DNA from: a virus
Lineage: Duplodnaviria; Caudoviricetes
Length of the DNA stretch: 64,000 nt
Reading direction: 5' to 3' (one strand)
IMG/VR virus record: IMGVR_UViG_3300049988_000245
Location: 128,001 to 192,000 of that record
The position numbers and the translations under genes are program-made. Below are positions 1-64,000 of this stretch, piece after piece (positions within the stretch are counted from its first letter, which is position 1; every line of letters begins with the position of its first letter). Below the pieces are notes generated by a model. The model saw nothing but the letters and a program-made list of their open reading frames with translations. It did not search any database and had not been told where the DNA came from.

Positions 1-344
1 GCCTTTACGCGATTCGCCATCGCAGCCTTGTTGCCAAGGTTGGGATCGGTCTTCATCTTATCAGCGAGCTTGGCCGCCTGACCCATCATCTGCGAGGAGA
101 TGGGCTTGGAGGGCGTCTGCGTACCGGTCTGGCCGGGCTTGGCCGTGCTCGTGATGCCGGGGGCTCCGTTGGTGGAGTTCGGCTGTGTTTGACCGCCAGC
201 AGGCGTCGGAGGAACCGGAGCGACCGTATCCTCGTCAACCTCTTTGCGATCGAAGAGACGGCCAACGATGCTGGCCGAACCCTTCTTCTTCGGGGCGGAA
301 TCGCCCGCACACGCCTTGTCTGCGTGGCGGGACGTTATTTTCCC
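1..344 (-). CDS. Open frame running off the left edge; probable -1 frameshift extension of the 335-1252 protein (partial)
   Basis: No stop from 344 to 1 in this frame; codon usage looks coding (AAG/GCC/ACC/GGT); no ATG/GTG/TTG for about 80 codons; entered by slippage at GGGAAAA (344-338). Confidence 0.6.
304..344 (-). promoter_or_regulatory. Putative -1 programmed ribosomal frameshift signal (G_GGA_AAA, 6-nt spacer, GC-rich hairpin)
   Basis: Minus strand: CCG GGA AAA TAA CGT CCCGC-CACGC-AGACAAG-GCGTG-T-GCGGG. Confidence 0.65.
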
Positions 345-1252
345 GGCGCAGACTCCCGAACGATCTCGACAACATCGGAGAAGTCGATGCCAAAGTGGCG
401 AGCGATGGTCTTCGCGGCCGGGACCGGCTTGGCACCCTCGCGGATCGCACGACGGAACATCTTCAGGATACGAGCGTCGGACTCGGAGACTTCGTCCTTC
501 TTGGCGAACGGATTCTCGTCCTTGTCGCAATCCTTGTCCTCATCCTCACAATCGTCCTTCTTCTCGGACTTGTCGGCATCCTTGGGAGCGAACGGGTTCA
601 CACCCTTCTTGCCCTTGACGAACTCGCCTTCCTTGATGGCCTTGCCACGCGGAGCGGCGGATTCCTTCTTAGCGCGGCCAGCGGCGGTTGACGCGTCGGC
701 GCCGAAGGCGTCGTCCAGACCAGCGTCCGCATCAACCACACCCGCCTCAGGCGCCACAGGGGCGCCCATCTCGGGAGCGATGGCCGGAGACGCCGCGTCC
801 ATGCCGCCCATGTCGGGAGCCGGAGCCGCAGCAGCCGGGTCACCCATGGCGGACATATCGTTGCCGGGGGTCTCGCCGTTCATGATGCCTTCGAACTTGC
901 CGACCTCGGAAGAGATCGCGTCCTTGGCCTGGGAGACCGCCATAACGGTGGCGTTGATCTTCTCGGAAACGATCGACTGGAACTGCTCGGCCATCTGCGG
1001 ACCGAAGGCCGCCTTCAGGGGCTCCATGATCGGCATGATCTCATCGCCGTTCACCTTGGCAAGGTCTTCGGCAATCTTCTGGAGCTTGTCCACGATGGAC
1101 TTCGCGGCGAGGACAACCTCAGCCTTCTCAAGCTCGGACTCGATGAGGAAGGCTAGACCAGTCTTCGACTGAGCTTCCTTCAGGTTCTTAAGCTGCGCCT
1201 GAAGAGCATTCTTTCGACGCATCATCTCAGCCAGTTTGGTCTTCTTGCTCAT
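335..1252 (-). CDS. Acidic helical/low-complexity protein, putative prohead scaffold or core-like protein
   Basis: 305 aa; coiled-coil N-half, Ala/Pro/Asp linker, several I/L-x-E motifs of the type cut by T4 gp21-family proteases; function inferred. Confidence 0.5.
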   Translation of the reverse strand: MSKKTKLAEMMRRKNALQAQLKNLKEAQSKTGLAFLIESELEKAEVVLAAKSIVDKLQKIAEDLAKVNGDEIMPIMEPLKAAFGPQMAEQFQSIVSEKINATVMAVSQAKDAISSEVGKFEGIMNGETPGNDMSAMGDPAAAAPAPDMGGMDAASPAIAPEMGAPVAPEAGVVDADAGLDDAFGADASTAAGRAKKESAAPRGKAIKEGEFVKGKKGVNPFAPKDADKSEKKDDCEDEDKDCDKDENPFAKKDEVSESDARILKMFRRAIREGAKPVPAAKTIARHFGIDFSDVVEIVRESAPGK

Positions 1253-1266
1253 AATAACTCCTTGAA

Positions 1267-1533
1267 TTATTTGCGTTTACGGATGCGCTTTGGCGCGATT
1301 TCTTTAAGCAGCAGGTGGACTGCTTCACTGATCAGGACTGCTTTGGCGTAGTCGGGGTTGCGCATCGAATCGGCTTCCCCCAAAGTGGCCAAGAACACTT
1401 TTCGCTTAGACTCGTAGAGATTCCGAACATCTACCAGATGTTCAAACGTACCGAACTCCACTCGAACGCCGAATCGACTTTCAAGCAGAGTATTAATCGG
1501 TTCGATTTTCTTGAGGATGGCCCTCTCGTTCAT
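1267..1533 (-). CDS. Hypothetical protein
   Basis: 88-aa ORF with upstream TAAATA (1563-1568), collinear with neighbours. Confidence 0.6.
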   Translation of the reverse strand: MNERAILKKIEPINTLLESRFGVRVEFGTFEHLVDVRNLYESKRKVFLATLGEADSMRNPDYAKAVLISEAVHLLLKEIAPKRIRKRK

Positions 1534-1596
1534 AAGCTTCCCCGGATCATGCGATACAATGGTATTTATTAAACCGCGAGAAGCCTGGGGACGGGC

Positions 1597-1962
1597 TCAA
1601 ATATTGTACTTATCTTGGTCAGGATCGGTCATCTTAAGGAGTAGGCAGAAATTCGCCCACTCGTTCATCAGGGTTGGATTCTGAAGAATCGTCTCCTGCA
1701 TAGTTTTGTAGAAATTTGCGTACGGCTCGATGTCCATGATTCGATCTTGCAGACCACGAATGATCTGGTTGTTATCCTGGGTGATCGTCTGCACAATCCC
1801 TTCTAGAGAGACGATGTGATTGCAGAGCCGGTTGATTTTCTCTGCGTCGGAAAGCTCAACCTGCGCGATTTGCTCGTCTAACGAGCGTAGATCGCGCATC
1901 TGAATCTTTCCATCGGGGAGTCTCTTGAAGTAGTAACTCCCCTGCATTGGGTTGTCGGGCAT
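1597..1962 (-). CDS. Hypothetical coiled-coil protein
   Basis: 121-aa ORF coupled to the upstream gene at 1962. Confidence 0.6.
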   Translation of the reverse strand: MPDNPMQGSYYFKRLPDGKIQMRDLRSLDEQIAQVELSDAEKINRLCNHIVSLEGIVQTITQDNNQIIRGLQDRIMDIEPYANFYKTMQETILQNPTLMNEWANFCLLLKMTDPDQDKYNI

Positions 1963-2594
1963 CAGCGGCGGATACCCGCGAGACGCAGGATTTCTTCGTG
2001 TGCAGATGTCGCCTCGCCCTGGGCACGGTCGAAACGATCCTCGGCCACGAGAGCCCGGCGGGTCTCGCCCTTGGCGTGCAGATTCTGCGAGCGGGCCTTG
2101 TAGGAGACCGCATCGTTGCGAGCACGGGCGAAGTTTTCTTCCAGCACCATCAGGTCGCGGATCGGCTTGTCATTGATCGCCACGCCCTCGTTGAGACGAC
2201 GGACCAGACCGAGTGCCGCCTCGTACAGGTACAGCCCACGGGCGATGACAACCTCACCATCCTCAGAGCACACATCGTAGGTCTTCACCTGACCTTCGTT
2301 GACGACGATCTCCCACGCACCAATGCGGGCACCGCGCGGGGTTGGCTCCGTGATCAGGGCCTCTTCCACCTCAGCGTCACGCGGCTGGACCGACTCGTTT
2401 ACCACCGGGGCGGCGCCGTTCATGGCCAAGAGAATCTTCTTCATCGCCTCGATGCCAGGATCACCCATCAGGGCCGGGGACGGCTGCTGACCAGATTCCA
2501 TCAGATCATCGGCCTCCGCCGCCGCTATGGACTTCCCGTTCAGGGCGTTCATGATTTTCGCCATATCGTCGATGGCTTTACGATCAACACTCAT
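1962..2594 (-). CDS. Hypothetical protein
   Basis: Start moved to MSVDRK (ATG 2594, GGAGG upstream); coding-like codon usage. Confidence 0.65.
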   Translation of the reverse strand: MSVDRKAIDDMAKIMNALNGKSIAAAEADDLMESGQQPSPALMGDPGIEAMKKILLAMNGAAPVVNESVQPRDAEVEEALITEPTPRGARIGAWEIVVNEGQVKTYDVCSEDGEVVIARGLYLYEAALGLVRRLNEGVAINDKPIRDLMVLEENFARARNDAVSYKARSQNLHAKGETRRALVAEDRFDRAQGEATSAHEEILRLAGIRR

Positions 2595-2595
2595 T

Positions 2596-2823
2596 TCAAA
2601 ACCTCCAAAGATCGGCACAATCGTTTACAGTATAGAATTCACCCTCATCGTCTTGGTCGCGGTTGAGGAGTCCACGGGAAACCATCTGACGCGCAACTTC
2701 ACCGTCGCGCTCCTCCAGTTCCTCAAAACGAATACGCTTCGATTCGGTGGCCCGGTTAATCAAGGTCTGTTCTTCCTCGTTCACCGGGAGCCGCATTCCG
2801 CTGGAAATTTCATAAAAACGCAT
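2596..2823 (-). CDS. Hypothetical protein
   Basis: 75-aa ORF; AAGG SD and TAAATA (2847-2852) upstream. Confidence 0.6.
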   Translation of the reverse strand: MRFYEISSGMRLPVNEEEQTLINRATESKRIRFEELEERDGEVARQMVSRGLLNRDQDDEGEFYTVNDCADLWRF

Positions 2824-2845
2824 CGTAGTACCTTAGCTGAAATGA

Positions 2846-3316
2846 TTATTTAGAATCAGCCGCTTCTAAGGTGTCGATGTGAGCCATCATGAATTCGTAG
2901 AGGACAGCATTAAGCTCAACGTCCCGCTCACAGTAGGGAACCATCTCAGGATGAAAATTGTCGAAACCCTTATCGTACTTGATTTTCGGAAATTCGAAAA
3001 TTTCACCCCAGGTTTCTAGCCGATGATTAGGCATTTGCTTGAAGAGCTTACGGCTCAGTTCCACGGTATCGATGATCTTGGATTCGTCCAACTTGATCAA
3101 TCCATCGGTAAGATTCTCGATGACTTTTGCGTCGTACGATTTGAAGTTGTGTCCAATAATAATATCAGCTTCCGCTAGACGCATAAGCCCTTCTGGAACT
3201 TCGTCGTCCCCAACGTATGATTTGTACTCGCCGGTCTCCATATCTTTGATTCCAACAACGTAAATCTTGGTCGGTTTAAGTCCATTTGTCTCAAGATCGC
3301 CGACGAGTATACTCAT
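2846..3316 (-). CDS. Stand-alone DnaQ/PolA-type 3'-5' exonuclease
   Basis: ExoI DLETNGL, ExoII GHNFKSYD, ExoIII YCERD; start moved to MSILV. Confidence 0.8.
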   Translation of the reverse strand: MSILVGDLETNGLKPTKIYVVGIKDMETGEYKSYVGDDEVPEGLMRLAEADIIIGHNFKSYDAKVIENLTDGLIKLDESKIIDTVELSRKLFKQMPNHRLETWGEIFEFPKIKYDKGFDNFHPEMVPYCERDVELNAVLYEFMMAHIDTLEAADSK

Positions 3317-3386
3317 TTTAAACCTAAAAAAATATGATTCTATAATGGAACTCTGCCAAATAGAATAAGTCAAAGCTATATAAAAA

Positions 3387-3953
3387 TTATGGTAGACCAG
3401 CGGGTCTTAAGCTGCCTGCACGAAAATCAAAACGAACTTCGATTCTAGTCACATTATTGCGAGCGTTGTACTGAAACGCCGAAAAAACCCAGATCGTGGA
3501 TGACACCGGGGTGGGACTGACAATTCTCTGCCGGGTAGGGGATTTTTCACCCGCAATAACCAATGTATTTCTTCTGCTGTCATAGTAGAAGAGCGAGATT
3601 TCACCATTAGTTGCTGCGCTAGGCGGCCTAAAAAACTCACCATCCGCGAATACGGTATACAAAGATACAGGCGTGTCAAATACAAGGTAGTAAAGAGGGG
3701 CGACCGTGTTTTGGTCGATAGGGTAACTTGGACGTTGAATATTCAGATAGTAAAGAGAATCATCTACTTTCTGAATCTGGTATGGAATGTTTATATAGAA
3801 ATCAAAACCTTTGCCCGCAAATTCGGGATAGTTTAAGTCTGCCTCTCTCGGCTTTTCAGGAGCGTATCTTCCAAACCTTAGAGAAAAAAGTTCTTTTTTT
3901 ACGGCTTTGAATTTCACACAACCGTCAACGTTAACCAGACCTCCGATATCCAT
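3387..3953 (-). CDS. Hypothetical beta-rich protein (AT-rich gene)
   Basis: 188-aa ORF with upstream TAAATA (3978-3983). Confidence 0.55.
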   Translation of the reverse strand: MDIGGLVNVDGCVKFKAVKKELFSLRFGRYAPEKPREADLNYPEFAGKGFDFYINIPYQIQKVDDSLYYLNIQRPSYPIDQNTVAPLYYLVFDTPVSLYTVFADGEFFRPPSAATNGEISLFYYDSRRNTLVIAGEKSPTRQRIVSPTPVSSTIWVFSAFQYNARNNVTRIEVRFDFRAGSLRPAGLP

Positions 3954-4028
3954 AATTTATTCCCCATAATAAAAAAGTATTTATTTCTAGTTGCAATTCA
4001 TCTCCATGCCCATCTTGAACTGTCGCCC

Positions 4029-4056
4029 TTGCATTTCTCTCGATTGAGTGTATCTT
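4029..4056 (+). promoter_or_regulatory. Sigma70-type early promoter
   Basis: TTGCAT-N16-TATCTT ahead of the rightward operon. Confidence 0.55.
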
Positions 4057-4083
4057 ACGAGAATCAACTCATGGAGAACACCG

Positions 4084-4323
4084 ATGGCCAAGACGCTCAA
4101 GAGCTTCCTCGTTCAGCACAACGACCCGAACGCTGAGGCGATCGCCAAGCGTCTCCGCGTGTTCGCAAAGGAAGCCAAGGTTGCGTTTGCCGCCCAGGTG
4201 GTGACGGTGAATCAAGCGGAGAACCGCACTGGTCATCTGATCAGCCTGAATGCGTCCACCATGACCAGCGGGCGCAAGCTCAAGGACTTTGCGCGTAAGA
4301 TCGATTGGAAGTACCACTACTGA
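4084..4323 (+). CDS. Hypothetical protein
   Basis: GGAGA SD; start moved to MAKTLK. Confidence 0.6.
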   Translation: MAKTLKSFLVQHNDPNAEAIAKRLRVFAKEAKVAFAAQVVTVNQAENRTGHLISLNASTMTSGRKLKDFARKIDWKYHY

Positions 4324-4517
4324 TGGATCATCCGCTTTCCCATGTGAAGCTCTACTATGGGCTCAAGCTGGTTGATCAGTTTATGCGAGATGGAAATCCG
4401 TCTAAGGCGGTTGCTACGCTGACGATCATCCGGGATATGTACGGATTCGACCATGCCCAGGCGATCATCGCGTTCTGGGCTTTTCAGGAACCGATTTTGA
4501 AGAGGCCATTGCAGTGA
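4323..4517 (+). CDS. Hypothetical protein
   Basis: TGATG coupling at 4321-4325. Confidence 0.5.
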   Translation: MDHPLSHVKLYYGLKLVDQFMRDGNPSKAVATLTIIRDMYGFDHAQAIIAFWAFQEPILKRPLQ

Positions 4518-4984
4518 GAAATACACCCGAGAACAAGCGCACGATCGACGCGATCCTGTACCGGATACTCGCCGACCAAGTCCTCGAAGTGATGGAGTCG
4601 AACGACTTCGGCAAGGACCGCGATCTCTGCCTGGAGATTCTGAACCTTCACTCCGGACAGGAGTGGAAGAAGATGCAGAACTTCAAGGGCACGATCGTGC
4701 TGGAGACGTGGGGACCGAACGCGCCCGGAAACCCCGTGGGTGAGATTCCCAATTTCACCGCGTCCATGAAGGAAACTCTTGGGCTGTTCCGTAGCGGTAT
4801 CACGTCGCATTTGCGTCCGGTGATGCGGCAGTACCCGGACGAGCAGTGGTGCGTAACGTTCGACTTCGGCACGCCTATGCTGAACGCCCCCAGGGTGTAC
4901 GGGGAAGACCCGATCTCAACCCTGTTGATCTGCGGGCTTCTGTCGGCCGCATTCCTGCTCGATCCGAACAAGGCGGCGCTGTGA
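4514..4984 (+). CDS. Hypothetical protein
   Basis: 156 aa, GTGA overlap with the previous gene. Confidence 0.55.
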   Translation: MRNTPENKRTIDAILYRILADQVLEVMESNDFGKDRDLCLEILNLHSGQEWKKMQNFKGTIVLETWGPNAPGNPVGEIPNFTASMKETLGLFRSGITSHLRPVMRQYPDEQWCVTFDFGTPMLNAPRVYGEDPISTLLICGLLSAAFLLDPNKAAL

Positions 4985-5229
4985 GCGATTACGATGATCT
5001 GGAACGCCAATACCCGTTCCCGCACGTCGTCGAGATTCGCGACTTCTCTAACAAGCGTGAGGCCAAGCTCTGGTGCATCCAGCGCTTTGGAAAGAACATC
5101 CGCCTGCGTGATACGAATGACGTGATGTGGATGTCCACCACCACGATGTGGCAGAGCGCCTTGGGGGCGAGTACATACCGGTTTCGCAATCCCGATCACG
5201 CGTTCGAGTTCAAGATGAGGTGGGGATGA
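4981..5229 (+). CDS. FKxRW-family small protein (member 1)
   Basis: GTG start overlapping the previous stop; KLWCIQRFG ... YRFRNPDHAFEFKMRWG. Confidence 0.7.
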   Translation: MSDYDDLERQYPFPHVVEIRDFSNKREAKLWCIQRFGKNIRLRDTNDVMWMSTTTMWQSALGASTYRFRNPDHAFEFKMRWG

Positions 5230-5498
5230 CTCGCATCCATATCATTCAATTCCCACCAACGCATTCGTACTTCGGCAGGATGTATATTGTCGATCAGATA
5301 CTGCCTCACGTGACGCTTGAAACCAACCCTCACTCGTTGGTCGAATTTCTCGTGGACAGCCAGGATTTCAACACATGGTGCTATGACCGGCGAATTCCGA
5401 TCCATGGGAAGAAGTATGCTCATCTTCCAAATGAGTGTGAATATGTCGATCTGAGCGATGATCAGCGATTCGAATTCAAAATGCGTTGGGGTTACTGA
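5226..5498 (+). CDS. FKxRW-family small protein (member 2)
   Basis: ATGA overlap; TWCYDR ... DLSDDQRFEFKMRWGY. Confidence 0.7.
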   Translation: MTRIHIIQFPPTHSYFGRMYIVDQILPHVTLETNPHSLVEFLVDSQDFNTWCYDRRIPIHGKKYAHLPNECEYVDLSDDQRFEFKMRWGY

Positions 5499-5782
5499 TG
5501 CATCCCATTTTGTTAGCTGCGGTCCAGTTTTTTCGGTTCGACGATGGCGTAACGCCCGCGATTGTAGTGTTCGTGGGTGATCTCGCGGCGCGATGTCACA
5601 TGGAAGATGAATTCTTGAAACACTTGCCACCCCGGCATGACGCAGTGGAATTCTTTGATTGGTGTGATGAACGCGGACTGAAACCCATGCTGGAGCAAGA
5701 TGAGCCGGATGAAAACCTCTGGACGGTCAAAATTCCTGACCCGACGATTCGGTTCGAATTCCGTATGCGCTGGGGCAACTGA
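5498..5782 (+). CDS. FKxRW-family small protein (member 3)
   Basis: TGATG overlap; DWCDERG ... IPDPTIRFEFRMRWGN. Confidence 0.7.
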   Translation: MHPILLAAVQFFRFDDGVTPAIVVFVGDLAARCHMEDEFLKHLPPRHDAVEFFDWCDERGLKPMLEQDEPDENLWTVKIPDPTIRFEFRMRWGN

Positions 5783-6114
5783 TGGCAACGTTCTTCGACA
5801 TCGACGACCCGATCATCCGGAGGCTCAATTTCAAGCAAATTGGGGACGATTTCGCTGGTCTGTACCGGGTCGCACCGAGGTGGGACCCCCTGGTGGAGCA
5901 TACGATTAACCCTCAGGAGGATTATGCGCCTGACTTTCAGGAAATGATCGACTTTGTCCAGTCGGATGCTTTGCTCGGACAGATGTATGTGGAATACTAC
6001 GACCCGTTCAAGATGGCTGCTTCCAATGGTGGACGAATCGTCCGCTACCACAGCATCAATTTCTATTTTACCGACTCGGCTACGGCGTTCGCATTTAAGA
6101 TGAGGTTCGGCTGA
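5782..6114 (+). CDS. FKxRW-family small protein (member 4)
   Basis: TGATG overlap; ends FYFTDSATAFAFKMRFG. Confidence 0.7.
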   Translation: MATFFDIDDPIIRRLNFKQIGDDFAGLYRVAPRWDPLVEHTINPQEDYAPDFQEMIDFVQSDALLGQMYVEYYDPFKMAASNGGRIVRYHSINFYFTDSATAFAFKMRFG

Positions 6115-6338
6115 TGGCCAAGCAGGCGGTATATTCGAGTTCCGAGTGGAAACAACCGGCGCGTATGCCCCATGGGGTAAGGATAAAAGTGGATTCTCAT
6201 CCCTGGTCTGAGATCAAAGGGTGGCTTAGAGACCGCAGTCATATTGGGGTGTTCCGGTTCGACGAAGGTGCGTTTCACAACGTATTCTGGTTTTCGAACG
6301 AGAACACGGCGTTCGAGTTCAAGGTACGATTTGGATGA
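6114..6338 (+). CDS. FKxRW-family small protein (member 5)
   Basis: TGATG overlap; KGWLRDR ... WFSNENTAFEFKVRFG. Confidence 0.7.
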   Translation: MAKQAVYSSSEWKQPARMPHGVRIKVDSHPWSEIKGWLRDRSHIGVFRFDEGAFHNVFWFSNENTAFEFKVRFG

Positions 6339-6955
6339 AAATTTTCTTCAAACCGGAAGATCGCTCGTACTTGTATTATGCGAACGCCCGTGGTCGCGAC
6401 ATCTGCGCGAAGCTAAACTTCATGGGGCGGCTGGTCCTGCGTGCGGAGGGATGGCGGGTCGAGCCGAACAGCATCTTCCATCCTGATGGTTCTTATCGAT
6501 TTTTCGAGAACGGTTTTCTTGGAAATGGTGCCGGAGAGGGCGTACCGTTCATCGACGATCTGCGGATGGCCAAGCGTCAGGCGAGGGAGATGTTCCGAAG
6601 GATCGAGCGGCGGACCTACCGGAACGCTTTCCGCATGTGCCGGTCAGATATCTTCCGTGAGCGGATGTCTGGCCTTACAAGTGAGAAGAAGGTCCGCCGC
6701 TGGAGTCAGAACGGAGAACTTCGACACGCTCCGAAGGCGCTGCGGTATCCGATGTTCATTGGGGATGACTTCGATTCCCTCCCCGAGGGGATGGAGGAGT
6801 GGCTGAACACGCGCGACTGCACTCTTCCTACGTTGGAAGGGACCTGCTTCACCACCAAGCGGATGACCCGCTCGATTACCCACCGGGTGCATGACGTGAT
6901 GATCGACTTTCCCGATCGAGAGACGGCGTTCGAGTTCAAAATGAGGTGGCTTTGA
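6335..6955 (+). CDS. FKxRW-family protein with long N-terminal extension (member 6)
   Basis: ATGA overlap; EEWLNTR ... DFPDRETAFEFKMRWL. Confidence 0.7.
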   Translation: MKIFFKPEDRSYLYYANARGRDICAKLNFMGRLVLRAEGWRVEPNSIFHPDGSYRFFENGFLGNGAGEGVPFIDDLRMAKRQAREMFRRIERRTYRNAFRMCRSDIFRERMSGLTSEKKVRRWSQNGELRHAPKALRYPMFIGDDFDSLPEGMEEWLNTRDCTLPTLEGTCFTTKRMTRSITHRVHDVMIDFPDRETAFEFKMRWL

Positions 6956-7041
6956 TGTTGCGCAAGCTGTTCGGACGCAATGACGGCATGGGGATTACCA
7001 TCTGTCTGAAGGCGATTGATGCGATCAGGATTTCCGTATGA
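6955..7041 (+). CDS. 28-aa bridging mini-ORF (MLRKLFGRNDGMGITICLKAIDAIRISV)
   Basis: Starts in the TGATG of member 6 and stops in the ATGA of member 7. Confidence 0.45.
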   Translation: MLRKLFGRNDGMGITICLKAIDAIRISV

Positions 7042-7406
7042 AAATATCTGCGCTTGCTGTAATCGCTTGTGTCGTAACCGGTTCTCTCGTGCTCGGAGTG
7101 TACTGGCTTGCCTTGGCATACCAAAATCGAGTCAACAAAATAAAATATCTGGAGTATACTAGGGAATTAAGAAACGCGATAAAGAATCCACATTATAGGA
7201 TTGTATGGGACTTTAGAAATAAAACATCAATTAATCAATGTATAAATTGGAACGTTAACGAACAAAAAATTGACCTTAGCCAAGAAGTTATCAGTTGGCT
7301 TGATGAAAACTGTCCAGAAGTACGGGTTATGCAGGACGATTACGATCTCCTAATAATTTTTACGAACGAAGAGGACAAATTCCATTTTAAGATGAGATGG
7401 ATGTGA
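7038..7406 (+). CDS. FKxRW-family protein with N-terminal membrane anchor (member 7, AT-rich gene)
   Basis: Hydrophobic N-terminus; SWLDENCP ... IFTNEEDKFHFKMRWM. Confidence 0.7.
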   Translation: MKISALAVIACVVTGSLVLGVYWLALAYQNRVNKIKYLEYTRELRNAIKNPHYRIVWDFRNKTSINQCINWNVNEQKIDLSQEVISWLDENCPEVRVMQDDYDLLIIFTNEEDKFHFKMRWM

Positions 7407-7762
7407 TGGACCTGCAATTCTGGATCGGATTCTGGATAATATGGGGGAGTTGGATTCCGGCGATCTTTGCAATCCTCTCCGACTTGGATGGGGATCGGGT
7501 ACGACGTGAGCGCAAGGCGATTCTGCGCGGGCCATCCTTGTGCATCGAAGGAAAGCCCTTGATACAGGAGTTTCCGGAGATTCAGAAGCTGGAGCGCTCT
7601 GCCAGACCCGTCAGATCGGGTGGGGCGCTGTACGCCGAGGTGTGCGAATGGTGCGATAAATTCCTCAAGAGCCCTCCCCGGTACTATCGGGACAATCGGC
7701 GCCCCTACGCGGTGTTCCGTTATCCGGACGACGCGTTCCAGTTCAAGCTGCGGTGGCTATGA
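7406..7762 (+). CDS. FKxRW-family protein with N-terminal membrane anchor (member 8)
   Basis: FWIGFWIIWGSWIPAIFAIL; EWCDKF ... FRYPDDAFQFKLRWL. Confidence 0.7.
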   Translation: MDLQFWIGFWIIWGSWIPAIFAILSDLDGDRVRRERKAILRGPSLCIEGKPLIQEFPEIQKLERSARPVRSGGALYAEVCEWCDKFLKSPPRYYRDNRRPYAVFRYPDDAFQFKLRWL

Positions 7763-8154
7763 TGCTAGTGGGGATTCTGACAGGAGTGATCCTCTCGGTT
7801 GGATTTATCGGCGGGGCTATCGGTCTGAAGAAGTATCGCGCAAGGATGCAGGAGTTCGATCGAAGAATCCGGGAGTATGATCTCCTCCTGCTCCGAGCGA
7901 AGCCGAATTTCATCTTTTCCCTGGGCAATATTTCAGACACGCGCGGTACCCATATATCTTCGCCAGCTTCCCAATACGAATGGATTCGCTATGACCTGCG
8001 GCATGGTCTGTTCGAGGTTCATCCTGACGTGATCAAGTGGTGCGACGAACTTGCACCCGGATATGTGGTGGAGAATGACGAGCAATCTGGTGAGATGATC
8101 CTCGCCTTTGCCAACGAGAACGACAGGTTTCATTTTAAGATGAGGTGGTTGTGA
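7759..8154 (+). CDS. FKxRW-family protein with N-terminal membrane anchor (member 9)
   Basis: LVGILTGVILSVGFIGGAIGL; KWCDELAP ... FANENDRFHFKMRWL. Confidence 0.7.
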   Translation: MMLVGILTGVILSVGFIGGAIGLKKYRARMQEFDRRIREYDLLLLRAKPNFIFSLGNISDTRGTHISSPASQYEWIRYDLRHGLFEVHPDVIKWCDELAPGYVVENDEQSGEMILAFANENDRFHFKMRWL

Positions 8155-8348
8155 TGCCAATATTCTTCGTACCCCCGCAGCATCGCACATGCCCGGATTG
8201 TGATGTCCTTGTTCCGATAGCTATTTCGGTTGCAGTCGTAGTTTTTACGATAGTCTTTCTCTGTGCCGCTGTATTCCTGATCGGATTCGTAGAAAGGCGA
8301 ATTTGTAAGAAGCCAATCAGTAATCGGATCATAGAGAAACCAAAATGA
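8154..8348 (+). CDS. Small membrane protein with CxxC
   Basis: TGATG overlap; CPDC followed by a long hydrophobic stretch. Confidence 0.5.
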   Translation: MPIFFVPPQHRTCPDCDVLVPIAISVAVVVFTIVFLCAAVFLIGFVERRICKKPISNRIIEKPK

Positions 8349-8349
8349 T

Positions 8350-9042
8350 ACTGAGAGGCCGAGCTACGCTCAGCCTGCTGTGTGCTTGCTTGTTCACTGA
8401 CGTTCACTTCGCTTCACCACAGCGAAATATCTTAAAGATCATTCATCCTTGATCTCGAAAGATCATCGCTTTATTCTCCCCCTCCACTTGAGACATAATG
8501 GTTTCAAGAAACAATTATCACTCAAGTGGAAGAGAAGATGGTTCGGTTGTCTCGATGAGTCAATCGTTCAACAAGCCACGTAGCTGATTCTACTCAGCGC
8601 AGGCGGTTACCCGGTACCTGCTTTGCAGCCCAATCTCGGCATGATTCCTTCTGAAACTGATGTAGGGAGGGTCCACGCATGTGCTCATCGAGCCCTTTCA
8701 TGCCTGGGTCTTGCCATCCAGCGAATCTGTTTTATCTGCCTAACGGTCGTTGCTTTTGCAACACTCACACCACCAGACTGTTGAAGCATCGGTGGTGCGC
8801 AGGAACGGGCCAAAGGTCGTCGAAGGCACACGTTTCCTGTCATTTTAGGTGCGTTTTGCGAAAATCCCTTGGGATTCGCCGAGCCGCCGTTTTCGTCGCC
8901 CGAGGGGCGCATCGATCCGTCTCGTGGGCCGTCTTTGCCGAGGGTCCGGTCTACAGGTCGATGACCCTCAGTTCCCGGATGCCAGTTTGTGGGCGGAGCA
9001 ACCCGATGACGCAGGCTCCTAGACGTATGCTTGGTTCAAGAT
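8350..9042 (-). ncRNA. Candidate large structured non-coding RNA (class unknown)
   Basis: No convincing ORF; TAAATA promoter at 9053-9048; many helices (8474-8536, 8599-8621, 8749-8762, 8858-8879, 8940-8969). Confidence 0.55.
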
Positions 9043-9073
9043 GGTTATATTTATCGTTCATCGTTTTCAATAT

Positions 9074-9090
9074 ATTTCGTTGAACCAAAA
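9074..9090. promoter_or_regulatory. Palindromic operator-like site
   Basis: ATTTCGT-TGA-ACCAAAA between the ncRNA promoter and the HAD gene. Confidence 0.5.
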
Positions 9091-9114
9091 ATGAATTTCT
9101 GCTATTGCCCCATC

Positions 9115-9609
9115 ATGTGTGATCTCCTTTCGCTCCCCAAGCTCGACCATCCTCTGCTCGATCCTCACGCGATCATCGCCTGGGATATGGACGGGACGCT
9201 CATCGACGGTCCGAACGCGAAGTTTTTTCGCGCGTACATTCTCGCTCATCCCGAGAAGCAACATCACATTGTCACGTTCCGGACCGGACCGGCTCTGCGA
9301 ATCACTGAGGTGGAGATGTGGAAGGACGAGTGCGTGTACGAGTTGTTCCACCTCGGCGTCCCCCATGGGACGATCAAGCAGACTCACTCGATGCCCGACC
9401 ACCTCTATCACGCCTGGGCGCAGCGGAAGAGCTTCATCCAAGAGACCGAGGTCGCCGCGTTCCTTGACTGGAAGGGGAAGACCGCCGCAGAGATAGGCGC
9501 CACCGTGATGATCGATGATATGCCCGGAATGGTGAAGAAGGGCTGCGCCAAGTACGGAGTGACGTTCATCGACGCCCATAGTAAACAGTTCGGCTACGAG
9601 GGCGAATGA
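9115..9609 (+). CDS. HAD-superfamily hydrolase/phosphatase
   Basis: Motif I WDMDGTL and motif IV MIDD; start could be 9091 or 9115. Confidence 0.75.
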   Translation: MCDLLSLPKLDHPLLDPHAIIAWDMDGTLIDGPNAKFFRAYILAHPEKQHHIVTFRTGPALRITEVEMWKDECVYELFHLGVPHGTIKQTHSMPDHLYHAWAQRKSFIQETEVAAFLDWKGKTAAEIGATVMIDDMPGMVKKGCAKYGVTFIDAHSKQFGYEGE

Positions 9610-9836
9610 TGTGGTCGCAGGACGAGGACGAAACTGAGGTTTGGCGCCGGACCGATGGGGCTACGGTGAAACGTATGTCAGGCGCGACGCTGAATCCATA
9701 TTCGGTCCATGACCGGACCGGATGCGCGATGCAAAACTTCTATCCCGGACGCAAACCGGTTCGTAGGATGTTCAAGTCGCCTGAGTTCGCCATGCTCGCG
9801 GCGGACAAGCACTGGCCACTGAAGGTGGACGCATGA
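9606..9836 (+). CDS. Hypothetical protein
   Basis: ATGA overlaps at both ends. Confidence 0.55.
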   Translation: MMWSQDEDETEVWRRTDGATVKRMSGATLNPYSVHDRTGCAMQNFYPGRKPVRRMFKSPEFAMLAADKHWPLKVDA

Positions 9837-10351
9837 GGTTGCTCCGGTACGTCGTCGAGCATCACCGGGCCAAGGGTCTCTGCCCGTATCAGATCGGCTT
9901 CAGGTCGTGGATCACCGACGAGGAGCGGGACGAGATGATTGCCTGGGCTCAGGCGAACTTGTCGGCGAACGCTGATTGGCACCCGCGCGCACATACGTGG
10001 CACTTCCCCACAGAGGAAGAGCTAAACGCGTTCATCGCGCATCGTCGGATGGACACCTGGGAAACGCGGATTCCACAGTGCATATGGGATGATGCCCCGT
10101 TCGAAGTGGCTGGATGGGTGACGGTGGACTCCCGAAAGCACCAGCGCCTCGATTTCGAAGAGAATTCTATCGACTGGTTCTGGTGCCGGGTGGACAAATG
10201 GGTCGTCGAGAATTGTCAGAAGCAGGTCATCAATTCGTCGCTCTCTCCGGGTCAGAATCGGGGGCGCGGTGCGCTTCTATCCAACTATGAGTCGCATTTT
10301 GGATTCGAGAGCGCCGAGGAAGCCACGTTGTTTCGAATTCGCTGGAACTAG
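9833..10351 (+). CDS. FKxRW-family protein, probably a tandem double domain (member 10)
   Basis: IAWAQAN ... HFPTEEELNAF, then KWVVENC ... FGFESAEEATLFRIRWN. Confidence 0.65.
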   Translation: MRLLRYVVEHHRAKGLCPYQIGFRSWITDEERDEMIAWAQANLSANADWHPRAHTWHFPTEEELNAFIAHRRMDTWETRIPQCIWDDAPFEVAGWVTVDSRKHQRLDFEENSIDWFWCRVDKWVVENCQKQVINSSLSPGQNRGRGALLSNYESHFGFESAEEATLFRIRWN

Positions 10352-10677
10352 CGCCTCTTTAGGGTGACCCGGTAGGCGCCGCCACCATTGAGGATTTCGA
10401 TCGAGCGAACCCCGTTGGCCCGCTCCATCCAGTGGGGAAACTCCCGGCAGATTGCCCCGGACTTTCCCGTGACGACGACGAAGCTCGCCACCCCGGCCTT
10501 GCGCTTCTCTTCGACCATCCCGAGTGTTCGGGTGTGAGCGGACGCGATCGTGTCCCCGTGGAGGTCGATCGATTCTAGGGGTAAGTATGGCTCCAGCCGT
10601 GGGTCACGGCGAATCTCGCCCTGGCCCAGCGGGGTTATAGAGCGTTTCACATATTCCCAGAGTGAATCTTTCTTCAT
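10348..10677 (-). CDS. Small Smr (MutS2 C-terminal-like) domain protein
   Basis: IDLHG ... VVTGKSG ... GGGAYRV Smr signature. Confidence 0.8.
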   Translation of the reverse strand: MKKDSLWEYVKRSITPLGQGEIRRDPRLEPYLPLESIDLHGDTIASAHTRTLGMVEEKRKAGVASFVVVTGKSGAICREFPHWMERANGVRSIEILNGGGAYRVTLKRR

Positions 10678-10902
10678 GGCTCGATTCGGCTAAAAAATTA
10701 ATCCACTTTACCGAATCTGCTTGCGCGGTCGCAATATCAAATTAGGTTTCTCACCGTACGGCTATGGCGTGAGAGCACGCATGCAGCAATGCATTCATTC
10801 GGCCGTGCAGATTCGAGACCCAAGCTAACCCTGAACGTCTCGTTTCGACCCTCGGTGCCGGTCTTTGTCTGGGTGCCCTTGGATGGGACCGGCACCGTTG
10901 GC

Positions 10903-11148
10903 TCAATACCAACGCAGCTTGAACTCCATCGCCGCGTCTGGATCGGTAAACGCGAATCCCGTCTTCTTCGATCCATACCAGCGACGCGCGAAATCCGTCT
11001 CGAATCGCGATCCGGGCGGGTCCATCGGCCCGAAGCGATCGACCACCCACCCTAGGATGGAAATATATTCGGCGAAGGCTTCCTCTTCGGCCCAAATGAA
11101 CCCGTAGGGATACCCGTGGAGGTTCTGGTGCTCTTTGAATCTTACCAT
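10903..11148 (-). CDS. FKxRW-family small protein (member 11)
   Basis: TAATG overlap; GWVVDRFG ... FAFTDPDAAMEFKLRWY. Confidence 0.7.
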   Translation of the reverse strand: MVRFKEHQNLHGYPYGFIWAEEEAFAEYISILGWVVDRFGPMDPPGSRFETDFARRWYGSKKTGFAFTDPDAAMEFKLRWY

Positions 11149-11426
11149 TAGCACCACCGCATCTTGAAACCGAAAGCATCCTCTGAGTTGGCGAAGTAGA
11201 TGTTATAGGCTAAAGGCCGATAGCGGGTGAAATCCATGCCGTCGTACTGGTTTCTACACCACCACAGGATTTCATCCAGAAAATCTTCCGGATTTCCTAA
11301 GCCTTTATCGGTGAACGCCGTCGTCTTGAGGCGAAACCGGTATGGATAGGCAGTGCCTTCGGCTGTAGCCTCCTCCCACACGCGTATCCCTTCCCACTCC
11401 GGCTTCATCTGACTGATCCGTCGCAT
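11148..11426 (-). CDS. FKxRW-family small protein (member 12)
   Basis: TGATG overlap; WWCRNQ ... YFANSEDAFGFKMRWC. Confidence 0.7.
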   Translation of the reverse strand: MRRISQMKPEWEGIRVWEEATAEGTAYPYRFRLKTTAFTDKGLGNPEDFLDEILWWCRNQYDGMDFTRYRPLAYNIYFANSEDAFGFKMRWC

Positions 11427-11662
11427 CAGGTCCACCGCAGTCGAAATTCCATGATGTCGTCCGGTTGTGTGAGGACGATCGCATAGGGGTAGTAGGCCCA
11501 GCGCTTCGGTACGTCGGTAACCTGCTGGATTTCTTCCGCCTCACCGAATCGCGATATGCACCAGATCACCACGGCGTTGTAACGGACCATATCGGCGGCC
11601 TTGCCGACGAAGTGAACGGTGCCTTCGACTGAATGGTCTATGTGAAATCGAAGATCGTCCAT
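11426..11662 (-). CDS. FKxRW-family small protein (member 13)
   Basis: TGATG overlap; IWCISRFG ... LTQPDDIMEFRLRWT. Confidence 0.7.
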   Translation of the reverse strand: MDDLRFHIDHSVEGTVHFVGKAADMVRYNAVVIWCISRFGEAEEIQQVTDVPKRWAYYPYAIVLTQPDDIMEFRLRWT

Positions 11663-11934
11663 CACCCCTGAGCCCATTTGGCTTGGCCATTTTCGTACAT
11701 GGTAAACCTCTTGCCCCGTAGGAGATCGGTCGTCAGAGCGAACCGACCGTTGACGAGCCGTTCCGTGCCTCCCGAGCAGGCGTAGAGAAGCCCGTCGTTG
11801 GGATTGCGCAGATAGGTGGGGCCGCCGCAGACCATGTCGCGCGCATCCATAGAATGAAATAGCTCCGTCTCTTCGTCCTCGTGCCAGCCCTTGGCCTTGA
11901 GCGCATCGACCTGAGCGAAACGACCATACTCCAT
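11662..11934 (-). CDS. Hypothetical protein heading the leftward array
   Basis: AGGAG SD; start moved to MEYGRF. Confidence 0.55.
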   Translation of the reverse strand: MEYGRFAQVDALKAKGWHEDEETELFHSMDARDMVCGGPTYLRNPNDGLLYACSGGTERLVNGRFALTTDLLRGKRFTMYENGQAKWAQG

Positions 11935-11949
11935 CGGGGATGCTCCTAA

Positions 11950-11966
11950 AATTGGTTCGACGAAAA
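11950..11966. promoter_or_regulatory. Palindromic operator-like site
   Basis: AATTGGT-TCG-ACGAAAA in a divergent intergenic region. Confidence 0.5.
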
Positions 11967-12087
11967 TTATTGCGCGCATGGTTAATGCCCGCTATGGTCC
12001 CTTCATCGAACAGGGGATGTGCCTGACCCTAGTCGAGTGATTAAAATTTTTCCAGGCATTCTTGATTTTTCCAAGGTTACTATTTTC

Positions 12088-12447
12088 ATGTCCGACTCCG
12101 TTGCTGCAACCGAAGCCCGTCGTCCGCGCGCCCCCAAGGGTGGTCGCGTCAAGGAGCGCGCCCGCCGCGTCATCGACACCGCCAGCCTCGCCGACTACCT
12201 CGCCGGTCTCGATCTCGGTGTGAACCCGTCCATCCATGTGAACGGCCACGCCTTCCAGATGGCCCTTGTCACGGTCGATTTCGGCCAGCCCCTCAAGTCG
12301 ATCAAGCTCACCCAGGAGCAGAACGCCGAGTTCACCGATCGCCTTCGCAAGCTCGGTCGCGAAGTCCTCGGCCGTGGCGAGAACGCCGCCGTGCGCGTCT
12401 CCCACGACCTCACCGCTGGTCTGGTTTACTACGTCAGCGCGGTCTAA
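12088..12447 (+). CDS. Hypothetical protein with strongly biased codon usage
   Basis: Start moved to MSDSV; followed by a terminator-like hairpin and T tract. Confidence 0.65.
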   Translation: MSDSVAATEARRPRAPKGGRVKERARRVIDTASLADYLAGLDLGVNPSIHVNGHAFQMALVTVDFGQPLKSIKLTQEQNAEFTDRLRKLGREVLGRGENAAVRVSHDLTAGLVYYVSAV

Positions 12448-12552
12448 CTCGAATCCCCGTGCTCCGAGGGGTTATTCGGGCGGACTCCTCTTTTGTTCCC
12501 ACTTGGGTAACCAACTTGGGCGTCACCTTCGCGGGTGTCGCCCTTTTTCGTG

Positions 12553-13284
12553 TCAGTCGTCGTCCTGGGGAATCGACCGGGGAGGTACCGGGACCCCATA
12601 GTAGGGATCGACCTCCTGCCGATCATACGGGGACGGCTCCCGGCGGGTCTCCGCTCGCACGTATGGGGGCGGAACCCGGCGCGGCTCTTCCAGGCTGAAC
12701 GTCGGGGGCTCTCGGCGCGGCTCCGCTTGAACGGTCCGTCTGGGAACCTCGCCGACCGGCTTAGGCTCGTACAGGGACAGAATTTCGTCCGGACGCTTCA
12801 ACGGCATCGCGCGGACCGTCTCGACCACCCTGGGGTAGCCTAGAGACTCCGCCACGCCTGATCGGCTCGCCACAGACGCCCGACCCATCTCGATCCCGTG
12901 GCAAGCGGTAAAATAGATGGCCGTGAAGTTCGCTGACTTGCGAATCGTCTCCGGTGGATCGGGATTGAACGGCGCGATCATCAGGGCGACCACCTTGCCC
13001 GGACGCTCTGCGATCAGCGTGGGATGGCGCTTCGAGCAGTACACGTAGGATTTTTCCTTCGCCGCTGCCTGCCGTCCTGCGTGGCTGGCCTTGTACATAT
13101 CGATGGAAACCTGTCGAAGCGTCCCATCGGGAATCTCCCGGACCACGCTGTTCTGGGTGATCTGGAACTCGTCGCACCCGTCCTTGTGGCACAGCGCGCG
13201 TACCAGATCGGGGCGCGGTCCTCCCGGCTCCGCATAGGCGTATGAAACTAGCAACACGGATGCTATGGCAGCGACGGCGCGCAT
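12553..13284 (-). CDS. Secreted/periplasmic protein with Cys-containing domain and Pro/Arg-rich tail
   Basis: Signal-peptide-like MRAVAAIASVLLVSYAYA; CHKDGC, YCS, ACHG. Confidence 0.65.
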   Translation of the reverse strand: MRAVAAIASVLLVSYAYAEPGGPRPDLVRALCHKDGCDEFQITQNSVVREIPDGTLRQVSIDMYKASHAGRQAAAKEKSYVYCSKRHPTLIAERPGKVVALMIAPFNPDPPETIRKSANFTAIYFTACHGIEMGRASVASRSGVAESLGYPRVVETVRAMPLKRPDEILSLYEPKPVGEVPRRTVQAEPRREPPTFSLEEPRRVPPPYVRAETRREPSPYDRQEVDPYYGVPVPPRSIPQDDD

Positions 13285-13365
13285 AAAGTTCCCCCTTGGA
13301 ATGACACCCATCCATAGGCAAAAACTTTGCCGAGATCGAGGCGAATCCCGGACACAACGCGACAA

Positions 13366-13371
13366 TAAATA
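13366..13371 (+). promoter_or_regulatory. T4-like late promoter core, 5 nt before ATG
   Basis: TAAATA-CCGTC-ATG(13377). Confidence 0.6.
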
Positions 13372-13376
13372 CCGTC

Positions 13377-14057
13377 ATGCGTTACCAAGAATTTGCCCGA
13401 CCCATTGTGAATGAGATCGAAACGAACGCCCAGATGGGCGATGACGCGTTTATTGATCATCTCCATAAAGATGACTTCAGCGGTCGTCAGTTGGACCTGT
13501 TCAGGGAAATCCCGTCGCTGGAGCCAGACATTCCACCGAACTATAAGTTCGTGGGTCGGCTCGGTGAATTCTTCGTCGCCAAACGGAACAAAGAACGCGG
13601 GAATCCCTACACCAGCTACGTATTCTTCAATCGAGATTCAGCACTCGGATATGTCTCGCTCGCCGCGTATGACCGGTCGGCCTCGCAGTATCCCGCCCAT
13701 GCCCCGGAGGCGCCCGAACTGTCCGGCATCGGACTTCGCATCCATGGGGTGCAAGTACAGCCGAAGTTCCGAGGTCAGGGCCTGGGTTTGAAAATGTACA
13801 AGTGGCTGTTGGAGAACGTCTGCGACTACTTGATGGCCGATGACGTACAGACTCCCGATGGCGTCGCGCTGTGGAAACGCCTCCAGGCGCAATCGAACAT
13901 CTTCACCGTCGAGGTCTGGGACGGTGAGAAGTTCGAATCTCGCTTCCGAAAGCGTGGGCGGGATTTTAATTACGTGTACGACAAATGCCACCTCATCCCA
14001 TGGGTAACGATCCCGTCGAAATACGAAATGGTTATCGAACATCCTGACAACAACTAA
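13377..14057 (+). CDS. GNAT-like acetyltransferase with capsid-targeting-like N-terminus
   Basis: IHGVQVQPKFRGQGLGLKMY acetyl-CoA motif A; QTPDGVALWKRL; N-terminus MRYQEF...VNE. Confidence 0.7.
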   Translation: MRYQEFARPIVNEIETNAQMGDDAFIDHLHKDDFSGRQLDLFREIPSLEPDIPPNYKFVGRLGEFFVAKRNKERGNPYTSYVFFNRDSALGYVSLAAYDRSASQYPAHAPEAPELSGIGLRIHGVQVQPKFRGQGLGLKMYKWLLENVCDYLMADDVQTPDGVALWKRLQAQSNIFTVEVWDGEKFESRFRKRGRDFNYVYDKCHLIPWVTIPSKYEMVIEHPDNN

Positions 14058-14095
14058 GCTGGATTCCCTCGTAGGATTCGTGTACCCCGCAGGGC

Positions 14096-14335
14096 ATGCG
14101 ACACCTCCCTATAATCGGCTCCGTTCTCGTTGGCCTCTCGATCGTCCCCGCGCTCTACCTGGGCCTGCTTTACAGCCGTGGGCAGACCTTTCCGGGGATG
14201 CCTCGCTGGATGGTCCCGGTGAGTCCCACGGGGGTCGTGAGGCTCCCTGATCCGGTCGAATTGGTTGAGCCCATTCAGGTGGCCGTACTGGCGCCCCCGA
14301 AGTCTATTCAGGCACGTGCGGGTAAGCTAAAGTAG
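14096..14335 (+). CDS. Small membrane protein
   Basis: Hydrophobic N-terminal helix. Confidence 0.5.
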   Translation: MRHLPIIGSVLVGLSIVPALYLGLLYSRGQTFPGMPRWMVPVSPTGVVRLPDPVELVEPIQVAVLAPPKSIQARAGKLK

Positions 14336-14359
14336 CCGCTGATCTCTCATGGATATCTC

Positions 14360-14638
14360 ATGGCCGTCGAATCGTGGACGCTGATCTTCTCCCTCCTGTT
14401 CCTCCAGCAGGAGAGCGGTACCCCAGCGAAAATCGAGCACATGCCACCGATCCTGGGAATCGAGTCGGAGAAACTGTGCACGGCGGCCAAGGACGCGATG
14501 ATCGACGCGTATGAGGGCGAGGCGACCGAGCCGATGGCCGACTACGAGCCTCCGAAGGATCAGCCGGACAAGGCTCAGCCGTTGGATGAGCAGTTCCACT
14601 TGATGCGCCCGATCGGGGTCTGCATCAAAGTGAGGTGA
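14360..14638 (+). CDS. Small secreted-type protein with two Cys
   Basis: WTLIFSLLF N-terminus; EKLC ... GVCIKVR. Confidence 0.5.
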   Translation: MAVESWTLIFSLLFLQQESGTPAKIEHMPPILGIESEKLCTAAKDAMIDAYEGEATEPMADYEPPKDQPDKAQPLDEQFHLMRPIGVCIKVR

Positions 14639-15029
14639 TACGCTCCTCGTAATGGAGCTTGCGGTGGCAGTTTGCGCAGAGAACAATGCATTTGGCGATC
14701 TCCCGCATGACACGTTTTCGCGCGGCTCGTGCGATCAGCGTGGCGACTCCGCCATCTTCCTTGTCGCCATTGGGATGGTGAAAATCGAGACAACCGGGGT
14801 GATTTTCTGGACAGCGCTCACATACAAGCGTTGACTTGTATTCGTGAAACCAAATCTTAGTTGTCTTCCTCTGAATAACTCTTTTCTTGAGATAAAAATC
14901 CTTATTTTCGAGGTAATGTTCTCGACGATAGGATTTTTGACAAACTTTACACTTTGATTGATGTCCGTTCCCACGCTTATTAAAGCAGGAAAACTCTTTC
15001 TGTTCTTTACAGTCACTGCATGTTCTCAT
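14625..15029 (-). CDS. HNH endonuclease (homing-type), AT-rich
   Basis: CSDC..CKVC zinc finger, CERC..LDFHH..KCIVLCANCHR; TAAATA 4 nt before ATG. Confidence 0.8.
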   Translation of the reverse strand: MRTCSDCKEQKEFSCFNKRGNGHQSKCKVCQKSYRREHYLENKDFYLKKRVIQRKTTKIWFHEYKSTLVCERCPENHPGCLDFHHPNGDKEDGGVATLIARAARKRVMREIAKCIVLCANCHRKLHYEERITSL

Positions 15030-15061
15030 CCATTATTTATGTTGAGAACAGAACAGATATT

Positions 15062-15139
15062 TGGCGCGTCGTAACGGAGTCGAACCGATATTGCCCTGAG
15101 TGAAGGTCAGGTTTCCTAAGCCAATTAGAAGAACGACGC
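15062..15139 (-). tRNA. tRNA-Glu(UUC) with non-canonical C33
   Basis: Cloverleaf: acceptor GCGTCGT/ACGACGC, G73, encoded CCA; anticodon arm CCTGA-CCTTCAC-TCAGG; one T-stem mismatch. Confidence 0.85.
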
Positions 15140-15169
15140 ATTTCACCCGTCACGGTGAAAACTGGTAAA

Positions 15170-15245
15170 TGGCGCCCCCAGCCGAAGTCGAATCGGCGTC
15201 CCTGCACTGAGAATGCAGTATCCTGGGCCACTAGACGATGGGGGC
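15170..15245 (-). tRNA. tRNA-Glu(CUC)
   Basis: Acceptor GCCCCCA/TGGGGGC, anticodon arm CTGCA-TTCTCAG-TGCAG, TTCGA loop, CCA. Confidence 0.9.
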
Positions 15246-15247
15246 AT

Positions 15248-15322
15248 TGGCGCACACGACGAGGATCGAACTCGCGACAACCGCATCGACAGTGCGGTAC
15301 TCTACCACTGAGCTACGTGTGC
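15248..15322 (-). tRNA. tRNA-Asp(GUC)
   Basis: Acceptor GCACACG/CGTGTGC, anticodon arm CCGCA-CTGTCGA-TGCGG, CCA. Confidence 0.9.
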
Positions 15323-15364
15323 ATCTCGATCCCGTGGGATCAAGAAACTGGTAACCGGTAAGGC

Positions 15365-15400
15365 CAAAGAAAAAGGCCCAACCGGGGTGCGGTGGGCCTT
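15365..15400 (-). terminator. Rho-independent terminator
   Basis: AAGGCCCA...TGGGCCTT hairpin followed by TTTTCTTT on the minus strand. Confidence 0.65.
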
Positions 15401-15464
15401 GGATCAGATCGCTCAGAAGCGCTCAGATGGTCAGGTCACCGCGTTAGCGATGACCCACGAACGG

Positions 15465-15527
15465 TCACCGCTGGAAGGTATCTTCCTCGCGTTCATCAAG
15501 ACGGATGCTGGTGAAGTTCGTGTTCAT
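15465..15527 (-). CDS. 20-aa peptide MNTNFTSIRLDEREEDTFQR (or 5' part of an sRNA)
   Basis: TAAATA-GAATC-ATG leaderless layout and its own terminator downstream. Confidence 0.45.
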   Translation of the reverse strand: MNTNFTSIRLDEREEDTFQR

Positions 15528-15806
15528 GATTCTATTTATGTCAGAGTGCTGAATCGGAGTCAACCAATTTCGTCAAACTTTTTTCACGAGGGGTGTTTGC
15601 CCTCGTAAAGGGCCACCGATCGTAGTGCGACGAGGACGGCCAGATTGACGAACATGACGAGAAGAGATGCCCCGCTGGGGTGCATCATGACGGCAGTGAG
15701 TGAGAACGAGATAAAAATGAGCCAAACCGAGACCCGGTTGGTGATAAGGAATCTCCCCATGGGAGCGCTCCGAGGTTGTCCCGCACCATCTAACGCGGGA
15801 CAATAT

Positions 15807-16199
15807 TTAGCTTGCGAGCACGGCAGCGCGGCGCGCGATAGCGAGGAACGTTCCGTTCTGGCAGGCCGAGGCAAGAAGCCCTTCGACGAACCTTTCTTGG
15901 CGGATCATCGCGGTGATGACCTTCCGGATTTCCTCCTCCGTGGCCACACTGAAGTCGGATTGGACCCGGTCGGCGTCCGCAGTATGAATCCATTCGGGCC
16001 ACGCAAATCCCTTCAGCATCAAGGGGTAGCAGGCATCGAGGAACGCAGACATATCCTTGCCGTGGTCGAACCACGGCATCGTCATGGTGTTCTCGGCGAC
16101 CGTCTCCCCGCCTGCCCACTTCCCGGAGTCAAACGTGCCTGCCTCCAGCGCGGGGATGAAAGCCGCAAGGGCTGCAAAATGCTCTTTCATGGTGCTCAC
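15807..16199 (-). CDS. DUF6508-like protein
   Basis: W..G...MP.F, F.W..W and IRQERFVEG pattern, recognised from memory. Confidence 0.55.
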   Translation of the reverse strand: MSTMKEHFAALAAFIPALEAGTFDSGKWAGGETVAENTMTMPWFDHGKDMSAFLDACYPLMLKGFAWPEWIHTADADRVQSDFSVATEEEIRKVITAMIRQERFVEGLLASACQNGTFLAIARRAAVLAS

Positions 16200-17137
16200 C
16201 TTAGACGGAGGGAATCACGCTTGGCCGTGACCCGATCGATGATTTTCTTGTCGATCGGGAATGTTCCGACCTCCGCCAGGATCGCGGTAGCCAGATAGTC
16301 GTCCGCGTAGACGATACCGGAGAACGGCTTCGCAGTGGGGCGCTTCGATCCGCGTGAACCGACACCCATCAACTGATCGTACAGGTTCCGCCACGCGCCA
16401 CCATCGATCACGACCCCACCGGGCTTCGTCGCGAGCTTCACGCTCAGGTTTCCGCTAACTCGGCTGAGGACGTTCGCAAGCTCGGGCGACGGCGCCGGTA
16501 GGGCCACACGGGCGGAACGCTCCTTCTTGTCCTTGCCCGCCCGCATGATCCGGGTGAGAACCCCTGTAGGACGGTTCCACAATAGGTGGATGAATATCTT
16601 CCAGTGCGTTTTCACGAATTTCGGGGACGCCGCATAGAAGGCCGCCGCCATCACTCCACCGAGTACACCCGCGAAGAAAACTAGAAACGACACCTTTCCG
16701 ACGTCGAGCCCGTCGAAGCGAAGGTGGGTAAATGAGCCTGATCGGGCGACCATCATGATGTAGACACCAACGATCCAGCAGAGACCAAACAGCGTGTACC
16801 ATGCGATCAGGCCGCTGACACGCTTTGCTTCCTTGACCGCGTTGATAGCAACGAACCCATCCGAATCGGGCTCGACCTGCCAGAGGTTCGATTCTTTGCA
16901 GATACTGTCCCACCACACATTAGGGAGGATTACCAACGGCGCCACGCCGCTCGCCGTGAGCCTGCTCTGAAGGCGTGCCGCCGCTTGTTCGTAATCCTTC
17001 GCGCTGAGTGTCCAGTCTTCGCTGGCCCTTTGCGGCGCCTCGACCGCGAACCCGCCGACGTACTTCACCGTGGTTGGTGTCGGACCCTGATCGATGGCGG
17101 AGCCGGTGACCTTCGAGAGGTAGGAAAAGTTCGACAT
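16196..17137 (-). CDS. Membrane protein with two central TM helices
   Basis: Start moved to MSNFSY (TAATG overlap with member 14). Confidence 0.6.
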   Translation of the reverse strand: MSNFSYLSKVTGSAIDQGPTPTTVKYVGGFAVEAPQRASEDWTLSAKDYEQAAARLQSRLTASGVAPLVILPNVWWDSICKESNLWQVEPDSDGFVAINAVKEAKRVSGLIAWYTLFGLCWIVGVYIMMVARSGSFTHLRFDGLDVGKVSFLVFFAGVLGGVMAAAFYAASPKFVKTHWKIFIHLLWNRPTGVLTRIMRAGKDKKERSARVALPAPSPELANVLSRVSGNLSVKLATKPGGVVIDGGAWRNLYDQLMGVGSRGSKRPTAKPFSGIVYADDYLATAILAEVGTFPIDKKIIDRVTAKRDSLRLR

Positions 17138-17391
17138 TAAATCCATCTCATCTTGAACGCGAAGGCGTCGTGCGTGGCGTAGAAATCCATAAAGATGCGA
17201 TGTTGATCGATCCCACCGAGAAGCGGACCCGCGACCACTCCGAAATGGCACTGATAGGCAATGTCATTTTCGTACATCCACTCTCGAACGGCATGGCTCG
17301 GACCCGTGAAATACCATCTTCGGTTAAGTGAACCTAACCGTGGCCGAAGCTCCATCTCGTGCTCCAGCCAAGGTAGGGCGACCGAATACAT
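17137..17391 (-). CDS. FKxRW-family small protein (member 14)
   Basis: Start moved to MYSVAL; EWMYEND ... DFYATHDAFAFKMRWI. Confidence 0.7.
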   Translation of the reverse strand: MYSVALPWLEHEMELRPRLGSLNRRWYFTGPSHAVREWMYENDIAYQCHFGVVAGPLLGGIDQHRIFMDFYATHDAFAFKMRWI

Positions 17392-17393
17392 GG

Positions 17394-17651
17394 TTATCCC
17401 CAGCGCATTTTGAACGCGAATGCCTGATCGGCGGACATGGAAAGCGCAACCATGCCGGTGACTGATCGGTAGCAGTACCATCCCGGCGCGTTTTCGTCCA
17501 ACCAAATAAGCACGTTCGTCCGTAGGCTGAGTGGTAAGCTCCCCCATTCCTCTGCTGGTCCATATGCGATACCGACGACCTGCGGATGACTCAGATCATC
17601 AATAAAGGTGCGCATGAGGCCCGTGTGAGGGGGAACGGATTGGAATCTCAT
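17394..17651 (-). CDS. FKxRW-family small protein (member 15)
   Basis: GGAG SD; IWLDENAP ... MSADQAFAFKMRWG. Confidence 0.7.
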   Translation of the reverse strand: MRFQSVPPHTGLMRTFIDDLSHPQVVGIAYGPAEEWGSLPLSLRTNVLIWLDENAPGWYCYRSVTGMVALSMSADQAFAFKMRWG

Positions 17652-17789
17652 AGCTCCGTTCTAACAGATTTCAGTAAATTTGGTCGATCAGGATTGTGGA
17701 TTGGTTAACAGCGCATAGATTAACTCCCGAGCAATCCGGTGCAGGATTCGACATAAATACATAGCACACTCCCGCACTGGAGACCTATC

Positions 17790-18155
17790 ATGAAGCCTAT
17801 TTCGAACCAGAACTTCGGCAATCTTGCCGGTAAGATCAAGATGACCTACCACAACGGTACCGCCGTTGTTGACGGTTACATTGTCAAGCAGATCGGCACT
17901 GGCCGTTTCGTTTGCGCGCCCCTGGCGAACTCGACCACGCAGAGCACGGTCGTTCTCGCATCCACCACCCCGGCTGCGACCACCCTGACCCCCGGCTACG
18001 GCACGATCAAGGGCTCGACCTTCGGTTCGAATGCTGTTGAGTACGTCTCGGTCATCCGTGGCGCGACCTGCGTGACAACTGGTGGCGTCAGCTACTCGTG
18101 GAATATCGGTGGTGCTTCCAAGCCGGGCAACCTCGGCCTCTCGTCCATCATCTAA
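17790..18155 (+). CDS. Small Thr/Gly-rich late protein, probable virion component
   Basis: TAAATA at 17754-17759, GGAG SD, biased codons, GYIVKQIGTGRF; structural role inferred. Confidence 0.55.
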   Translation: MKPISNQNFGNLAGKIKMTYHNGTAVVDGYIVKQIGTGRFVCAPLANSTTQSTVVLASTTPAATTLTPGYGTIKGSTFGSNAVEYVSVIRGATCVTTGGVSYSWNIGGASKPGNLGLSSII

Positions 18156-18188
18156 GAAGGCAGAGGGGGCTTCGGCCCCCGATTCCCC

Positions 18189-18590
18189 ATGCGTTTCTTC
18201 ATCGACCTGATTGAATCTGCTGGCGCGATCACCTGGGAAACCCCCAAGGGTCGGCACAACGATGTGCCCGTATGGATCGACATCCAGGCGCTCGACCACT
18301 CATGGGCTCAGGATGAGCTTCACGTGGGCCAGGGCGGCGAAGGTGGAATGAAGCGTCGGTACGACGGGTTCGGCCGGTGGATCGCCTCAGCGACCGTTCC
18401 TGTGCAAATGCCAGAGGTTGCTCTGAGCCACCGCAATGAGGTGGCTTTCACCAATGGGCGTCACCGGTTTTCATGGCTGCGCGATCATGGTGCCGAGGCC
18501 ATGCCGGTGCTTGTGGACAAGTCCCAGGCCGGGGAATTCGCCCGCCGTTTCGGCACCTCAGTAAGAATCACAAAATACCACCCAGAGTAA
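18189..18590 (+). CDS. ParB/Srx-like domain protein
   Basis: MPEV...FTNGRHRFSWLRDHG..MPV (ParB-like GRHR motif). Confidence 0.55.
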   Translation: MRFFIDLIESAGAITWETPKGRHNDVPVWIDIQALDHSWAQDELHVGQGGEGGMKRRYDGFGRWIASATVPVQMPEVALSHRNEVAFTNGRHRFSWLRDHGAEAMPVLVDKSQAGEFARRFGTSVRITKYHPE

Positions 18591-18591
18591 G

Positions 18592-18619
18592 TTGACATCC
18601 TCACGGATTGCTGTACATT
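18592..18619 (+). promoter_or_regulatory. Sigma70-type early promoter
   Basis: TTGACA-N16-TACATT. Confidence 0.65.
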
Positions 18620-18671
18620 ACGGACATCGGCAAGGGAAACCAACCAGTCCACAGCATCAGGAGAGATTCAA

Positions 18672-18917
18672 ATGGGTGAAGCCAAGCGTCGCGCTCTGTA
18701 CCGTGCCAACCTCGCCGCCCTGGCGCGGATCGACCGCGAGGCTGAGGAAGCTCTCTACCAAAAGCGTCTCGCCGCTTCCCGTAAGGGCGTGGCCACCCGT
18801 GCGGCTAACAAGGAAGCTGCCGCCAAGCGCTCCGAGGCGGCCAAGCGCGCCGCCCAGACCCGCCGCCTCAATCGCGAGACCGCCCTCGACAATGCTGGCT
18901 GGAACCCGCGCCTCTAA
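18672..18917 (+). CDS. Basic Ala/Arg/Lys-rich helical protein (MGEAKRR...)
   Basis: AGGAG SD directly after an early promoter. Confidence 0.6.
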   Translation: MGEAKRRALYRANLAALARIDREAEEALYQKRLAASRKGVATRAANKEAAAKRSEAAKRAAQTRRLNRETALDNAGWNPRL

Positions 18918-18990
18918 GCAACCCCGGCCTATTGATTAGCGTTCACGCTCCGTGCTTAGTCGCGGGGCGTGAATCCGTTTGGGGTAACTG

Positions 18991-19254
18991 ATGCTTATAG
19001 AACACCGCGATACGGCTATGCGGCTGAAAGAACACCTCAAGACCCAGCGGGCCATCGACCCTACCGTGGGCGTGGGGTCGGCATTCCGGCCCGGCCTGAC
19101 CGAGGGTAGCGTCGTCGTGCCCGCGTTGTACGTGTATCTGAGCGAGGTCGATATGAAGCGCATCTCGCTGCCCCTGAACGAGTTCGAGGGGATGCCGGTG
19201 ATCTACCGGGTCGGGGAAGCTCGAATCTCGGGGACCAAGGCCGGGCAGTGGTGA
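18991..19254 (+). CDS. Hypothetical protein
   Basis: 87 aa; GVGS..., EFEGMPVIYRV.G. Confidence 0.5.
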   Translation: MLIEHRDTAMRLKEHLKTQRAIDPTVGVGSAFRPGLTEGSVVVPALYVYLSEVDMKRISLPLNEFEGMPVIYRVGEARISGTKAGQW

Positions 19255-19514
19255 TCGAACGCTCCGGTCTGGGATTTGCCCTAAGCCCGGATGGGCTGGA
19301 CGTGTTCCGTGAGATCAAATCCATGCAAGGGTCTGTATATGGGTTCGATTTCGTCGCCATCGGCGATTGGTTGATCGATAACGATTATCATCTCTATCTG
19401 CTCTATAGAGAGAAAGTGATGAAGAAAGGAGTTACGTATGATTCTAATTGCATAGGTGGTTTCTTTATGGAATCTGAGGAGCATCACGTGGCGTTCCGGA
19501 TGCGTTGGTTCTGA
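19251..19514 (+). CDS. FKxRW-family small protein (member 16)
   Basis: GTGA overlap; DWLIDND ... FMESEEHHVAFRMRWF. Confidence 0.65.
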   Translation: MIERSGLGFALSPDGLDVFREIKSMQGSVYGFDFVAIGDWLIDNDYHLYLLYREKVMKKGVTYDSNCIGGFFMESEEHHVAFRMRWF

Positions 19515-19801
19515 TGCCGCTGATTCGGATATCCGACACGATGACGTTCCGAGAGACCGACACTTTGGTGATCAAAGAATGCGAGGACGGCTGGTGGGGC
19601 TATGCTTTCATCCGGCCGTATCCGGATAACATGCTCCCTCCAGGGGATCACAGTTTCGAAACAGTCTACTCCGACGCCCTAGCATGGTGTCAGGAGCGAT
19701 TCGGAATTCCAATCAAACGCTGGAAGCCCGCAATCAGCGATCTATTCATCCTGCTCCACCGCGAGTCAGACGCGTTCGAATTTAATCTTCGCTGGTGTTA
19801 A
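19514..19801 (+). CDS. FKxRW-family small protein (member 17)
   Basis: TGATG overlap; AWCQERFG ... LHRESDAFEFNLRWC. Confidence 0.7.
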   Translation: MPLIRISDTMTFRETDTLVIKECEDGWWGYAFIRPYPDNMLPPGDHSFETVYSDALAWCQERFGIPIKRWKPAISDLFILLHRESDAFEFNLRWC

Positions 19802-19813
19802 CCAAACGACCAG

Positions 19814-19830
19814 GATCGGTTTGACGAATC
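19814..19830. promoter_or_regulatory. Operator-like site overlapping a TTGACG -35 box
   Basis: GATCGGT-TTG-ACGAATC, upstream of the HD gene. Confidence 0.4.
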
Positions 19831-19855
19831 GCATGATTCGGGTTATCTTAGCCGT

Positions 19856-20368
19856 ATGAATTATTACGACATCGCATACAAGTTCGCGGAGGAAGGTCAC
19901 GCGAATCAGACTGATAAGGCCGGTCTCCCGTATTTCGGGCATGTTCTCCGGGTTGTCGAGGGCGTCCGTCGCCATCTGGCGCGGCTTCCCCCTGGACTGC
20001 TCACCCAAGACCAGATCACCGCGATCCTCTGCGCCGCCGTGCTCCACGATGTGGTTGAGGACGAGGAGATCACCGGCAAGACCTACGCGATGTTGGAGGC
20101 CCTGGGCCTTCCCGATGAAGTCCTAGTCATGGTTCGCCGCCTTGACAAGCGATTCAAGATCGGTACCTACGTGAACAACATCGAGTTGATCGCCATGGAG
20201 GGGAACATTGGCGTCATCATGATCAAAAAGTCCGACACCGAGGACAACAACGATCCCGAGCGGATCGCTTCTCTGCCGGAGTCGGAGCGGTCAATCACCA
20301 ACCGATACAATCGGACGGGATCAATCCTGAACGCAGCGTTCGAAGAGTACGTTAGGGATCGCACCTAA
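19856..20368 (+). CDS. HD-domain hydrolase, RelA/SpoT (p)ppGpp-hydrolase-like
   Basis: GHANQTDKAGLPYFGH ... VLHDVVED ... IKKSDTEDN. Confidence 0.75.
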   Translation: MNYYDIAYKFAEEGHANQTDKAGLPYFGHVLRVVEGVRRHLARLPPGLLTQDQITAILCAAVLHDVVEDEEITGKTYAMLEALGLPDEVLVMVRRLDKRFKIGTYVNNIELIAMEGNIGVIMIKKSDTEDNNDPERIASLPESERSITNRYNRTGSILNAAFEEYVRDRT

Positions 20369-20390
20369 CGGATCATATATGATCCGTTAG
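20365..20390. repeat. Perfect 26-bp palindrome
   Basis: CTAACGGATCATATATGATCCGTTAG equals its reverse complement. Confidence 0.9.
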
Positions 20391-20578
20391 ACCAGATTAC
20401 GTTTCATGTATGAGACGTTACGAGATGCGCGGAAGCTCTTGGGTCCAGACCCGTAAATGAGCGCCACTGCCCGTTGGGCGAAGAGGGCCGTCGATCCGGC
20501 ACCGCGCATAGGATCGTCTGTCGCTGGGAACGGCGGATGATGGGGGGAGGGGCCGTGCTGGGAACACGGCCCTAACCT

Positions 20579-20788
20579 TCAATCCGATGGAGGTTTGTCG
20601 TCCGGTTTTGCCGCGACCGACCCGATGATGAAGCCGACCATCATCGCCTGTTGCTCCGCCTCGGTCTTGGGAAGCATCCCGAGCTTGTCGAGGAGCAGGC
20701 AGGCCCCGAGAAGAACTATAAACGTCACGCCGAACTGAAATACGAGCGCCATCAAGGCGAAGAGAACGTTCAGCAGAACCTCGTTCAT
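20579..20788 (-). CDS. Small membrane protein
   Basis: Two hydrophobic segments; ATGA overlap with topoisomerase stop. Confidence 0.55.
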   Translation of the reverse strand: MNEVLLNVLFALMALVFQFGVTFIVLLGACLLLDKLGMLPKTEAEQQAMMVGFIIGSVAAKPDDKPPSD

Positions 20789-22134
20789 TTTAACTTCACC
20801 AGTTCGTCGAGTTCGGACAAGTAGACGGCCTTCAATTTTGCCGGGTCTTCCAGGGTGGCCTTATAGTCGAAAATGCTTGTGCTCAGCGCAGCAATTTTCG
20901 TTTCCACCTCCGCTTCGAATTCCTTGGTCCAGCGGTACGTCGCAAGGTTTAGCACGCGATCCATCTGGCTGTCGATGACGAAAAGCTTCGCTTTCTTAAC
21001 CACCTTGGAGACTTCTTCCGCCATGGCTGCGCGATCCGTAAACGTCCCAAGCTTCTTAGTGAATCCGGCCTGGAACAGTGCCCGCAGCACCAGCCAGTAG
21101 TTTCGCTCGTGATCGGTATCCGCGAGTAGCTTTTCAAACCGCTTCGTATACCAACTCAGACGCCATTCGACGAAGTCTCGAACCACCGAGGCGGCGTCCG
21201 AGTACGTGCGGATGGAAATGCCGTTCCAATCGATCACCACGATGCGTTCGGTGGTCTTCTCCCGAAGTTTGAAGTAGTCGATGGCCGTGTCTGGCTTCCA
21301 ATTCTTGATTGAGCCGCGTTTGAACTTTACCGAAATATCAATCGAATCAGTTGAACGATCGGTGAATGAGACAATCGTATCGAGTTCTTCCATCTGAATC
21401 AGGCGCTTGCGGAAATTCTCCAGGGAGAGGTCCGGGGGAAGCTCAATGATCCGCACGGTGGACGAATCTTCGATCACCGCCTTGCCAGAAAACTCGTACT
21501 GATTCAGGCCAGTACCCTTCACGGTGATGTTGTAGCGGTCGTACGAGGGCTCCAACCCCTTCAGGGTCTCCTTCTCGTTCAATGCGTCCTTCGTGGCCTG
21601 TACGAGGCCCTTCAGGGCGCGCGGAAGGATTTCCGTGGACCATCCCACGGCAATCCCGGAGATGCCGTTGAGCAGCACCAGGGGAACCAGTGGGAGGAAG
21701 TGGATCGGCTCCTTGTTCGAGCCATCGTAATTGTCCTTCAGGGGAACCAGATCGAGATCGCGGTAGAGAAGCATCTCGGCGGTCTTCGCCCTCCGAACCT
21801 CGGTGTAACGGGGTGCGCCGATGCCCTCGACAGGAGCAACGCGGTTGCCGAACTGGCCCAGGCCCTCGATCAGCGGGGCGTTGTTCTTATAGGGTGCGGC
21901 CAGCAGGCCGATCATGTTGTTCGCTGAGGTCTCACCGTGCACGTACAGGCGCTCGTACCCCATCAGGCCGGAGAGCGCGAACGTCTTGAGCTTGTCCGGG
22001 CGATTGCGTAGCAGCCACAGGGCAATCCGCTGACCGTGCTTGAGCCCGTCTTGAACAGCGGGAATCGCGCGGGTCGCGCAGACGTAAATGGAATACTCGC
22101 GAGAGGAGTTGATCAGATATTGGCTGGCCGTCAT
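20785..22134 (-). CDS. Type IIA DNA topoisomerase, A subunit (GyrA/ParC-like, T4 gp52-type)
   Basis: RAIPAVQDGLK, YVHGETS, GQFG, catalytic APRYT, PLVLLNGISGIAVGWST; 449 aa. Confidence 0.92.
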   Translation of the reverse strand: MTASQYLINSSREYSIYVCATRAIPAVQDGLKHGQRIALWLLRNRPDKLKTFALSGLMGYERLYVHGETSANNMIGLLAAPYKNNAPLIEGLGQFGNRVAPVEGIGAPRYTEVRRAKTAEMLLYRDLDLVPLKDNYDGSNKEPIHFLPLVPLVLLNGISGIAVGWSTEILPRALKGLVQATKDALNEKETLKGLEPSYDRYNITVKGTGLNQYEFSGKAVIEDSSTVRIIELPPDLSLENFRKRLIQMEELDTIVSFTDRSTDSIDISVKFKRGSIKNWKPDTAIDYFKLREKTTERIVVIDWNGISIRTYSDAASVVRDFVEWRLSWYTKRFEKLLADTDHERNYWLVLRALFQAGFTKKLGTFTDRAAMAEEVSKVVKKAKLFVIDSQMDRVLNLATYRWTKEFEAEVETKIAALSTSIFDYKATLEDPAKLKAVYLSELDELVKLK

Positions 22135-22184
22135 AATGCTCTTTACAAAATTAGACTAATATATATTCCAAAATCGCCGAATGA

Positions 22185-22547
22185 CTACCGATAAGTCAAC
22201 TTGAAAAAGATTGCGTCTTCGCTGCGCGTGAAATGGTAATTCATTCCATTGTCCGAGAACACCAGCATGATGCCAAACATGTTCTCGGCAAAATCCTGCA
22301 ATTCTCCGAACGGAACCGCTTTCGCATAAGACAGAACGACCGAACTCGGAGCAACCTCACGGGCGATCTGCGCGAAGGCAATGCGCGATTCCATATAGGC
22401 TTTCTGTTGCTGGTACTCGGCCTCGACGAATCGTGTCGAGTAGTGGTCCGTATCGACCATCTTCACTTGGAAGTCGCTGCTGCGTCGAATCTCGCCTGGA
22501 TTCAAGCTGGCAACGAATAGCCGCGCCTCATTCATGATGAGGGGCAT
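22185..22547 (-). CDS. Divergent FKxRW-like protein
   Basis: Start moved to MPLIMN (AAGGA SD); ends YHFTRSEDAIFFKLTYR. Confidence 0.55.
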   Translation of the reverse strand: MPLIMNEARLFVASLNPGEIRRSSDFQVKMVDTDHYSTRFVEAEYQQQKAYMESRIAFAQIAREVAPSSVVLSYAKAVPFGELQDFAENMFGIMLVFSDNGMNYHFTRSEDAIFFKLTYR

Positions 22548-22563
22548 ATCCTTGCTATATCTA

Positions 22564-23088
22564 CTACTTCCGGTAGGGGTGGAATCGTTTAAGATCGGGA
22601 CTATCGAGGACAAATTTAGCCATCACTGCTTCTTTTATGTCCGAAAAGTACAGGATGGTACCTATGGAGTAACTATAAAAACGCGCGGCACGGCCCGATC
22701 GCCATGTTCCGTTCTGGTTACGGAATTCGCGAAGACTGTCCTCGTTCAGATTTGCCCCCGAGAGCACAACCTTATGTGGGGTGATACGTTCGAGTGCGAT
22801 CAGATGAGATTGCATCATGTCCATCATCTGCTGCTCCGTCTCAACCTTCCCGAAGGTGGTCTCGTACAGTTCATGGACTTTGCGGGAGAGCACAACCCGA
22901 CCCTCCTGGGCACCGAACACCGAAATGATCAGGGACGATGCCGCAATGATCAGATCGGTGCGTTCCAGGGAGAGTAGGTGGTCAGGTCTCACGTAAAGCG
23001 CGTTGAACACGGCCCGTTGTGCCTCCCTATGGCATTCCTCTGGGTAGTACGCGGTATAGCACCGCGTACACCCGCAATACAGAGGCAT
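22564..23088 (-). CDS. Divergent FKxRW-like protein with N-terminal Cys cluster
   Basis: CGCTRC...C; C-terminal YFSDIKEAVMAKF. Confidence 0.5.
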   Translation of the reverse strand: MPLYCGCTRCYTAYYPEECHREAQRAVFNALYVRPDHLLSLERTDLIIAASSLIISVFGAQEGRVVLSRKVHELYETTFGKVETEQQMMDMMQSHLIALERITPHKVVLSGANLNEDSLREFRNQNGTWRSGRAARFYSYSIGTILYFSDIKEAVMAKFVLDSPDLKRFHPYRK

Positions 23089-23100
23089 GGCCTAGGATGG

Positions 23101-23769
23101 TTAAAACGCCATCCGGGCGAATGCAGCTTCACCGGGATCGGAGAAATAGTAGGTCGCCGAGAGCGCGTCGATTGCCTCTTGCTTCCCAAAGTAGGCGCCG
23201 CTACTCAAGAATTTTTCCAGCTTGATCCGGGCTTCGCGATCAACCGAACCACCAACGATGCCCGAGGCGCCGTATTGCTGAAAGAACTTGATCCACTCTT
23301 CCGCTTTGATGATCCTGGGAGACTCGAACCGATGCAAGTAACGAGTCTCAAGAACCTCCTCGTACGCATCCAGCGCGGCGGTCTTGGTAAAGAACAGGTC
23401 GTGGTTGGTCTGAGACCAATGGTTGAACGCACCGAAGCTCAGAACGAGCGGGCGAGCGGTCTGCTCATCGATCCAGCGGTTGATCCACGGGATAAGGGAT
23501 TCGGATTCGAGGGCAATCACGGGATTCTCAATACCGGTCGCGTTAATGTAGTTGAAAATAGACAGTTCGTTCTCAAACAGGGTCGCATCAGTCACCGGAG
23601 GGACGATAATCTCATCCCCTGCGTCTTCGTTCTGTTTTGCCAGCCATGCGAGGTATTCCTCGTCCGTCTCCGTCTCGGGTTCTGGTTTCGGCTCAAACTC
23701 GTATGGCGCCCAGGCGGGATTCAACTTATTTTGTTTGAGCGTCCACTCTTGAATTTCTTGTTCTGTCAT
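23101..23769 (-). CDS. Divergent FKxRW-like protein with acidic N-terminus
   Basis: Start moved to MTEQ (TGATG overlap); ends YYFSDPGEAAFARMAF. Confidence 0.55.
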   Translation of the reverse strand: MTEQEIQEWTLKQNKLNPAWAPYEFEPKPEPETETDEEYLAWLAKQNEDAGDEIIVPPVTDATLFENELSIFNYINATGIENPVIALESESLIPWINRWIDEQTARPLVLSFGAFNHWSQTNHDLFFTKTAALDAYEEVLETRYLHRFESPRIIKAEEWIKFFQQYGASGIVGGSVDREARIKLEKFLSSGAYFGKQEAIDALSATYYFSDPGEAAFARMAF

Positions 23770-23990
23770 CAGTCGCCTATAGCCCAAAATGTCTTCAACA
23801 ACGTTGCTGAGTTAACGTCGTACATTACAATATTAGCCTGCCATGAAACCACGTCTTTTTCATCATAAATCTCCCAGCATGACATGGCGGCCACCGAATC
23901 CTCCGGGAGGTTTTCCTTGCACCACGCGCGGAGTGCTTCAGGGTCCTTGATCCGGATGGTGAAGTCGAACGCGTCGGATTCGGTGGCCAT
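23769..23990 (-). CDS. Divergent FKxRW-like small protein
   Basis: RAWCKENLP ... MYDVNSATLLKTFW. Confidence 0.55.
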   Translation of the reverse strand: MATESDAFDFTIRIKDPEALRAWCKENLPEDSVAAMSCWEIYDEKDVVSWQANIVMYDVNSATLLKTFWAIGD

Positions 23991-23994
23991 CGTA

Positions 23995-24228
23995 TTAACC
24001 CTGGGTGATTTCGCTGATCGTCATCGTCTTGGGATCATACCACACGCGGGCGCGATTCGCCCGGTATTCCATCGTGGTGATCATCCCGTCCTCGATAAAA
24101 CTCACGTCGTCCACACCGGGGATGGCGGCGAGCACTTCGATGATCAGGCGCTTGCGGGTTTCGCTTGGCTCGCCGATCGTGCTCACCCCACCGATATCGC
24201 GGCCAATGAATGCGGCTTTCTCAGGCAT
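23995..24228 (-). CDS. Peptidase inhibitor I78 / potato-inhibitor-I-like small protein
   Basis: G.MITTMEYRANRARVWYD...ISEITQG matches the TMDY-R-x-x-R-x-x-x-x-D...G pattern. Confidence 0.6.
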   Translation of the reverse strand: MPEKAAFIGRDIGGVSTIGEPSETRKRLIIEVLAAIPGVDDVSFIEDGMITTMEYRANRARVWYDPKTMTISEITQG

Positions 24229-24231
24229 TTC

Positions 24232-26115
24232 TCACATTCCAATAAATTGCTTGCGATCGTCCGACCGCTTGTCGTTGAACAGAAGGTCCAGCGACTCCTT
24301 CAGCATACCATCGTCAATGATCGGTTGCACCTTCGGCGTGGCCAGGGCGTAGCGCCAATCGTCCCGCTTCAGCGCGGCCAACCCCTTCGCGCGAGTGATG
24401 TCCCAGCCCTTATGCGCATCACCATCGAAGGTGTCGTAATTGTCGTTGAACCAGTATTTGCGCGTCTTTCCCTTGACTGCGATGATCAACGGGGTATCGA
24501 AGATGTAGATGAACGGCTCCTGCTTGGGATCGAACAGATCAGGCCAAAGAGTGTAGAAGAAATTCACTAGAAGGGCTGCAATATTCTTGCCATCCTCGTC
24601 CGCGTCCGTGGCGAAGTAGACCTTGCCGTACCGCAGGGTGTGACGGTTGACCCGCTGGCCCGGCACGAGACCGATCGACTGCATGATCTTGCGGAGCGCT
24701 TCGTTCTCCCAGACCGTCTTGTGTGACTTTCCGAACACGTTCAGAACCTTTCCCCGCAGGGGTAGGCCGCCGTGGATATCGGCGTCTCGGGCCTCGACCA
24801 TGCCGGAGATCGCGCTCTTGCCCTCACCGAGGAAGAGTACGCACTTCTGCCGGTTAATCCCGGAGGCGTCCTCAAGGTCTTCCACCTTGGTGCGGGAACT
24901 CTTCTTGGCGAGCTTGGCCGCGTCGGCGTTGTCCTTCTTCTGGGTCCGCTCGGCGCAGCGCGTATAGACCTCTTCGATCCAGTCGGCGTTGTTCTTGATG
25001 ACCTTCTTGAAAAACTCTGGCTCGGCCAGGGCGCGTTCGACGGTCTTGGCGGATTCCTCATTGATCAACCGGGTCTTGTTCTGGGAATCGAACTTCGGCG
25101 CGTTCATCTCGGTGATGTTGAACACGAGCAGGCCATCGGCGATGTCCGAGCGATTTGGCGTCAGGCGGCGCTTCTTCGACACCGGGGCGAGCGCGTCGAT
25201 CAGGCCGGAGAAGAACTTGCGCTTAAATGCGTCCACGTGGGTTCCGCCGTTGAACGTCGGAATCGCATTCACCAGGGTGTGGCTCATCTCGGAACCATCC
25301 TGGGTGAAGTTCGGCACCAGCCAGAATTGCGAGATAAAGCCGGGTTCACGTACCGTGAAGGCGATCGGCTTGGTGTCCGGGAACACCGTGCGCTCCACCG
25401 TCCCGGCGGTCTCCACCCGCTTACCGTTGTAGTAGACGCGAAGCTGGGGGTAGCACAGAGCCACGTCGAACACGCGGGCACGCACGAACGGCTCGGGCAG
25501 GTCCATCCGGGGGAACACCTTGGAGGACAGCTTGAACTCCACGCGGGTCCCCGTGGGGGCGTTCTTCTTCGCGGGGAGAATCATCGCGTCTTCGATCACC
25601 AGCTTGTCTCCACCGTCGCTGAACCGTTGGGTGAAGCTCTTCTTGTCCCTGGTAATGTCGAGTTGGAAGTACTCCGAGCACATGTTGACGATCGACGCGC
25701 CGATGCCGTTCATACCACGTGAGTTGCCACGATCCTCAAAGTTGCGGCCCGCCTTGGTCTCTGACAGGAGAACTGTTGCCGCATACTGCTGCTCTTCTTC
25801 GTCGAAGTTGATCGGGATTCCCCGGCCGTTGTCGGTGATCGAGAAGATCATGTTCTTCAGGTCGTACGTAATATCGACCCGATCGCCGTGCCCGTGCGTG
25901 ACAATCTCGTCGAGCGCATTGTCGAGCACTTCGCGGAATGCCGTGAACACCGCTGGAATCCACGTATGCGTCTGGATTACCGGCTTTCCGCCCTCGTAAC
26001 CAAGCACCGTTTGGGTGTGTTCGTCACGTGAGCCGAAATACATCTCGTTGTTGTTGCGGGCATGCTGGAAGTCGTTAAGCTTCTTCCATTCCTTTTTTAC
26101 GACCATTTGAATCAC
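24232..26115 (-). CDS. Type IIA DNA topoisomerase, B subunit (GyrB/ParE-like, T4 gp39+60-type)
   Basis: EVLDNALDE, DNGRGIP, GMNGIGA GHKL motifs; GEGKSA, PLRGKVLN, DADEDG TOPRIM. Confidence 0.93.
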   Translation of the reverse strand: MIQMVVKKEWKKLNDFQHARNNNEMYFGSRDEHTQTVLGYEGGKPVIQTHTWIPAVFTAFREVLDNALDEIVTHGHGDRVDITYDLKNMIFSITDNGRGIPINFDEEEQQYAATVLLSETKAGRNFEDRGNSRGMNGIGASIVNMCSEYFQLDITRDKKSFTQRFSDGGDKLVIEDAMILPAKKNAPTGTRVEFKLSSKVFPRMDLPEPFVRARVFDVALCYPQLRVYYNGKRVETAGTVERTVFPDTKPIAFTVREPGFISQFWLVPNFTQDGSEMSHTLVNAIPTFNGGTHVDAFKRKFFSGLIDALAPVSKKRRLTPNRSDIADGLLVFNITEMNAPKFDSQNKTRLINEESAKTVERALAEPEFFKKVIKNNADWIEEVYTRCAERTQKKDNADAAKLAKKSSRTKVEDLEDASGINRQKCVLFLGEGKSAISGMVEARDADIHGGLPLRGKVLNVFGKSHKTVWENEALRKIMQSIGLVPGQRVNRHTLRYGKVYFATDADEDGKNIAALLVNFFYTLWPDLFDPKQEPFIYIFDTPLIIAVKGKTRKYWFNDNYDTFDGDAHKGWDITRAKGLAALKRDDWRYALATPKVQPIIDDGMLKESLDLLFNDKRSDDRKQFIGM

Positions 26116-26162
26116 TTCACCTAAAACGCTAAATATAAAACCATTTATTTTGGAGTACTAAA

Positions 26163-26708
26163 ATGCTCAGCACACTCTATAGCGTCACGATCGCTGGCGT
26201 CAACAATGCTGCACCGGCCGATGGATTCATCGATTACACGACGATTGAGCAGTACATGGCTCAGGGTTCGATTCCGACCACGTATGCGCAGACCACCGCT
26301 AAGGAACGCGCGAATATTCGCTTCAAGTTCCTTCAACAGCAGATTCAGAACGAAGCCAACGTCTACCTGACTAACTTCGTTGCCGCTGGCGGTTCGTCCA
26401 CCGCTGCCCCGTCGAGCTTTACCTTCACGGCCGAGGTCGAGCGTGGTGATTCCGTTCTGTTCACCCGCGACGAGACCAACAACAATGCCGAGATGACCGG
26501 CATGGACGCGCTGACTCGCTGGATCGCTCGTGCGCTGATCGAGTCCCGCACGACCATCTCGGACGTGTACGACCCCACCAAGGAGACCACACCGGGTAAC
26601 TCCACTCCGGCGGCTCGTTTTGGTGTTCGCGAGACCTCAATCACCGTTGGCAAGCTGTATTCTAATTTGACCACAGCCACTGCGGCGATTACGGTTACCA
26701 AGCTTTAA
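26163..26708 (+). CDS. Thr/Ala-rich late protein, possible virion component
   Basis: TAAATA at 26130-26135, GGAG SD, biased codons. Confidence 0.55.
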   Translation: MLSTLYSVTIAGVNNAAPADGFIDYTTIEQYMAQGSIPTTYAQTTAKERANIRFKFLQQQIQNEANVYLTNFVAAGGSSTAAPSSFTFTAEVERGDSVLFTRDETNNNAEMTGMDALTRWIARALIESRTTISDVYDPTKETTPGNSTPAARFGVRETSITVGKLYSNLTTATAAITVTKL

Positions 26709-26739
26709 TTTTCACGAATTATTTTAGAGGTATTTTTTG

Positions 26740-27603
26740 ATGCAAGATTTGGATCACAAGCATCTTATCGTAACGGCAACTCTTCGTAACCCGCCCCGGA
26801 CTGCTGAAGCCGTAGACGACTGGATGCGTCGTGTCGTTGATGCTGTCAACATGAAGATTCTTTTCGGGCCGCATGTGATTCGATGCGACACTCCCGGAAA
26901 TGAGGGTGTTACAGGAATCGTCTGTATCGAAACCAGTCATGCCTCAATTCATGTTTGGGATACTTTGGAAGTTCCGTTTCTCAAGTTCGATATCTATTCG
27001 TGCATGCGCTTCGATCCAACCGTGGTCACCGACCTAATCAAAGAGTTCGATCCCTATTACATCCGATCGATGATGCTCGATCGAAACGAAGAGATCAAGA
27101 TCGTAGCAACACACGACGAACAGGTGGCAAGCATTATCGAGATGATGCCGGACGACCTGAGACAGGCATATCTAGAATCGCAGCGCGTTTCTCGTGTTGA
27201 AAATACGGACATTCAGAAGAAAGCCCGGACCGCTTATAATCGATTGGCCTCTAAGTTTTCACTTAAGGCAATTCTTCGTCAGCGGAAGTACGTTGCCGAG
27301 CATCGGTCTACGATCAATTGCATCCGGGCTCGTGCAAAGTTGAAAAATCTTGCCTTCGATCTTGATATCGGATGGTATAATTCGGCACTCGAAGAAGCTC
27401 AGAAGCGATGGCCAAAGCTTATCACGCATGCATCGGAGGATGTTTTCTGGCGAGCCGAAGTTGATCGAATCGATTCCAAGCAGGGGTACACAAAGGACAA
27501 CTGTCGCATTATTCCGGGAGCCCTCAACAAGGCAAAGTGGAATTGGACGCAAGCTGAACTTGGCCTCCTGATTAGTCTTTTGAACGAGGAATTTTCGCGG
27601 TGA
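26740..27603 (+). CDS. speD: S-adenosylmethionine decarboxylase fused to a C-terminal HNH-like (His-Me finger) domain
   Basis: HKHLIV, GVTGIVCIETSHASIHVW, FDIYSC; C-terminal VDRIDSKQGYTKDNCRIIPGALNKAK. Confidence 0.75.
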   Translation: MQDLDHKHLIVTATLRNPPRTAEAVDDWMRRVVDAVNMKILFGPHVIRCDTPGNEGVTGIVCIETSHASIHVWDTLEVPFLKFDIYSCMRFDPTVVTDLIKEFDPYYIRSMMLDRNEEIKIVATHDEQVASIIEMMPDDLRQAYLESQRVSRVENTDIQKKARTAYNRLASKFSLKAILRQRKYVAEHRSTINCIRARAKLKNLAFDLDIGWYNSALEEAQKRWPKLITHASEDVFWRAEVDRIDSKQGYTKDNCRIIPGALNKAKWNWTQAELGLLISLLNEEFSR

Positions 27604-28961
27604 AACTGATCGGAGCCGTACTTACGCTCCTTGTCGCCCTGATGATCGAGATCGTTGCCGGATACTTCTCCGTCATCGGTCTCGCCGCGTTGTTTGCCGC
27701 TGCGTTCTGGCCTGTCGTCATCATGGGCGGTACGCTGGAGGCGGGCAAGCTCGTGGCCGCCACGTGGCTCAAGGCGAATCTAAAGAACCCGAACGTCGCG
27801 GCCATCCATAAGGGGTTCCTGCTCGTGGCGATTCTCGCGCTCATGGCGATCACATCGCTTGGAATCTACGGATATCTGGCCAAGGCCCATTTGGAGCAGG
27901 AGGCCAACCTTCCGGCGATCGAGCTTCAAATCAAGCAGTCCGAGACACGCATCGCCCAGGCGGATGCCGAACGTCTGCGCCAGGAAGCCCGCCTGGGTCA
28001 GTTGGACCAGAGCGTGTCCGTTCTGCTGTCCAACGCGACCAACGCCAAGGACGCCCGTTCTGCGAACCTCGCGCGTGATGCACAGCGCCGCGACCGCGCG
28101 GACATCCAGAAGCAGATCACCGCGCTCAATCGGGAGGTGAACACCCTGAACGAGGCCCTGGTGCCGCTGCGTCTGAAGGTGTCGGACGTGTCGGCCAAGC
28201 TCGGTCCGGTTAAGTACGTGGCCTCGTTGTTCGGCTGGAAAGACCCGAACTCGGCCGTCCAATTGGTGATCCTCCTGATCATGATCGCGTTCGATCCGCT
28301 CGCCGTCGTCATGGTGCTGTCCGGTACCCTGTCGCTGTCCGAAGCGGTCCGCGAGATGTCGGAGAAGCGAGAGAAGCGCCGCCGCGAGAAGGCCACCAAA
28401 GTAACGGAACTTCCTAAGGGTGAAACCCTGGGGGACCTCGACTTCTTCACGAAAAGACCTGCGATCTCGGTGCCGATCCCGGAGTCGTATTTCAAGCTGG
28501 GCGAGGAAGAACCTCTGGTGACCAGCGTGGATGAGATTCTGGCCCGCCAGAAGCGCGATAAGAAGGCCAAGGAAGACAGCGCCGCCGCCGCCCTACTCCG
28601 TCAGGATGGAGTTGCCTCGAACCTCTCACCGGTCTCCCCTGAGCCCGCAAAGGGCGTTCCTGTGTTTATGTTTGACCCCAACGAGCAGGCGTCGTCCGAG
28701 CCCGCGCCGTCGCCGGTCATCACCCAGACGGTCGAGGTGGAACAGCTACAGCGTGTCCACGAGGACAATGCCCGTCTTACCCGTGCGCTCGACGAGCAGA
28801 ACGCCACATTCGAGGCACTTCAGGCGGAAATTGCCCGTCTTAAGGCGCTGCCAGTCGAGAAAGAAAAATTGACCGATGAACCTAAAACCGAGATGATCGA
28901 ACCTGTGACATCGGCCGGTTTCAACGATTTTATCGACTCACGTATTCAGCCGAGTAAATAA
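27600..28961 (+). CDS. Membrane-anchored coiled-coil protein
   Basis: Three N-terminal TM helices, long coiled coil, further TM segment, acidic tail. Confidence 0.7.
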   Translation: MKLIGAVLTLLVALMIEIVAGYFSVIGLAALFAAAFWPVVIMGGTLEAGKLVAATWLKANLKNPNVAAIHKGFLLVAILALMAITSLGIYGYLAKAHLEQEANLPAIELQIKQSETRIAQADAERLRQEARLGQLDQSVSVLLSNATNAKDARSANLARDAQRRDRADIQKQITALNREVNTLNEALVPLRLKVSDVSAKLGPVKYVASLFGWKDPNSAVQLVILLIMIAFDPLAVVMVLSGTLSLSEAVREMSEKREKRRREKATKVTELPKGETLGDLDFFTKRPAISVPIPESYFKLGEEEPLVTSVDEILARQKRDKKAKEDSAAAALLRQDGVASNLSPVSPEPAKGVPVFMFDPNEQASSEPAPSPVITQTVEVEQLQRVHEDNARLTRALDEQNATFEALQAEIARLKALPVEKEKLTDEPKTEMIEPVTSAGFNDFIDSRIQPSK

Positions 28962-28986
28962 TAGACGGCTTTAAGAGGACCCTATT

Positions 28987-30294
28987 GTGTCTGAACTCGA
29001 TTCAAACCTGTTTTGCTCATTCTGCACTAAGCCATCCACCGAGGTGAAGAAGCTTATCGCTGGTGATGCCGTCTATATTTGCGACGAATGCATTGATCTT
29101 TGCCACGGAATTCTTCATGAGGCTCCGGTGGAGAAGCGTGAATCTGGGTCCAAGTCGGTTGGATCATCCAAAAAGGTCGAGGAGGAAGAGGAAGAGGAAG
29201 TTCCGACGCCGCGTTCGATCAAGGCTCATCTGGATCAGTACATCATCGGTCAGGACGTGGCAAAGACCGCCGTCGCCGTCGCGGTGTACAACCACTATAA
29301 GCGGCTGGCCAACCCGATCGTCGATGAGGTGGAGTTGGAGAAGTCCAACATCCTACTCCTCGGACCGACCGGCTGCGGTAAGACGCTGATTGCGCAGTCC
29401 ATCGCCCGCCTGCTCGACGTGCCGTTCGCGATTGCCGACTGCACCGCACTGACCGAAGCCGGATACGTCGGCGACGACGTGGAATCGGTCATCACCAAGC
29501 TGCTCCAGAACGCCGATTACGACGTGGAGAAGGCTCAGCGGGGCATCGTCTATTTGGACGAGATCGACAAGAAGGCCCGCCGGGGCGAGACCGCATCGGG
29601 ATCGCGCGACGTGTCCGGTGAGGGCGTGCAGCAATCCTTGCTGAAGCTCCTCGAAGGTTCCGACATCATGGTGCCTGCGGCGGGTGGGCGGAAGTCCGCC
29701 ACCGGAGAGATGTACAAGGTCAACACCAAGAACATCCTCTTCATCTGCGGCGGCGCATTCGTGGGGATCGACAAGATCATCGAACAGGAACTCAACAAGG
29801 GTTCGGGTCAAATTGGATTCGGTGCCAAGTCGGTTGGCAAGAGCAAGATCGAGGTTTCCGCGCTGTTCAAGATGGTTGAGCCTGAGCATGTGGCCAAGTA
29901 TGGACTCATCCCTGAGCTTGTTGGGCGTCTACCGATTCTCGCGCCTCTCCATGAACTCACCGAGGATCAGCTTGTTCACGTGCTGACCGAGCCCCGCAAC
30001 GCGGTGACGAAGCAGTTCGAGAAGCTGTTCAAGCTCGACGGGGTCGAACTCACCTTCACCACGGACGCACTCCAGGCGGTGGCGAATCTCGCGCGCAAGC
30101 GTAAGACGGGTGCCCGTGGCCTGCGCGGGGTTATCGAACAGTATCTGATCTCGCTCCAATTTGATCTTCCGGACCTTGCCAAGGACGGTGTAACCGGTGT
30201 GATCATCGACGAGAAGGTGATCCGATCTGGCGGCACCCCCGAGTTGATCCGTGCGGTTATCGAGACCCCCGCAACCCCCGCCACAGGAGAGTAA
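28987..30294 (+). CDS. clpX: ATP-dependent Clp protease ATPase ClpX
   Basis: CSFC..CDECIDLC zinc domain, GPTGCGKT, GYVG, YLDEIDK, RDVSGEGVQQ, IGF loop, GARGLR. Confidence 0.95.
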   Translation: MSELDSNLFCSFCTKPSTEVKKLIAGDAVYICDECIDLCHGILHEAPVEKRESGSKSVGSSKKVEEEEEEEVPTPRSIKAHLDQYIIGQDVAKTAVAVAVYNHYKRLANPIVDEVELEKSNILLLGPTGCGKTLIAQSIARLLDVPFAIADCTALTEAGYVGDDVESVITKLLQNADYDVEKAQRGIVYLDEIDKKARRGETASGSRDVSGEGVQQSLLKLLEGSDIMVPAAGGRKSATGEMYKVNTKNILFICGGAFVGIDKIIEQELNKGSGQIGFGAKSVGKSKIEVSALFKMVEPEHVAKYGLIPELVGRLPILAPLHELTEDQLVHVLTEPRNAVTKQFEKLFKLDGVELTFTTDALQAVANLARKRKTGARGLRGVIEQYLISLQFDLPDLAKDGVTGVIIDEKVIRSGGTPELIRAVIETPATPATGE

Positions 30295-30343
30295 GTTGGC
30301 TTTTACCTATCTGGTCGAGCGGCGCGTACAGCCGCTCGAATCG

Positions 30344-30577
30344 ATGAACCAAGGTGATGCCCATGAGGTGTCGTTCGAGATTCATCGGGATGACCTGTAC
30401 ACACCCGACGCTCCGGTCCTCTCCGGTGTGGTGGACTGGCAGGATGGGGTGAATTTCTACTATCAGCAGTTCATCGATCCGGGCGAATTCACCGAGATCA
30501 TGGCGTGCGCATTCGAGGCGGTCAAAGAAGCCCGAATTATGATTGGCGAAAGATGGTGCCAGTCCGAACCAAAGTAA
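30344..30577 (+). CDS. Hypothetical protein (start uncertain)
   Basis: In-frame part of ORF 30251-30577. Confidence 0.4.
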   Translation: MNQGDAHEVSFEIHRDDLYTPDAPVLSGVVDWQDGVNFYYQQFIDPGEFTEIMACAFEAVKEARIMIGERWCQSEPK

Positions 30578-30653
30578 TATTGCGAGATTCTCACAATAAT
30601 ACTAAGATAAAATCGTCAACATTCTTTTGAATTTACTGGAGTTTCATTTTTAA

Positions 30654-30890
30654 ATGTCTGATAAGCACCGTAACGGCCCGTTCGAAAACAAGCGTGGCCT
30701 CTGCGTCGAAGTCCGTAACAACTCGATCGAAGGCGCCATCCGTCTGCTCGGCCGCAAGGTCAAGCAGGAGGGCCTGATTCGTGAAGTCCGCCGCCGTCAG
30801 TACTACGAGAAGCCCTCTGTGATTCGTTGCCGCCGCGACGCGGAAGCAATCATTCGTCGCAAGAAGGCCGATTCGCGCCGCGATCAGTGA
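30654..30890 (+). CDS. rpsU: 30S ribosomal protein bS21
   Basis: VEVRNNSIEGAIRLLGRKVKQEGLIREVRRRQYYEKPS. Confidence 0.9.
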   Translation: MSDKHRNGPFENKRGLCVEVRNNSIEGAIRLLGRKVKQEGLIREVRRRQYYEKPSVIRCRRDAEAIIRRKKADSRRDQ

Positions 30891-30904
30891 CGCCCGGTCC
30901 ACTT

Positions 30905-31231
30905 ATGGACGCAAAGATCGCCCGCCGTCTCTGGCGGGCGGTTGTGTTTATGGAGGGGAACGTCGCGTACCTCGTCCAGCAGGGTGATTACGCCCGCGTT
31001 CCGCTCCCACCCTACTCCACCGACCTCGACGAGTCCCACCGCGTAGTCCGGTATATGCAGTCGAAGGGTTTCTACGCCCGGATTCGTCATGATCCGGAGA
31101 CGGGTGAGTACCGTGCGTGCTTTACCCTACAGGATGATCGTGTGTACGTGTGGAGCAAGGCCCGGATCATGCCTATGGCGATCTGTCTGGCCGCGCTCGC
31201 GGCTTTCGACGGGTCGAACGTCACTAAATAG
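30905..31231 (+). CDS. Phage ABA-sandwich-like small protein
   Basis: PPYSTDLDESHRVV ... PMAICLAALAA pattern. Confidence 0.55.
   Translation: MDAKIARRLWRAVVFMEGNVAYLVQQGDYARVPLPPYSTDLDESHRVVRYMQSKGFYARIRHDPETGEYRACFTLQDDRVYVWSKARIMPMAICLAALAAFDGSNVTK
31225..31230 (+). promoter_or_regulatory. T4-like late promoter core, 5 nt before ATG
   Basis: TAAATA-GACCC-ATG(31236). Confidence 0.6.
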
Positions 31232-31235
31232 ACCC

Positions 31236-31838
31236 ATGCGATATCACGAATTTTCCTCCCCCGAGATCGACGAAGCCTTCATCGACCTGGGCCGGAACGA
31301 CCCCGCCACGCTGATCAAGGGTCAGTCTCTCGACCCCAATGAGGAAGAGAACTTCCATCGTGTTGATTCTCGGACGTTCTTCCGGGTGATTTCCCGGCTG
31401 CGGCAGAACGATTTCAAGCGCCTCAACGCGAATCTCCCTTCGAAGGGTCTGCACACGCTGAGCGTCTATCCGCTCAATGACTACGCGGGGATGGATTGCT
31501 TCATCGGAAAGAACAACTCCTCGGGATTCGCTCTGCATGATGGCGAACTCGTCTCGGTGTTCTCGACCCAGCGTAGCTCGGGTGACGCGATTGTGTCCTC
31601 AGCGGTCAAGAACGGCGCCAAGCGCCTCGACTGCTTCGCGATTCGTCAGAACGGTAAGATCACCGGGCCGCTCTATCGGCTGTATTCCCGCCACGGCTTT
31701 GTGGTGGACAGTGAGAACAACTCGGGCACTCCGGGGGAGCCCTACGCGACCGTTGCGGGCGTCTCGGATTTCGTCAACGACGCCGGGGAGGTTGAACCTC
31801 ATAACCCCGCCGTCGTCGTGTTCATGAAGCGCCGCTAA
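31236..31838 (+). CDS. GNAT-like domain protein with capsid-targeting-like N-terminus
   Basis: MRYHEF...IDE; GELVSVFS...GAKRLDCF...LYRLYSRHGF resembles degenerate GNAT domains; inferred. Confidence 0.55.
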   Translation: MRYHEFSSPEIDEAFIDLGRNDPATLIKGQSLDPNEEENFHRVDSRTFFRVISRLRQNDFKRLNANLPSKGLHTLSVYPLNDYAGMDCFIGKNNSSGFALHDGELVSVFSTQRSSGDAIVSSAVKNGAKRLDCFAIRQNGKITGPLYRLYSRHGFVVDSENNSGTPGEPYATVAGVSDFVNDAGEVEPHNPAVVVFMKRR

Positions 31839-32563
31839 TTCGATTTGATCATCGCGGTGGCCTCGTTCAAGGCGAGTTGCAGGCGGGCGAACCCCCTGTG
31901 GTTCTTCGTCAGATTGGCGTTCAGATAGAGCCGCTTGTGGACCTCGAACATCATCGCCGACAGGCCCGAATAACCCCGCATCCCCGTGGGGACCATCGTG
32001 CCCTCGTACGGGGTGTTCACATTGACCGAGTAGCCGTGGCGCTCGAACACCGCTCGGGCCTCATCGACCATCCAGCCCTGTGTATGATCGGGGTCAGTAC
32101 CCAGGCAGATGTCCGGTCGGTCCGAGTGAAGTCCACTAGAACCGGCCTGCTCGTCCGAATAGCTGTGCATATCGATCAGAAGCACTTCCGAGATCGGAAG
32201 GGTCATCGAGATGGATTGTGACAGCCACTTATGATGAGCCCGATAGTGTAGCAGGGCGATGTTTTTCGCGGCTGAATTCGGATCGCGCAGAGTTCGACCG
32301 TTGTGGGTCTTCTCATAGAATACACCCTGGCCACGTTCTGTCAGGGGATCGTCCTCGAATCGCTCGACATCACAGAACACCCGCGAATACGGGAAAATGA
32401 TCTGCTCGTCTGCCTCGGTCAGGAGTTCGTCGGTGAACCAGTCGGTCACCACGCGCATCTCTGCGCGGGCTCGATCCATTTCGTCCCGAGAGAACATCCT
32501 ACGCATATCGGGCGGGCATTCTGTCGAGCAATGCGGGATGTGGGTGATCACGTAGGTTGGCAT
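31835..32563 (-). CDS. N-formylglutamate amidohydrolase family protein
   Basis: HIPH, TDWFTDEL, SRVFCDVER, IDMHSY, DICLGTD, NTPYEG, MFEV. Confidence 0.85.
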   Translation of the reverse strand: MPTYVITHIPHCSTECPPDMRRMFSRDEMDRARAEMRVVTDWFTDELLTEADEQIIFPYSRVFCDVERFEDDPLTERGQGVFYEKTHNGRTLRDPNSAAKNIALLHYRAHHKWLSQSISMTLPISEVLLIDMHSYSDEQAGSSGLHSDRPDICLGTDPDHTQGWMVDEARAVFERHGYSVNVNTPYEGTMVPTGMRGYSGLSAMMFEVHKRLYLNANLTKNHRGFARLQLALNEATAMIKSN

Positions 32564-32759
32564 GCTTCACCAGATACATGGATTCGAGAGAAAATCAACA
32601 TCGTTTTATTGCATCGGTGAGGCGTTAACCATTATCCTATGGGGACGGAAAATTTTGATTCCCCTAAAATGGATTCCGTGTAATCTTGAACCAGTGGCAC
32701 GGTAAACGTATCTCACCGACGCTGCGGTGTTTTGGCCTCGCATTTTAAAGGATATCACC

Positions 32760-33614
32760 ATGCGCATTCGGCGCACCAGTCTGACGATCGCCCTTTTGGC
32801 GAGCACCGCACTCTCCCTTGGCGCCTGCGATAACACGCCGGAGCAGCCGAAGACCGAGACGGTCAATCAGGAGGAAATCCTCTTCAAGAACGTCGATGAG
32901 TGCAAGGCCGGTGGTCAGTTCGACGCCGACCAGTGCGAGGCCCTGGCGAAGAACGCGCAGGAAGAGCACGCCAAGACTGCCCCGAAGTTCAATTCCCGCG
33001 AAGCCTGCGAGGCTGAGTACGGCGCGGGCAAGTGCGGCGGTGTCCAGAACCAGCAGGGCGGCTCCAGCGGCTCCCAGATGTCCTACACGCCGATCCTGGC
33101 GGGCTTCCTGATCGGTGCGGCCGGTGCGATGGCTGCGGCGCACGTGGTCAACGGGATGAACCGCAACAACACCCCGGCGTATCAGCCGCGCCCGCGCCCG
33201 GTGTACGAGACCACCCTGAGGGATCGCCGCCCCGGACAGACTAGCTACGCGTCCGGTGGCACCACCGTGGGCACGATGATGCAGAACGGCCGGGTGCAGA
33301 CCCAAGTGACCCGACCGGCCCCGCCGTCGAGCGGTGGAGGCTTCTGGAACAACCGCCAGACCCCCACGAGCCCGAGTAGCGGCAGCGGGGTCAATTCGAA
33401 CGCCCGTACGCCCGTGAGCCCTACCGGTCCTCGCATCCAGCAGACTGCCCCGGCGGCTCCGGCGGTGGCTCCGAAGCCAAGCTGGAGTGCACCCAAGGTG
33501 ACGCCGACCTCGCCGACCATGTCCGCACCGACTTCGCGTCCCTTCGGTGGGTCATCTCGCCCCAGCAGCAGCGGGTTCAGTGGTGGTCGAGGCGGTGGAG
33601 GCGGGTTCAGTTAA
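32760..33614 (+). CDS. DUF1190/YgiB-like lipoprotein with Pro/Ser/Gly-rich tail
   Basis: Lipobox LSLGAC; FKNVDEC...APKFNSREACEAEYG.G.C; directly upstream of the Gsp synthase gene. Confidence 0.75.
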   Translation: MRIRRTSLTIALLASTALSLGACDNTPEQPKTETVNQEEILFKNVDECKAGGQFDADQCEALAKNAQEEHAKTAPKFNSREACEAEYGAGKCGGVQNQQGGSSGSQMSYTPILAGFLIGAAGAMAAAHVVNGMNRNNTPAYQPRPRPVYETTLRDRRPGQTSYASGGTTVGTMMQNGRVQTQVTRPAPPSSGGGFWNNRQTPTSPSSGSGVNSNARTPVSPTGPRIQQTAPAAPAVAPKPSWSAPKVTPTSPTMSAPTSRPFGGSSRPSSSGFSGGRGGGGGFS

Positions 33615-33667
33615 CCAATTCTGAGACGGGTCCTTTTATCACGCCTATATTCTGGTAAGGTCGATCT

Positions 33668-34861
33668 ATGTTTCGCAGATCAAACATCACTCCGCGCCTC
33701 GACTGGCAGTCTCACTTGGAAATCGCAGGTGTGAGCTACCACACCAACGAGGATGGGTCGGCCTATTGGGACGAGACTGTCTGCTATCGGTTCGAAAAGA
33801 CCGAGGCCGAGACGATCCGCGATGCCACGCGTGAGCTTCAGCGAGTCGCCATGCTGGCAGTCGATCATGTGATCCGGAATCCCGCGCTGATTACCGAGCG
33901 GTTCGGCCTCCCGCAGGCGTACGTCCCCTACCTTCAGCGGTCCTGGCTGCGTCGTGATCCGAACATCGTGGCTCGGCTCGATCTCGCCTATGATCCGGAC
34001 ACCCGCGCGGTGAAGCTGATCGAGTACAACGCCGACGCCACCGGGCTAGTCTTGGAGATGAACGCCCAGGCGGAATGGAAGCGCGCGTTCATGCCGAACG
34101 CGAAGCAGTTGAACTCGCTCGACGCCAAATTGACCGCTCGCTACCAGAATCTCCATTCCGGTCTGACCGACCGGACGTTGCATTTCGTCTCCCTCGGCGG
34201 CAAGCCGGACGAGGAGAATCCCGATCGGGGCTGGTCGGAGGAGGAGTTCAACACCTGCCTCTACATGATGAAGAAGGCGGCGGATGCGGGTTTCGAGACC
34301 CACTGGATGCACATCGAAGACGTGCAGCACAATCGGATCGAGGGGTTTATCGACCTCGACTACAACCCGATCAAGAATCTGGTGAAGCTCTACCCGTGGG
34401 ACTGGACCATCGCGGACGATCCCGAGGCGACCATGACGGAGGACCGTACCCGCGTGATCGAGCCCGTGTGGACCACGATCCTGTCGAACAAGGCGATCCT
34501 GCCGATCCTGTGGGAGCTTTTCCCGGATCACCCGAACCTGCTGCCGACGTTCTTCGGCGACACCTCCGATCTCACCCTGAACGAGTCGGGTAACTATTTC
34601 GTCAAGCCGATCACCTCACGGTGGGGCTCGAACATCCGCTACGTCCGGGATCACGAAGTGATCGAGGCCACCGAGGGCCGGTATGCGGACAAACCCTTGA
34701 TCTATCAGGCGGCGGGCGTGGTCCCGCAGTTCGATGGACAACACGTCGTCATCGGCTCGTTCGTCGTTGGCGACCAGCCCGCCGGAATCATCCTGCGGGA
34801 ATCCGAGAGCGCCATCGTCCGGGGTGAGTCCCGCGTGGTGCCCCATTATGTGATGGAGTAG
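33668..34861 (+). CDS. Glutathionylspermidine synthase family protein (YgiC/YjfC-like ATP-grasp)
   Basis: YWDET, ARLDLAY, KLIEYNAD, KLYPWDW, IEPVWTTILSNKAIL, GIILRE. Confidence 0.88.
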   Translation: MFRRSNITPRLDWQSHLEIAGVSYHTNEDGSAYWDETVCYRFEKTEAETIRDATRELQRVAMLAVDHVIRNPALITERFGLPQAYVPYLQRSWLRRDPNIVARLDLAYDPDTRAVKLIEYNADATGLVLEMNAQAEWKRAFMPNAKQLNSLDAKLTARYQNLHSGLTDRTLHFVSLGGKPDEENPDRGWSEEEFNTCLYMMKKAADAGFETHWMHIEDVQHNRIEGFIDLDYNPIKNLVKLYPWDWTIADDPEATMTEDRTRVIEPVWTTILSNKAILPILWELFPDHPNLLPTFFGDTSDLTLNESGNYFVKPITSRWGSNIRYVRDHEVIEATEGRYADKPLIYQAAGVVPQFDGQHVVIGSFVVGDQPAGIILRESESAIVRGESRVVPHYVME

Positions 34862-34863
34862 GC

Positions 34864-35538
34864 ATGGGTACACGTGGCGCAGTAGGTTTTCGCGTGGATG
34901 GCGTCGATCGCGTCGTCTACAATCATTCGGACAGCTATCCGGAAGGTCTCGGCCACTCGACGCTGGAATTCGTCGTCGAGCAGAACGTCAATCATCGGGG
35001 CAACCTCGTCCCCGCCCTGGCCGAGCAGGCGCGCAAGATGATTCCGGTCGAGGAAGATGCGGTCCCGACCCCGGAGCAGATCAAGGAACTCGAACGGTTC
35101 ACGGACCGTACGGTCAACGGCGGCAAGGTCGATTTCTACTCCGTCCTACGCAAGACCCAAGGGCATCTCGACCTGATGCTGGAGGCCCGGTATTATGCGG
35201 GGAACGAAGGCTTCCTGCTCGACGGACTGTTCTGTGAGCACGCCTACATCATCAATCTCGATTCCGGCATGCTCGAATACTACAGCGGCTTCGTCACGAT
35301 GGAACACGCCGACAAGGCGGACAAGTTAGGCCGCTACTGGCACGCGGACGTGCTCCAGAAGCAACGGGAGGAGGCGGGCGGTAAGCCGGTCGAGTACGGT
35401 CCGGTGGCCCTGTGCGCGGAATTCCCCCTCGGCGACATCAACAAGGTTGAGGACGTGGAAGTGTACGTCAAACGAATGTCGGCCGCCTACAAAGCGCTTC
35501 GGGTGATGCTGAAAGAAGATGACGACGACGACGAATAA
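34864..35538 (+). CDS. Hypothetical phage protein
   Basis: MGTRG...YNHSDSYPEGLG, FCEHAYIINLD; acidic tail. Confidence 0.7.
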   Translation: MGTRGAVGFRVDGVDRVVYNHSDSYPEGLGHSTLEFVVEQNVNHRGNLVPALAEQARKMIPVEEDAVPTPEQIKELERFTDRTVNGGKVDFYSVLRKTQGHLDLMLEARYYAGNEGFLLDGLFCEHAYIINLDSGMLEYYSGFVTMEHADKADKLGRYWHADVLQKQREEAGGKPVEYGPVALCAEFPLGDINKVEDVEVYVKRMSAAYKALRVMLKEDDDDDE

Positions 35539-35540
35539 AG

Positions 35541-35572
35541 GAAAGGGCGGCGCCGAAAGCGCCGCCCTTTTT
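35541..35572. terminator. Bidirectional terminator between convergent operons
   Basis: AAAGGGCGGCGC-CGAAA-GCGCCGCCCTTTTT. Confidence 0.75.
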
Positions 35573-35849
35573 ACATCCACCGAAGTTTGAACTCGAATGC
35601 CAGGGCCGTCTCGACCTCAAGCTGACGGTACCACGCTTTGCGCATCATACCCCACTTCAGATTGAGGCCCCGCCCCTCACACCAGAGAATGGGTTCGCAA
35701 TTATGGGCAATATCCATTGTCTCGCATTCAACATAGATGAGCGCGCGATTCTGACCCCTCTTGTAGATGTTCACAAGAAAGCTCCCATAATCGGGTTTCT
35801 TGTAGAGCTTGCCCTTGCCGCGCAGGCCCGCGCTTGGAAAATCCCACAT
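35571..35849 (-). CDS. FKxRW-family small protein (member 18)
   Basis: Start moved to MWDF (TAATG overlap); LWCEGRG ... VETALAFEFKLRWM. Confidence 0.7.
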   Translation of the reverse strand: MWDFPSAGLRGKGKLYKKPDYGSFLVNIYKRGQNRALIYVECETMDIAHNCEPILWCEGRGLNLKWGMMRKAWYRQLEVETALAFEFKLRWM

Positions 35850-36154
35850 TATCCGAATCTCATCTTGAAGCCGAACGCGGTGTTCTCGTCGGTGAACGTG
35901 AAGACGATGGTCGTGTGTCTGCATTCGAGCGTGAATTCGCCGACCGCCTCATCCCCTCGCATCCAATAGCCGATCGGCCCGCGCCCGAAGGCATGGAACT
36001 CCATGATCGGGTCATCGTACTGAATCCTTGTGGATTGCTGTTTCCCGAACATCCAGGGGATGGATTGCCCCGTGGTGGGTCGGGGCCACGATATCGCAAC
36101 GGGGTATGCGAGAATCGCGACAGTTTCCTTGATGTCGATTCGCTTCGCTGCCAT
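35849..36154 (-). CDS. FKxRW-family small protein (member 19)
   Basis: Ends FTFTDENTAFGFKMRFG. Confidence 0.7.
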   Translation of the reverse strand: MAAKRIDIKETVAILAYPVAISWPRPTTGQSIPWMFGKQQSTRIQYDDPIMEFHAFGRGPIGYWMRGDEAVGEFTLECRHTTIVFTFTDENTAFGFKMRFG

Positions 36155-36157
36155 CGG

Positions 36158-36742
36158 TCAAGTCCATGTCATACGAAATTCGAACGCAAAGTTGGGGTCC
36201 TTGAATCGCAGTGCACCTTTCCAGCGGACCACACCGTCGCCGTAACGGGCGATCGCCCAGGCATGGGCGGTTTCGCGGTTCTTCGTCAGCCGCACAGCAA
36301 CGGGAAAGTCCCGTGGGACGGATTCAAAGAACGCTTCGATTTCGGCGATCTCCTGCCGGAACGCCTCGTACGATCCGGTTAGGCCGACGCAGCGATAGCG
36401 CCAACCATCGGGGCTCCCCTGGGCGTGGTACCGGACTTCCCAGAGTGGACGCTGAACGGTCAACAAACTGTTCTCTCGGGCGACCTTGAACCGCCTCTCC
36501 TGAATCTGTCGCTTCGCCATCGTTTTCTTGCGCGATCCGCTCCGCGTCGGAGAGATGCCGAATTTTCCGATCGGGGCAAGATGACGATGCAGGAAGGCCA
36601 TCTCGGCGATCGTTGGAGCGGCCTGGACCGGCTCCCAGAAATGCTTCGACGATTCCGGGCAGGCGAAGCCTTGCGGACCCGGCCCGGTGCCGCGCCTGCG
36701 CTTGAGATCGTTCTTCGTTCGTGGAGTTCGAGAGGTCAGCAT
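36158..36742 (-). CDS. FKxRW-family protein with basic N-terminal extension (member 20)
   Basis: AWAIARYG ... LRFKDPNFAFEFRMTWT. Confidence 0.65.
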   Translation of the reverse strand: MLTSRTPRTKNDLKRRRGTGPGPQGFACPESSKHFWEPVQAAPTIAEMAFLHRHLAPIGKFGISPTRSGSRKKTMAKRQIQERRFKVARENSLLTVQRPLWEVRYHAQGSPDGWRYRCVGLTGSYEAFRQEIAEIEAFFESVPRDFPVAVRLTKNRETAHAWAIARYGDGVVRWKGALRFKDPNFAFEFRMTWT

Positions 36743-36765
36743 GAATCCAGTGTAGACTGATTTTG

Positions 36766-36782
36766 ATTTCGTACAACGAATT
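36766..36782. promoter_or_regulatory. Palindromic operator-like site
   Basis: ATTTCGT-ACA-ACGAATT between divergent operons, upstream of hsp20. Confidence 0.55.
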
Positions 36783-36808
36783 TATTGCGCGATGATTAAC
36801 GAGTGTTT

Positions 36809-36816
36809 TATAAATA
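36809..36816 (+). promoter_or_regulatory. Full T4-type late promoter TATAAATA
   Basis: Exact match to the T4 late consensus upstream of hsp20. Confidence 0.65.
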
Positions 36817-36845
36817 CTTTCGAGCAGTCCACAAAGGATGCTTGC

Positions 36846-36905
36846 CTGACGCCCTCGGGGTCAGAAATTTACAATTCTCGCTTTCATTAGGAGATACATA
36901 TTATG
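36846..36905 (+). promoter_or_regulatory. ROSE-like RNA thermometer in the hsp20 5' UTR
   Basis: TCTC-G-CT/AGGAGA hairpin (36876-36894) with UCGCU and a bulged G opposite the SD; upstream helix CTGAC/GTCAG. Confidence 0.65.
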
Positions 36906-37460
36906 TCTAATAATCGCACCCTCACACCTGAGCAGTTGATTCGTCATTTCATCGGCTATGACCGAGTTGCTGCCAACTCCTCCGCATTTCCCCCGCATAA
37001 CATCGAGAAGCTGACCGAGGACGCCTACCGTCTGACACTGGCGGTTGCCGGTTTCGATCGCAGCGAGATCGAGATGTACGAGCACAAGGGGACGCTCACG
37101 ATCTCCGGCCGTAAGAAGCCCACGTCCCAAGAATCACGTTCCGTTCGTGGTGACCTCGATGTGGATGCGCTCAACGAATGGGCTGATTCCAAAGGCAAGG
37201 TCAACGTCGATCCGCGTGAGCGCGCCGCCGCGTCGCAAGCCGCCCTCAAGGCGCGATTCGGGATTGACGAGGCCCCGCCGACGCCGAGCCCCGTGTTCCT
37301 CCACCAGGGTATCGCCCTGCGCGATTGGGACCGCCAATTCAATCTCGGCGAGTTCATTGAGGTGCGTGGCGCCTCCATGGCAAACGGTCTGTTGATGATC
37401 GATCTGGAGCGCCGTGTTCCTGAAGCACACAAGCCCAAGCTGATCGACATCCGCGCGTAA
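36903..37460 (+). CDS. Small heat-shock protein (Hsp20/IbpA-like) with internal insertion
   Basis: FPPHNIEK, YRLTLAVAGF, LHQGIALRDWDRQF, ASMANGLLMIDLER.VPEAHKPK.I.I. Confidence 0.92.
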   Translation: MSNNRTLTPEQLIRHFIGYDRVAANSSAFPPHNIEKLTEDAYRLTLAVAGFDRSEIEMYEHKGTLTISGRKKPTSQESRSVRGDLDVDALNEWADSKGKVNVDPRERAAASQAALKARFGIDEAPPTPSPVFLHQGIALRDWDRQFNLGEFIEVRGASMANGLLMIDLERRVPEAHKPKLIDIRA

Positions 37461-37523
37461 TTATTGCATTCGCACCCGGTGGGTCGTTAGGCTCACCGGG
37501 TACCGCAACATTACGAGGCGCGC

Positions 37524-37817
37524 ATGTCAACGGCGACCGACACTCTGACGAAGACCCAACTCAAGGTCCCTTCGATGTGGAAAGTGCTACTCCACAACGA
37601 CGATTACACCCCGATGGATTTCGTGATCGAGATTCTGATTCAGGTGTTCCACAAGGGCGCGGAAGAGGCCCACACGCTGACGATGGCGGTCCACAATCAG
37701 GGCAAGGCGAACGTCGGCCTGTACACGAAAGAGATCGCCGAGACCAAGGTGCTTCAGGTCGAGCGGATTGCGCGGGAAGCTGGTCATCCGCTAAAGGTTA
37801 CAGCAGAAGAAGCATAA
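37524..37817 (+). CDS. clpS: Clp protease adaptor ClpS
   Basis: WKVLLHNDDYTPMDFVIEIL...VHNQGKA.VGLY..EIAETKV...GHPL. Confidence 0.93.
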   Translation: MSTATDTLTKTQLKVPSMWKVLLHNDDYTPMDFVIEILIQVFHKGAEEAHTLTMAVHNQGKANVGLYTKEIAETKVLQVERIAREAGHPLKVTAEEA

Positions 37818-37881
37818 CCAAACAAAAACACCCGCCTGAATAAATAAGCTTGTCTTAAACTTTCAGGTGGTAAACAAAAGA

Positions 37882-38178
37882 ATGTCGCGCCCTAAGCCGT
37901 CCATTCTGCTCGATTACACAGACCCGAAGACGTACAAAGCTGAGCAGGTTCTCAAGGCTGAGGCGATCTACGCGGTGTTCTATGATGGGCAGCCGATCAA
38001 TCTACGTTCTCTGAACGTACTTCTCGATTATCCGGGTCCAAAGTACAAGAAGGTTTCCTTCTCGAATCCTGGGCATGCATTCAACTTGTCGGAGAAGCTT
38101 AATAAGCTCTTCAAGACTAACAAGTTCGAAGTGTTTATGCTCTCAGAAGGCAAGAAGATTACCGAAACGGACGAATGA
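37882..38178 (+). CDS. Hypothetical protein of a type common in large phages
   Basis: MSRPKP...PGPKYKKVSFSNPGHAFNL; TAAATA at 37842-37847. Confidence 0.7.
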   Translation: MSRPKPSILLDYTDPKTYKAEQVLKAEAIYAVFYDGQPINLRSLNVLLDYPGPKYKKVSFSNPGHAFNLSEKLNKLFKTNKFEVFMLSEGKKITETDE

Positions 38179-38573
38179 ATCCCGTTCACACCGCCATCGT
38201 CCGGCGTGTGCGCGAAACCATAACGCTGGAGGGCAAAAAGAAAAAGCTCTCCAGCGCTCTTGCTCTGCTGACTGACGAGCAGGTAGCTCGAATGATGTTC
38301 TCCAACTTCCGGGGGAAGGGGAATGAGACCCGAGGGATGCGCCTAACCAGTGGCGGCCTCAAAATGATGCTGTCATGCTTCCAGCACGTTGAGGTGATTC
38401 TCCCTAAGGCCAGAAAACTTCAAGCGGGCGAACTCGTCTATTTGGATCGTCGTGCGAAGCTCCCTTACTACTGCACCGACGAAAAACTTGTCGTCTTCGA
38501 GACAGAGTTGGGGATGAAGATTAAGCTCTACGGGGGCGATATCAACGCGATCATCGCCGTGGAATCCTACTAG
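38175..38573 (+). CDS. Hypothetical protein
   Basis: ATGA overlap with the previous gene. Confidence 0.6.
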   Translation: MNPVHTAIVRRVRETITLEGKKKKLSSALALLTDEQVARMMFSNFRGKGNETRGMRLTSGGLKMMLSCFQHVEVILPKARKLQAGELVYLDRRAKLPYYCTDEKLVVFETELGMKIKLYGGDINAIIAVESY

Positions 38574-38596
38574 GATTAACCATAAGCGAATCTCCC

Positions 38597-38615
38597 AATT
38601 TCGTTCGACGAAATT
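38597..38615. promoter_or_regulatory. Palindromic operator-like site (perfect 8-bp arms)
   Basis: AATTTCGT-TCG-ACGAAATT just before a TTGACC -35 box. Confidence 0.65.
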
Positions 38616-38716
38616 CGCTTGACCGGCTTCGGAATGCTGGTAGAAATGACCTCGTTGATAGCGGATTTCGATGCGGGGCGCATCGGACGGGCCTTCATTC
38701 TAGAGGAAGCATTTAA

Positions 38717-40222
38717 ATGAGCAAGAGCAGCAAGAAGATCGAGAGCACCCAGCTTAAGCCGTCCGAAATCTCTGCCGCAATTCGCGCCGCAATGAAGACC
38801 GATCGGTCTGCATTCATCTGGGGTCCCCCCGGAATTTCGAAGTCCCAGGTCTCCTCGCAGATCGCCACCGACATGGGCATCGCCTTCGTCGATTTCCGCC
38901 TCTCCCAGCTTGACCCGACCGATCTGCGCGGCATCCCCTACCCGACCAAGGTCGGCGGTCGCGAGGGCGTTCGGTGGTCCATCCCCTACGCTCTGCCGGT
39001 GGACATGGACCTGACGTTCACCGTCCGCATCGACGACGCCGACGAGACCCGCGTCGAGGTGTCCAACCCCAAGGGCTCCAACGGCATCCACTACGTCACC
39101 AACCCGCGCATCCGCGTCACCTCGCTCACCGATGGTGTCACCGCCCAGGTGATCCAGCAGTACGAGACCGACGAGGACGGCGAGGTCGTGTACTACGATG
39201 ACGAGGGCACCCTCGTGAAGGCTCTCACCGGTACCCCGGTGGTCGATTTCCTGGCGGCCCAGAAGCTCGGCAAGCACCCGGCCAACGTCGCCCCGGTCAA
39301 GGTGAACAACCTCGACAGCGTCGTGATCCTTCTCACCGATGATGCCACGGGCAAGCCCACCACGGGTCGCGTCCGTATCGTCGGCACCGGAAAGGCCCGC
39401 GCGGTCCTCGCCCTGGAGGAGTTCAACTCGGCTCCCCCGTCCGTGCAGGCGTCGGCCTACCAGTTCGTGCTCGATCGTCGCCTCGGCGAGTACATCGTGC
39501 CGAAGGGTGTGAAGATCATCGCCATGGGTAACCGTGACACCGACAAGGGCGTCACCTACAAGATGCCCACCCCGATCGCCAACCGCTTCATCCACTTGGA
39601 GATGCGTCCGGACTTCGAGGACTGGCAGATTTGGGCGCTCAAGCACGAGGTGCACCCGGACGTGGTCGGCTACCTCTCGGCGTTCAAGCAGCAACTCTTC
39701 GACTTCGATCCCGGCACGGCGGCCCGTGGCTTCGCCACTCCGCGTTCCTGGCACTATGTGTCGGACCTCCTGCAACAGAACGGCGATCTCCCCGAGATGG
39801 TCGGCGTCGGTCTGGTGACCGGCTCGGTCGGCGATGGACCCGGCCTCCAGTTCTGGGAGTTCCGCAAGATCGCCCGTGACCTGCCCGAGGCGGACAAAAT
39901 CCTCTCCGGCCAACTCAAGAAGATGCCCCGTCAGGTCGAGATTTCGCTCGCCTACGCTCTGACCACGACCCTGTGCTACGAGTTGAAGGAGCGTTACTCG
40001 AAGTTCGAGCGCAAGCAGGGCTGGCAGAACGGCGAGGATTACAAGAAGTGGATGTCGGAGGCTGACAACTTCATCGAGTTCCTGATGGAGAACTTCCAGC
40101 CCGAGATCAGCATCATGGCGACCCGCGCTGCGGTGCAGGTTCACAAGCTGCCGTTCCACATGAGCAAGATGAAGAACTTCCTCAAGTTCGCCGAGAAGTA
40201 CCGCAGCCTCGTGATGTCCTAA
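38717..40222 (+). CDS. MoxR-type AAA+ ATPase with a large insertion
   Basis: WGPPGISKS, RLSQLDPTDLRG, LEEFNSA, GNR..DKG, NRF.HL, TPRSW. Confidence 0.85.
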   Translation: MSKSSKKIESTQLKPSEISAAIRAAMKTDRSAFIWGPPGISKSQVSSQIATDMGIAFVDFRLSQLDPTDLRGIPYPTKVGGREGVRWSIPYALPVDMDLTFTVRIDDADETRVEVSNPKGSNGIHYVTNPRIRVTSLTDGVTAQVIQQYETDEDGEVVYYDDEGTLVKALTGTPVVDFLAAQKLGKHPANVAPVKVNNLDSVVILLTDDATGKPTTGRVRIVGTGKARAVLALEEFNSAPPSVQASAYQFVLDRRLGEYIVPKGVKIIAMGNRDTDKGVTYKMPTPIANRFIHLEMRPDFEDWQIWALKHEVHPDVVGYLSAFKQQLFDFDPGTAARGFATPRSWHYVSDLLQQNGDLPEMVGVGLVTGSVGDGPGLQFWEFRKIARDLPEADKILSGQLKKMPRQVEISLAYALTTTLCYELKERYSKFERKQGWQNGEDYKKWMSEADNFIEFLMENFQPEISIMATRAAVQVHKLPFHMSKMKNFLKFAEKYRSLVMS

Positions 40223-40243
40223 TCCGGGCATCTGATGCGAAGA

Positions 40244-40271
40244 ATGGCCGGGGAGAAATCCCCGGCCATTA
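40244..40271 (+). terminator. Terminator-like hairpin
   Basis: ATGGCCGGGGA-GAAA-TCCCCGGCCAT. Confidence 0.6.
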
Positions 40272-40312
40272 TCTTTTGTGAAAGAACAAGTCCTAATTAA
40301 CCAATTGGCCGA

Positions 40313-40329
40313 TTTTCGTTTGACGAATT
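40313..40329. promoter_or_regulatory. Operator-like site overlapping a TTGACG -35 box
   Basis: TTTTCGT-TTG-ACGAATT. Confidence 0.55.
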
Positions 40330-40373
40330 TGCCGGTTGTGGTCTAATCGGGCATCAGCAACCACGAGGATATT

Positions 40374-41738
40374 ATGGCGGACATCAACGACCCCATTTAC
40401 CAGCTAATCGTCGCCGCGCGCGTCCAGCTACTTTTCGATAAGCCGTTCTTCGGCAACGTCGCCGCGCGCCTGATCCTCGTGGATGCCACGGACTGGTGCG
40501 GCACCGCCGCCACCGATGGCCGCCACCTCTACTACAATCGCGAGTTCATCAAGTCGCTCCAGAAGGACGAGTTGATGTTCCTCGTGGCGCACGAAATCCT
40601 GCACTGCATCTACGACCACCTTGGTCGGCGCGGCGGACGTGATCCGAAGCTGCTCAACATGGCGCAGGACTACGTGATCAATTACACGCTGATCGAGGAC
40701 CGCTGCGGAAAGATGCCCGACATGGGCCTTTACGATAAGCGCTTCCCCGACACGATGCTGTCCGAGGAGGTCTACGAAATCCTCAAGAAAGAGTCCGTGA
40801 CCATCCGGATGCCGCTCGACGAGCATCTGGACCTGCTCGGCGAGGACCCGAAGGACGATAAGGACGACGGCGGCGGCTCCGGCGACCAGAACGGCAAGGG
40901 CCAGAAGTACGTCGATGTCACCGTGATGGGCAAGAACGGCCCGCCCAAGCTGACCGAGGAGGACATCGCCAAGATCAGGTCGGAGATCAAGGCGTCGGTG
41001 ATCCAGGCCGCCCAGGCGGCCGGTGCGGGCAACGTGCCCCGTGGCGTCGCCCGGATGATCGAAGACCTGATCAACCCGAAGCTCGACTGGCGCACCCTGC
41101 TGGACGCGCACATTCGTTCGTCGGTGAAGGACGACTACACGCTCCAGCGGATGTCTCGCAAGACTTCGGCGCTCCGCTATGCGGCGAGCGAGGAGCAGAA
41201 CGCCCGTGCCATGGGCACGGCGGACGACGAGCATTTCGAGGGCGAGATGTCCGTCATGTCCGGCCTGGAGGATGACGACGACGCATCGTTCTCCGTGCCG
41301 ATGCTGCCGACCCAGGACTACATGAACACCGTGGACATCATGGTGGCCATCGATACGTCGGGCTCGATGACCGAGACGATGCTGCGTGACTTCCTGTCCG
41401 AGACCAAGGGGATCATGCAGACGTTCCGCGACTTCCGCGTCCGCGTCTGCACGTTCGACACCCAGCTTTACAACTACATGGAGTTCACGGGCGAGAATAT
41501 TGACTCGATCGATGACTACCCGATGGCAGGCGGCGGCGGCACCATGTTCGAGGCCGTGTGGGAGTACATGAAGCGCGAGGGTATCGAGCCCCACCGCCTC
41601 GTTCTGTTCACGGACGGTTATCCGAACTCCACCTGGGGCGACGAGGGCTACGTGGACACGCTGTTCGTGATCCACGGGAACAACCAGATCAAGGCCCCCT
41701 GGGGGATCACCTGCTACTACGAGGCCAACGAGGGCTGA
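40374..41738 (+). CDS. Zinc metallopeptidase-VWA protein (DUF2201-like), partner of MoxR
   Basis: TAATDG, AHEILH (HExxH), NMAQDYVIN; VAIDTSGSM MIDAS, GGGT, FTDG. Confidence 0.85.
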   Translation: MADINDPIYQLIVAARVQLLFDKPFFGNVAARLILVDATDWCGTAATDGRHLYYNREFIKSLQKDELMFLVAHEILHCIYDHLGRRGGRDPKLLNMAQDYVINYTLIEDRCGKMPDMGLYDKRFPDTMLSEEVYEILKKESVTIRMPLDEHLDLLGEDPKDDKDDGGGSGDQNGKGQKYVDVTVMGKNGPPKLTEEDIAKIRSEIKASVIQAAQAAGAGNVPRGVARMIEDLINPKLDWRTLLDAHIRSSVKDDYTLQRMSRKTSALRYAASEEQNARAMGTADDEHFEGEMSVMSGLEDDDDASFSVPMLPTQDYMNTVDIMVAIDTSGSMTETMLRDFLSETKGIMQTFRDFRVRVCTFDTQLYNYMEFTGENIDSIDDYPMAGGGGTMFEAVWEYMKREGIEPHRLVLFTDGYPNSTWGDEGYVDTLFVIHGNNQIKAPWGITCYYEANEG

Positions 41739-41760
41739 TCCGCTCCACGGCTAATCGATC

Positions 41761-41786
41761 AAGGGGGCTTGTGAGCCCCCTTTTTT
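41761..41786 (+). terminator. Rho-independent terminator
   Basis: AAGGGGGCT-TGTG-AGCCCCCTTTTTT. Confidence 0.75.
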
Positions 41787-41803
41787 GCGAGGAGAATCCG
41801 ATC

Positions 41804-42037
41804 ATGGCTTGCCCAAACATGCTCGACGAGGTTGTTCCGCTCGAAGTGATCGCCCAGGTGGCGGCGCGGTTAGACGTGCATCGGGTTACAGTTGGGCAAC
41901 TGTCGGCTATCCGCGCCCCAGAGGTGATCGCGTGGCTCAAGTCGGATGAGGCCGAGGGATCGCACCTGTCCGGTGCGGGGGAATGGTTATTCACCGACCT
42001 CGGTACGGCGATGGCGTTCAAATTGAGGTTCGGCTGA
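41804..42037 (+). CDS. FKxRW-family small protein (member 21)
   Basis: GAGGAG SD; AWLKSD ... LFTDLGTAMAFKLRFG. Confidence 0.7.
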   Translation: MACPNMLDEVVPLEVIAQVAARLDVHRVTVGQLSAIRAPEVIAWLKSDEAEGSHLSGAGEWLFTDLGTAMAFKLRFG

Positions 42038-42267
42038 TGTCCTGCGACCGCGCATGGTACCCGCCCACCCACAATGCGGTTGCGGGCTGGCCCATGGTCG
42101 AGATCACCGTGACCGAAGAGTCCTGGCCGGATATTGTCGATTGGATCGCCGGGGATGAGGCGCATGGGGAGTTCATCGACGGAATCGCGGTGTACTTCGA
42201 CCAAACCACGGCCCTTCGGTTCTCCGATCCGGACACGGCGTTCGCGTTCAAGATGAGGTTCGGGTGA
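42037..42267 (+). CDS. FKxRW-family small protein (member 22)
   Basis: TGATG overlap; DWIAGD ... RFSDPDTAFAFKMRFG. Confidence 0.7.
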   Translation: MSCDRAWYPPTHNAVAGWPMVEITVTEESWPDIVDWIAGDEAHGEFIDGIAVYFDQTTALRFSDPDTAFAFKMRFG

Positions 42268-42518
42268 TGGCCCTACTCCTCGCAGGCGCCCACGCGGCTC
42301 TGGAGCACAAGGTAATGGTCCCGCATGGGCGGTGGACCAAGATGCCGAACCCGATGAACCGCCGGATAGTCTCCCACGTGAGCCCGTTCGAAGGCCCATT
42401 CTTGGAATGGCTGAATGACCGGCCCGGTTCCTGGGACATGGAATCGCGGATCGATGGTTTGGAATTCGGGTTCTCAAATCGCGACACCGCGATGGAATTC
42501 AAAATGAGATTTGGTTGA
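42267..42518 (+). CDS. FKxRW-family small protein (member 23)
   Basis: TGATG overlap; EWLNDRPG ... GFSNRDTAMEFKMRFG. Confidence 0.7.
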   Translation: MALLLAGAHAALEHKVMVPHGRWTKMPNPMNRRIVSHVSPFEGPFLEWLNDRPGSWDMESRIDGLEFGFSNRDTAMEFKMRFG

Positions 42519-42802
42519 TGGACCGGAACGACCCTGCGGCGCACAAATTCATTGTCGGTCGGATCGAGCGCGAGGATATGCGATCGATCCTGTTCATCCT
42601 GCCCCATCACGAAAGCCGATTCCTGCTGGTGTTCGACTACACCGTCCAGGCGGATGGGAAGGGCTCTGCGTACGCACAGGAGATGTGGCACTGGATGGTC
42701 GAGCGCGGAATGGATTTGCAGCGCGATCAGCAGGCGTACTACGATTTTATGGCCTACGTGGATGCTGATCTGGCGATGGAATTCAAAGTCAGGTGGATGT
42801 AA
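42518..42802 (+). CDS. FKxRW-family small protein (member 24)
   Basis: TGATG overlap; HWMVERG ... YVDADLAMEFKVRWM. Confidence 0.7.
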   Translation: MDRNDPAAHKFIVGRIEREDMRSILFILPHHESRFLLVFDYTVQADGKGSAYAQEMWHWMVERGMDLQRDQQAYYDFMAYVDADLAMEFKVRWM

Positions 42803-43092
42803 TGGCCAGCCAAGTAAAGATCGCCAACCTTCAAGACGAGCGCGTTGTCCAGGCGCAGATCGACGAAGCTATTGAGAAGGGATGGACGCGCGTCCATATC
42901 GGCCAACCCGTACATTGGCCGGAGGTGCATCGCTTTCTCGATGCCGCTCAGGGTAGCTACCTGACGGTGTCTCGAATCAACGAGACACCGGAAGTGTCCA
43001 CCGATCGGCAGTGGACGCAGTGGAAATATCGGCAGAACTATTGGTTCTCCGACCCCAACACGGCATTCGATTTTAAGCTCAGATACGGTTAG
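42802..43092 (+). CDS. FKxRW-family small protein (member 25)
   Basis: TAATG overlap; ends WFSDPNTAFDFKLRYG. Confidence 0.7.
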   Translation: MASQVKIANLQDERVVQAQIDEAIEKGWTRVHIGQPVHWPEVHRFLDAAQGSYLTVSRINETPEVSTDRQWTQWKYRQNYWFSDPNTAFDFKLRYG

Positions 43093-43292
43093 ATCGCGTG
43101 CTCGCGGCGATTCGCCGGGACGCAGCGGAAGCGCTTTACATCATAGTTTGGGTACGCGGCCATGTACGAGGCAATTGCCGGTTGGGCCTGTGCAATACAC
43201 GCGTTCGGCGTCATCTCATGGGCATCGAGATTCACCGTTTCGTCTCGGCAATCACCAGAAAGAATTGAGCATATTGTAATCAAAATAAGCAA
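43089..43292 (-). CDS. Small secreted Cys-rich protein
   Basis: ILITICSILSGDC...ACIAQAQ...RFRC; start uncertain. Confidence 0.55.
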   Translation of the reverse strand: MLILITICSILSGDCRDETVNLDAHEMTPNACIAQAQPAIASYMAAYPNYDVKRFRCVPANRREHAI

Positions 43293-43360
43293 TTTATGAA
43301 CCCCTTAAAGCATATGTCGATGTGGTTGATCTTATTAAACCACATCGATAGGGCAATATT

Positions 43361-43792
43361 TTATTCGATCGGGAAGTCTGGCCAGATGATATTCTCAGGG
43401 TCAGATTGCTTGGTGACGTCCCTTAGAGATTGCCGGTACACCGTTAGGTTTACCCGGTGGCCATCCGAGATTGGGTAGTCTGGCATCATAAGATAGTCAG
43501 ACGCGTTCAGGAGATTGTCTCGCTTTTGTCGAACGGGGGTCCACATCTCGACCAACTGAGCTTCAGAGCTTTGAGGAGACTCGATCGTTCCAAGAACTCC
43601 TCGGAAGGAGAATGCGTTCTTGGTATTTGAATCAACCAGGGTGCGGGTTTTCACATTAACCGCCTTCGAATGAAACTCGACCCATCCATCGAAGGAAAGG
43701 TTGTCTTCGTCTTTCGCCAATACAAGCGCATCACCGAAGTATCCGGCTCGAACTATTTGTCCGGTCTTCTTCAAAAAGATAATATCAAACAT
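43361..43792 (-). CDS. Tail fibre assembly chaperone
   Basis: VRQKRDNLLNASDYLMMPDYP...YRQSLRDVT..PENIIWP, directly after the fibre gene. Confidence 0.8.
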   Translation of the reverse strand: MFDIIFLKKTGQIVRAGYFGDALVLAKDEDNLSFDGWVEFHSKAVNVKTRTLVDSNTKNAFSFRGVLGTIESPQSSEAQLVEMWTPVRQKRDNLLNASDYLMMPDYPISDGHRVNLTVYRQSLRDVTKQSDPENIIWPDFPIE

Positions 43793-43793
43793 T

Positions 43794-45443
43794 TTATGCG
43801 AACCTTATAACCTGTGCAGAACTATCACCAAACGCGTAGGTGAAGCTATCATAACCGCCAACACTAACCGTGCCGGTCATACGAACGGTAATCTTTCGAC
43901 TTGCAGGTGTTGTTCCGAAAAAAACAAGAGACCGGGTCGATGCTAACGTTGAGGAGCCACCGTTTGCACCAGACTGGTCATTTATTGCCAAGCCGACGAC
44001 TTGACCGTCAACAATTAGCTCTGTTTTTGCGGATGCTCGACGTGTTTCCCCACGAAGGCCGTTGAACGCCACTCCGCCGATCTGATAACCGTTTACGATG
44101 TACGTAGTCGAACCTGTCAGATCAAAATCCCACTGCGCAATTACCTGTGTGTTCTCAATTGGGGGACTATATTGATTTGATGGATTCTGAACCGTAAGGG
44201 AAACACCCCCTCCCTGGAATCTGGCCTCGACCTGAGAAGAGACCGCCGACCCACCTCCGCTGCCTGCTGGACCCTGTGGACCCATGGGGCCTGTATCACC
44301 CTTCGGACCCTGGGGGCCTTGTGGACCCTGGGGGCCTTGAGCCCCAGCAGAACCATCGCTACCGCCGCCTCCGCCGCTCCCGGTGACGTTGATCGTGATA
44401 TCATTTGAGCCATCGAAGAACGCCGCACCTGATACGGCCCCGGCGATACTAATGACGCGTCCCGGACGAAGCTTTGACGCCTCATCCGCTAAAGTTGCAT
44501 GTCCGGAGCTATCTGCATAATCCGCCCTTGGGGTGTGACCGGCTTCTACTGCATAATCCGCTCTTAGGGCATGGCCCGCCTCTGCGGCGTAGTCAGCCTT
44601 CTTGGCGTTGTCGGCATTCGAGTAATCGTTATTGCGCGCACCAACGACGCGACCTTTCGCATCGACCTGAACAACATTGTATGTTCCGGGCGTGACACCC
44701 GTAGAGGTCAATACTGCGCCGATCAGTGTTTCGGAGGTTCCGTTGATCATACCAGAGCCAGTGACATCGCCACTGAGGCTCAATTGCCGGGGGGTCTGGA
44801 ATCCTGTCGCCGTGGTGGCATTGCCGTTCACGTCGGTATCGATTCCTCCTTCTTTAAACCCGGCCAGGAGAACGATATTCGAACTTCCGTCGATCGTTGC
44901 GCTTCCCTTTAGCTGATTACCAAGTGTCAACTGACGAGCGGTTGTCCACTTGTCAGAAGATGCAGCTTTGTTAACGGTCAGGATGAATCCGACATCGGAC
45001 GAGCCGTCCATCACCACGGAACCCGAAGCATCTCCCAGAACGTTGAGACGACGCGGGGTGAGCCACTTCTTCGAATTGTCCGAGATTCCCTTGAGATTCG
45101 CCGTGATCACGTTCGCTTCAAACGACCCGGCGTTGTCGCGCTTGACCACGGTGTTCGGGATGTTCAGCGAGGTTGCATCGCCATCGAACGGCTTCCAGAT
45201 ACCCGCATAGTACTTCATGCGATTCTGAGATTTATCGAACCAAATCTGACCGTAAAGAGGGTTTTTGGGAGACTTCGGGCTAGAGAAGTTCTCCAGCATG
45301 TGGATGAGGTCTTCTCCGATATCGGTGCCGTAGTTGATCGATCCACGACCGACGAGAGCAATCGACAGGGTGTCCTTATCAATGGTACGATCATAGACTT
45401 CAGCAAGGATCGACCCATCGCTGAGTCTCATAGTATACGACAT
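43794..45443 (-). CDS. Tail fibre protein with internal repeats and a collagen-like segment
   Basis: N-terminal LVGRG..YG..HMLENF..P.NPL.GQIWFD; four T-x-R...G...GS...DGS repeats; ADYA repeats; GPQ triplets. Confidence 0.8.
   Translation of the reverse strand: MSYTMRLSDGSILAEVYDRTIDKDTLSIALVGRGSINYGTDIGEDLIHMLENFSSPKSPKNPLYGQIWFDKSQNRMKYYAGIWKPFDGDATSLNIPNTVVKRDNAGSFEANVITANLKGISDNSKKWLTPRRLNVLGDASGSVVMDGSSDVGFILTVNKAASSDKWTTARQLTLGNQLKGSATIDGSSNIVLLAGFKEGGIDTDVNGNATTATGFQTPRQLSLSGDVTGSGMINGTSETLIGAVLTSTGVTPGTYNVVQVDAKGRVVGARNNDYSNADNAKKADYAAEAGHALRADYAVEAGHTPRADYADSSGHATLADEASKLRPGRVISIAGAVSGAAFFDGSNDITINVTGSGGGGGSDGSAGAQGPQGPQGPQGPKGDTGPMGPQGPAGSGGGSAVSSQVEARFQGGGVSLTVQNPSNQYSPPIENTQVIAQWDFDLTGSTTYIVNGYQIGGVAFNGLRGETRRASAKTELIVDGQVVGLAINDQSGANGGSSTLASTRSLVFFGTTPASRKITVRMTGTVSVGGYDSFTYAFGDSSAQVIRFA
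44305..44339. repeat. 18-nt tandem repeat encoding GPQGPQ
   Basis: GGACCCTGGGGGCCTTG twice with 18-nt period. Confidence 0.85.
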
Positions 45444-45571
45444 TAATATTCCGCTCCTAAAACGGGTACTTTATAACCTGATTCTATATTTATCTCGACT
45501 TAAACACATACTTAAATTATTACGAATATCAACGAGTCGGTATTTTTCTCAGATTATAGGGAGGTCGGTAT

Positions 45572-45877
45572 ATGCTGCCGGACAAGATTCATTTCACCGG
45601 CCTGGAGCTTGACCCAGAATCCGTGCTGACCCCGCGCAAGATGTTCAGCGGCACCTATCCGTCCTCATGGGTGCGCCATCAGTTCTCCCTGCCCAACGAT
45701 TCGTACGGCCATCTGCGCAAGATCGACCGTTGGATTGAATCGAACCTCGAAGGCCGCTGGGGCGCATACTCGGTCTACGCGTTCGGCAGCGTCACGTTCG
45801 TGATCGCGTTCGAGAAGGTCACCGACGCGGTGATGTTTCGTCTCCAGGGCGGTGAGCAGTCGTGGAAAGAGGGGTGA
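45572..45877 (+). CDS. Divergent FKxRW-like protein
   Basis: DRWIESNLEGRW ... IAFEKVTDAVMFRL. Confidence 0.6.
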   Translation: MLPDKIHFTGLELDPESVLTPRKMFSGTYPSSWVRHQFSLPNDSYGHLRKIDRWIESNLEGRWGAYSVYAFGSVTFVIAFEKVTDAVMFRLQGGEQSWKEG

Positions 45878-45892
45878 TTGGTAGAACGAATT
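45876..45892. promoter_or_regulatory. Palindromic operator-like site upstream of clpP
   Basis: GATTGGT-AGA-ACGAATT. Confidence 0.5.
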
Positions 45893-45964
45893 TTATCGAC
45901 GGCCACGTTCGGCCGTCCTATGATCCGTCCATTACCTATCTGATTCATTTTTAAGGAATTCTTC

Positions 45965-46561
45965 ATGGCCCTCGTTCCTATGGTGCTTGAACAGGACGGT
46001 CGTTCGGAGCGCTCTTTCGATCTTTTCAGCAGGATGCTGCGAGACCGGATCATCTTCGTGACCGGCGAAGTCGAAGACAACATGGCGAATCTCATCGCCG
46101 CCCAGATTCTCTTCCTTGAGAGCGTCGATCCGGACAAGGATATCTCCCTGTACATCAACTCGCCGGGTGGCTCGGTCACAGCGGGTATGGCGATCTTCGA
46201 TGCGATGAATTTCGTGAAGTGCGACATCGCAACGATCGTCATGGGTCAGGCGTGCTCGATGGGCGCGTTCCTGCTCTCCGCCGGGACCAAGGGGAAGCGC
46301 GTTGCCTTGGCGAACTCCCGCATCATGATTCACCAGCCGTCCTCCGGCATGGGCCGGTCCACCGTGACGGACATGGAGATTCAGCTTGCGGAAGTCCTCA
46401 AGATGAAGCGCTCCCTCACCCAGCATCTCGCCGACCATTGCGGGAAGACGTACAAGGAAATGTACGACCTCTGCGAGCGCGACCACTTCATGGATGCGGA
46501 AGAGACCATGGCTCTGGGTCTGGTCGATCGGGTCGTGAAGAATCGTTCGGAAATCGTCTGA
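45965..46561 (+). CDS. clpP: ATP-dependent Clp protease proteolytic subunit
   Basis: [26 protein letters not shown] (Ser), MIHQP (His), ERD (Asp). Confidence 0.95.
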
Positions 46562-46776
46562 TGCGCCCGAATAACCTTCTCGCATGGTTCTACATGATCC
46601 TGATGGGACAGATGTTCGCGGTGGTTTTGCGGGCGTTCATGATCCTCATCGTGGCTACGATTATTGCGATCGGTTTTATGTCCTCCTGCTCGCGTGTGCC
46701 CAATTGTGACCCAGGATTCGTCTATAGTCGCGGTCTCTGCGTCGTTGGATACGAACCTTCATCCAAGAAGAACTGA
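46561..46776 (+). CDS. Small membrane protein with Cys tail
   Basis: TGATG overlap; hydrophobic segment and CSRVPNCDPG..GLC. Confidence 0.5.
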   Translation: MRPNNLLAWFYMILMGQMFAVVLRAFMILIVATIIAIGFMSSCSRVPNCDPGFVYSRGLCVVGYEPSSKKN

Positions 46777-46777
46777 C

Positions 46778-47188
46778 ATGATCGAACCATTGCCCCCGGT
46801 GCCGCTCGACCCTCACTCGGACAGAGATGAGATCGAGCGGCTGGAATTTCACATCGAACGACTCGAAAGCATCCTGCGGGAGAACGGCCTCGGTGATCTG
46901 ATCCCCGAGCAACCCCCGACGATCGCAGAGGCCCGTCAGGCGTTCATGGCGGCCGATCTTCCGTGGCTCTCTCCGGAGGCTCAGGAGGCGTTCCAGGGCG
47001 TTCCAGAGAACCACGGCACCCGAAACCCCGGCATCATTTCCTCGCCCCTGCTGGAGGCTGCACGGCGCCGTCTGGAGGAATTGCCGCCGGACTTCCTCGG
47101 CCGGTTCGCCAATATGGAGTTGCTTCCCCTGGACGTGCCGGAGATCATCGGTCCGACCAAGGACGAGGACGGGGACACCGGGTGCTGA
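46778..47188 (+). CDS. Hypothetical protein
   Basis: Start moved to MIEPLPP. Confidence 0.5.
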   Translation: MIEPLPPVPLDPHSDRDEIERLEFHIERLESILRENGLGDLIPEQPPTIAEARQAFMAADLPWLSPEAQEAFQGVPENHGTRNPGIISSPLLEAARRRLEELPPDFLGRFANMELLPLDVPEIIGPTKDEDGDTGC

Positions 47189-47589
47189 TCTGGGCGCTGG
47201 CCGTCCTGTTCACCCTGGTGCTGATCCAGCACAAGCATCTGGTGATCGATTGGATATGGCAACCGAAGTTCGAATGGTCGAACAAGCACGAGTACGGGCA
47301 CCTCGGTGGGGTTTGCCACGCGGGTAAGAACGCGCTCGGGACCGGGCTGTGCCTGTTTGCGGGAATGCCGGGGGTGACGATTGGATTCGCGTTGTGGCTG
47401 ACATTCTTGGACTTTGTGATTCACTATCACATCGACTGGTCCAAGATGAATCTGAATCGTTACTGGAATCTGGATGCTTCGAAGCCGCAATTCTGGTGGC
47501 TGACTGGATTTGACCAGCATCTCCACCAGATGACCTACTTGGGTCTAGTATGGTACGCGTTGATCGTGGGGTTCGGTAGGATCGGGTAA
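47182..47589 (+). CDS. DUF3307-like membrane protein
   Basis: HLVIDWIWQ, GGVCHAG, HYHIDWSK, FWWLTGFDQHLHQ. Confidence 0.7.
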   Translation: MLIWALAVLFTLVLIQHKHLVIDWIWQPKFEWSNKHEYGHLGGVCHAGKNALGTGLCLFAGMPGVTIGFALWLTFLDFVIHYHIDWSKMNLNRYWNLDASKPQFWWLTGFDQHLHQMTYLGLVWYALIVGFGRIG

Positions 47590-47999
47590 TGGCACAGACA
47601 CCGTCTGGGATTTTTCAGCTTGAACTGAATACGTTCGAGACCAAGATGTTTGATCTTGGTAGGATGTTCTCGGAAAATGTTGGTCAGGTTAAGATCGACT
47701 TCTTTAAAAAGAAGATCACCGTCAACGTAATGGATGACGCCGAGGGGGCGGTTTTTAAGTTCCTCTCGAAGATTGCCGAAGATAAGGAGCGCGTCCTTCG
47801 GATCAAATACGGTGATCCAGTCGGATACACACTGGACTTTACCGGCACCGAAGTGGACTCCCACACATTCGATATGGGTGATGCGTACGAGGTCAAGAAC
47901 GCGCTTCTTGCCATCTCGACGCTCGCTGGCATGACCTATAACCAGACGCCGATGCACCACAAGATCGTGTTCTCGTACAAGGACAAGATTGCCAAATGA
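47589..47999 (+). CDS. Hypothetical beta-rich protein
   Basis: TAATG overlap; 136 aa. Confidence 0.55.
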   Translation: MAQTPSGIFQLELNTFETKMFDLGRMFSENVGQVKIDFFKKKITVNVMDDAEGAVFKFLSKIAEDKERVLRIKYGDPVGYTLDFTGTEVDSHTFDMGDAYEVKNALLAISTLAGMTYNQTPMHHKIVFSYKDKIAK

Positions 48000-48457
48000 G
48001 CACGGATTTCACCGCCATCGCCAAGGTGATGATCCCGAAAATTCGTCGGACCATGCCGTCGATCATCGCCTCAGAAATCATTGGGGTGTCTCCGATGACC
48101 GGACCGACCGCGAGCATCTACGCGCTGCGCGCCCGATACAGCGCGTTCACGGACGGCTGCTCCGGGATCGATTGCGGTTTCGGTCCGGACATGTCGCCCA
48201 CTTATGGGGTCATCTACGCAACCTGTGTGGACTTCCCGATGAACCATCCACTGCGGAATGATCCGCAAGCCGTGGTGACCTGGGCGCTTCAGAATTGCCG
48301 GAAGTCGTTCACCTACTCGACCGTGGTGATCGGTACGACAATGAATCCTCCGGAGACGGACGAGCGAATCATGAAGATTCGACCTGCCAACCGAGTATGG
48401 CGCTGGACATTCGCAGACGAGGATGATGCTTTCGGGTTCAAGGTTCGTTGGATGTAA
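47996..48457 (+). CDS. Fusion of a gp23-like major capsid fragment and an FKxRW domain (member 26)
   Basis: IPKIRRTMPSIIASEIIGVSPMTGPTASIYALRARY; TWALQNC ... TFADEDDAFGFKVRWM. Confidence 0.7.
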   Translation: MSTDFTAIAKVMIPKIRRTMPSIIASEIIGVSPMTGPTASIYALRARYSAFTDGCSGIDCGFGPDMSPTYGVIYATCVDFPMNHPLRNDPQAVVTWALQNCRKSFTYSTVVIGTTMNPPETDERIMKIRPANRVWRWTFADEDDAFGFKVRWM

Positions 48458-48458
48458 G

Positions 48459-48719
48459 ATGAAATCGCGCGATTATAGTGTAGTCATAGAGGGAGATTAC
48501 GGAAACAACCATCGGTATGGATTCGACCTATACTTCAGCACCAATTGGGGCTACCCAATGTACGCGTGGTGTGAAGAACAGTTTGGCCCGCCTTATGACT
48601 CGACTACCAATCCCGATGGCGTATGGTCGCGCTTTCATCAGAGCGGTTGTATTCACTATGTACAGGTTCGATTTGAGCAAGTCGAATACGCCATCGCGTT
48701 CAAAATGCGTTTTCTTTGA
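48459..48719 (+). CDS. FKxRW-family small protein (member 27)
   Basis: AWCEEQFG ... VRFEQVEYAIAFKMRFL. Confidence 0.7.
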   Translation: MKSRDYSVVIEGDYGNNHRYGFDLYFSTNWGYPMYAWCEEQFGPPYDSTTNPDGVWSRFHQSGCIHYVQVRFEQVEYAIAFKMRFL

Positions 48720-48793
48720 ACCATTTTGGTTAGACTAATGCGACTGAATCCAGGGGCTTGCCAAAACAACACGGGTGCTCAATAAATACCCGT

Positions 48794-49120
48794 ATGGTAG
48801 TCACGACCTTCCAGGCAGGACTCAAGGACCCCCAGCCCTACGTGGTGCGGATGAATCTGTACCGGGCGGGATATGACGACGTGCGAGGCACCCTGCTTGC
48901 GCGCTACGTCGAGTTTTGGTGTCAGAAGAACTGCATCGGCGAATGGCACATCGACCAGACCGCCCACCTGTTGACGGTTTCGTTCTCAGCCACGGTCGAT
49001 ACCGTACTGTTCATGATCTCCGAGGAATACACCTACTTCGTGCCATCGGCGACCACTCGCCCACACGCGGCGTTCGAGGGTCTTCCGGCGTTCACATTGG
49101 GATACACGATTGTGCTTTAG
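48794..49120 (+). CDS. Divergent FKxRW-like protein, leaderless late layout
   Basis: TAAATA(48783-48788)-CCCGT-ATG; EFWCQKNCIGEW ... VSFSATVDTVLF. Confidence 0.6.
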   Translation: MVVTTFQAGLKDPQPYVVRMNLYRAGYDDVRGTLLARYVEFWCQKNCIGEWHIDQTAHLLTVSFSATVDTVLFMISEEYTYFVPSATTRPHAAFEGLPAFTLGYTIVL

Positions 49121-49791
49121 GGATTCGCGATCACTCCGATGGTCATCGCATGCACAAGGGCCATCGCCTCGGTGTGCGAGGCCGCCTCGTACGTGGTCGC
49201 CCAGGACGAGCCGTCATCGATCGCCCCATGCGGGTTCAGGGCCGGGCGAAACACCTTTCCGATCTTACGGTTGCCGCCATCCGTGATCATGTAGGTCCAC
49301 TTCGGCAGCACGGCGCGGAACAGCGCGACCGCCGCGTCCATGCTGGTCGTGTACTGCCACGCGAGCGGTGCCTTCACGGAGAAGGCATCATGAATCCGAT
49401 CGTCGAGTTGTCGGGACGGCTCCGGCGCGGTCGCCAGATCGGCCAACAGTTGATCGACCCCATAGAACGGACGGTCCACCATGACGAAGCCAGAGAGATG
49501 CGTCAGCGCGATGCCGATCTCGTCCTTGAAATTGATCGCGGCGGCCAAGAACTCGGCCAGCGCCAAGGTTTCGTCGCCGCCGGGAACCTCGACCAAGTCC
49601 ACGGGCAGGCCATTTGGCGCGGTGGAGCCGATGATGAACTTCTGGCTCCAGCCGCCCTCGGTGTCGCTATCGCTTTCGTATCGGACGCGTACCTGATCGT
49701 CCGGGACGCCGACTGCGGCGAGTCGTAGAAGCCGCTCGACCTTATCCCTGTCCAGCGGGCGCATCAGGGAAACTGGCTCGTGCGTGCTCAT
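49117..49791 (-). CDS. Hypothetical protein with ABA-sandwich-like C-terminus
   Basis: YTTSMDAAVALFRAVLP.W...AMALVHAM. Confidence 0.55.
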   Translation of the reverse strand: MSTHEPVSLMRPLDRDKVERLLRLAAVGVPDDQVRVRYESDSDTEGGWSQKFIIGSTAPNGLPVDLVEVPGGDETLALAEFLAAAINFKDEIGIALTHLSGFVMVDRPFYGVDQLLADLATAPEPSRQLDDRIHDAFSVKAPLAWQYTTSMDAAVALFRAVLPKWTYMITDGGNRKIGKVFRPALNPHGAIDDGSSWATTYEAASHTEAMALVHAMTIGVIANP

Positions 49792-49800
49792 GTCCGCTCC

Positions 49801-50001
49801 TTATTGACGTCGGCGCTCTTCCACCGACATGTTGCACCAGTGGGTCCAGCCGATGGTCCACTCGGATTCCTTCGTCGCGTCTGTTAGGACGACGACGTAC
49901 CCGGACTTCGCATCCCCTCGGACATTCGCCACGTGGGTGCGGTTCTCCCGATTGGGATCGTACGGGCGATTGTTCGCGTTCGGATCGAAGATGTCAGCCA
50001 T
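49801..50001 (-). CDS. Hypothetical protein
   Basis: Start moved to MADIF. Confidence 0.45.
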   Translation of the reverse strand: MADIFDPNANNRPYDPNRENRTHVANVRGDAKSGYVVVLTDATKESEWTIGWTHWCNMSVEERRRQ

Positions 50002-50018
50002 TGGCGGTTCAGTCCAGT

Positions 50019-50639
50019 TCAAACAAACGTCATGGTAAACGGGTCGAACGTCTTTCGGGGCGTCAGCGGGGTCTTCGAGATTTCAACGAAGATACTACGC
50101 AGCGTCATGAGGGTTTCTCCCAGGAGGTTCTGCCCCCGCCAGTTCGCCTTGTTCTCGATTTTCGGGTCCGACCAATCCAGGCCGACGCCCCAGATTCGAT
50201 CATAGCTTGCGCCCTCGACGAGGAGACGATGCTCCGTATTCATGAGCGTCGCCAAGGCAGAGGCGTTCTGGGAGAACTTGTAATAATTCCCCGTTAAAAC
50301 CGCTGGGAGACATTCGGCCTCCCACTTGGCTTGATCGAACGGCATCACGTCGCGCCCGGCCGCTTTCTGCGCACGAGGGACGTCCTGAAACTTGCCCCGC
50401 TTTCCGCCCTCGAAATACGCGGTGTTCCCCTCGGGCGGTTGGATCGTCAGGATGCGTTTGAGTGTGTCCACGTCGCCGAACAGATGCGCTTTACGCGCCA
50501 TCATGTACTGCTCGGCGCAGTTGAACTCCATCTCGGGCATATCCGGGGTGAGGCGTCCTGTGAACAGGGTCGCGGACCATTGCGAGAATACTCCGCCGAG
50601 GAAATAGACGGCGTCCTCGGTGATACGTTGGCTGGTCAT
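50019..50639 (-). CDS. NADAR (YbiA/DUF1768) family protein
   Basis: FSQWS, AEQYMMARKA.LFGD, KFSQN, LVEGASYDRIWGVG, GQNLLGETLM. Confidence 0.92.
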   Translation of the reverse strand: MTSQRITEDAVYFLGGVFSQWSATLFTGRLTPDMPEMEFNCAEQYMMARKAHLFGDVDTLKRILTIQPPEGNTAYFEGGKRGKFQDVPRAQKAAGRDVMPFDQAKWEAECLPAVLTGNYYKFSQNASALATLMNTEHRLLVEGASYDRIWGVGLDWSDPKIENKANWRGQNLLGETLMTLRSIFVEISKTPLTPRKTFDPFTMTFV

Positions 50640-50648
50640 GTGAGCGTC

Positions 50649-50924
50649 CTATGAGCCGCGCGCCGCGACGAGCGCCTTGAAGGCGGTCTCGCGCTGATCG
50701 AGCAGCAGGCTGGTGGCGACTTCCGCTCCGCGCAGCTTGCGCCGGGTCGCGAAGAACGTTTCCACGTAGGGCTGGTAGGCTTCGGGATTGTCCGGCGCGA
50801 CGTTGCGCAGTTCGTGGAGCGCCTTATTGTGAGCGTCCCGAATCGTCTCCACCTTGCGCCACTGCTTCTGGTACGCCTTGTTGGCGTCGTCGTAGGCTTT
50901 CTGCTCAGTCTCGTACACGTTCAT
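50649..50924 (-). CDS. Hypothetical helical protein
   Basis: Start moved to MNVYET. Confidence 0.5.
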   Translation of the reverse strand: MNVYETEQKAYDDANKAYQKQWRKVETIRDAHNKALHELRNVAPDNPEAYQPYVETFFATRRKLRGAEVATSLLLDQRETAFKALVAARGS

Positions 50925-51160
50925 GATTCGGGGCTTTCGTCGGAGGGGACTTCCCATCCGGCGAGCCCGTACAGGATAGTCAGGTGCTCGGGGCTCAGGT
51001 CTTCCGCGACGAACTCCAACGGTCCATCGCTGTCCTTCTTCAGCTTGATCTTGTTGGTCTTGCACAGGGGTAGAATGGTCCCTGGCGACAGGATCACGTG
51101 AGACCCGTCCTGGCGAGCCAGACGGTCCTCAGCGGCGTCCTGAACGATGTAGAGGGTCAT
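50921..51160 (-). CDS. Hypothetical protein
   Basis: ATGA overlaps. Confidence 0.5.
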   Translation of the reverse strand: MTLYIVQDAAEDRLARQDGSHVILSPGTILPLCKTNKIKLKKDSDGPLEFVAEDLSPEHLTILYGLAGWEVPSDESPES

Positions 51161-51321
51161 TCGGATTCTCGTTTCTTCTTGTGGGCCTCCGCCTGCTCGT
51201 ACAGGTCTCCGAACAGCACGCCCATCACGATCATGCAGACGGATAGGAACATGCCCTTGAACGACTGGTCGTAAGCCAGGATCGCGAGGGCAAGAATCTG
51301 AACCATTCGGGTGTCGAGCAT
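51157..51321 (-). CDS. Small membrane protein
   Basis: Start moved to MLDTRM; hydrophobic. Confidence 0.45.
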   Translation of the reverse strand: MLDTRMVQILALAILAYDQSFKGMFLSVCMIVMGVLFGDLYEQAEAHKKKRESE

Positions 51322-51331
51322 GGGATTCCCC

Positions 51332-52051
51332 TCAGAGGGTGCCTTCGACGGCAACCAGACGATCGAGGCCGACTGCGACCTCCAGCACGCGAACATCCTC
51401 GACCGGAAAGTCCGTGCGCGTCGAGATCGAGCACATCTCTTTCCACTTCTCCGTCGATCCCGGATGCGTGTAAGGGACCTCGACATCGTTGGTGATCTCG
51501 GAATAGGCGGGGAGCCGATCGCTCGGGATGATTCGCGTCTCACGAACACCCGTGATCTTGCGAATCGCCTCAGCGATCACCGGCTCGACTGCCGCACGGT
51601 AGTCGGCCTTCGAGTTGGCCTTGTACGCGCACTGGAATTCGAGTTGGTAGAATTCGTTGTAGCGCAGATTCGAGGCGGTCGCACCATCCATGGCTTCGAC
51701 CCGGAAGCTCTTACCCGCCTGCCACACGCACACGGGATACCGGACGAGGCCGCGATCGAGCAACGCCTTCAGGTAGAGGTAGGAGGATGCGGTGGTCTCC
51801 GCCCGCAACGCTGCCTGATCCTCGCCCAGCTTGGCGTTGAGCAGGAAGATGTCCGAGTCGTCATAGGCGGACGAGATGTACTGGCGCGGCGTCAGGAGCG
51901 GACCCTCGACCCGGTGGAACGACCAAGCGGAGTTCAGCCCGGTCAGGGCGCTGGAGAGCGCCCCGACTATCCGGGTGATTGCCTGCTCGCGAATCATGAT
52001 CTCGCGTTCGGTCCAGAAGGGCAGGCCGCCCTTGCCGTAGAGTGCGTCCAC
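51332..52051 (-). CDS. Truncated class II aminoacyl-tRNA synthetase catalytic core (GlyRS/ProRS/ThrRS-like)
   Basis: ALRAETT, GKSFR.E (motif 2), RYNEFYQLEFQ, EVAVGLDRL (motif 3); 239 aa, no anticodon-binding domain. Confidence 0.75.
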   Translation of the reverse strand: MDALYGKGGLPFWTEREIMIREQAITRIVGALSSALTGLNSAWSFHRVEGPLLTPRQYISSAYDDSDIFLLNAKLGEDQAALRAETTASSYLYLKALLDRGLVRYPVCVWQAGKSFRVEAMDGATASNLRYNEFYQLEFQCAYKANSKADYRAAVEPVIAEAIRKITGVRETRIIPSDRLPAYSEITNDVEVPYTHPGSTEKWKEMCSISTRTDFPVEDVRVLEVAVGLDRLVAVEGTL

Positions 52052-52066
52052 TGTCGGGTTCCTCGA

Positions 52067-52083
52067 AATTGGTACGACGAATT
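52067..52083. promoter_or_regulatory. Palindromic operator-like site upstream of the aaRS-like gene
   Basis: AATTGGT-ACG-ACGAATT. Confidence 0.5.
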
Positions 52084-52095
52084 TGTAGCACCAAT

Positions 52096-52443
52096 TCAGG
52101 CGACGATGCTACCCGCCCGCGTGGCCATATCCGCATAGACGGAGATCGGGTGCTTGGCCTGGAAGTGGATGTCCCGCTCCACCGGTAGTCCCACGGCGCC
52201 GTGAATCGATTCGAGTTCCGAGAGAAGAACCGAACCAAGCTCCGGGCACCCCAGGCCGAGATCGCACAGACCGAATAGGATGTCCGGTTCCTGCTCGTCC
52301 ATCTCGGTGATCAGCCACGTGGCAGCGCCGTCCGGGGTAAAGAACTTCACCACGGGCTTGTGATCGTCCTCGCCCCCGGACTTCTCGGAGGCTCGGCCGT
52401 TCGCGAGCAGGGCTGCACGAATCTCTTCGGTGATCAGGATCAT
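52096..52443 (-). CDS. DUF2958-like protein
   Basis: LLANG..PVVKFFTPDGAATWL..FGLCDLGLG.PELG..VERD. Confidence 0.75.
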   Translation of the reverse strand: MILITEEIRAALLANGRASEKSGGEDDHKPVVKFFTPDGAATWLITEMDEQEPDILFGLCDLGLGCPELGSVLLSELESIHGAVGLPVERDIHFQAKHPISVYADMATRAGSIVA

Positions 52444-53246
52444 CGGAATTTTCTCCCCATCATCATGAGCGGGTGGTGGAAGTGGGGGTTACCACGACGG
52501 TGCATGTCCATGGCCATCATGAGTGCCATCTCGGGGTTGTTGCGAAACGCCCAGGGATTCTGGCGCATTAGTTTGCGCGTTTCGCGCTGATGCTCGGTCT
52601 CCGTGACGATGTTGGAGCCGGGCGGCACCGGAATGGCACCGGATTTCAGACTGACGTAGCCGATGAACCGGAACGTGCGGGGCTTGAACTCCTTCACCCG
52701 AACCTTGGTCTTGAACGGCCGGTTGATCGGGACGATCTTGTCTTCCGCCTTGATCCACTGCTGTATATTCCACGTGTACGCGCCGCTCCGACACGTTGCA
52801 CGGATGTACATCTTCGGCTCGACATGCGTGATCGTGTACCGCTCTTGAGGAATGTGATCGGAAACGAAAAAGCAGTCCCCAACCTTCGGAAGCTTCGGCT
52901 CGATCGGCTCCAGCAGGGTGCGGTCGTACAGCAGCGACACGGGGAGTTTCACCTCGACGCCCGTGATGATGGCCTCGAACAGCACCTGTGGGCGGTTATT
53001 GAGGAGTTTCCCGGACGACCTGACATCCAAGTAGCGGCCCGCGACGACCAGCGACTTCTTGCCCATCTGCTCGACGATCGCCTCGACGAGATCACCACGC
53101 GTCGCGCCGCGACCGTAGTACGCCTTGATTTCGGGTGCGCAGATTTCCGCGAACCGCTGCATGTTGACGATCCGATACACCGTACCGGGCACGCCCTCGT
53201 GGGGCGCCATGAGGGCGGCCTTCTCCGCCTTTTTGAGCCTTGCCAT
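52440..53246 (-). CDS. Hypothetical protein
   Basis: 268 aa; ATGA overlap; Met-rich C-terminus. Confidence 0.6.
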   Translation of the reverse strand: MARLKKAEKAALMAPHEGVPGTVYRIVNMQRFAEICAPEIKAYYGRGATRGDLVEAIVEQMGKKSLVVAGRYLDVRSSGKLLNNRPQVLFEAIITGVEVKLPVSLLYDRTLLEPIEPKLPKVGDCFFVSDHIPQERYTITHVEPKMYIRATCRSGAYTWNIQQWIKAEDKIVPINRPFKTKVRVKEFKPRTFRFIGYVSLKSGAIPVPPGSNIVTETEHQRETRKLMRQNPWAFRNNPEMALMMAMDMHRRGNPHFHHPLMMMGRKFR

Positions 53247-53269
53247 GAGAATCGCCCCCGCTCGGTGTG

Positions 53270-53761
53270 TTAGATGAGAAGGCCCGCCAGGGTGTGGAAA
53301 TTCTTGGCGACCCGCTTCTGCTGATCGACCATGTCCTTGCCCACCGAGACTCGCGTCTGTTCGTGCGCGTAGTCACGGGCCATCTGCCAGAGCAGATCGA
53401 GCTTCGGATGATCGGCCAGACGAAGCTCCTCGGCCAACGCCGCCTTGAGCCGAGCGTTGCCGTCATCGATCAGGCGATTGTTCTCCTCGTGCTCAGCCGC
53501 CACCTCGGCGCGCTCCGAATTGTACGCGGAGAGCACCAGCGGCAGAGCCAGAGCTTCGTCCGGGGTCAGTTCAACCGCCGGTTTGAGAAGAAGCTCCGGC
53601 ACGACCGGGTCAGTTGCCCTCAGGATGACCGGGGCGAATTCGCCCCGGCGAACGCGGTCTTCGACCGTCAGGTGTGCCGGAATCGTTTCGATTTCGAAAT
53701 CATCCGAACCCCATCCGGCTACGATGGAAAGACCTATCATGCTCAATCCGATACCGTGCAT
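53270..53761 (-). CDS. Hypothetical protein, paralog of 53772-54146
   Basis: LADHPKLDLLWQMA. Confidence 0.55.
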   Translation of the reverse strand: MHGIGLSMIGLSIVAGWGSDDFEIETIPAHLTVEDRVRRGEFAPVILRATDPVVPELLLKPAVELTPDEALALPLVLSAYNSERAEVAAEHEENNRLIDDGNARLKAALAEELRLADHPKLDLLWQMARDYAHEQTRVSVGKDMVDQQKRVAKNFHTLAGLLI

Positions 53762-53771
53762 CGCAGTTTCC

Positions 53772-54146
53772 TCACTTCACGAGTTCGACAAGATCGTCGT
53801 AGTAGCTGGCGATTTCTTCCTTGCCCGCGCTGTGGCCGAGACTGTATGCCTTGCTGTAGAGAAGGTCGGCCTTCGGGTGTCCGGTCATCCCGTGGTACTC
53901 GTGGAGCGCATCCACGAAGGCGTTCTCGCAGGCACTGGCCTGGGTCTGGTAGACGGTCTTGGCCTCCTCGTACGCAGCCTTGTCCGCCGCATACTGCGCG
54001 CGAACCTCCGGGATGCTGGCGATCTCGGCGTCGGAAAGCTCCTTAGCGGACTTGCGGAGGATGGCGGGCTCCTTGACCCGGAACGGGTAGGGAGCGGTCG
54101 GCTTGAACTCGTCGTTGCGGATGCGGGTGGTGATGTCGTCGCTCAT
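53772..54146 (-). CDS. Hypothetical protein
   Basis: MTGHPKADLLYSKAYSLGHS; GGAG SD; early promoter upstream. Confidence 0.65.
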   Translation of the reverse strand: MSDDITTRIRNDEFKPTAPYPFRVKEPAILRKSAKELSDAEIASIPEVRAQYAADKAAYEEAKTVYQTQASACENAFVDALHEYHGMTGHPKADLLYSKAYSLGHSAGKEEIASYYDDLVELVK

Positions 54147-54172
54147 GTCCGTGCTCCCTTGCTGATTCATCG

Positions 54173-54200
54173 AATATACACTGATTCGAGAGGCCGTCAA
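54173..54200 (-). promoter_or_regulatory. Sigma70-type early promoter
   Basis: TTGACG-N16-TATATT. Confidence 0.65.
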
Positions 54201-54204
54201 CTCG

Positions 54205-54221
54205 ATTTCGTTACACGAAAA
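54205..54221. promoter_or_regulatory. Palindromic operator-like site
   Basis: ATTTCGT-TAC-ACGAAAA, next to the -35 box, between divergent operons. Confidence 0.6.
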
Positions 54222-54282
54222 TAGTTAATTTCCATTCATCCTGCTAGTCTGACTACATTCATTAAAGTGATTGTAGATTCAG

Positions 54283-55509
54283 ATGTTTTATCCGTTTCCT
54301 GCCAGCTTAGGGCTGGGTGAAGTCCGTCAGGCCATCAAGGTTGCCAACGAACGTCTTGGTCGAGTCTGCTTTATCGAGGCAGACCGTGGGGATCACGTGA
54401 TCTTCAACTATGTTCTGTCGTTCAACGATACCTTCCCCCAGCCGGACACGGAAGACGAGGCAGTGAATCGCGAGTATGCGATCCTGCGTGAATGCCGTGG
54501 TCTTGTGTTCGACAAGACCTATGGGGTGGTTCTTTCGCGTCGCTATCACAAGTTTTTCAACATCAATGAGAAGAGCTTCACCCAATCCCATCTGATCGAC
54601 TGGACCCAGCCGCATGTGATCTTGGAAAAACTCGACGGCTCGATGATCGCCCCCTACCCGCACTCGGGCCGTCCCGGTGGGATCGCCTGGGGGACCAAGA
54701 TGGGAGCCACCGACGTATCGCTGCCGGTCGAAGAGTTCGTCGAGAAGAATCCGCAGTACCGGACGCTGTTCTTCGAATTGTACGAGCGTGGGTTCACCCC
54801 GCTGTTCGAATGGTGCTCGCGCAAGCAGAAGATCGTCATCGACTATAAGACGGATCGCCTCGTGTTGACCGGGGTCCGTTCGATCTATTCGGGCGAGTAC
54901 GCCTCGCATGAGGCCCTGGTGGGGTTTGGCCTCACCTACGGGGTCGAGGTGGTGCGCGCGCTTCCCGGTTCGGTCGAGAACATCGAACAATTCATGGCCG
55001 AAGCTTATGCGGTCGAGGATGAAGAGGGATACATCATCCGGTTCGAGAACGGCCACATGCTGAAGATCAAGGGTCTTTGGTACTGCCAGATTCATCGGAC
55101 CAAGGACAATCTGACCCGCGAGAAAGACGTGTGGCGGATGATTTTGGACGACAATCTAGATGATGTGAAGCCGTTCATGGACCCGGACGATCGGGCTCGT
55201 GTGGATGCGTATGTTGAGGCGTTCGAATCCCGCATCGCCGAGCGCGGTGCCTTCCTCCAGCTTCACGTGGACGTCGCCAAGGCGGTCGGCAACGACAAGA
55301 AGGCATTCGCGAGTAGCCTGAAGGATATCCATCCGATGGATCGCGGGTTGCTGTTCTCCATCTGGGATGGTCATGATCCGAAGGATTGCGTCCGTGAACT
55401 CCTGAAGAAGAACTCTTACACCGGAACCAAAATTGAAAATGTACGTCGAATGATCAATGGTCTACGTTGGGATGATTACCGCGATCATAACGTGATTCTC
55501 GACGCTTAA
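54283..55509 (+). CDS. RNA ligase, T4 Rnl1-like
   Basis: ECRGLVF, KFFNINE, EKLDGS (adenylylated Lys), LFEW, EEGY, LKIKG. Confidence 0.88.
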   Translation: MFYPFPASLGLGEVRQAIKVANERLGRVCFIEADRGDHVIFNYVLSFNDTFPQPDTEDEAVNREYAILRECRGLVFDKTYGVVLSRRYHKFFNINEKSFTQSHLIDWTQPHVILEKLDGSMIAPYPHSGRPGGIAWGTKMGATDVSLPVEEFVEKNPQYRTLFFELYERGFTPLFEWCSRKQKIVIDYKTDRLVLTGVRSIYSGEYASHEALVGFGLTYGVEVVRALPGSVENIEQFMAEAYAVEDEEGYIIRFENGHMLKIKGLWYCQIHRTKDNLTREKDVWRMILDDNLDDVKPFMDPDDRARVDAYVEAFESRIAERGAFLQLHVDVAKAVGNDKKAFASSLKDIHPMDRGLLFSIWDGHDPKDCVRELLKKNSYTGTKIENVRRMINGLRWDDYRDHNVILDA

Positions 55510-55526
55510 TATTTTTGGAGTATTTG

Positions 55527-55658
55527 ATGATTCAAGATTTGAAGGTTCTCGCCCTTGGCGTTGTTGTGGGTTGCCTCGCTCTGGCGGCGTGTTTTGCCAC
55601 GTACACGATGACGACCCCGGATGGTGCCGAGCGCGCCGCCTACGTCGAGGTCCCGTGA
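55527..55658 (+). CDS. 43-aa membrane peptide
   Basis: GGAG SD; MIQDLKVLALGVVVGCLALAAC...; TGATG overlap with agmatinase. Confidence 0.5.
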   Translation: MIQDLKVLALGVVVGCLALAACFATYTMTTPDGAERAAYVEVP

Positions 55659-56557
55659 TGGAAAAGCCGTTCCAGGGCCTTTCGACGTTCCTGAAGTCGC
55701 CCGTCAACGACGCCTCGCGCAAGATCGGCGTTATGGGTTTGCCGTTTGACGGCGCCACCTCGTACCGGCCCGGTGCGCGGTTCGCACCGAACGCGATCCG
55801 TGAAGCCTCCATGATGCTCACCGATGGCGGCCACCCGACGCTGAAGGTCGATCCATGCCAGTTCGTCACCGATCTCGGCGACGTGCCGGTGTCGAACCTT
55901 AATGTCGCAAAGAGCCTAGAGCAGATCGAGGAAGCGATTCATGCGAGCCCGTTCTACCGGGACCCGTCGAAGCGTCTTATGTTCATGGGCGGAGACCACA
56001 CGGTAACCACGGGAATCCTGCGCGCCATTGCGCCGGATCACGAAGACCTGCAAGTTCTCCATCTCGACGCCCATTGCGACACCTGGGCGGACCATTTCGG
56101 TGATCCGCTCGGCCACGGCACCTGGGTGCGCAATGTGGTTGAGGAGAAGCTGGTTAAGCCGGAGAACATCCTTCAGGTCGGCATTCGCTCGCCCGTGGAC
56201 CCGGAGACCCGCAACTGGCTTGGCGAACGCCATGGCCGGGTCATCTCGGCGCGTTCAGCCCTCAAGATGGGCGCCGATGTGATCGTTCAGAACCAGATTC
56301 CGAGGGACAAGCCCCTCTACATTAGCCTGGACATCGACTGCCTCGACCCCGCCTACGCCCCCGGTACGGGAACCCCTGAGATCGCCGGGCTGACCCCGCA
56401 TTTCGTCCTCGATATGCTGGAGAGCTTGAAGCACCACAACATTGTCGGGATGGACCTTGTTGAGGTCAATCCGATGTTCGATCCCACCAAGATCACCGCG
56501 CTCGCGGGTGCCACGTTCATGTGGACCGTGGCCAGCATGATGGCGTGGCTTCCGTGA
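55658..56557 (+). CDS. speB: Agmatinase (ureohydrolase/arginase family)
   Basis: PFDGATSYRPGARFAP, GGDH, HLDAHCD, SLDIDCLDPAYAPGTGTP. Confidence 0.88.
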   Translation: MEKPFQGLSTFLKSPVNDASRKIGVMGLPFDGATSYRPGARFAPNAIREASMMLTDGGHPTLKVDPCQFVTDLGDVPVSNLNVAKSLEQIEEAIHASPFYRDPSKRLMFMGGDHTVTTGILRAIAPDHEDLQVLHLDAHCDTWADHFGDPLGHGTWVRNVVEEKLVKPENILQVGIRSPVDPETRNWLGERHGRVISARSALKMGADVIVQNQIPRDKPLYISLDIDCLDPAYAPGTGTPEIAGLTPHFVLDMLESLKHHNIVGMDLVEVNPMFDPTKITALAGATFMWTVASMMAWLP

Positions 56558-57258
56558 AGCTCGCCTACATCAGCGACCTTCATTTGGAAAATCGTCCCGG
56601 TGTGGCCATCCCCCTTCTAGAAGGGAAGTGGCATCGTCTCATCGAAATCGGCTTCCCCGCGCAGATTGAGGCAGACGTGATCGTGATTGCCGGGGACGTG
56701 CACAAGAACCCCGCGTTCCGCCGTGTTGTCTACAAGGGTATCTCAGACACCTATGGGGTGCCGGTGATCGCGGTCGATGGGAACCACGACGTGTATGGTC
56801 GGGACTTCCCGGCCAATCACGCCGGGGTGGCCACGGAGATCAAAGGGGTGCGGTTCGCCGTCACCACGTTGTGGACCCATTTGGGCGTGCTGGATCAGTC
56901 GATCGCTCACGAGTTCATGGATTTTCGGCAGATCAGCGCGCTCGACCCATTGACGTGGAATCAGACTCACGCGATGCAGTTGGAGTTTCTGCGCCAGTCC
57001 GGCGCCGATGTGTTCGTGACCCACCACACGCCGTCGAGCCGATCCTCCCATCCACGATTTGCGAGCAATCCGTTTAACGGTTTCTTTACCAACGATCTCG
57101 ATCTAAGCCAATTTGGTGGACTGAAATTGTGGGTCCATGGGCATGTGCACGATGAATGGGATTACATCGAGCAGGGAATCAGGGTAGTTTGTAATCCTCT
57201 GGGATACCCCATGGAGCTTCATCGACGTGGAGCACAGATCAAAATCATAGAGGTGTAA
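56554..57258 (+). CDS. Calcineurin-like metallophosphoesterase
   Basis: SDLHLE, IAGD, GNHD, THHTP, HGHVH. Confidence 0.88.
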   Translation: MKLAYISDLHLENRPGVAIPLLEGKWHRLIEIGFPAQIEADVIVIAGDVHKNPAFRRVVYKGISDTYGVPVIAVDGNHDVYGRDFPANHAGVATEIKGVRFAVTTLWTHLGVLDQSIAHEFMDFRQISALDPLTWNQTHAMQLEFLRQSGADVFVTHHTPSSRSSHPRFASNPFNGFFTNDLDLSQFGGLKLWVHGHVHDEWDYIEQGIRVVCNPLGYPMELHRRGAQIKIIEV

Positions 57259-57995
57259 TGCGTAGCTTGATGATCTTCTCCGGAGCGGGTATTTCGGCCG
57301 ACTCTGGCATTCGAACGTTTCGCGACTCTGATGGTCTCTGGGAGAACCATTCGATCGAGCAGGTTTGCACGGCATCGACGTGGAAGCGGAATCCAGAGAT
57401 GGTGCACGCGTTCTACAACGCCCGCCGCCTCGAACTGGTCGCCTGCGAGCCCAACCCGGCCCACCATATGGTGCGGCGGATTCAGCAGCGCTACCCGGAT
57501 GCGTCGATCATCACGCAGAACGTCGATGACTTGTTCGAGAAGGCCGGGTGCGAGAACGTCGTCCACGTCCACGGTCGGCTTACCGACATGAAGTGCGAAC
57601 ACTGCGCACGCAAGTTCGACATCGGCAACCGAGCCTGGGACTACCAGACGGAGTGCTGCCAGTGCGGGTGCCGCAAGGGTGTGCGTCCGGGCATCGTGAT
57701 GTTCGGCGACGACGCCCCGCTGTACTCGGTTATGTACCGGCGGATCGAGCAGGTGAAGCATACCACGGGGGTGCTCGTGGTGATCGGTACGTCCGGACAG
57801 GTGGTTCCGATCGGCGAGATGGCCGAAGACCTTCCCGGCATGACGATCCTCTCGAATCTTGAGACCGCCAAACAGCCGGATGCGCCCTACATCCCCTACA
57901 CGGCAGACTACCAGTTCAAGAAGGTTCTTCACGGTCGCGCCTCGGAGATGGCTCCGGCGATCGAGGAAGCCATTATCACGGCGATGGAGACCTGA
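57258..57995 (+). CDS. Sir2/CobB-family NAD-dependent deacylase
   Basis: GAGISADSGIRTFRD, ITQNVDDL, HVHG, CEHC..CQC, RPGIVMFG, IGTSG. Confidence 0.92.
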   Translation: MRSLMIFSGAGISADSGIRTFRDSDGLWENHSIEQVCTASTWKRNPEMVHAFYNARRLELVACEPNPAHHMVRRIQQRYPDASIITQNVDDLFEKAGCENVVHVHGRLTDMKCEHCARKFDIGNRAWDYQTECCQCGCRKGVRPGIVMFGDDAPLYSVMYRRIEQVKHTTGVLVVIGTSGQVVPIGEMAEDLPGMTILSNLETAKQPDAPYIPYTADYQFKKVLHGRASEMAPAIEEAIITAMET

Positions 57996-57998
57996 CAT

Positions 57999-58328
57999 AT
58001 GGCAGAAGGTTATCTCGGACAGTTTCCCGTCGATGTTCGGGAGACGATGTTCGCCGACTTCTCGAACGCCGATTGGGCGATGTACTTCATCGAGCGATAC
58101 GGCGGCATCGACGGGGCTAACCATAAGGATTGGGTCCTCGATCAGGTTTCGCGCATCCTCAAGGGGACGCCCGTGATCGTCGAGGAGGCCCGGTGGGAGG
58201 GCGGACTCAAGGAATTCCGTGTCCGCACGGGTGACCCGTCCCAGCGTTACCTCGCCTGGGTCGTTGAGATTAAGAATGGCGAGGACGGGCCGGACACGTA
58301 CGATTACGAGGAAGGGACACCCCCATGA
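57999..58328 (+). CDS. Hypothetical protein
   Basis: IERYGGIDG..HK.WVLDQ...Y.EG..P. Confidence 0.6.
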   Translation: MAEGYLGQFPVDVRETMFADFSNADWAMYFIERYGGIDGANHKDWVLDQVSRILKGTPVIVEEARWEGGLKEFRVRTGDPSQRYLAWVVEIKNGEDGPDTYDYEEGTPP

Positions 58329-58606
58329 TGCCACCTGTCACCAAGATACTCTGGGACACCGCCGTGGTGTTCTTCCGATTCGTCGGGGTCTTCATCGAAT
58401 GGCTGTTCGATTGGGGGTTCGAGCGCAAGGAATTCTATGTCCTGCGTGGGGACCAGCGTACCCTGGTGTGTTGGTGCACGGAGAACGGCCCGCCCCCGAG
58501 AATGCCAGAGCGGTTGAAGCCGCTCAAGATCGTCCTCCCCGGCTGGAGCGCGTTCACGCGGCTTCCCCACATCCGGGAGTACGCGGTCCGCTACAAGTGG
58601 CTGTGA
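58325..58606 (+). CDS. Hypothetical membrane-associated protein
   Basis: ATGA overlap. Confidence 0.5.
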   Translation: MMPPVTKILWDTAVVFFRFVGVFIEWLFDWGFERKEFYVLRGDQRTLVCWCTENGPPPRMPERLKPLKIVLPGWSAFTRLPHIREYAVRYKWL

Positions 58607-58763
58607 GGGAAACCCGCGCGAGCCGGACCCTACACGTCGCGGTCTGGTCCCTTGGTATGTTCCTGGCCGGTTGGGTCACGCACGATGCATTCGTCGCGGG
58701 AAAGCCGATCGGCCTCGACTTGCTGCTGTCGGGAATCATCTGGCTCGGCATCCTGGGCAACAC

Positions 58764-58976
58764 ATGATCTACATCCATCTGCTCCCCACGCGCCTTGCCC
58801 CGCTGGCCAACGATTTCCGCCGGGAAATCTCCGCTCATCATAAGGACATCGATCCATACGATGAATACGAATGGTTCAGCCTCGCCTTCGGATTCGCTCT
58901 CGCAAAAGGGATCAGCCCGGAGGATGCGGACGCGTTCGCGATCTACGCTCGACAGCACGATTTCTTTCTAATATAG
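58764..58976 (+). CDS. Hypothetical protein
   Basis: In-frame MIYIHLL part of ORF 58671-58976, ATGA overlap. Confidence 0.45.
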   Translation: MIYIHLLPTRLAPLANDFRREISAHHKDIDPYDEYEWFSLAFGFALAKGISPEDADAFAIYARQHDFFLI

Positions 58977-59031
58977 ACAATTTGTGTTGCATCGCGATAA
59001 CCTCTTGGCATTGCTACAGAGGTTATTTGTG

Positions 59032-59448
59032 ATGAACATTTTTGAGGTTCTGTTTAGTTCGCAGGGCCGTATGGGACGACTTGCGTTCCTTGGTTATTCC
59101 GTACTCAACATTCTGGTGATGATCGCTCTGGCCATCGCCTCAGCCGCGCTCTGGCAGGGCGGCGCAGGACCACACGCGATCCTGGGTATTCTGATCGCGC
59201 TCGCGGCGATCATCGCTATCATGTGGTCGGGAATCGCACTGACGATCAAGCGATTGCACGATATGAACTTCACCGGGCTACATGTGATTTGGATTCTTGG
59301 CCTGGAGTTTGCCTCCAAGGGGATGGGACCGGCGACGGATTCACCAGCCTTGGCGGCACTTCTGAGCGTGATCACGGCGGCGATCGGCGTCGGCATGCTG
59401 GTGGTGCCCGGATCACCCGGCGAGAACGCCTACGGCGCCCCGACCTGA
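59032..59448 (+). CDS. DUF805 membrane protein
   Basis: GRMGRLAF ... LTIKRLHDMNFTG ... PGSPGENAYG. Confidence 0.85.
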   Translation: MNIFEVLFSSQGRMGRLAFLGYSVLNILVMIALAIASAALWQGGAGPHAILGILIALAAIIAIMWSGIALTIKRLHDMNFTGLHVIWILGLEFASKGMGPATDSPALAALLSVITAAIGVGMLVVPGSPGENAYGAPT

Positions 59449-59453
59449 ACGAG

Positions 59454-59478
59454 AAAACCCGCCTTTCGGCGGGTTTTT
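59454..59478. terminator. Bidirectional terminator
   Basis: AAAACCCGCC-TTTC-GGCGGGTTTT. Confidence 0.75.
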
Positions 59479-59479
59479 G

Positions 59480-60373
59480 TCATTTGCTGTAACGGTCTCG
59501 GCTCTTGACGTTGTTGATCAACACCTTGGCCTTGATCTGCGGGCGCTCCTTCAGGTGAAGGTCGAGCAGCGCGTCTGGGTCGGCCTTGGCCAAGAATGCC
59601 ATGACTTCGCCCTTGCGCTTGTCCGCAACCGATCCGGGGATGGTCTGGCCGATATTCTTGAAATCGAAACCCGGAAGGATGGCGACCTTCTGCGCGGCAT
59701 GCTTGGTCGTGACCACGTTGTAGCAAACCTGTCCGACCACCTCGGTGAACAGACACGGGGCGGCGACCTTGGGGGCCAGCACGATATGACGGGCGGCGGT
59801 GGAAAGTTCACCGCGTGCGGTGAAGCCGTGGCCCTGATTGCCGCCCTTGGTCATCGAGACCTGTGGGAGAACCTTGGCAAGCTCCTGCGGAGTCGGCGGC
59901 TTGCCCTTGGCGATCTCCGGTGACACCTGCATGAGATTCTTCTTGAACACCGCGACAAGTTTGCCGTGCGTGTAGAAATCGTGGATCGAGCGGAAGAGCA
60001 CGTTCTGCTGCGGCGTGAACACGGGGTGGTCCGACGCGCCTGACCAGATGAACAGGCGACGATTGAATGCGATGTCGTACAGCATGTAGCGGAGCATCAT
60101 CTGGGGGTCATGACCGCCCTCGGTGTACGGATCATCCTCGGTGTATTCGAGGCGAATACCATCACCGACGATTCGGGGAAGTAGGGTCTCTACCGTATGG
60201 GTGATCATGGCGATCCAGTGCTTGTCCGCGCTGGGATCGTGCAGCGGGGCTGCTTCGTATGCCTCGGCGACGGCGACCGCGAACGCGGCGTGCTCGGGGA
60301 GGCTGTGGAGGGCGACGCCTTCTTCAAGAATGGCGGCACCTTCGAGGAGGTTGATTGCATGACGAATATCCAT
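59480..60373 (-). CDS. Leaderless late protein with a possible metal-binding H-D-x-x-x-H motif
   Basis: TAAATA-GGTGC-ATG; N-terminus MDIRHAINLLE..ILEE; EYTEDDPY, HPVFTPQQNVLFRSIHDFYTH. Confidence 0.6.
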   Translation of the reverse strand: MDIRHAINLLEGAAILEEGVALHSLPEHAAFAVAVAEAYEAAPLHDPSADKHWIAMITHTVETLLPRIVGDGIRLEYTEDDPYTEGGHDPQMMLRYMLYDIAFNRRLFIWSGASDHPVFTPQQNVLFRSIHDFYTHGKLVAVFKKNLMQVSPEIAKGKPPTPQELAKVLPQVSMTKGGNQGHGFTARGELSTAARHIVLAPKVAAPCLFTEVVGQVCYNVVTTKHAAQKVAILPGFDFKNIGQTIPGSVADKRKGEVMAFLAKADPDALLDLHLKERPQIKAKVLINNVKSRDRYSK

Positions 60374-60445
60374 GCACCTATTTAGAAAGTGAGAATATTC
60401 CCCGGTAGAGTTATGGTCGGTTATTGTTTAACCGAGACCGTTTTC

Positions 60446-60991
60446 ATGCAAACACTTATTGTGAATCTCTTCGGAGCACCTTGTGCGGGTAAGAGCACGA
60501 TCCGAGCCGACGTTTTTCGGTGCCTGAAGCAGAAGGGAATCAACTGCGAAGAGGTCTACGAGGTCGCCAAGAAGCTCTCATGGACCAAGCGAATGGGTGA
60601 GTTGGCCGTCCAGCCGTACATTTTCGGTAAGCAACTCAGAGATATGGAAATCCTCGACGGTAAGGTCGATGTAATTATTACGGATTCACCCCTTGTTCTG
60701 TGTGAGTTCTACAATCTTCTTTACTGTGGTGATCGATACCCGAAGGCATTCGGCACCCTCGTGATCGAGCAGTTCAAGGCTATGGGCGGGGTGAACTTTT
60801 ACATCAATCGCGTGGGCGAGTACCGCGCCGAAGGCCGGAATCAGACCGAGGCGGAGGCGAACGAGATCGGCGTTAAGCTTAAAAATCTGTTGGACGAAAA
60901 TTCCATTGACTTCGCCGTCCTAGATGGCGATACATTTGCTGGTCCCTACATCGCCGATCTGGTGATCTCCATTTTGTCCAATCGAGGTTAA
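60446..60991 (+). CDS. NadR/AAA_28-like P-loop kinase
   Basis: VNLFGAPCAGKST, EVAKKL.W, ITDSPL, YRAEGRNQTEAEA. Confidence 0.75.
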   Translation: MQTLIVNLFGAPCAGKSTIRADVFRCLKQKGINCEEVYEVAKKLSWTKRMGELAVQPYIFGKQLRDMEILDGKVDVIITDSPLVLCEFYNLLYCGDRYPKAFGTLVIEQFKAMGGVNFYINRVGEYRAEGRNQTEAEANEIGVKLKNLLDENSIDFAVLDGDTFAGPYIADLVISILSNRG

Positions 60992-60993
60992 CA

Positions 60994-61662
60994 ATGTTTG
61001 AGTTTCTTGCTGGTGTATTCGCCAGTCCATTCATCTGGGGTCCGGCTCTGATCCTCTTCTTCGCTCTGGAGGCGTATCTGGTCGAGACCGATAACGGCGG
61101 CAAGGCGACGATCGTCTTGATTCTCACGGCGATCTTCCTTCAGGCGTTCACGAACTTCCAGCCGTTTTCGCTGATCGCGCAGAACCCCCTCTGGGCGCTG
61201 ATCCTATTCGTCGGATACGTCCTCACGGGCATGCTGTACACCCGTTACAAGTGGGGCGCCTATGTTGGCCGCCAGCACGAGCGGATCACCGACTATATTG
61301 ACGAGGCCATTCGAAGGGATGTCGGTGCTTACGATGCCACCAATCCTCAGCACCGCGCCAAGATGGCGTCGTATCGAAAGGATGCGATCTCTCTCGCCAT
61401 CGGCTACGGGAAAACCCTGCCGATCCAGATTTCCGATAACAAGGCCCGAATCATGGCCTGGATGTCCTACTGGCCCGCTTCCCTCGCGTACACGCTGTTC
61501 GACGATCCGATCCGCCGTGCGTTTAATTACGCGTATCGGCGCATGTCCGGCGCGCTCCAGCGGGTCTCGGATCGCGCCCACACGGACTTCGAGCGCAAGT
61601 ACGGCGAGCCGAAGCAGCCGGTGGCGGTTCCGACTCCTCCGGGCGTTGATACGTCGATCTGA
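60994..61662 (+). CDS. Membrane protein
   Basis: Three N-terminal TM helices; WMSYWP. Confidence 0.65.
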   Translation: MFEFLAGVFASPFIWGPALILFFALEAYLVETDNGGKATIVLILTAIFLQAFTNFQPFSLIAQNPLWALILFVGYVLTGMLYTRYKWGAYVGRQHERITDYIDEAIRRDVGAYDATNPQHRAKMASYRKDAISLAIGYGKTLPIQISDNKARIMAWMSYWPASLAYTLFDDPIRRAFNYAYRRMSGALQRVSDRAHTDFERKYGEPKQPVAVPTPPGVDTSI

Positions 61663-61685
61663 ATCCTGAAAGTCATGTTAACTAC

Positions 61686-61708
61686 GGCGGGGTTTACCCC
61701 GCCGTTTT
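61686..61708 (+). terminator. Rho-independent terminator
   Basis: GGCGGGGT-TT-ACCCCGCC followed by GTTTT. Confidence 0.55.
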
Positions 61709-61711
61709 CGT

Positions 61712-61739
61712 TTGCACTTTTCTAGAATCGGTGTACATT
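61712..61739 (+). promoter_or_regulatory. Sigma70-type early promoter
   Basis: TTGCAC-N16-TACATT preceded by a TTTTCGT half-site. Confidence 0.55.
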
Positions 61740-61757
61740 TGGTCGAGGAGTTTTGCC

Positions 61758-62156
61758 ATGACCACGAAGTGCCATTTGATCTCGCTCACCGGACAGGGTG
61801 ACGTTCACACGATTCTGATCAACGACGTAGCCTGGGAGTATCTAAACAACGCCTATGACGGTCGGCCGATTCCCGACGAACTGATCATCGATTATATTGC
61901 ACGTGAGCGCGCTAATGTTTCCGCATGGGGCGGAGCGCCCGATACGGTTTCCGGAATGACCGCCGCTGCGAATCAGGCTCTCGCCTACAATGACGGTGGC
62001 TCCCCTGAGAACGATATCGCGATGGCCATGGGAGGAAGCGAGTTTGGCGGTGAGCGTTGGAACAACTATGGTGTCCGCGATCTCAAAAAAATGATGGCGT
62101 TCATCGCCAAGCATGATCTCGAACTCGATGGTGAATTCGAAGGTTCAATCTATTGA
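61758..62156 (+). CDS. Hypothetical acidic protein
   Basis: GAGGAG SD; start moved to MTTKC. Confidence 0.6.
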   Translation: MTTKCHLISLTGQGDVHTILINDVAWEYLNNAYDGRPIPDELIIDYIARERANVSAWGGAPDTVSGMTAAANQALAYNDGGSPENDIAMAMGGSEFGGERWNNYGVRDLKKMMAFIAKHDLELDGEFEGSIY

Positions 62157-62198
62157 CTAATTATCACTTAGATGCATATTTGGTCTCAGGAGAAAAAC

Positions 62199-62891
62199 AT
62201 GAACTTCACGGATTTCGCTGAGATTTATAGCCGTCTGCGTATCCGCTCGAACCGTGCGAATGATCTGTTCGTCGATGCGATTGAGTGTTCGGATATTGAA
62301 GAGCACGTCGAGGCGAACGACGACGAGGAGTTCGAGCTTCGGATGGACAAGACCCATGGTATCGCTTGGGTCGAACTTCACAATCCTCGGCGTGGTGTTA
62401 TTCTTCATGCCTCGGCGAACCTCACCGCTCGCACGGTGGACCTGCGCCATCAGAGCGTCGATACGATCGCGATCCTCGACATGTTCGAGAACGAGAACCT
62501 GAACGGTCTGGAGACCATGGCGCGCTACAACGAGAAATTCCCGCGCGAGAACCCCTTGGACGAGCACGAGGAGGAGCGCTCCTACGCGGCGAAGGCCGCC
62601 CGTATGATCGTTGCCGGGATCGGTGACACCCCGGCTATGACCCCGGAGCAGCAGACCCTCGTGGCGAACGAGATCATCGCGATCCTCAAGGACCCGGCTC
62701 CGTTCGGTTTCGCCGCCCGTGTGCAGCGAGTGCTCGCCTGGACGCTCGATCCCGCCACGCAGCCCGAGTGGAGCCTCTACGTGGCCGCCTGGGTGATCCG
62801 AAACGTCAACGACGTCGATTACATCGATGAGGCGCCGCTCCGGGACCTGTTCGATCGCTACCCCGCCCTGACCAGTATGAGCCCAACCTAA
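62199..62891 (+). CDS. Hypothetical acidic protein
   Basis: AGGAG SD; start moved to MNFTDF. Confidence 0.65.
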   Translation: MNFTDFAEIYSRLRIRSNRANDLFVDAIECSDIEEHVEANDDEEFELRMDKTHGIAWVELHNPRRGVILHASANLTARTVDLRHQSVDTIAILDMFENENLNGLETMARYNEKFPRENPLDEHEEERSYAAKAARMIVAGIGDTPAMTPEQQTLVANEIIAILKDPAPFGFAARVQRVLAWTLDPATQPEWSLYVAAWVIRNVNDVDYIDEAPLRDLFDRYPALTSMSPT

Positions 62892-63169
62892 TGGGACTGA
62901 CCGCATCCGAATCGTCCAAGCTGATCTGGCTCAGCTTGCTTTCGTTCGTCGTCATGCTTGGTGCGAAATTCGTCGTGCCGTCGAGCAACCAGCCGTTCTT
63001 GATTCTCGGAGCGATCGGCTTCATCGGCCTCATCTATCAGGCGGTACCGTCCGGACGGGGGTCGTTGGACTTCAAGGTCGGTCTGATTGTCGGCTGCAAC
63101 CTCACGCTCCTCGTGTATGAAATTTTCCACCAGATCACACCACTCTTAATCCGGGGGCGCTACCTATGA
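62891..63169 (+). CDS. Small multi-pass membrane protein
   Basis: TAATG overlap; three hydrophobic segments. Confidence 0.55.
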   Translation: MGLTASESSKLIWLSLLSFVVMLGAKFVVPSSNQPFLILGAIGFIGLIYQAVPSGRGSLDFKVGLIVGCNLTLLVYEIFHQITPLLIRGRYL

Positions 63170-63399
63170 AACACGTTCAGTTTCTCAGGAAGGCCCCTGT
63201 GGGTCAGCCGTTGGCGAAGCTGCATGGCTACGTCGAGCATCGGCTCCCGGACGCTGGCGTGCCCTCGGAGCGCATTCGGCGACTGAAGCAGGCCAAGCCC
63301 GGATTTATCTCAAGGCGTGAGGGGTGGGCTCGGTTCTACCGCTGGCAGGACTGGCATGGACGGCGGCTCAAACAGATGATGCGCTTCAATGGCGCGTAA
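63166..63399 (+). CDS. Basic hypothetical protein
   Basis: ATGA overlap. Confidence 0.45.
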   Translation: MKHVQFLRKAPVGQPLAKLHGYVEHRLPDAGVPSERIRRLKQAKPGFISRREGWARFYRWQDWHGRRLKQMMRFNGA

Positions 63400-63781
63400 G
63401 CCCTGGGAAAGCCGGTTTCAGAGCCCTGAGTACCGAGAGGCGCGGGCAAAGAATCGACACGACAACTGGTCGGATCGTAAAGAACGCTCACGTGCCTACA
63501 GCTTCCCGCAGTCATACGCGTATGTCGAGCCGATGGAGCACGCCGTACAGATTCCCCTCCGAGAGTTCTTTTCCGATCGAACAGCCACGAGTGAACAGAA
63601 GACCAACATGATCCATCAGATGCTGGCACGCATCAAGAAGATCAATTTCGGTCTGTATCGCTACGACGAAGGCGGGTTGATCGTTAATTTTCAAACCGAA
63701 TTGCAGGCCAGTGCCTTCCGGCTGATGAGCCCACTCCGAACGCAAATGATCCGCAGATGTAAAGTAAATAAGGACGAATGA
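63389..63781 (+). CDS. Hypothetical protein with weak FKxRW-like C-terminal pattern
   Basis: VNFQTELQASAFRLM. Confidence 0.5.
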   Translation: MARKPWESRFQSPEYREARAKNRHDNWSDRKERSRAYSFPQSYAYVEPMEHAVQIPLREFFSDRTATSEQKTNMIHQMLARIKKINFGLYRYDEGGLIVNFQTELQASAFRLMSPLRTQMIRRCKVNKDE

Positions 63782-64000
63782 GAGAAGAATACCACGAGGC
63801 TGAAGGCAGCTTCTACGCGGAATGCGCGAGGATTCTCGGCACCACGCACCATCACACCCCCTGGTCCGGGCGCGGCCCGAACCGGTGGAATAACCGACAT
63901 GCCGGAAATGGCCGATTCCGATTTGGCACCATCCGGATGTTTTCCCCCAATGCGATTCACGTGAGCCTGTACCATCCCAGGATGGTCAACCGGTTCGTGA
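63778..64000 (+). CDS. Hypothetical protein, truncated by the window edge
   Basis: ATGA overlap; MREEYHEAEG... open to the end of the window. Confidence 0.5.
   Translation, partial: MREEYHEAEGSFYAECARILGTTHHHTPWSGRGPNRWNNRHAGNGRFRFGTIRMFSPNAIHVSLYHPRMVNRFV

Follow-up and report, generated by a model that had tools for sequence, protein, structure and literature searches.

Does the gene that closes at the edge of this stretch of phage DNA make one protein or two? The window (the whole stretch analysed, 64,000 nt) belongs to a linear virus contig from IMG/VR that is ~57% complete according to CheckV and has 56% G+C; the isolates nearest to it are two jumbo phages, Sinorhizobium phage Phosso and Agrobacterium phage Atu_ph07, with the Rak2/121Q/PBECO4 group farther off. 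Near the start of the window, on the (-) strand, lies a gene (P0001) with a strong AAGGAG ribosome-binding site ahead of its ATG and the 3' end GCG CCG GGA AAA TAA, beyond which a second reading frame continues. Comparative analysis makes it very likely that a cassette for -1 programmed ribosomal frameshifting closes this virion structural gene of an uncultured jumbo phage related to Atu_ph07, so that a short and a long form of the protein are made (Table 1).

A first-pass annotation, drawn from the letters of the window, had proposed one gene with two products on the basis of four features, and all four were confirmed. The heptamer G_GGA_AAA lies directly before the TAA of the gene. Six nucleotides past it is the strong hairpin that the annotation had placed at 304-331, with a calculated folding energy of -20.5 kcal/mol, which puts it in the best 1.4% of the 45-nt segments of the locus. 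The -1 frame, described as open for more than 110 codons to the window edge, has 148 open codons after the slipped Gly-Lys, and the stretch of about 80 codons said to have no start codon extends to an ATG, the first in-frame ATG/GTG/TTG, 83 codons past the 0-frame stop. This ATG has no Shine-Dalgarno sequence, the preceding sequence being CTCCTCGCAG. The frame runs ~105-106 nt past the window edge, to G000:C1:127895 (L001:1395), and its TAA stop (L001:1392-1394) is 12 nt ahead of the ATG of the next gene, which has its own TAAGGA site. Ribosome-binding sites of neighbouring genes are likewise AAGGAG or TAAGGA. The two-product reading itself is now supported by conserved signals, by constraint on the -1 frame and by fused relatives. 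The long form is predicted to have 453 aa and the junction ...ESAPGK-ITSRHADK..., and the predicted Glu-C peptide across that junction is SAPGKITSRHAD.

Table 1. Positions of the features discussed (window positions unless prefixed by a contig or locus handle).
Feature	Position	Strand	Remarks
Window	G000:C1:128001-192000		Part of a 265.9-kb linear IMG/VR virus contig
0-frame gene, short form (P0001, 305 aa)	1252..335	(-)	From ORF list and translation
SD-like element GGGAG	353..357	(-)	8 nt 5' of heptamer
Putative slippery heptamer G_GGA_AAA	344..338	(-)	X_XXY_YYZ register; last two sense codons of short form
0-frame stop TAA	337..335	(-)	Abuts heptamer; ends short form
Putative stimulatory hairpin	334..302	(-)	Core 331..304, plus two outer C-G pairs
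Predicted -1 frame extension (P0005, 148 aa)	1..338 in window	(-)	First new codon AUA (Ile) at 338..336
Conserved ~60-aa module, start	1..95	(-)	P0005 residues 82-139 (alignment A3); continues past window edge
Next gene downstream	L001:954-1379	(-)	141 aa, starts MLLLEIFE...; beyond window start

The string GGGAAAA is present in 19 copies on the two strands of the 265.9-kb genome, where base composition predicts ~27. Only the copy that closes the P0001 gene has an extended ORF before it, a stop directly after it, a hairpin, and a long -1 ORF lacking a start. Outside the heptamer, the P0001 gene uses GGA for none of its 21 Gly codons and AAA for one of its 34 Lys codons.

A protein search identified 88 homologues of P0001. 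Among these, proteins of 266-430 aa (40-95% identical over their full length) almost all have the C-terminus x-G-K, and a pattern count found this terminus right after a DVVEIVRE-type motif in 31 homologous protein clusters. The residue x is P, L, T, A, Q, R or K, for all of which codons ending in G are possible. Via contigs encoding homologous proteins we assembled a comparative set of 13 loci, comprising the window and 12 fetched relatives and together representing ~11 lineages, in which the upstream protein is 41-95% identical. In other collections, a single-protein relative search of IMG/VR returned no loci, a search of IMG/VR with alignment A1 returned one true full-length locus, and the same alignment returned no loci from JGI metagenome contigs; a degenerate DNA pattern for DVVEIVRE matched 120 metagenome stretches, none of them homologous by tblastn. 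The 490-aa clade represented by L017 was considered as a further frameshift locus and rejected, as it ends GAA GGC AAG TAA followed by a terminator-like hairpin and has no -1 ORF.

Heptamer, hairpin and open -1 frame, whose conservation in homologues the first-pass annotation had suggested checking, are kept at 13/13 loci. The in-frame G_GGA_AAA is identical base for base in all of them, and the codon before its GGA is CCG, CTG, ACG or CGG, always ending in G. The 0-frame stop adjoins the heptamer at 12 loci (TAA at ten, TAG at one and TGA at one) and comes one codon later at the remaining one, L015. Across the genes of the 13 loci GGA makes up ~2% of Gly codons and AAA ~2% of Lys codons, and a naive joint probability of the fixed GGA AAA, calculated from codon usage, is ~3e-40. 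A codon pair that is rare elsewhere yet fixed here has thus been selected as nucleotides rather than as amino acids. These observations bear on an alternative that we regard as improbable, namely that a separate gene occupies the downstream frame and is expressed either from a start codon of its own or through termination-reinitiation after the TAA, the heptamer and hairpin being incidental; such a gene would leave unexplained why the rare GGA AAA and the preceding wobble G are fixed at 13/13 loci.

The open frames point the same way. After the slipped Gly-Lys, the -1 frame is open for 106-408 codons at every one of the 13 loci, and the +1 frame closes within 4-33 codons at the nine loci checked. 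Gene callers do place separate downstream ORFs of 65-408 aa here, as an independent gene would have it, and they start them from assorted GTG and ATG codons; in the window, ATG ATG stands ahead of the conserved module. The first possible start in the -1 frame is, however, anywhere from 2 to 85 codons from the site, differs in position and codon by lineage, and lacks a Shine-Dalgarno sequence. An independent ATG or ribosome-binding site, which the first-pass annotation had named as evidence against its own proposal, was looked for at the 13 loci, and none is conserved. At five loci the -1 frame is closed within 7-10 codons 5' of the heptamer, so there is no conserved overlapping start either. 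Only at L142, where the junction reads AAA AUG A, does an AUG overlap the stop (AUGA) and permit stop-start coupling.

Downstream of the site, GC3 moves into the -1 frame. We calculated pairwise dN/dS in all three frames for the stretch from the hairpin to the first ATG, using seven pairs of loci. For five pairs, dN/dS is 0.07, 0.16, 0.26, 0.32 and 0.41 in the -1 frame, and 0.96-4.2 for the identical nucleotides read in the other two frames; for the two more distant pairs, the linker gives saturated -1-frame values of 0.9 and 1.3, with no clear constraint. By this measure purifying selection on the ATG-less stretch is confined to the -1 frame, which an independent gene beginning at the ATG would not account for. 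Because the start-less stretch is constrained and the starts are not conserved, conservation at the protein level begins at the slip site and not at an initiation codon.

The hairpin has the core CCCGCCACGC/GCGUG-U-GCGGG, a stem (331..322 / 314..304) interrupted by a one-base bulge and capped by a 7-nt loop, and formation of the two outer C-G pairs would shorten the 6-nt spacer between heptamer and core to 3 nt. Folding energies of the 45 nt that start three bases past the heptamer are -17 to -27 kcal/mol across the 13 loci and rank in the top 0.1-4% of segments from the same locus; at 12 of the loci the hairpin starts 3-6 nt past the heptamer. The exception is again L015, which has a weak outer stem at 6 nt and a strong stem ~22 nt downstream of the heptamer. 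Stem sequences vary among lineages, and covariation was assessed with RNAalifold on a nearly gap-free alignment of ten loci. The consensus is a 9-bp helix with 92% of cells paired, compared with 77% in column shuffles (0/500 as good) and 30-53% when the partner strand is slid by 1-3 columns; compensatory changes on both sides are found in seven of the nine pairs. Folded singly, several GC-rich loci score modestly against shuffles, with z of -0.4 to -1.6 at four of seven. There is no T-run 3' of the hairpin on the coding strand, and it is therefore not an intrinsic terminator for the P0001 gene. A terminator-like signal on the opposite strand, L001:1815-1831 (+), was discarded, as it is the reverse complement of the hairpin together with the complement of the A-run and there is no gene of that strand to use it.

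Upstream of the heptamer, the SD-like GGGAG is found at an equal distance at 8/13 loci, where Arg-Glu is written CGG GAG, and is not conserved at the rest. By analogy with dnaX, this element may be a candidate extra stimulator.

The same signals weigh on a second alternative, that RNA polymerase slips on the A-run and adds one A, so that the long form comes from edited transcripts. An A-run is indeed present (six As at L015), and an inserted A would yield an identical protein. At 12/13 loci, however, the run has only four As. Transcriptional slippage normally requires ~7-9 identical bases. Moreover, editing of this kind gives no role to the conserved G_GG, the adjacent stop or a covarying hairpin at the spacing of programmed frameshift sites, and we consider it very unlikely.

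That the split is an error of sequencing, or that a fused gene was recently broken by a frameshift mutation, leaving the extension as a dead remnant, is the least credible of the alternatives and can be given almost no weight. Fused relatives in a single ORF do exist, and a one-base change could split such an ORF; yet the split is at an identical heptamer in 13 independent assemblies with protein identity down to 41%, the extension has stayed open and under purifying selection, and the covarying hairpin has been kept. The site is also covered by contigs of three further studies. These have no indel at the A-run and differ from the window at 0 positions over 655 nt, by 12 substitutions over 1300 nt and at one position over 423 nt. 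A low-depth, divergent contig in run X2 (record 2) covers window positions 322-445 with 15 differences in 124 nt, including a one-base insertion at 344 and a compensating one-base deletion at 350, both within the two codons immediately 5' of the heptamer; it is probably a co-occurring relative with another residue before Gly-Lys.

When 1.84 billion representative proteins were scanned in full with HMMER, 38 proved to contain the extension module, some of them with both parts in one frame. In four of the 38 (P0106, 653 aa; P0108, 563 aa; P0111, 390 aa; P0121, 388 aa) the whole upstream protein is N-terminal to the module. In P0039 (326 aa) the sequence ...DVLDVLREAAS continues directly into the module without the GK-stop, and Atu_ph07 gp044 (YP_009611709, 771 aa) aligns collinearly with both the upstream protein and the extension module. 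These six relatives have the modules in equal order. Lineages that lack the signals thus encode nothing but the fused protein, as would be predicted if frameshifting joins the two parts in the split lineages. A tree built from the N-terminal module mixes frameshift-type with fused forms and collapses to a polytomy at depth. A tblastn search of a phage collection showed that 63 jumbo-phage records match the N-terminal 40% of P0001, and that the split (frameshift) form occurs in no isolate of that collection. A Rak2-type frameshift in PBECO4 was considered and rejected: gp477 ends GTT AAA AAA TAA, and gp476 follows with an ordinary Shine-Dalgarno sequence and ATG. From its position, length and 111-aa profile, gp476 seems equivalent to the PHROG 15050 gene and not to the extension.

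Under the frameshifting model, most ribosomes would decode GGA AAA and terminate at the adjacent TAA, releasing the 305-aa short form. The hairpin, 3-6 nt past the heptamer, would stall a fraction, with slow decoding at the stop codon perhaps contributing; on these ribosomes the Gly and Lys tRNAs could re-pair one base back (GGG AAA) in a tandem -1 slip. AUA (Ile) would then be read next, in a run of 148 further -1-frame codons that gives the 453-aa long form and thereby adds a disordered linker and a conserved three-helix module. Ribosomal slippage itself, the short:long ratio and the role of the long form are inferred. In E. coli, A_AAA is less slippery than A_AAG, and efficiency here may be low. 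Our guess is that the extra module is borne by a minority of the copies of a virion protein that is processed by a protease and probably belongs to the head.

As to what this protein is, residues 1-207 of P0001 match positions 1-196 of the PHROG 14154 profile, annotated as virion structural protein (E = 1.4e-25), and on this match P0001 is a member of that virion structural protein family. No part of the short form or the extension had a match that reached the Pfam cut-off, PHROGs gave no match for the extension, and ESM Atlas gave no usable one. In the AlphaFold2 model of P0001, residues 3-124 form long helices, 125-250 an acidic disordered stretch and 250-301 a confidently predicted small three-helix domain. 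A Foldseek search of the short-form model against the PDB returned generic coiled coils only, with E of 0.3 or worse.

The label of head scaffold or core protein given in the first-pass annotation is a guess. Scaffold families, such as that of T4 gp22, show no sequence or profile similarity to the protein in Pfam or in Foldseek against the PDB, and its family is known only as a virion structural protein. A role as a head scaffold is plausible. No major capsid or prohead protease gene is found near the frameshift gene in this ~57% complete contig; gp23-like fragments lie 17-48 kb away, and there is no Peptidase_S77 match in the contig, although a control search for the protease likewise found nothing anywhere. 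The cassette is syntenic, flanked at nearly all loci by an 88-aa gene upstream and a 141-aa gene downstream. The latter has a weak match to PHROG 15050, another virion structural protein (E = 0.004), and is followed by a kinase-like gene; it appears to correspond to PBECO4 gp476. There is no tape measure gene among these downstream neighbours, and the placement is thus not that of a tail chaperone of the G/GT type.

Evidence on the fate of such a protein in the particle comes from Atu_ph07, where gp44 (86 kDa) was detected in virions by ESI-MS/MS with 21 unique peptides, and peaked in abundance in gel band 10, where proteins of ~20 kDa run (PMC6102473, Table S5). The recovery of an 86-kDa protein mainly in a ~20-kDa band suggests that Atu_ph07 gp44 is proteolytically processed. 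In P0001, the motif G-R-A-K-K-E-S (residues 192-198; window 659-679 (-)) is invariant or nearly so across the family in alignment A1, and the more distant homologues of ~300 aa, P0082-P0092, terminate right at the equivalent ...GRGRR or ...GRAKR. GRAKKES could be a module boundary or a processing site, which would fit the low-mass band of gp44.

The extension is modelled by AlphaFold2 as a disordered linker of ~80 residues followed by a three-helix module (pLDDT ~80), and in alignment A3 the linker is variable and rich in Pro, Thr and Gly. When the extension model was compared by VIA-align, winged-helix and three-helix structures scored Z 5-6.8, below significance, the helical arrangement being a common one. 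The possibility that the module is a duplicate of the three-helix domain at the C-terminus of the short form was rejected, with an hhalign probability of 0.15%. In several lineages (L012:3328-4416, L016:3307-4296, L142:3334-4557, L014 and L015), the extension continues for 100-250 residues past the module. These residues share the motif (E/D)EDYQNGS and end in differing C-terminal domains, so the appended part is evolutionarily variable.

A more speculative proposal, which we think unlikely though worth stating, is that the site is a device for appending, by which a set minority of the copies of an abundant, protease-processed internal virion protein would bear the linker, the module and lineage-specific domains. 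The weakly winged-helix-like fold of the three-helix module and the length of the extensions, 123-408 aa, were taken into account in this reading. If correct, it would mean that variable cargo is brought into the capsid, possibly entering the host with the DNA, and that lineages toggle between having all copies fused and few copies fused by gain or loss of the slippery site.

By analogy, the site comes nearest to the capsid-gene frameshifts of phages A2 and T7, which also lie at the 3' end, and for its heptamer to lambda G/GT. The major head protein of Lactobacillus phage A2 is reportedly made as gp5A and gp5B by -1 frameshifting. As proposed for the present locus, ribosomes on the A2 gene slip back one base at an X_XXA_AAA-type heptamer that closes a virion structural gene and is followed by a stem-loop, and in A2 the normal and the C-terminally extended forms both enter the particle. 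However, the A2 gene encodes the major capsid protein of a small siphovirus, whereas the protein here is coiled-coil and largely disordered and comes from a jumbo myovirus lineage; here, too, the heptamer is G_GGA_AAA with an abutting stop, and the long product is a predicted one. Gene 10A/10B of T7 (G_GUU_UUC) also has a -1 shift near the 3' end of a structural gene that yields a minor extended form, in T7 in a set proportion, but differs in heptamer, stimulator and protein family, and its extension of ~50 aa has no conserved folded module.

Lambda gpG/gpGT has a nearly identical heptamer (G_GGA_AAG, hence G_GGA_AAR for the two) and, as proposed here, makes short and long products from overlapping frames. 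The lambda site, however, is in tail chaperone genes just ahead of the tape measure gene and works without a strong hairpin, while the present gene is without a tape measure neighbour and belongs to PHROG 14154. E. coli dnaX (A_AAA_AAG) resembles the cassette in its heptamer and downstream hairpin, and in its upstream SD-like element, which here occurs at 8/13 loci and is not clade-wide; in contrast, the dnaX tau/gamma shift leads to a shorter protein, and the one proposed here would lead to a longer. Finally, Atu_ph07 gp44 and Phosso gene 458 (593 aa) have a homologous N-terminal module, with 33-40% identity, but are single ORFs with no heptamer, adjacent stop or frameshift, and carry extra C-terminal domains. 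Literature searches and phage records returned no description of this site. The mechanism is not new; the site is an addition to a known mechanism type, in a protein family unrelated to those of the precedents.

The cassette is a well-supported case of probable programmed frameshifting outside tail-chaperone genes, in a giant-phage clade known almost only from metagenomes. For annotation, gene callers in this clade report a gene of 270-340 aa with either an arbitrary downstream ORF or a 'non-coding' gap, and correct annotation restores a virion protein of 400-750 aa. The interleaving of fused and frameshifted lineages is a natural experiment on why phages set a ratio of short to long structural protein. 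At ~60 nt from heptamer to hairpin, and with 13 natural variants, the cassette is compact enough to suit tests of G_GGA_AAA plus stop in proteobacteria.

DNA nearly identical to window positions 1-1300 was found in runs from leaf and silage metagenomes of at least five studies; no RNA run was among the public runs listed with this stretch. This occurrence points to a phyllosphere organism as the host, which fits the rhizobial or agrobacterial relatives.

A second GGGAAAA in the window, at 32391-32400 (+), precedes a TGA (GGGAAAATGA); 84 codons are open before it, and the -1 frame is open for 54. We rejected it as a frameshift site, since its -1 frame opens with an ATG overlapping the stop (ATGA), giving it the look of an ordinary overlapping gene pair.

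Follow-up and report, generated by a model that had tools for sequence, protein, structure and literature searches.

Many short open reading frames (ORFs) in the DNA analysed here, a stretch of 64,000 nt that we call the window, stop just after nearly the same C-terminal motif, which raises the question of whether they belong to one protein family and what a phage might use so many copies for. The window is part of a 265,895-bp contig of a T4-like jumbo phage, about 57% complete according to CheckV. The phage is an uncultured giant phage of phyllosphere (leaf-surface) bacteria, and its host is probably Methylobacterium or a related alphaproteobacterium. An earlier note on this DNA had described 27 such ORFs in coupled arrays and proposed a carrier domain with variable payloads that forms a diversification system.

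A starting HMM built from 23 ORFs that matched a loose terminal regular expression retrieved exactly 27 ORFs of the window, at the clusters described before (Table 1), and each of the 27 became significant after iteration on the whole genome (E 1e-5 to 1e-15). Within two residues of the stop codon, the strict motif F-x-[FL]-[KR]-[MLVI]-R-[WFY] was found 17 times in the window, whereas 50 dinucleotide-preserving shuffles gave at most one case each (mean 0.1 anywhere in six frames). The family is thus real, and its size had been understated: 27 is a lower bound for the phage, since the contig contains 89 domain members that occupy ∼10% of its DNA. They are distributed over 47 arrays or singletons, the longest array counting 8–9 members, and so show the many, largely tandem paralogues in one genome that mark a lineage-specific expansion. 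The proteins are small (median about 91 aa), and the domain ends no more than five residues from the stop codon in 81 members. The arrays are set among replication and accessory genes of the T4-like jumbo phage, scattered between topoisomerase, Clp, ligase and tRNA genes and outside structural operons.

Table 1. Family members and Clp genes in the window (window positions)
Feature	Position	Strand	Evidence
9-gene array (4981..8154), first six	about 4981-5229, 5226-5498, 5498-5782, 5782-6114, 6114-6338, 6335-6955	+	HMM E 2e-8 to 7e-15 across array
9-gene array (4981..8154), last three	about 7038-7406, 7397-7762, 7759-8154	+	HMM E 2e-8 to 7e-15 across array
Lone divergent member, ends ...EATLFRIRWN	9833..10351	+	HMM E 1.1e-9 after iteration
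Three coupled members	10903..11677 (10903-11148, 11148-11426, 11426-11677)	-	HMM
Member pair	17137..17651 (17137-17355 or longer; 17394-17651)	-	HMM E 4.6e-9, 7e-12
Member pair	19251..19801 (about 19323-19514, divergent; 19514-19801)	+	HMM E 5.4e-6, 4.1e-13
ClpX gene of the phage	28987-30294		zf-C4_ClpX plus AAA_2
3-member array	35571..36742 (35571-35774 or longer; 35849-36154; 36158-36742, 194 aa)	-	HMM E 1.2e-6, 2e-11, 3e-8
5-member array	41804..43092 (starts 41804, 42037, 42267, 42518, 42802)	+	HMM
ClpP gene of the phage	45965-46561		E 1.6e-73
Member pair, first (47996-48457) a Gp23-fragment fusion	47996..48719	+	HMM E 5.7e-11, 2.9e-11

The domain is 58 residues long, and AlphaFold predicted a common beta1-alpha1-beta2-beta3-alpha2 fold for two paralogues that are only 24% identical to each other (42037-42264, pLDDT 75; 10906-11148, pLDDT 82, with an extra N-terminal strand). 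In both models the last helix of the domain (alpha2, pLDDT 87–92) is formed by the terminal motif, D-x-x-x-A-F-x-F-K-M-R-W, and this is why the motif sits at the stop codon; most members have only 0–1 residue after the terminal Trp, and in the nine-gene array the domain itself ends 0–1 residue from the stop codon in every member. The tryptophan helix reported upstream is also a genuine feature, with W present in 82 of 88 members and followed by C/L, E and G. A homodimer prediction for member 10906-11148 scored 0.00, which gives no verdict either way.

The alignment holds no conserved stretch of 7–10 columns. Its conserved columns are mainly hydrophobic with strand or helix periodicity, and the least conserved are columns 8–16, between strand 1 and helix 1. 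F42 and F44 show a core-facing periodicity, with variable residues at the positions that alternate with them (41, 43 and 45). Since the terminus is a predicted integral helix, its conservation can mostly be explained by folding. However, two positions of the last helix stand out, 54 being basic (K/R) in 97% and 56 being Arg in 88% of members, and helix 1 has a conserved E24. To judge from the alignment, this exceeds what a 24%-identical scaffold strictly needs and hints at a shared functional site besides the folding core, a site that the near-invariant pair of basic residues on the last helix makes possible.

No named family accounts for this domain, as had been suspected. Searches of Pfam and PHROGs with ten members gave nothing meaningful; with 144 members, Pfam-A at E 10 yielded no recurring family and PHROGs v4 a single stray match. 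None of 23 members matched NCBIfam 20 or PADLOC 2, and a profile search of PDB sequences gave no significant match (best E 0.069). With both models as queries, Foldseek and VIA searches of PDB, AFDB clusters, BFVD and the ESM Atlas turned up nothing beyond generic or uncharacterised matches, and a literature search on the motif and on jumbo-phage paralogue families found no description of the family. The 58-residue alpha/beta mini-domain is previously undescribed.

The N-termini are indeed mutually unrelated, as the earlier note had it (no pair at E<1e-3). Three of them are transmembrane-like; in the nine-gene array, hydropathy identifies such N-termini in members 7 and 9, and member 8 appears similar by eye. 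The capsid fragment noted before was also confirmed: residues 8–50 of member 47996-48457 match positions 4–46 of Pfam Gp23 (PF07068; E 3.5e-12), an N-terminal piece of the major capsid protein. Yet the extension before the domain has a median of only 27 residues and reaches 60 or more in just 12 of the 89 members, so that most members consist of little more than the domain, and it is within the domain itself that they are diverse.

The copies are also old. Paralogue identity has a median of 24% and a maximum of 59%, not the pattern of a recent duplication in which copies are closest within their own genome, and array neighbours are hardly closer to each other than distant copies are (27% versus 25%). 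By contrast, orthologues in related phages reach 83–87% identity, which indicates that the expansion is ancient and inherited. Comparison of array content and order revealed orthologous syntenic arrays in three related loci (L001, L006 and L007), with dN/dS of 0.05–0.29. The three coupled members at 10903..11677 are syntenic with L006 (66–83% identity), where the lone divergent member also has an orthologue (46% identical, dN/dS 0.29), and the five-member array has a syntenic counterpart in L007 with one extra inserted member. The copies are thus retained individually and are under purifying selection. The invariant terminal Arg is encoded by all six codons, and selection thus acts on the protein. 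The same codon usage ruled out the motif as a DNA-level recombination site, and the dN/dS values ruled out gene-calling artefacts or decaying pseudogenes.

Neither near-identical repeats nor excess population variation, the marks of targeted diversification, were found. Contigs of strain X2 were identical across the arrays, and in strain X4 the arrays differed by 1–3.3%, compared with about 3.6% in the flanking glutathionylspermidine synthase gene. With short extensions and no hypervariability of the arrays, both the carrier-plus-payload and the diversification-system readings are poorly supported. What survives of the original interpretation is one unnamed, massively expanded domain family with unrelated N-termini.

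The family is widespread. Relatives occur in 550 unnamed metagenome clusters, and a profile search of Sinorhizobium phage Phosso and of Atu_ph07 found members in both, with at least 21 copies in Phosso. A 75-kb IMG/VR contig (G001) has 53 copies, and a 4.1-kb contig (L008) at least 14 in a row. Six copies are present in a 52-kb SU10-type provirus with an SU10 portal (G003), in an array with the terminase and portal genes just downstream, and one Methylobacterium chromosome also carries the family. Two further matches of a degenerate DNA pattern search, from one Acidobacteria and one proteobacterial MAG (L015 and L017), lacked a meaningful HMM hit and were due to chance. Querying deposited phages with one array and one member, at the DNA level and by tblastn, gave nothing useful. 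The T4-like jumbo and SU10-type carriers share few genes, and the family also moves between unrelated phage types.

The explanation that we prefer, with about an even chance of being right, is a stable and ancient multigene family of small, mostly acidic accessory proteins built on one mini-scaffold and binding different targets; its role is probably host-directed. The target, in the host or in the phage, would differ from one paralogue to the next and be bound through the divergent surface, the loops and the short N-terminal extension, and the conserved hydrophobic residues would serve only to hold the scaffold together. The paralogues may then act like the small early host-takeover or counter-defence proteins of T4-type plastic regions. 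A more specific version is only tentative: the repertoire might comprise a hundred or more stable mini-binders on a private scaffold, each directed at its own host protein or defence system, and all of them might act on one host hub through the Glu/Lys/Arg face.

It is also conceivable, though rather unlikely, that the proteins are adaptors for one common hub, a reading that the earlier note had also raised. Helix 1 (W-C-x-E-R) and the terminal helix (K-M-R-W) would together present a conserved face that docks a single partner, either a host hub or a phage machine, and the variable remainder would bring cargo or specificity. K/R54, R56, E17 and E24 are all conserved far above the background identity of the family, helical periodicity would place the Lys/Arg centrally within the last helix's hydrophobic arc, and tight translational coupling of neighbouring genes would give roughly equimolar output. 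However, the last helix is predicted to be an integral and confidently folded part of the domain, and the conserved charges may just as well form structural salt bridges. Moreover, the presence of the family in unrelated phages with few shared genes makes a phage-encoded hub unlikely and leaves a host hub possible.

We consider it improbable that the family is a large post-transcriptional or allosteric set of regulators that bind nucleic acids or small ligands in the manner of RRM, ACT or RAM domains. The top structural neighbours were ferredoxin-like ACT, RRM, KH, NikR and Lrp/AsnC-RAM domains, which share the two-layer alpha/beta sandwich and the beta-alpha-beta-beta-alpha order; the F-x-F-x-D-x-x-x-A strand-turn-helix resembles the RRM beta3-alpha2 junction, an invariant Arg is present, and the ESM Atlas gave a TM of 0.5 to AsnC-type domains. 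But no Z score exceeded 5.8, which is background for the aligner, including the best match (TyrA ACT domain 5v0s_B, Z 5.8, rmsd 2.2 over 56 residues) and Pes4 RRM4 (Z 5.2), and none of the 144 members had an RRM (RRM_1) or ACT match in Pfam even at E 10. In contrast with ACT domains, the models lack the final strand, one paralogue having an additional N-terminal strand instead, and the beta1-alpha1 loop, which binds the ligand in ACT, is variable. RNP motifs and beta4 of the RRM are absent, outward-facing beta3 positions are variable, and the domain is mostly acidic (median pI 5.5; 63 of 89 members).

It is very improbable that the shared C-terminus is a degron by which an early cohort would be removed together by phage ClpXP. 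ClpX reads C-terminal tags, the phage encodes both ClpX and ClpP, and Phosso and Atu_ph07 also have Clp genes, but the predicted models place the terminus in a buried, well-ordered helix, with no free tail and mostly 0–1 residue after the Trp, and the family is also found in the 52-kb phage and the bacterial chromosome (the Clp genes considered here are those of the jumbo phage, Phosso and Atu_ph07). Least probable of all are internal, ejected or capsid-accessory virion proteins delivered with the DNA, for which the Gp23 fusion, a recurrent viral cluster of 113 members in the ESM Atlas (13% with Gp23) and the position of the G003 array could speak, since the capsid fragment is found in only 1 of 89 members, the arrays of this phage lie outside structural operons, and none of the nine TATAAATA late-promoter motifs in the genome is upstream of any array on the correct strand.

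Multigene families that act on the host are found in large eukaryotic DNA viruses, such as MGF110/360/505 of African swine fever virus and the ankyrin/BTB genes of poxviruses. The present family resembles them in its tandem divergent paralogues, sizeable genome share and copy gain or loss between strains, as in L007. However, it has no sequence or fold relation to them, and its genes are much smaller, translationally coupled and dispersed, not concentrated at genome ends. The hyperplastic regions of T4-type phages contain small early host-takeover ‘monkey-wrench’ ORFs that are mostly unrelated to each other; short genes between core modules, some sigma-70-like promoters and variable content among relatives are common to both, whereas here a large share of the small ORFs comes from a single domain family. 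In Bacillus phage G, a lineage-specific expansion of about 35 zinc-ribbon proteins has been termed ‘unprecedented’ (Iyer et al., 2021; PMC7824862). There, too, one small domain has multiplied in a jumbo-phage genome and is thought to supply many specific binders (PMC7824862), but as a Zn ribbon instead of an alpha/beta mini-domain. Here there are two to three times as many copies, 89 in a contig that is 57% complete and, in a relative, 53 within 75 kb; the copies are old, orthologous across phages and also present in small unrelated phages.

The family is thus one of the largest seen in a phage, well beyond the 35 copies of phage G, and a single unannotated domain makes up roughly one gene in five (estimated from the gene density of Phosso). 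If the copies are indeed mini-binders, one host-manipulation toolkit, also traded between unrelated phages of the same hosts, would take up a fifth of a giant phage's gene content, and host-directed members would provide a large natural library of small, stable single-domain proteins. Most jumbo-phage genes lack a known function, and the definition given here provides a name and an HMM for hundreds of proteins now listed as hypothetical in Phosso, Atu_ph07 and viromes of the phyllosphere, soil and silage. As Phosso is cultured on Sinorhizobium meliloti, the function of the family is directly testable.

Finally, gene organisation and expression signals were analysed. TTGAC(A/T)-N17 promoters were found upstream of some arrays; in 3900-12400, a scan for sigma-70 promoters and terminators gave no more than expected from shuffled sequence, and no RNA-seq runs with the phage were found. 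The coupling of the arrays was borne out: where two members adjoin, their genes overlap by 1 or 4 nt in 24 of 42 cases. Gene starts overlap the preceding stops in the nine-gene array, and each start in the five-member array does so by 1 nt. The codons for the terminal Arg-Trp show a bias towards AGG or AGA and then TGG, with AGG/AGA at 38% of terminal Arg compared with 7% genome-wide (p 3e-12); the difference between coupled and uncoupled members (44% versus 19%) was marginal (Fisher p 0.057). This bias gives a GAGGTGG-like Shine-Dalgarno sequence just upstream of the next overlapping start, and the end of one gene would therefore help to start the next. The codons of the last helix that overlap the putative ribosome-binding site of the following gene would thus be a case of dual coding.

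The ORF listing of the window contains, between 4.5 and 12 kb, a run of small ORFs whose products end in AFEFKMRW(G/L/C) immediately before the stop. A loose regular expression for this terminal motif matched 23 ORFs in the window, and an HMM started from their last 65 residues found 27, precisely at the eight places from which the earlier note had reported 27 ORFs with a shared C-terminus. The strict motif occurred 17 times at ORF ends in the window, compared with at most once in any of 50 dinucleotide-preserving shuffles. The upstream helix, W-[CL]-x-E-[RN]-x-G, could be recognized in nearly every member, its W being retained in 82 of 88, and the arrays were indeed coupled: 24 of 42 junctions between adjacent members overlapped by 1 or 4 nt, and a start on the previous stop was frequent. 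Thus, the observation was confirmed and is bigger than first reported. Its first interpretation was partly supported: the data favored a single undescribed and much expanded domain family, but gave poor support to a diversification device or a carrier of payloads.

The window spans positions 128,001 to 192,000 of a single virus contig of 265,895 bp (56% G+C; ∼57% complete according to CheckV). The gene content of this contig, which includes topoisomerase II subunits, an RnlA-type RNA ligase, a tail-fibre-like gene, ClpX, ClpP, Hsp20 and three tRNAs (features of the window are listed in the table), is that of a T4-like jumbo phage, and its topoisomerase large subunit shared 57% identity with the counterpart in Sinorhizobium phage Phosso and 51% with the one in Agrobacterium phage Atu_ph07. 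Iterating the HMM over the whole contig identified 89 members, distributed over 47 arrays or singletons (largest array, 8 genes), and in 81 of the 89 the domain ended within 5 residues of the stop. Together they occupied 26.4 kb, or 9.9% of the contig DNA with conservative start calls, and might represent roughly one gene in five, an estimate scaled from the gene density of Phosso (735 features in 469 kb) rather than a count. Metagenomes in which the phage was present came from leaves, the phyllosphere and silage and belonged to several studies, an occurrence that fits a Methylobacterium-like host.

Selected features of the window outside the family
Feature	Position in window	Strand	Remarks
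tRNA cluster Glu-TTC, Glu-CTC, Asp-GTC	15062-15322	-	three genes
Smr-domain protein	10348-10677	-	between two family arrays
ClpX	28987-30294	+	zf-C4_ClpX plus AAA_2
Glutathionylspermidine synthase homologue	33668-34861	+	phrog_6215, E 3e-91
Hsp20-like protein	36903-37460	+	
AAA-ATPase-like protein	38576-40231	-	550 aa; 37-43% identity to ATPases of Phosso and PA5oct-type Pseudomonas phages
Large HNH-endonuclease-like protein	40374-41738	+	phrog_1314, E 2e-98
ClpP	45965-46561	+	PF00574, E 1.6e-73

No meaningful or recurring match was found in Pfam, PHROGs, NCBIfam or PADLOC, including when 144 members were scanned singly, and a sequence profile search of the PDB found nothing, in agreement with the earlier failure to recognize a named family. 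No mention of the motif was found in the literature searched. The main comparative study of jumbo phages termed the zinc-ribbon expansion of phage G, with 35 copies, unprecedented, and mentions no comparable family where it discusses expansions and Atu_ph07 (PMC7824862). The family is undescribed; viral multigene families are a known phenomenon, but the scale and age of this one are exceptional.

An exhaustive profile search recovered 550 representative clusters (E≤1e-3). Among the 150 listed of these 550, nearly all had lengths of 55-200 residues and carried the domain C-terminally, and nearly all of the 26 metagenome homologues inspected had the motif at or next to the stop. At least 21 matches were found in Phosso and at least one in Atu_ph07, annotated throughout as 'hypothetical protein', and two IMG/VR contigs contained 53 (G001; 75 kb, ∼17% complete) and 18 (G002; 38 kb). 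On a 4.1-kb Logan contig (L008; ERR6050471, 1-4123), at least 14 of 16 back-to-back small genes were members, in an uninterrupted run. Many of these genes start with M-A-C and carry W-x-x-x-D-E-A-x-G, features that mark a distinct subfamily also present at window 41804-42267. The family extends beyond jumbo phages. G003, a complete provirus of 52 kb whose portal is of the SU10 type, has 6 members directly upstream of terminase, in an array (L019, 1-1770) at the provirus end that adjoins a PAPS-reductase-like gene and terminase, and the Methylobacterium carpenticola chromosome (NZ_JBHZEO010000001.1) has 5 members over two loci (L016 and L018). These occurrences point to Methylobacterium-type hosts as well as to exchange between unrelated phages.

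The HMM consensus comprises 58 residues, and AlphaFold2 with deep alignments predicted a common core in two paralogues sharing 24% identity. The model of member 42037-42264 (pLDDT 75) consists of beta1 (20-24), alpha1 (30-38), beta2 (46-52), beta3 (57-62) and alpha2 (65-75), and that of member 10906-11148 (pLDDT 82) has a matching order of elements with an additional N-terminal strand. According to these models, the terminal motif comprises the N-cap (D-P-N-D) and final helix (A-F-x-F-K-M-R-W) of a small alpha/beta domain with two layers, and is located at the stop codon because the domain ends right after this helix. Conserved columns were mainly hydrophobic, with the periodicity of a strand or helix, the charged exceptions being E17 and E24 in alpha1, D46 at the N-cap, K/R54 (97% basic) and R56. 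All six codons were used at the invariant Arg (18/17/14/9/8/7), indicating a constraint on protein rather than DNA. The only neighbours in fold searches were generic ferredoxin-like structures (Z≤5.8), background by the search tool's own rating, the nearest being the ACT domain of TyrA (Z 5.8) and an RRM (Z 5.2), together with KH, NikR and Lrp/AsnC-RAM folds. The top viral and Atlas structure matches were uncharacterised phage proteins, some of them from Atu_ph07 and Caulobacter phage CcrPW.

The N-termini had been described as unrelated payloads on a common carrier. No pair of N-terminal extensions was related among the 89 members, three being transmembrane-like and one a capsid fragment. However, the extension preceding the domain had a median of 27 residues; in 52 of 89 members it did not exceed 30 residues, and only 12 members had 60 or more. 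Thus, most members are just the domain and their variety resides in the surface of the domain itself, which argues against a payload carrier. The capsid fragment belongs to member 47996-48457 (+), a fusion of a 43-residue Gp23 N-terminal fragment (Pfam Gp23 positions 4-46) to the family domain; by comparison with T4 gp23, the matching part is a conserved stretch at the N-terminus of the mature capsid protein. More isolated Gp23 fragments were observed beyond the window at genome 109647-110807, and a complete major capsid gene was not found by PF07068 in the 266-kb contig, itself only ∼57% complete. An ESM Atlas viral cluster of 113 members carried the Gp23 family in 13%.

The paralogues are old: domain identity between them had a median of 24% and a maximum of 59%, and neighbours within an array (27%) were about as divergent as distant copies (25%). 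Orthologous arrays were syntenic in related phages, locus L006 corresponding to window 7759-11677, L007 to 42037-43092 and L001 to genome region 13-25 kb. Orthologues were 46% to 87% identical, with dN/dS from 0.05 to 0.29; the neighbouring Smr protein (93% identity to its L006 orthologue, dN/dS 0.07) was far better conserved than the family genes flanking it. One additional member is inserted in the L007 array, indicating that copies are gained and lost. No array-specific hypervariability could be observed among contigs from independent metagenome runs: strain X2 showed no differences across the arrays, and the arrays of strain X4 differed by 1.0-3.3%, compared with ∼3.6% in a flanking core gene. 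Such sequence comparisons argue for a stable inherited repertoire and against a fast diversification system.

The family is real, constrained, ancient and very large, with a common predicted fold, coupling in arrays and mobility between phage types. As for its role, we give about even chances to small, mostly acidic accessory proteins (median domain pI 5.5), with a separate host or phage target bound by each member. The conserved residues would then make up the scaffold, and the proteins would resemble the small early proteins encoded in the plastic regions of T4. A docking site common to the members, on their conserved Glu/Lys/Arg face, appears rather unlikely. RRM- or ACT-like binding of nucleic acids or small ligands is improbable, given that the domain is mostly acidic, that its sheet face varies and that profile searches gave no hits. 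It is very improbable that the C-terminus serves as a ClpXP degron, which the phage-encoded ClpX and ClpP would favor, since in the models this terminus forms an ordered helix, and members are even less likely to be virion proteins. Phosso on S. meliloti provides a ready experimental system for the function of the family.

The last codons of these genes may have a second use. AGG or AGA was found at the invariant Arg in 24 of 63 cases (38%), whereas these two codons make up 7.1% of the Arg codons in the long ORFs of the genome (binomial p 3e-12). Their share was 44% when a downstream gene started at the stop and 19% elsewhere, a marginal difference (Fisher p 0.057). With the next TGG, these codons create GAGGTGG, which precedes the overlapping ATG by ∼5 nt, and the end of one gene is probably the ribosome-binding site for the next.

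Among other genes of the window, the glutathionylspermidine synthase homologue is an unusual auxiliary metabolic gene in a phage, and the HNH-endonuclease-like and AAA-ATPase-like genes lie directly upstream of the five-gene family array at 41804-43092 (+). A depth spike over the ClpP region was seen in all four metagenome runs (4/4), presumably due to mapping of cellular clpP contigs there.

Follow-up and report, generated by a model that had tools for sequence, protein, structure and literature searches.

The conserved end of a family of small phage genes very probably doubles as the next gene's Shine-Dalgarno (SD) sequence, with selection for downstream translation setting the codon of one conserved arginine within it. 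The stretch of DNA analysed here (the window) is 64,000 nucleotides long and corresponds to positions 128,001–192,000 of a 265,895-bp IMG/VR virus contig; coordinates below are those of the window unless stated otherwise. At the focal junction, whose sequence (5200–5229) is as quoted in an earlier reading of the DNA without database searches (the sequence-only reading), member 1 of a chain of nine such genes ends M-R-W-G-stop, written ATG AGG TGG GGA TGA, and its arginine codon lies within a GAGGTG motif shortly ahead of the start codon of member 2, which overlaps the member 1 stop (Table 1).

The contig has 56% G+C and a CheckV completeness of about 57%, and crude in-house calls of genes and starts gave 371 genes covering 86% of it. 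Genes in the window include those for T4-type topoisomerase II subunits, RNA ligase 1, ClpX and glutathionylspermidine synthase. The topoisomerase is nearest (46–51% identity) to its counterparts in Sinorhizobium phage Phosso and Agrobacterium phage Atu_ph07, jumbo phages of ~470–490 kb that infect Sinorhizobium and Agrobacterium respectively and are the nearest isolated relatives. Window positions 1–20000 searched by megablast and one family member searched by tblastn had no match in the phage collection. The runs in which the window stretch occurs come from leaf and silage metagenomes, with no RNA run among them, and runs X3–X9 contain partial relatives. Elsewhere on the contig, ARAGORN predicts a pair of adjoining tRNAs with CUA anticodons (outside the window, G000:C1:59598–59752; amber-reading, labelled 'Pyl'); TAG ends 45 of the 371 called genes, and wholesale TAG recoding is not evident.

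A motif scan over all stop-to-stop frames of the window yielded 26 ORFs with the conserved end and arginine. These small genes share the ending A-F-x-F-K-[M/L]-R-[W/F]-x-stop, and the arginine is encoded by AGG in seven, AGA in five, CGT in five, CGC in four, CGG in four and CGA in one, so that the AGG and AGA counts given in the sequence-only reading are reproduced. The mostly overlapping junctions it described are also seen: 18 of the 26 are TGATG, TAATG or ATGA overlaps, two have a start 1–2 nt past the stop, and six have no close downstream start. Over the whole contig a regular expression recovered 75 credible members, and a profile built from the 26 window members gave 85 matches, most of which span profile positions 2–46, from a W-C-x-E-x-x-G helix to the protein end. 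The signature is 'W-C-x-E...D-A-F-x-F-K-M-R-W' in a profile of ~45 positions ending at the C-terminus. AlphaFold models the focal protein (82 residues) as a single beta-alpha-beta4-alpha domain (pLDDT 86), and homology covers the whole ~45-residue profile and the folded domain of ~70 residues. In all likelihood the family is one small phage alpha/beta domain, uncharacterised and present as ~85 diverged paralogues. Selection also appears to act on the conserved position at the protein level, as had been proposed, with arginine in 72 and lysine in three of the 75 members.

Table 1. Family members and associated features in the window, with the codon of the conserved arginine and the junction with the next gene.
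Feature	Coordinates	Strand	Arg codon	Junction or remark
Focal junction	5200–5229	+	AGG	End of member 1: nine sense codons plus stop, A-F-E-F-K-M-R-W-G-stop
GAGGTG motif	5217–5222	+		In focal junction
Arg codon of member 1	5218–5220	+	AGG	In focal junction
Stop of member 1	5227–5229	+		TGA
Start of member 2	5226–5228	+		ATG; ATGA overlap with member 1 stop
Nine-gene family chain	4981–8154	+		Junctions all TGATG or ATGA overlaps; profile matches
Chain member 1	4981–5229	+	AGG	
Chain member 2	5226–5498	+	CGT	
Chain member 3	5498–5782	+	CGC	
Chain member 4	5782–6114	+	AGG	
Chain member 5	6114–6338	+	CGA	
Chain member 6	6335–6955	+	AGG	
28-codon mini-ORF	6955–7041	+		Bridges members 6 and 7: TGATG at member 6 stop, ATGA at member 7 start
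Chain member 7	7038–7406	+	AGA	
Chain member 8	7406–7762	+	CGG	Alternative start 7397
Chain member 9	7762–8154	+	AGG	Alternative start 7753
Short hydrophobic ORF	8154–8348	+		64 codons from ATG 8154, 67 from GTG 8145; TGATG-coupled to member 9
172-aa member	9833–10351	+	CGC	Stop TAG; no coupled downstream gene (convergent neighbour)
Three chained members	10903–11677	-		
First	11426–11677	-	CGG	TGATG
Second	11148–11435	-	CGG	TAATG
Third	10903–11157	-	CGT	Last of its chain, no coupled gene
Two members	17137–17651	-		
First	17394–17651	-	CGC	Next ATG 2 nt past stop
Second	17137–17391	-	AGA	TAATG; coupled to a gene of ~316 codons
Two members	19251–19801	+		
First	~19251–19514	+	CGT	TGATG
Second	19514–19801	+	CGC	No coupled gene
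Two members	35571–36154	-		
First	35849–36154	-	AGA	TAATG
Second	35571–35849	-	CGG	Stop TAA; no coupled gene
Five-member chain, all AGR	41804–43092	+		First four junctions TGATG or TAATG
First	~41804–42037	+	AGG	
Second	42037–42267	+	AGG	
Third	42267–42518	+	AGA	
Fourth	42518–42802	+	AGG	
Fifth	42802–43092	+	AGA	Stop TAG
Two members	47996–48719	+		
First	47996–48457	+	CGT	Next ATG 1 nt past stop
Second	~48459–48719	+	CGT	No coupled gene

Across the contig AGR (AGG or AGA) encodes the conserved arginine in 29 of 72 members (40%). By comparison, AGR makes up 8.0% of the 4547 arginine codons outside the family, 6.3% of those in long genes, and 12.4% of the remaining arginine codons of the family genes themselves; the CGN-dominated background assumed in the sequence-only reading is thus seen genome-wide. 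Binomial p-values are 6e-14 against the 8% background and 2e-9 against 12.4%, in both cases treating as samples paralogues that are not fully independent. AGG accounts for 20 of the 29, and AGA occurs in 9 of the 72 members against a background of 3.7%. Within the motif the phenylalanine, lysine, leucine and cysteine codons follow genome usage and those for alanine and glutamate show smaller shifts from it, with the arginine codon standing out as a strong outlier. Where the last codon encodes glycine, GGA is used in 42% of cases compared with 16.5% in the genome, and GGA-TGA itself builds the ATG of an ATGA overlap. As a separate observation, TGA ends 54 of 75 family genes and 200 of all 371 called genes, which fits selection for TGATG and ATGA overlaps.

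The position of the AGG codon agrees with that of SD sequences elsewhere in this genome. An AGG arginine codon places GAGG 5–8 nt ahead of the next start, and the family GAGG begins at -12 in TGATG junctions or -9 in ATGA junctions, inside the -14 to -8 interval in which GGAG and GAGG peak before gene starts. Predicted energies for the duplex with the anti-SD are -6.9 kcal/mol for AGG members, -4.0 for CGN members and -3.4 for AGA members, computed with a generic ACCUCCUUA tail from which the 16S 3' tail of the host may differ. A core motif (GGAG, GAGG or AGGA) is found in 83% of coupled AGG members but in only 4% of coupled CGN members, and CGN is retained in roughly half of the coupled members. 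The earlier statement that each cassette carries its own SD is overstated, as it fits most coupled AGG members but hardly any of this CGN half, which suggests that an SD at this position is helpful and not required. Non-family genes behave similarly, with an SD motif in the last 17 nt of 34% if a gene is coupled behind them versus 7% if not. AGA forms no SD core, and its excess may reflect its position as a one-step neighbour of AGG, or the in-frame ATG that it makes at -10 when TGG follows.

Splitting the members by downstream coupling, as the sequence-only reading had envisaged, places nearly all AGR codons in the coupled class. We scored a member as coupled if an ATG or GTG at -8 to +20 of its stop opens an ORF of at least 50 codons, a rule that leaves out position -10, where AGG-TGG, CGG-TGG and AGA-TGG create start codons. 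By this measure 55 of the 72 contig members have a start at -8 to +20, and AGR is found in 27 of these 55 versus 2 of the 17 uncoupled members (p = 0.005–0.01 under four definitions); with a window of -14 to +20 the counts are 28/57 and 1/15. The fifth member of the all-AGR chain (42802–43092) has no obvious close start in the window scan and is counted as coupled because the rule picks up an ORF of 50 or more codons that opens with GTG. Member 6 of the nine-gene chain carries AGG despite having no long ORF behind it, which can be explained by the 28-codon bridging ORF that follows; that mini-ORF could serve as a relay or be what is left of a gene that has decayed. Terminal uncoupled members of arrays use CGN in 7 of 8 cases, and among singletons AGR is present in 6 of 12 coupled members versus 1 of 10 uncoupled. 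When our contig and the external set described below are pooled, the proportion of AGR is 17/24 at -4 overlaps, 23/49 at -1 overlaps, 1/9 where the start lies at 0 to +4, and 2/32 where there is no start. Coupled non-family genes show a weak, non-significant excess of AGR in their last five codons (16/61, versus 13/76 in uncoupled genes). We also note a G+C-rich hairpin, intrinsic-terminator-like in appearance, at 35545–35571 on the minus strand, directly past the TAA of the CGG member 35571–35849.

The same contrast is present in other phages. A degenerate DNA pattern for A-F-[E/A/D]-F-K-M-R-W, neutral between AGR and CGN, identified 13 loci on six IMG/VR contigs that have no megablast similarity to our genome, and a profile search of these external loci gave 52 non-redundant members. 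In this external set AGR is found in 18 of 38 coupled and none of 14 uncoupled members (p = 9e-4), compared with 12.6% AGR in long ORFs. Among the 16 profile matches in phage Phosso the regular expression recovered six copies with a clear R or K (AGG in two, CGN in three, and one mis-assigned arginine), too few to use.

Orthologues provide a second comparison. A 6.4-kb Logan contig, L002, is 83–89% identical in nucleotide sequence to window positions 8038–14626. In the window, the last member of the nine-gene chain uses AGG and is followed through TGATG by the coupled hydrophobic ORF of 64–67 codons, which lies in an extra 205 bp; the L002 orthologue ends K-M-R-W-F with the arginine as CGC and a TAG stop, and continues directly with sequence matching the window from 8356. 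The 205-bp segment (8151–8355) is absent from L002, and a contig of run X6 is also without ~8081–8356. A second orthologue pair is reversed, the window having CGG and L002 having AGG, with both members coupled. Because the pairs differ in both directions (AGG/CGC and CGG/AGG), the codon is not frozen but changes at this level of divergence. The proposal that the conserved arginine acts as an SD for the next gene, which the sequence-only reading had put forward, is well supported in that the codon bias is overlap-dependent, coincides with the SD spacing of the genome, and recurs in other phages as well as in one orthologue pair; it is from this combination of codon statistics, replication and orthologue contrast that we infer that the motif would raise downstream translation.

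The mechanism we favour would operate as follows. The genes are packed head to tail with the next start overlapping the stop (TGATG, TAATG or ATGA), and this overlap places the invariant arginine 5–8 nt before the next start, where an SD must sit. Among the residues of the C-terminal helix, only the arginine can be encoded by a synonymous codon that writes an SD core: (M/L)-R written as NTG-AGG gives GAGG, and a following tryptophan extends it to GAGGTG. Selection for downstream translation would then have shifted the arginine codon away from CGN towards AGG at any junction with a coupled gene, acting either through SD-assisted reinitiation after termination or through direct initiation, and the last codon would be shaped likewise, glycine as GGA supplying the ATG of the ATGA overlap. 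A more far-reaching proposition has the C-terminal helix recruited as a general-purpose translational coupler, joining ~90 fast-evolving accessory genes into long strings translated by relay and so constituting a platform for gene capture and gene birth. We consider this unlikely; if true, any small ORF arriving directly behind a family gene would be expressed at once, the hydrophobic ORF at 8154–8348 and the mini-ORF at 6955–7041 being examples.

Alternatively, AGR might act without 16S pairing, either as a rare codon that slows the ribosome before termination or by making an ATG or GTG at -10. This could accommodate the enrichment of AGA, which occurs though AGA has no SD core. Of the contig's five AGA-TGG members, four do gain an ATG at -10 that shares the reading frame of the downstream ORF. 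A phage-supplied tRNA-Arg for AGR was sought, and no tRNA-Arg gene turned up on this contig, a result also in favour of this reading. However, the SD-forming AGG carries most of the excess, it is used equally before phenylalanine (AGG-TTC), where no start codon is made, and CGG-TGG also makes a GTG at -10 yet CGG remains at background frequency. In view of this, and of the coincidence of the position with the SD peak of the genome, we regard action independent of 16S pairing as quite improbable.

The link between codon and coupling could also be a by-product of ancestry, if tandem duplicates inherited both an ancestral AGG or AGA and a chained layout. There is some clustering of this kind: AGR is found in all five members of the 41804–43092 chain, in three consecutive members near genome position 14,000, and in 10 of the 14 members of the R-F-G tail subtype, and the 27-nt ends of neighbouring members are slightly more alike than average (65% versus 61%). 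Against this, synonymous sites elsewhere in these 27 nt look like random draws from genome usage; moreover, the terminal uncoupled members of AGR-rich arrays are CGN, orthologues at 83–89% nucleotide identity already differ in both directions, and the AGR contrast recurs in unrelated phage contigs and across many tail subtypes. Common descent is thus a very improbable source of the association.

The sequence-only reading had further suggested that the shared end of ~30 nt provides microhomology for gain, loss or shuffling of cassettes, like an integron without an integrase, with the built-in SD, stop and start ensuring translation of any incoming sequence. Some observations would fit. The 205-bp indel begins exactly at the stop codon of member 9 and its ORF is coupled to that member, gene bodies can diverge far faster than their flanks and ends, and metagenome contigs match nothing but the motif (at 5189–5229 and 6081–6118) and then differ from the window. 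If the ends were recombination sites, DNA conservation beyond that of the protein might be expected, but the 27-nt ends (D-A-F-x-F-K-M-R-W) are 61.1% identical and their longest exact runs average 6.2 nt; when the codons are redrawn from genome usage for unchanged amino acids, the values are 62.0 +/- 0.5% and 6.4 nt. There is therefore no sign of homogenisation, the DNA being conserved no more than the protein requires, and the microhomology proposal is not supported. The homology across profile positions 2–46 and the single folded domain point to paralogues that have diverged, as opposed to unrelated cassettes sharing a tag, and so argue against an integron-like arrangement.

Contigs of four runs compared with window positions 4000–20000 are short Logan contigs only, several of which match solely at the motif and then diverge, as is expected from paralogues or from other phages in the metagenome; there is also one odd join, of 7749 to 10909 with 15 letters between. 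In these fragmentary contigs we saw one clean strain indel (8151–8355), with one end at a member stop and the other nowhere near the motif. The fast-diverging 172-aa member is 43% identical in protein to its counterpart at L002:4306–4830, whereas the flanks are ~85–90% identical in DNA, but the pair is collinear and homologous, which indicates fast divergence and not replacement; the contrast suggests that the variable part of this member evolves very fast, possibly in a diversifying manner. We give the shuffling of cassettes at gene ends very little credence. Programmed frameshifting at the rare AGG to fuse neighbouring genes was also considered and set aside, there being no evident slippery site and the overlaps being standard start-stop overlaps.

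Integron cassettes (attC, IntI, Pc) do resemble these arrays in being serial, short, co-oriented and variable genes, but they are typically unrelated to one another, whereas the phage genes are mutually homologous over the whole domain, have ends conserved as protein only, and have no conserved DNA recombination site. Phage morons are single extra ORFs inserted between genes, and the 205-bp segment is like them in containing one small ORF, in being present in one strain only, and in its insertion exactly at a gene boundary; it differs in that its ORF is predicted to be translationally coupled to the preceding family gene.

The closest known parallel to the favoured explanation, in which the protein end serves as the SD of the next gene, is the intragenic SD of overlapping gene pairs, which modulates termination-reinitiation and is not essential (Huber et al. 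2019, PMC6728339; see also PMC2784483 and PMC12548453 on such SD sequences and translational coupling). The two have in common the same stop-start overlaps, an SD in the upstream 3' coding region, a 5–8 nt spacing, a constraint on upstream synonymous codon choice, and an SD that is helpful although many pairs lack it. The phage case is a conspicuous instance of this known arrangement, made visible through one conserved residue in dozens of paralogues, and is not a new mechanism. It differs from the published pairs in that the SD falls on one invariant helix residue in ~85 paralogues of a single phage, that it is known from sequence alone, and that the effect can be read as a within-family polymorphism, AGG if coupled and CGN if not. 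As such it is an unusually clean natural demonstration that downstream initiation signals shape upstream synonymous codon choice, spanning dozens of paralogues, several unrelated phages and one orthologue pair. In practical terms, codon 'optimisation' of polycistronic constructs should leave rare AGG and AGA close to the ends of genes in place, and the AGG/CGN pattern aids start calling in dense arrays.

The expansion of the family also has a parallel, in the ~35 zinc-ribbon proteins of Bacillus phage G, which are a lineage-specific expansion (Iyer et al. 2021, PMC7824862). In both, a jumbo phage devotes a sizeable share of its genome to many diverged copies of one small domain, but the family described here has a beta-alpha-beta4-alpha domain, a higher copy number and chained overlapping junctions, and its domain gave no Pfam or PHROG hit above threshold and no significant match among solved structures. 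Pfam and PHROG scans of 10 window members, and a Pfam scan of 10 metagenome members, gave nothing above threshold. Neither Foldseek (best E = 1.1) nor VIA-align in a wide search (best Z = 5.0, a generic two-layer alpha/beta arrangement) found an informative fold in the PDB, matches in BFVD and the ESM Atlas are to uncharacterised viral proteins only, and a search of IMG/VR for loci related to member 6335–6952 found none. A profile search of 1.84 billion proteins returned 794 cluster representatives at E <= 0.001, nearly all matching at the C-terminus, and some of these are only 46–57 residues long. One metagenome protein, P0001 (143 aa), contains two tandem family domains, each ending F-K-L-R-W, so that neighbouring members can fuse.
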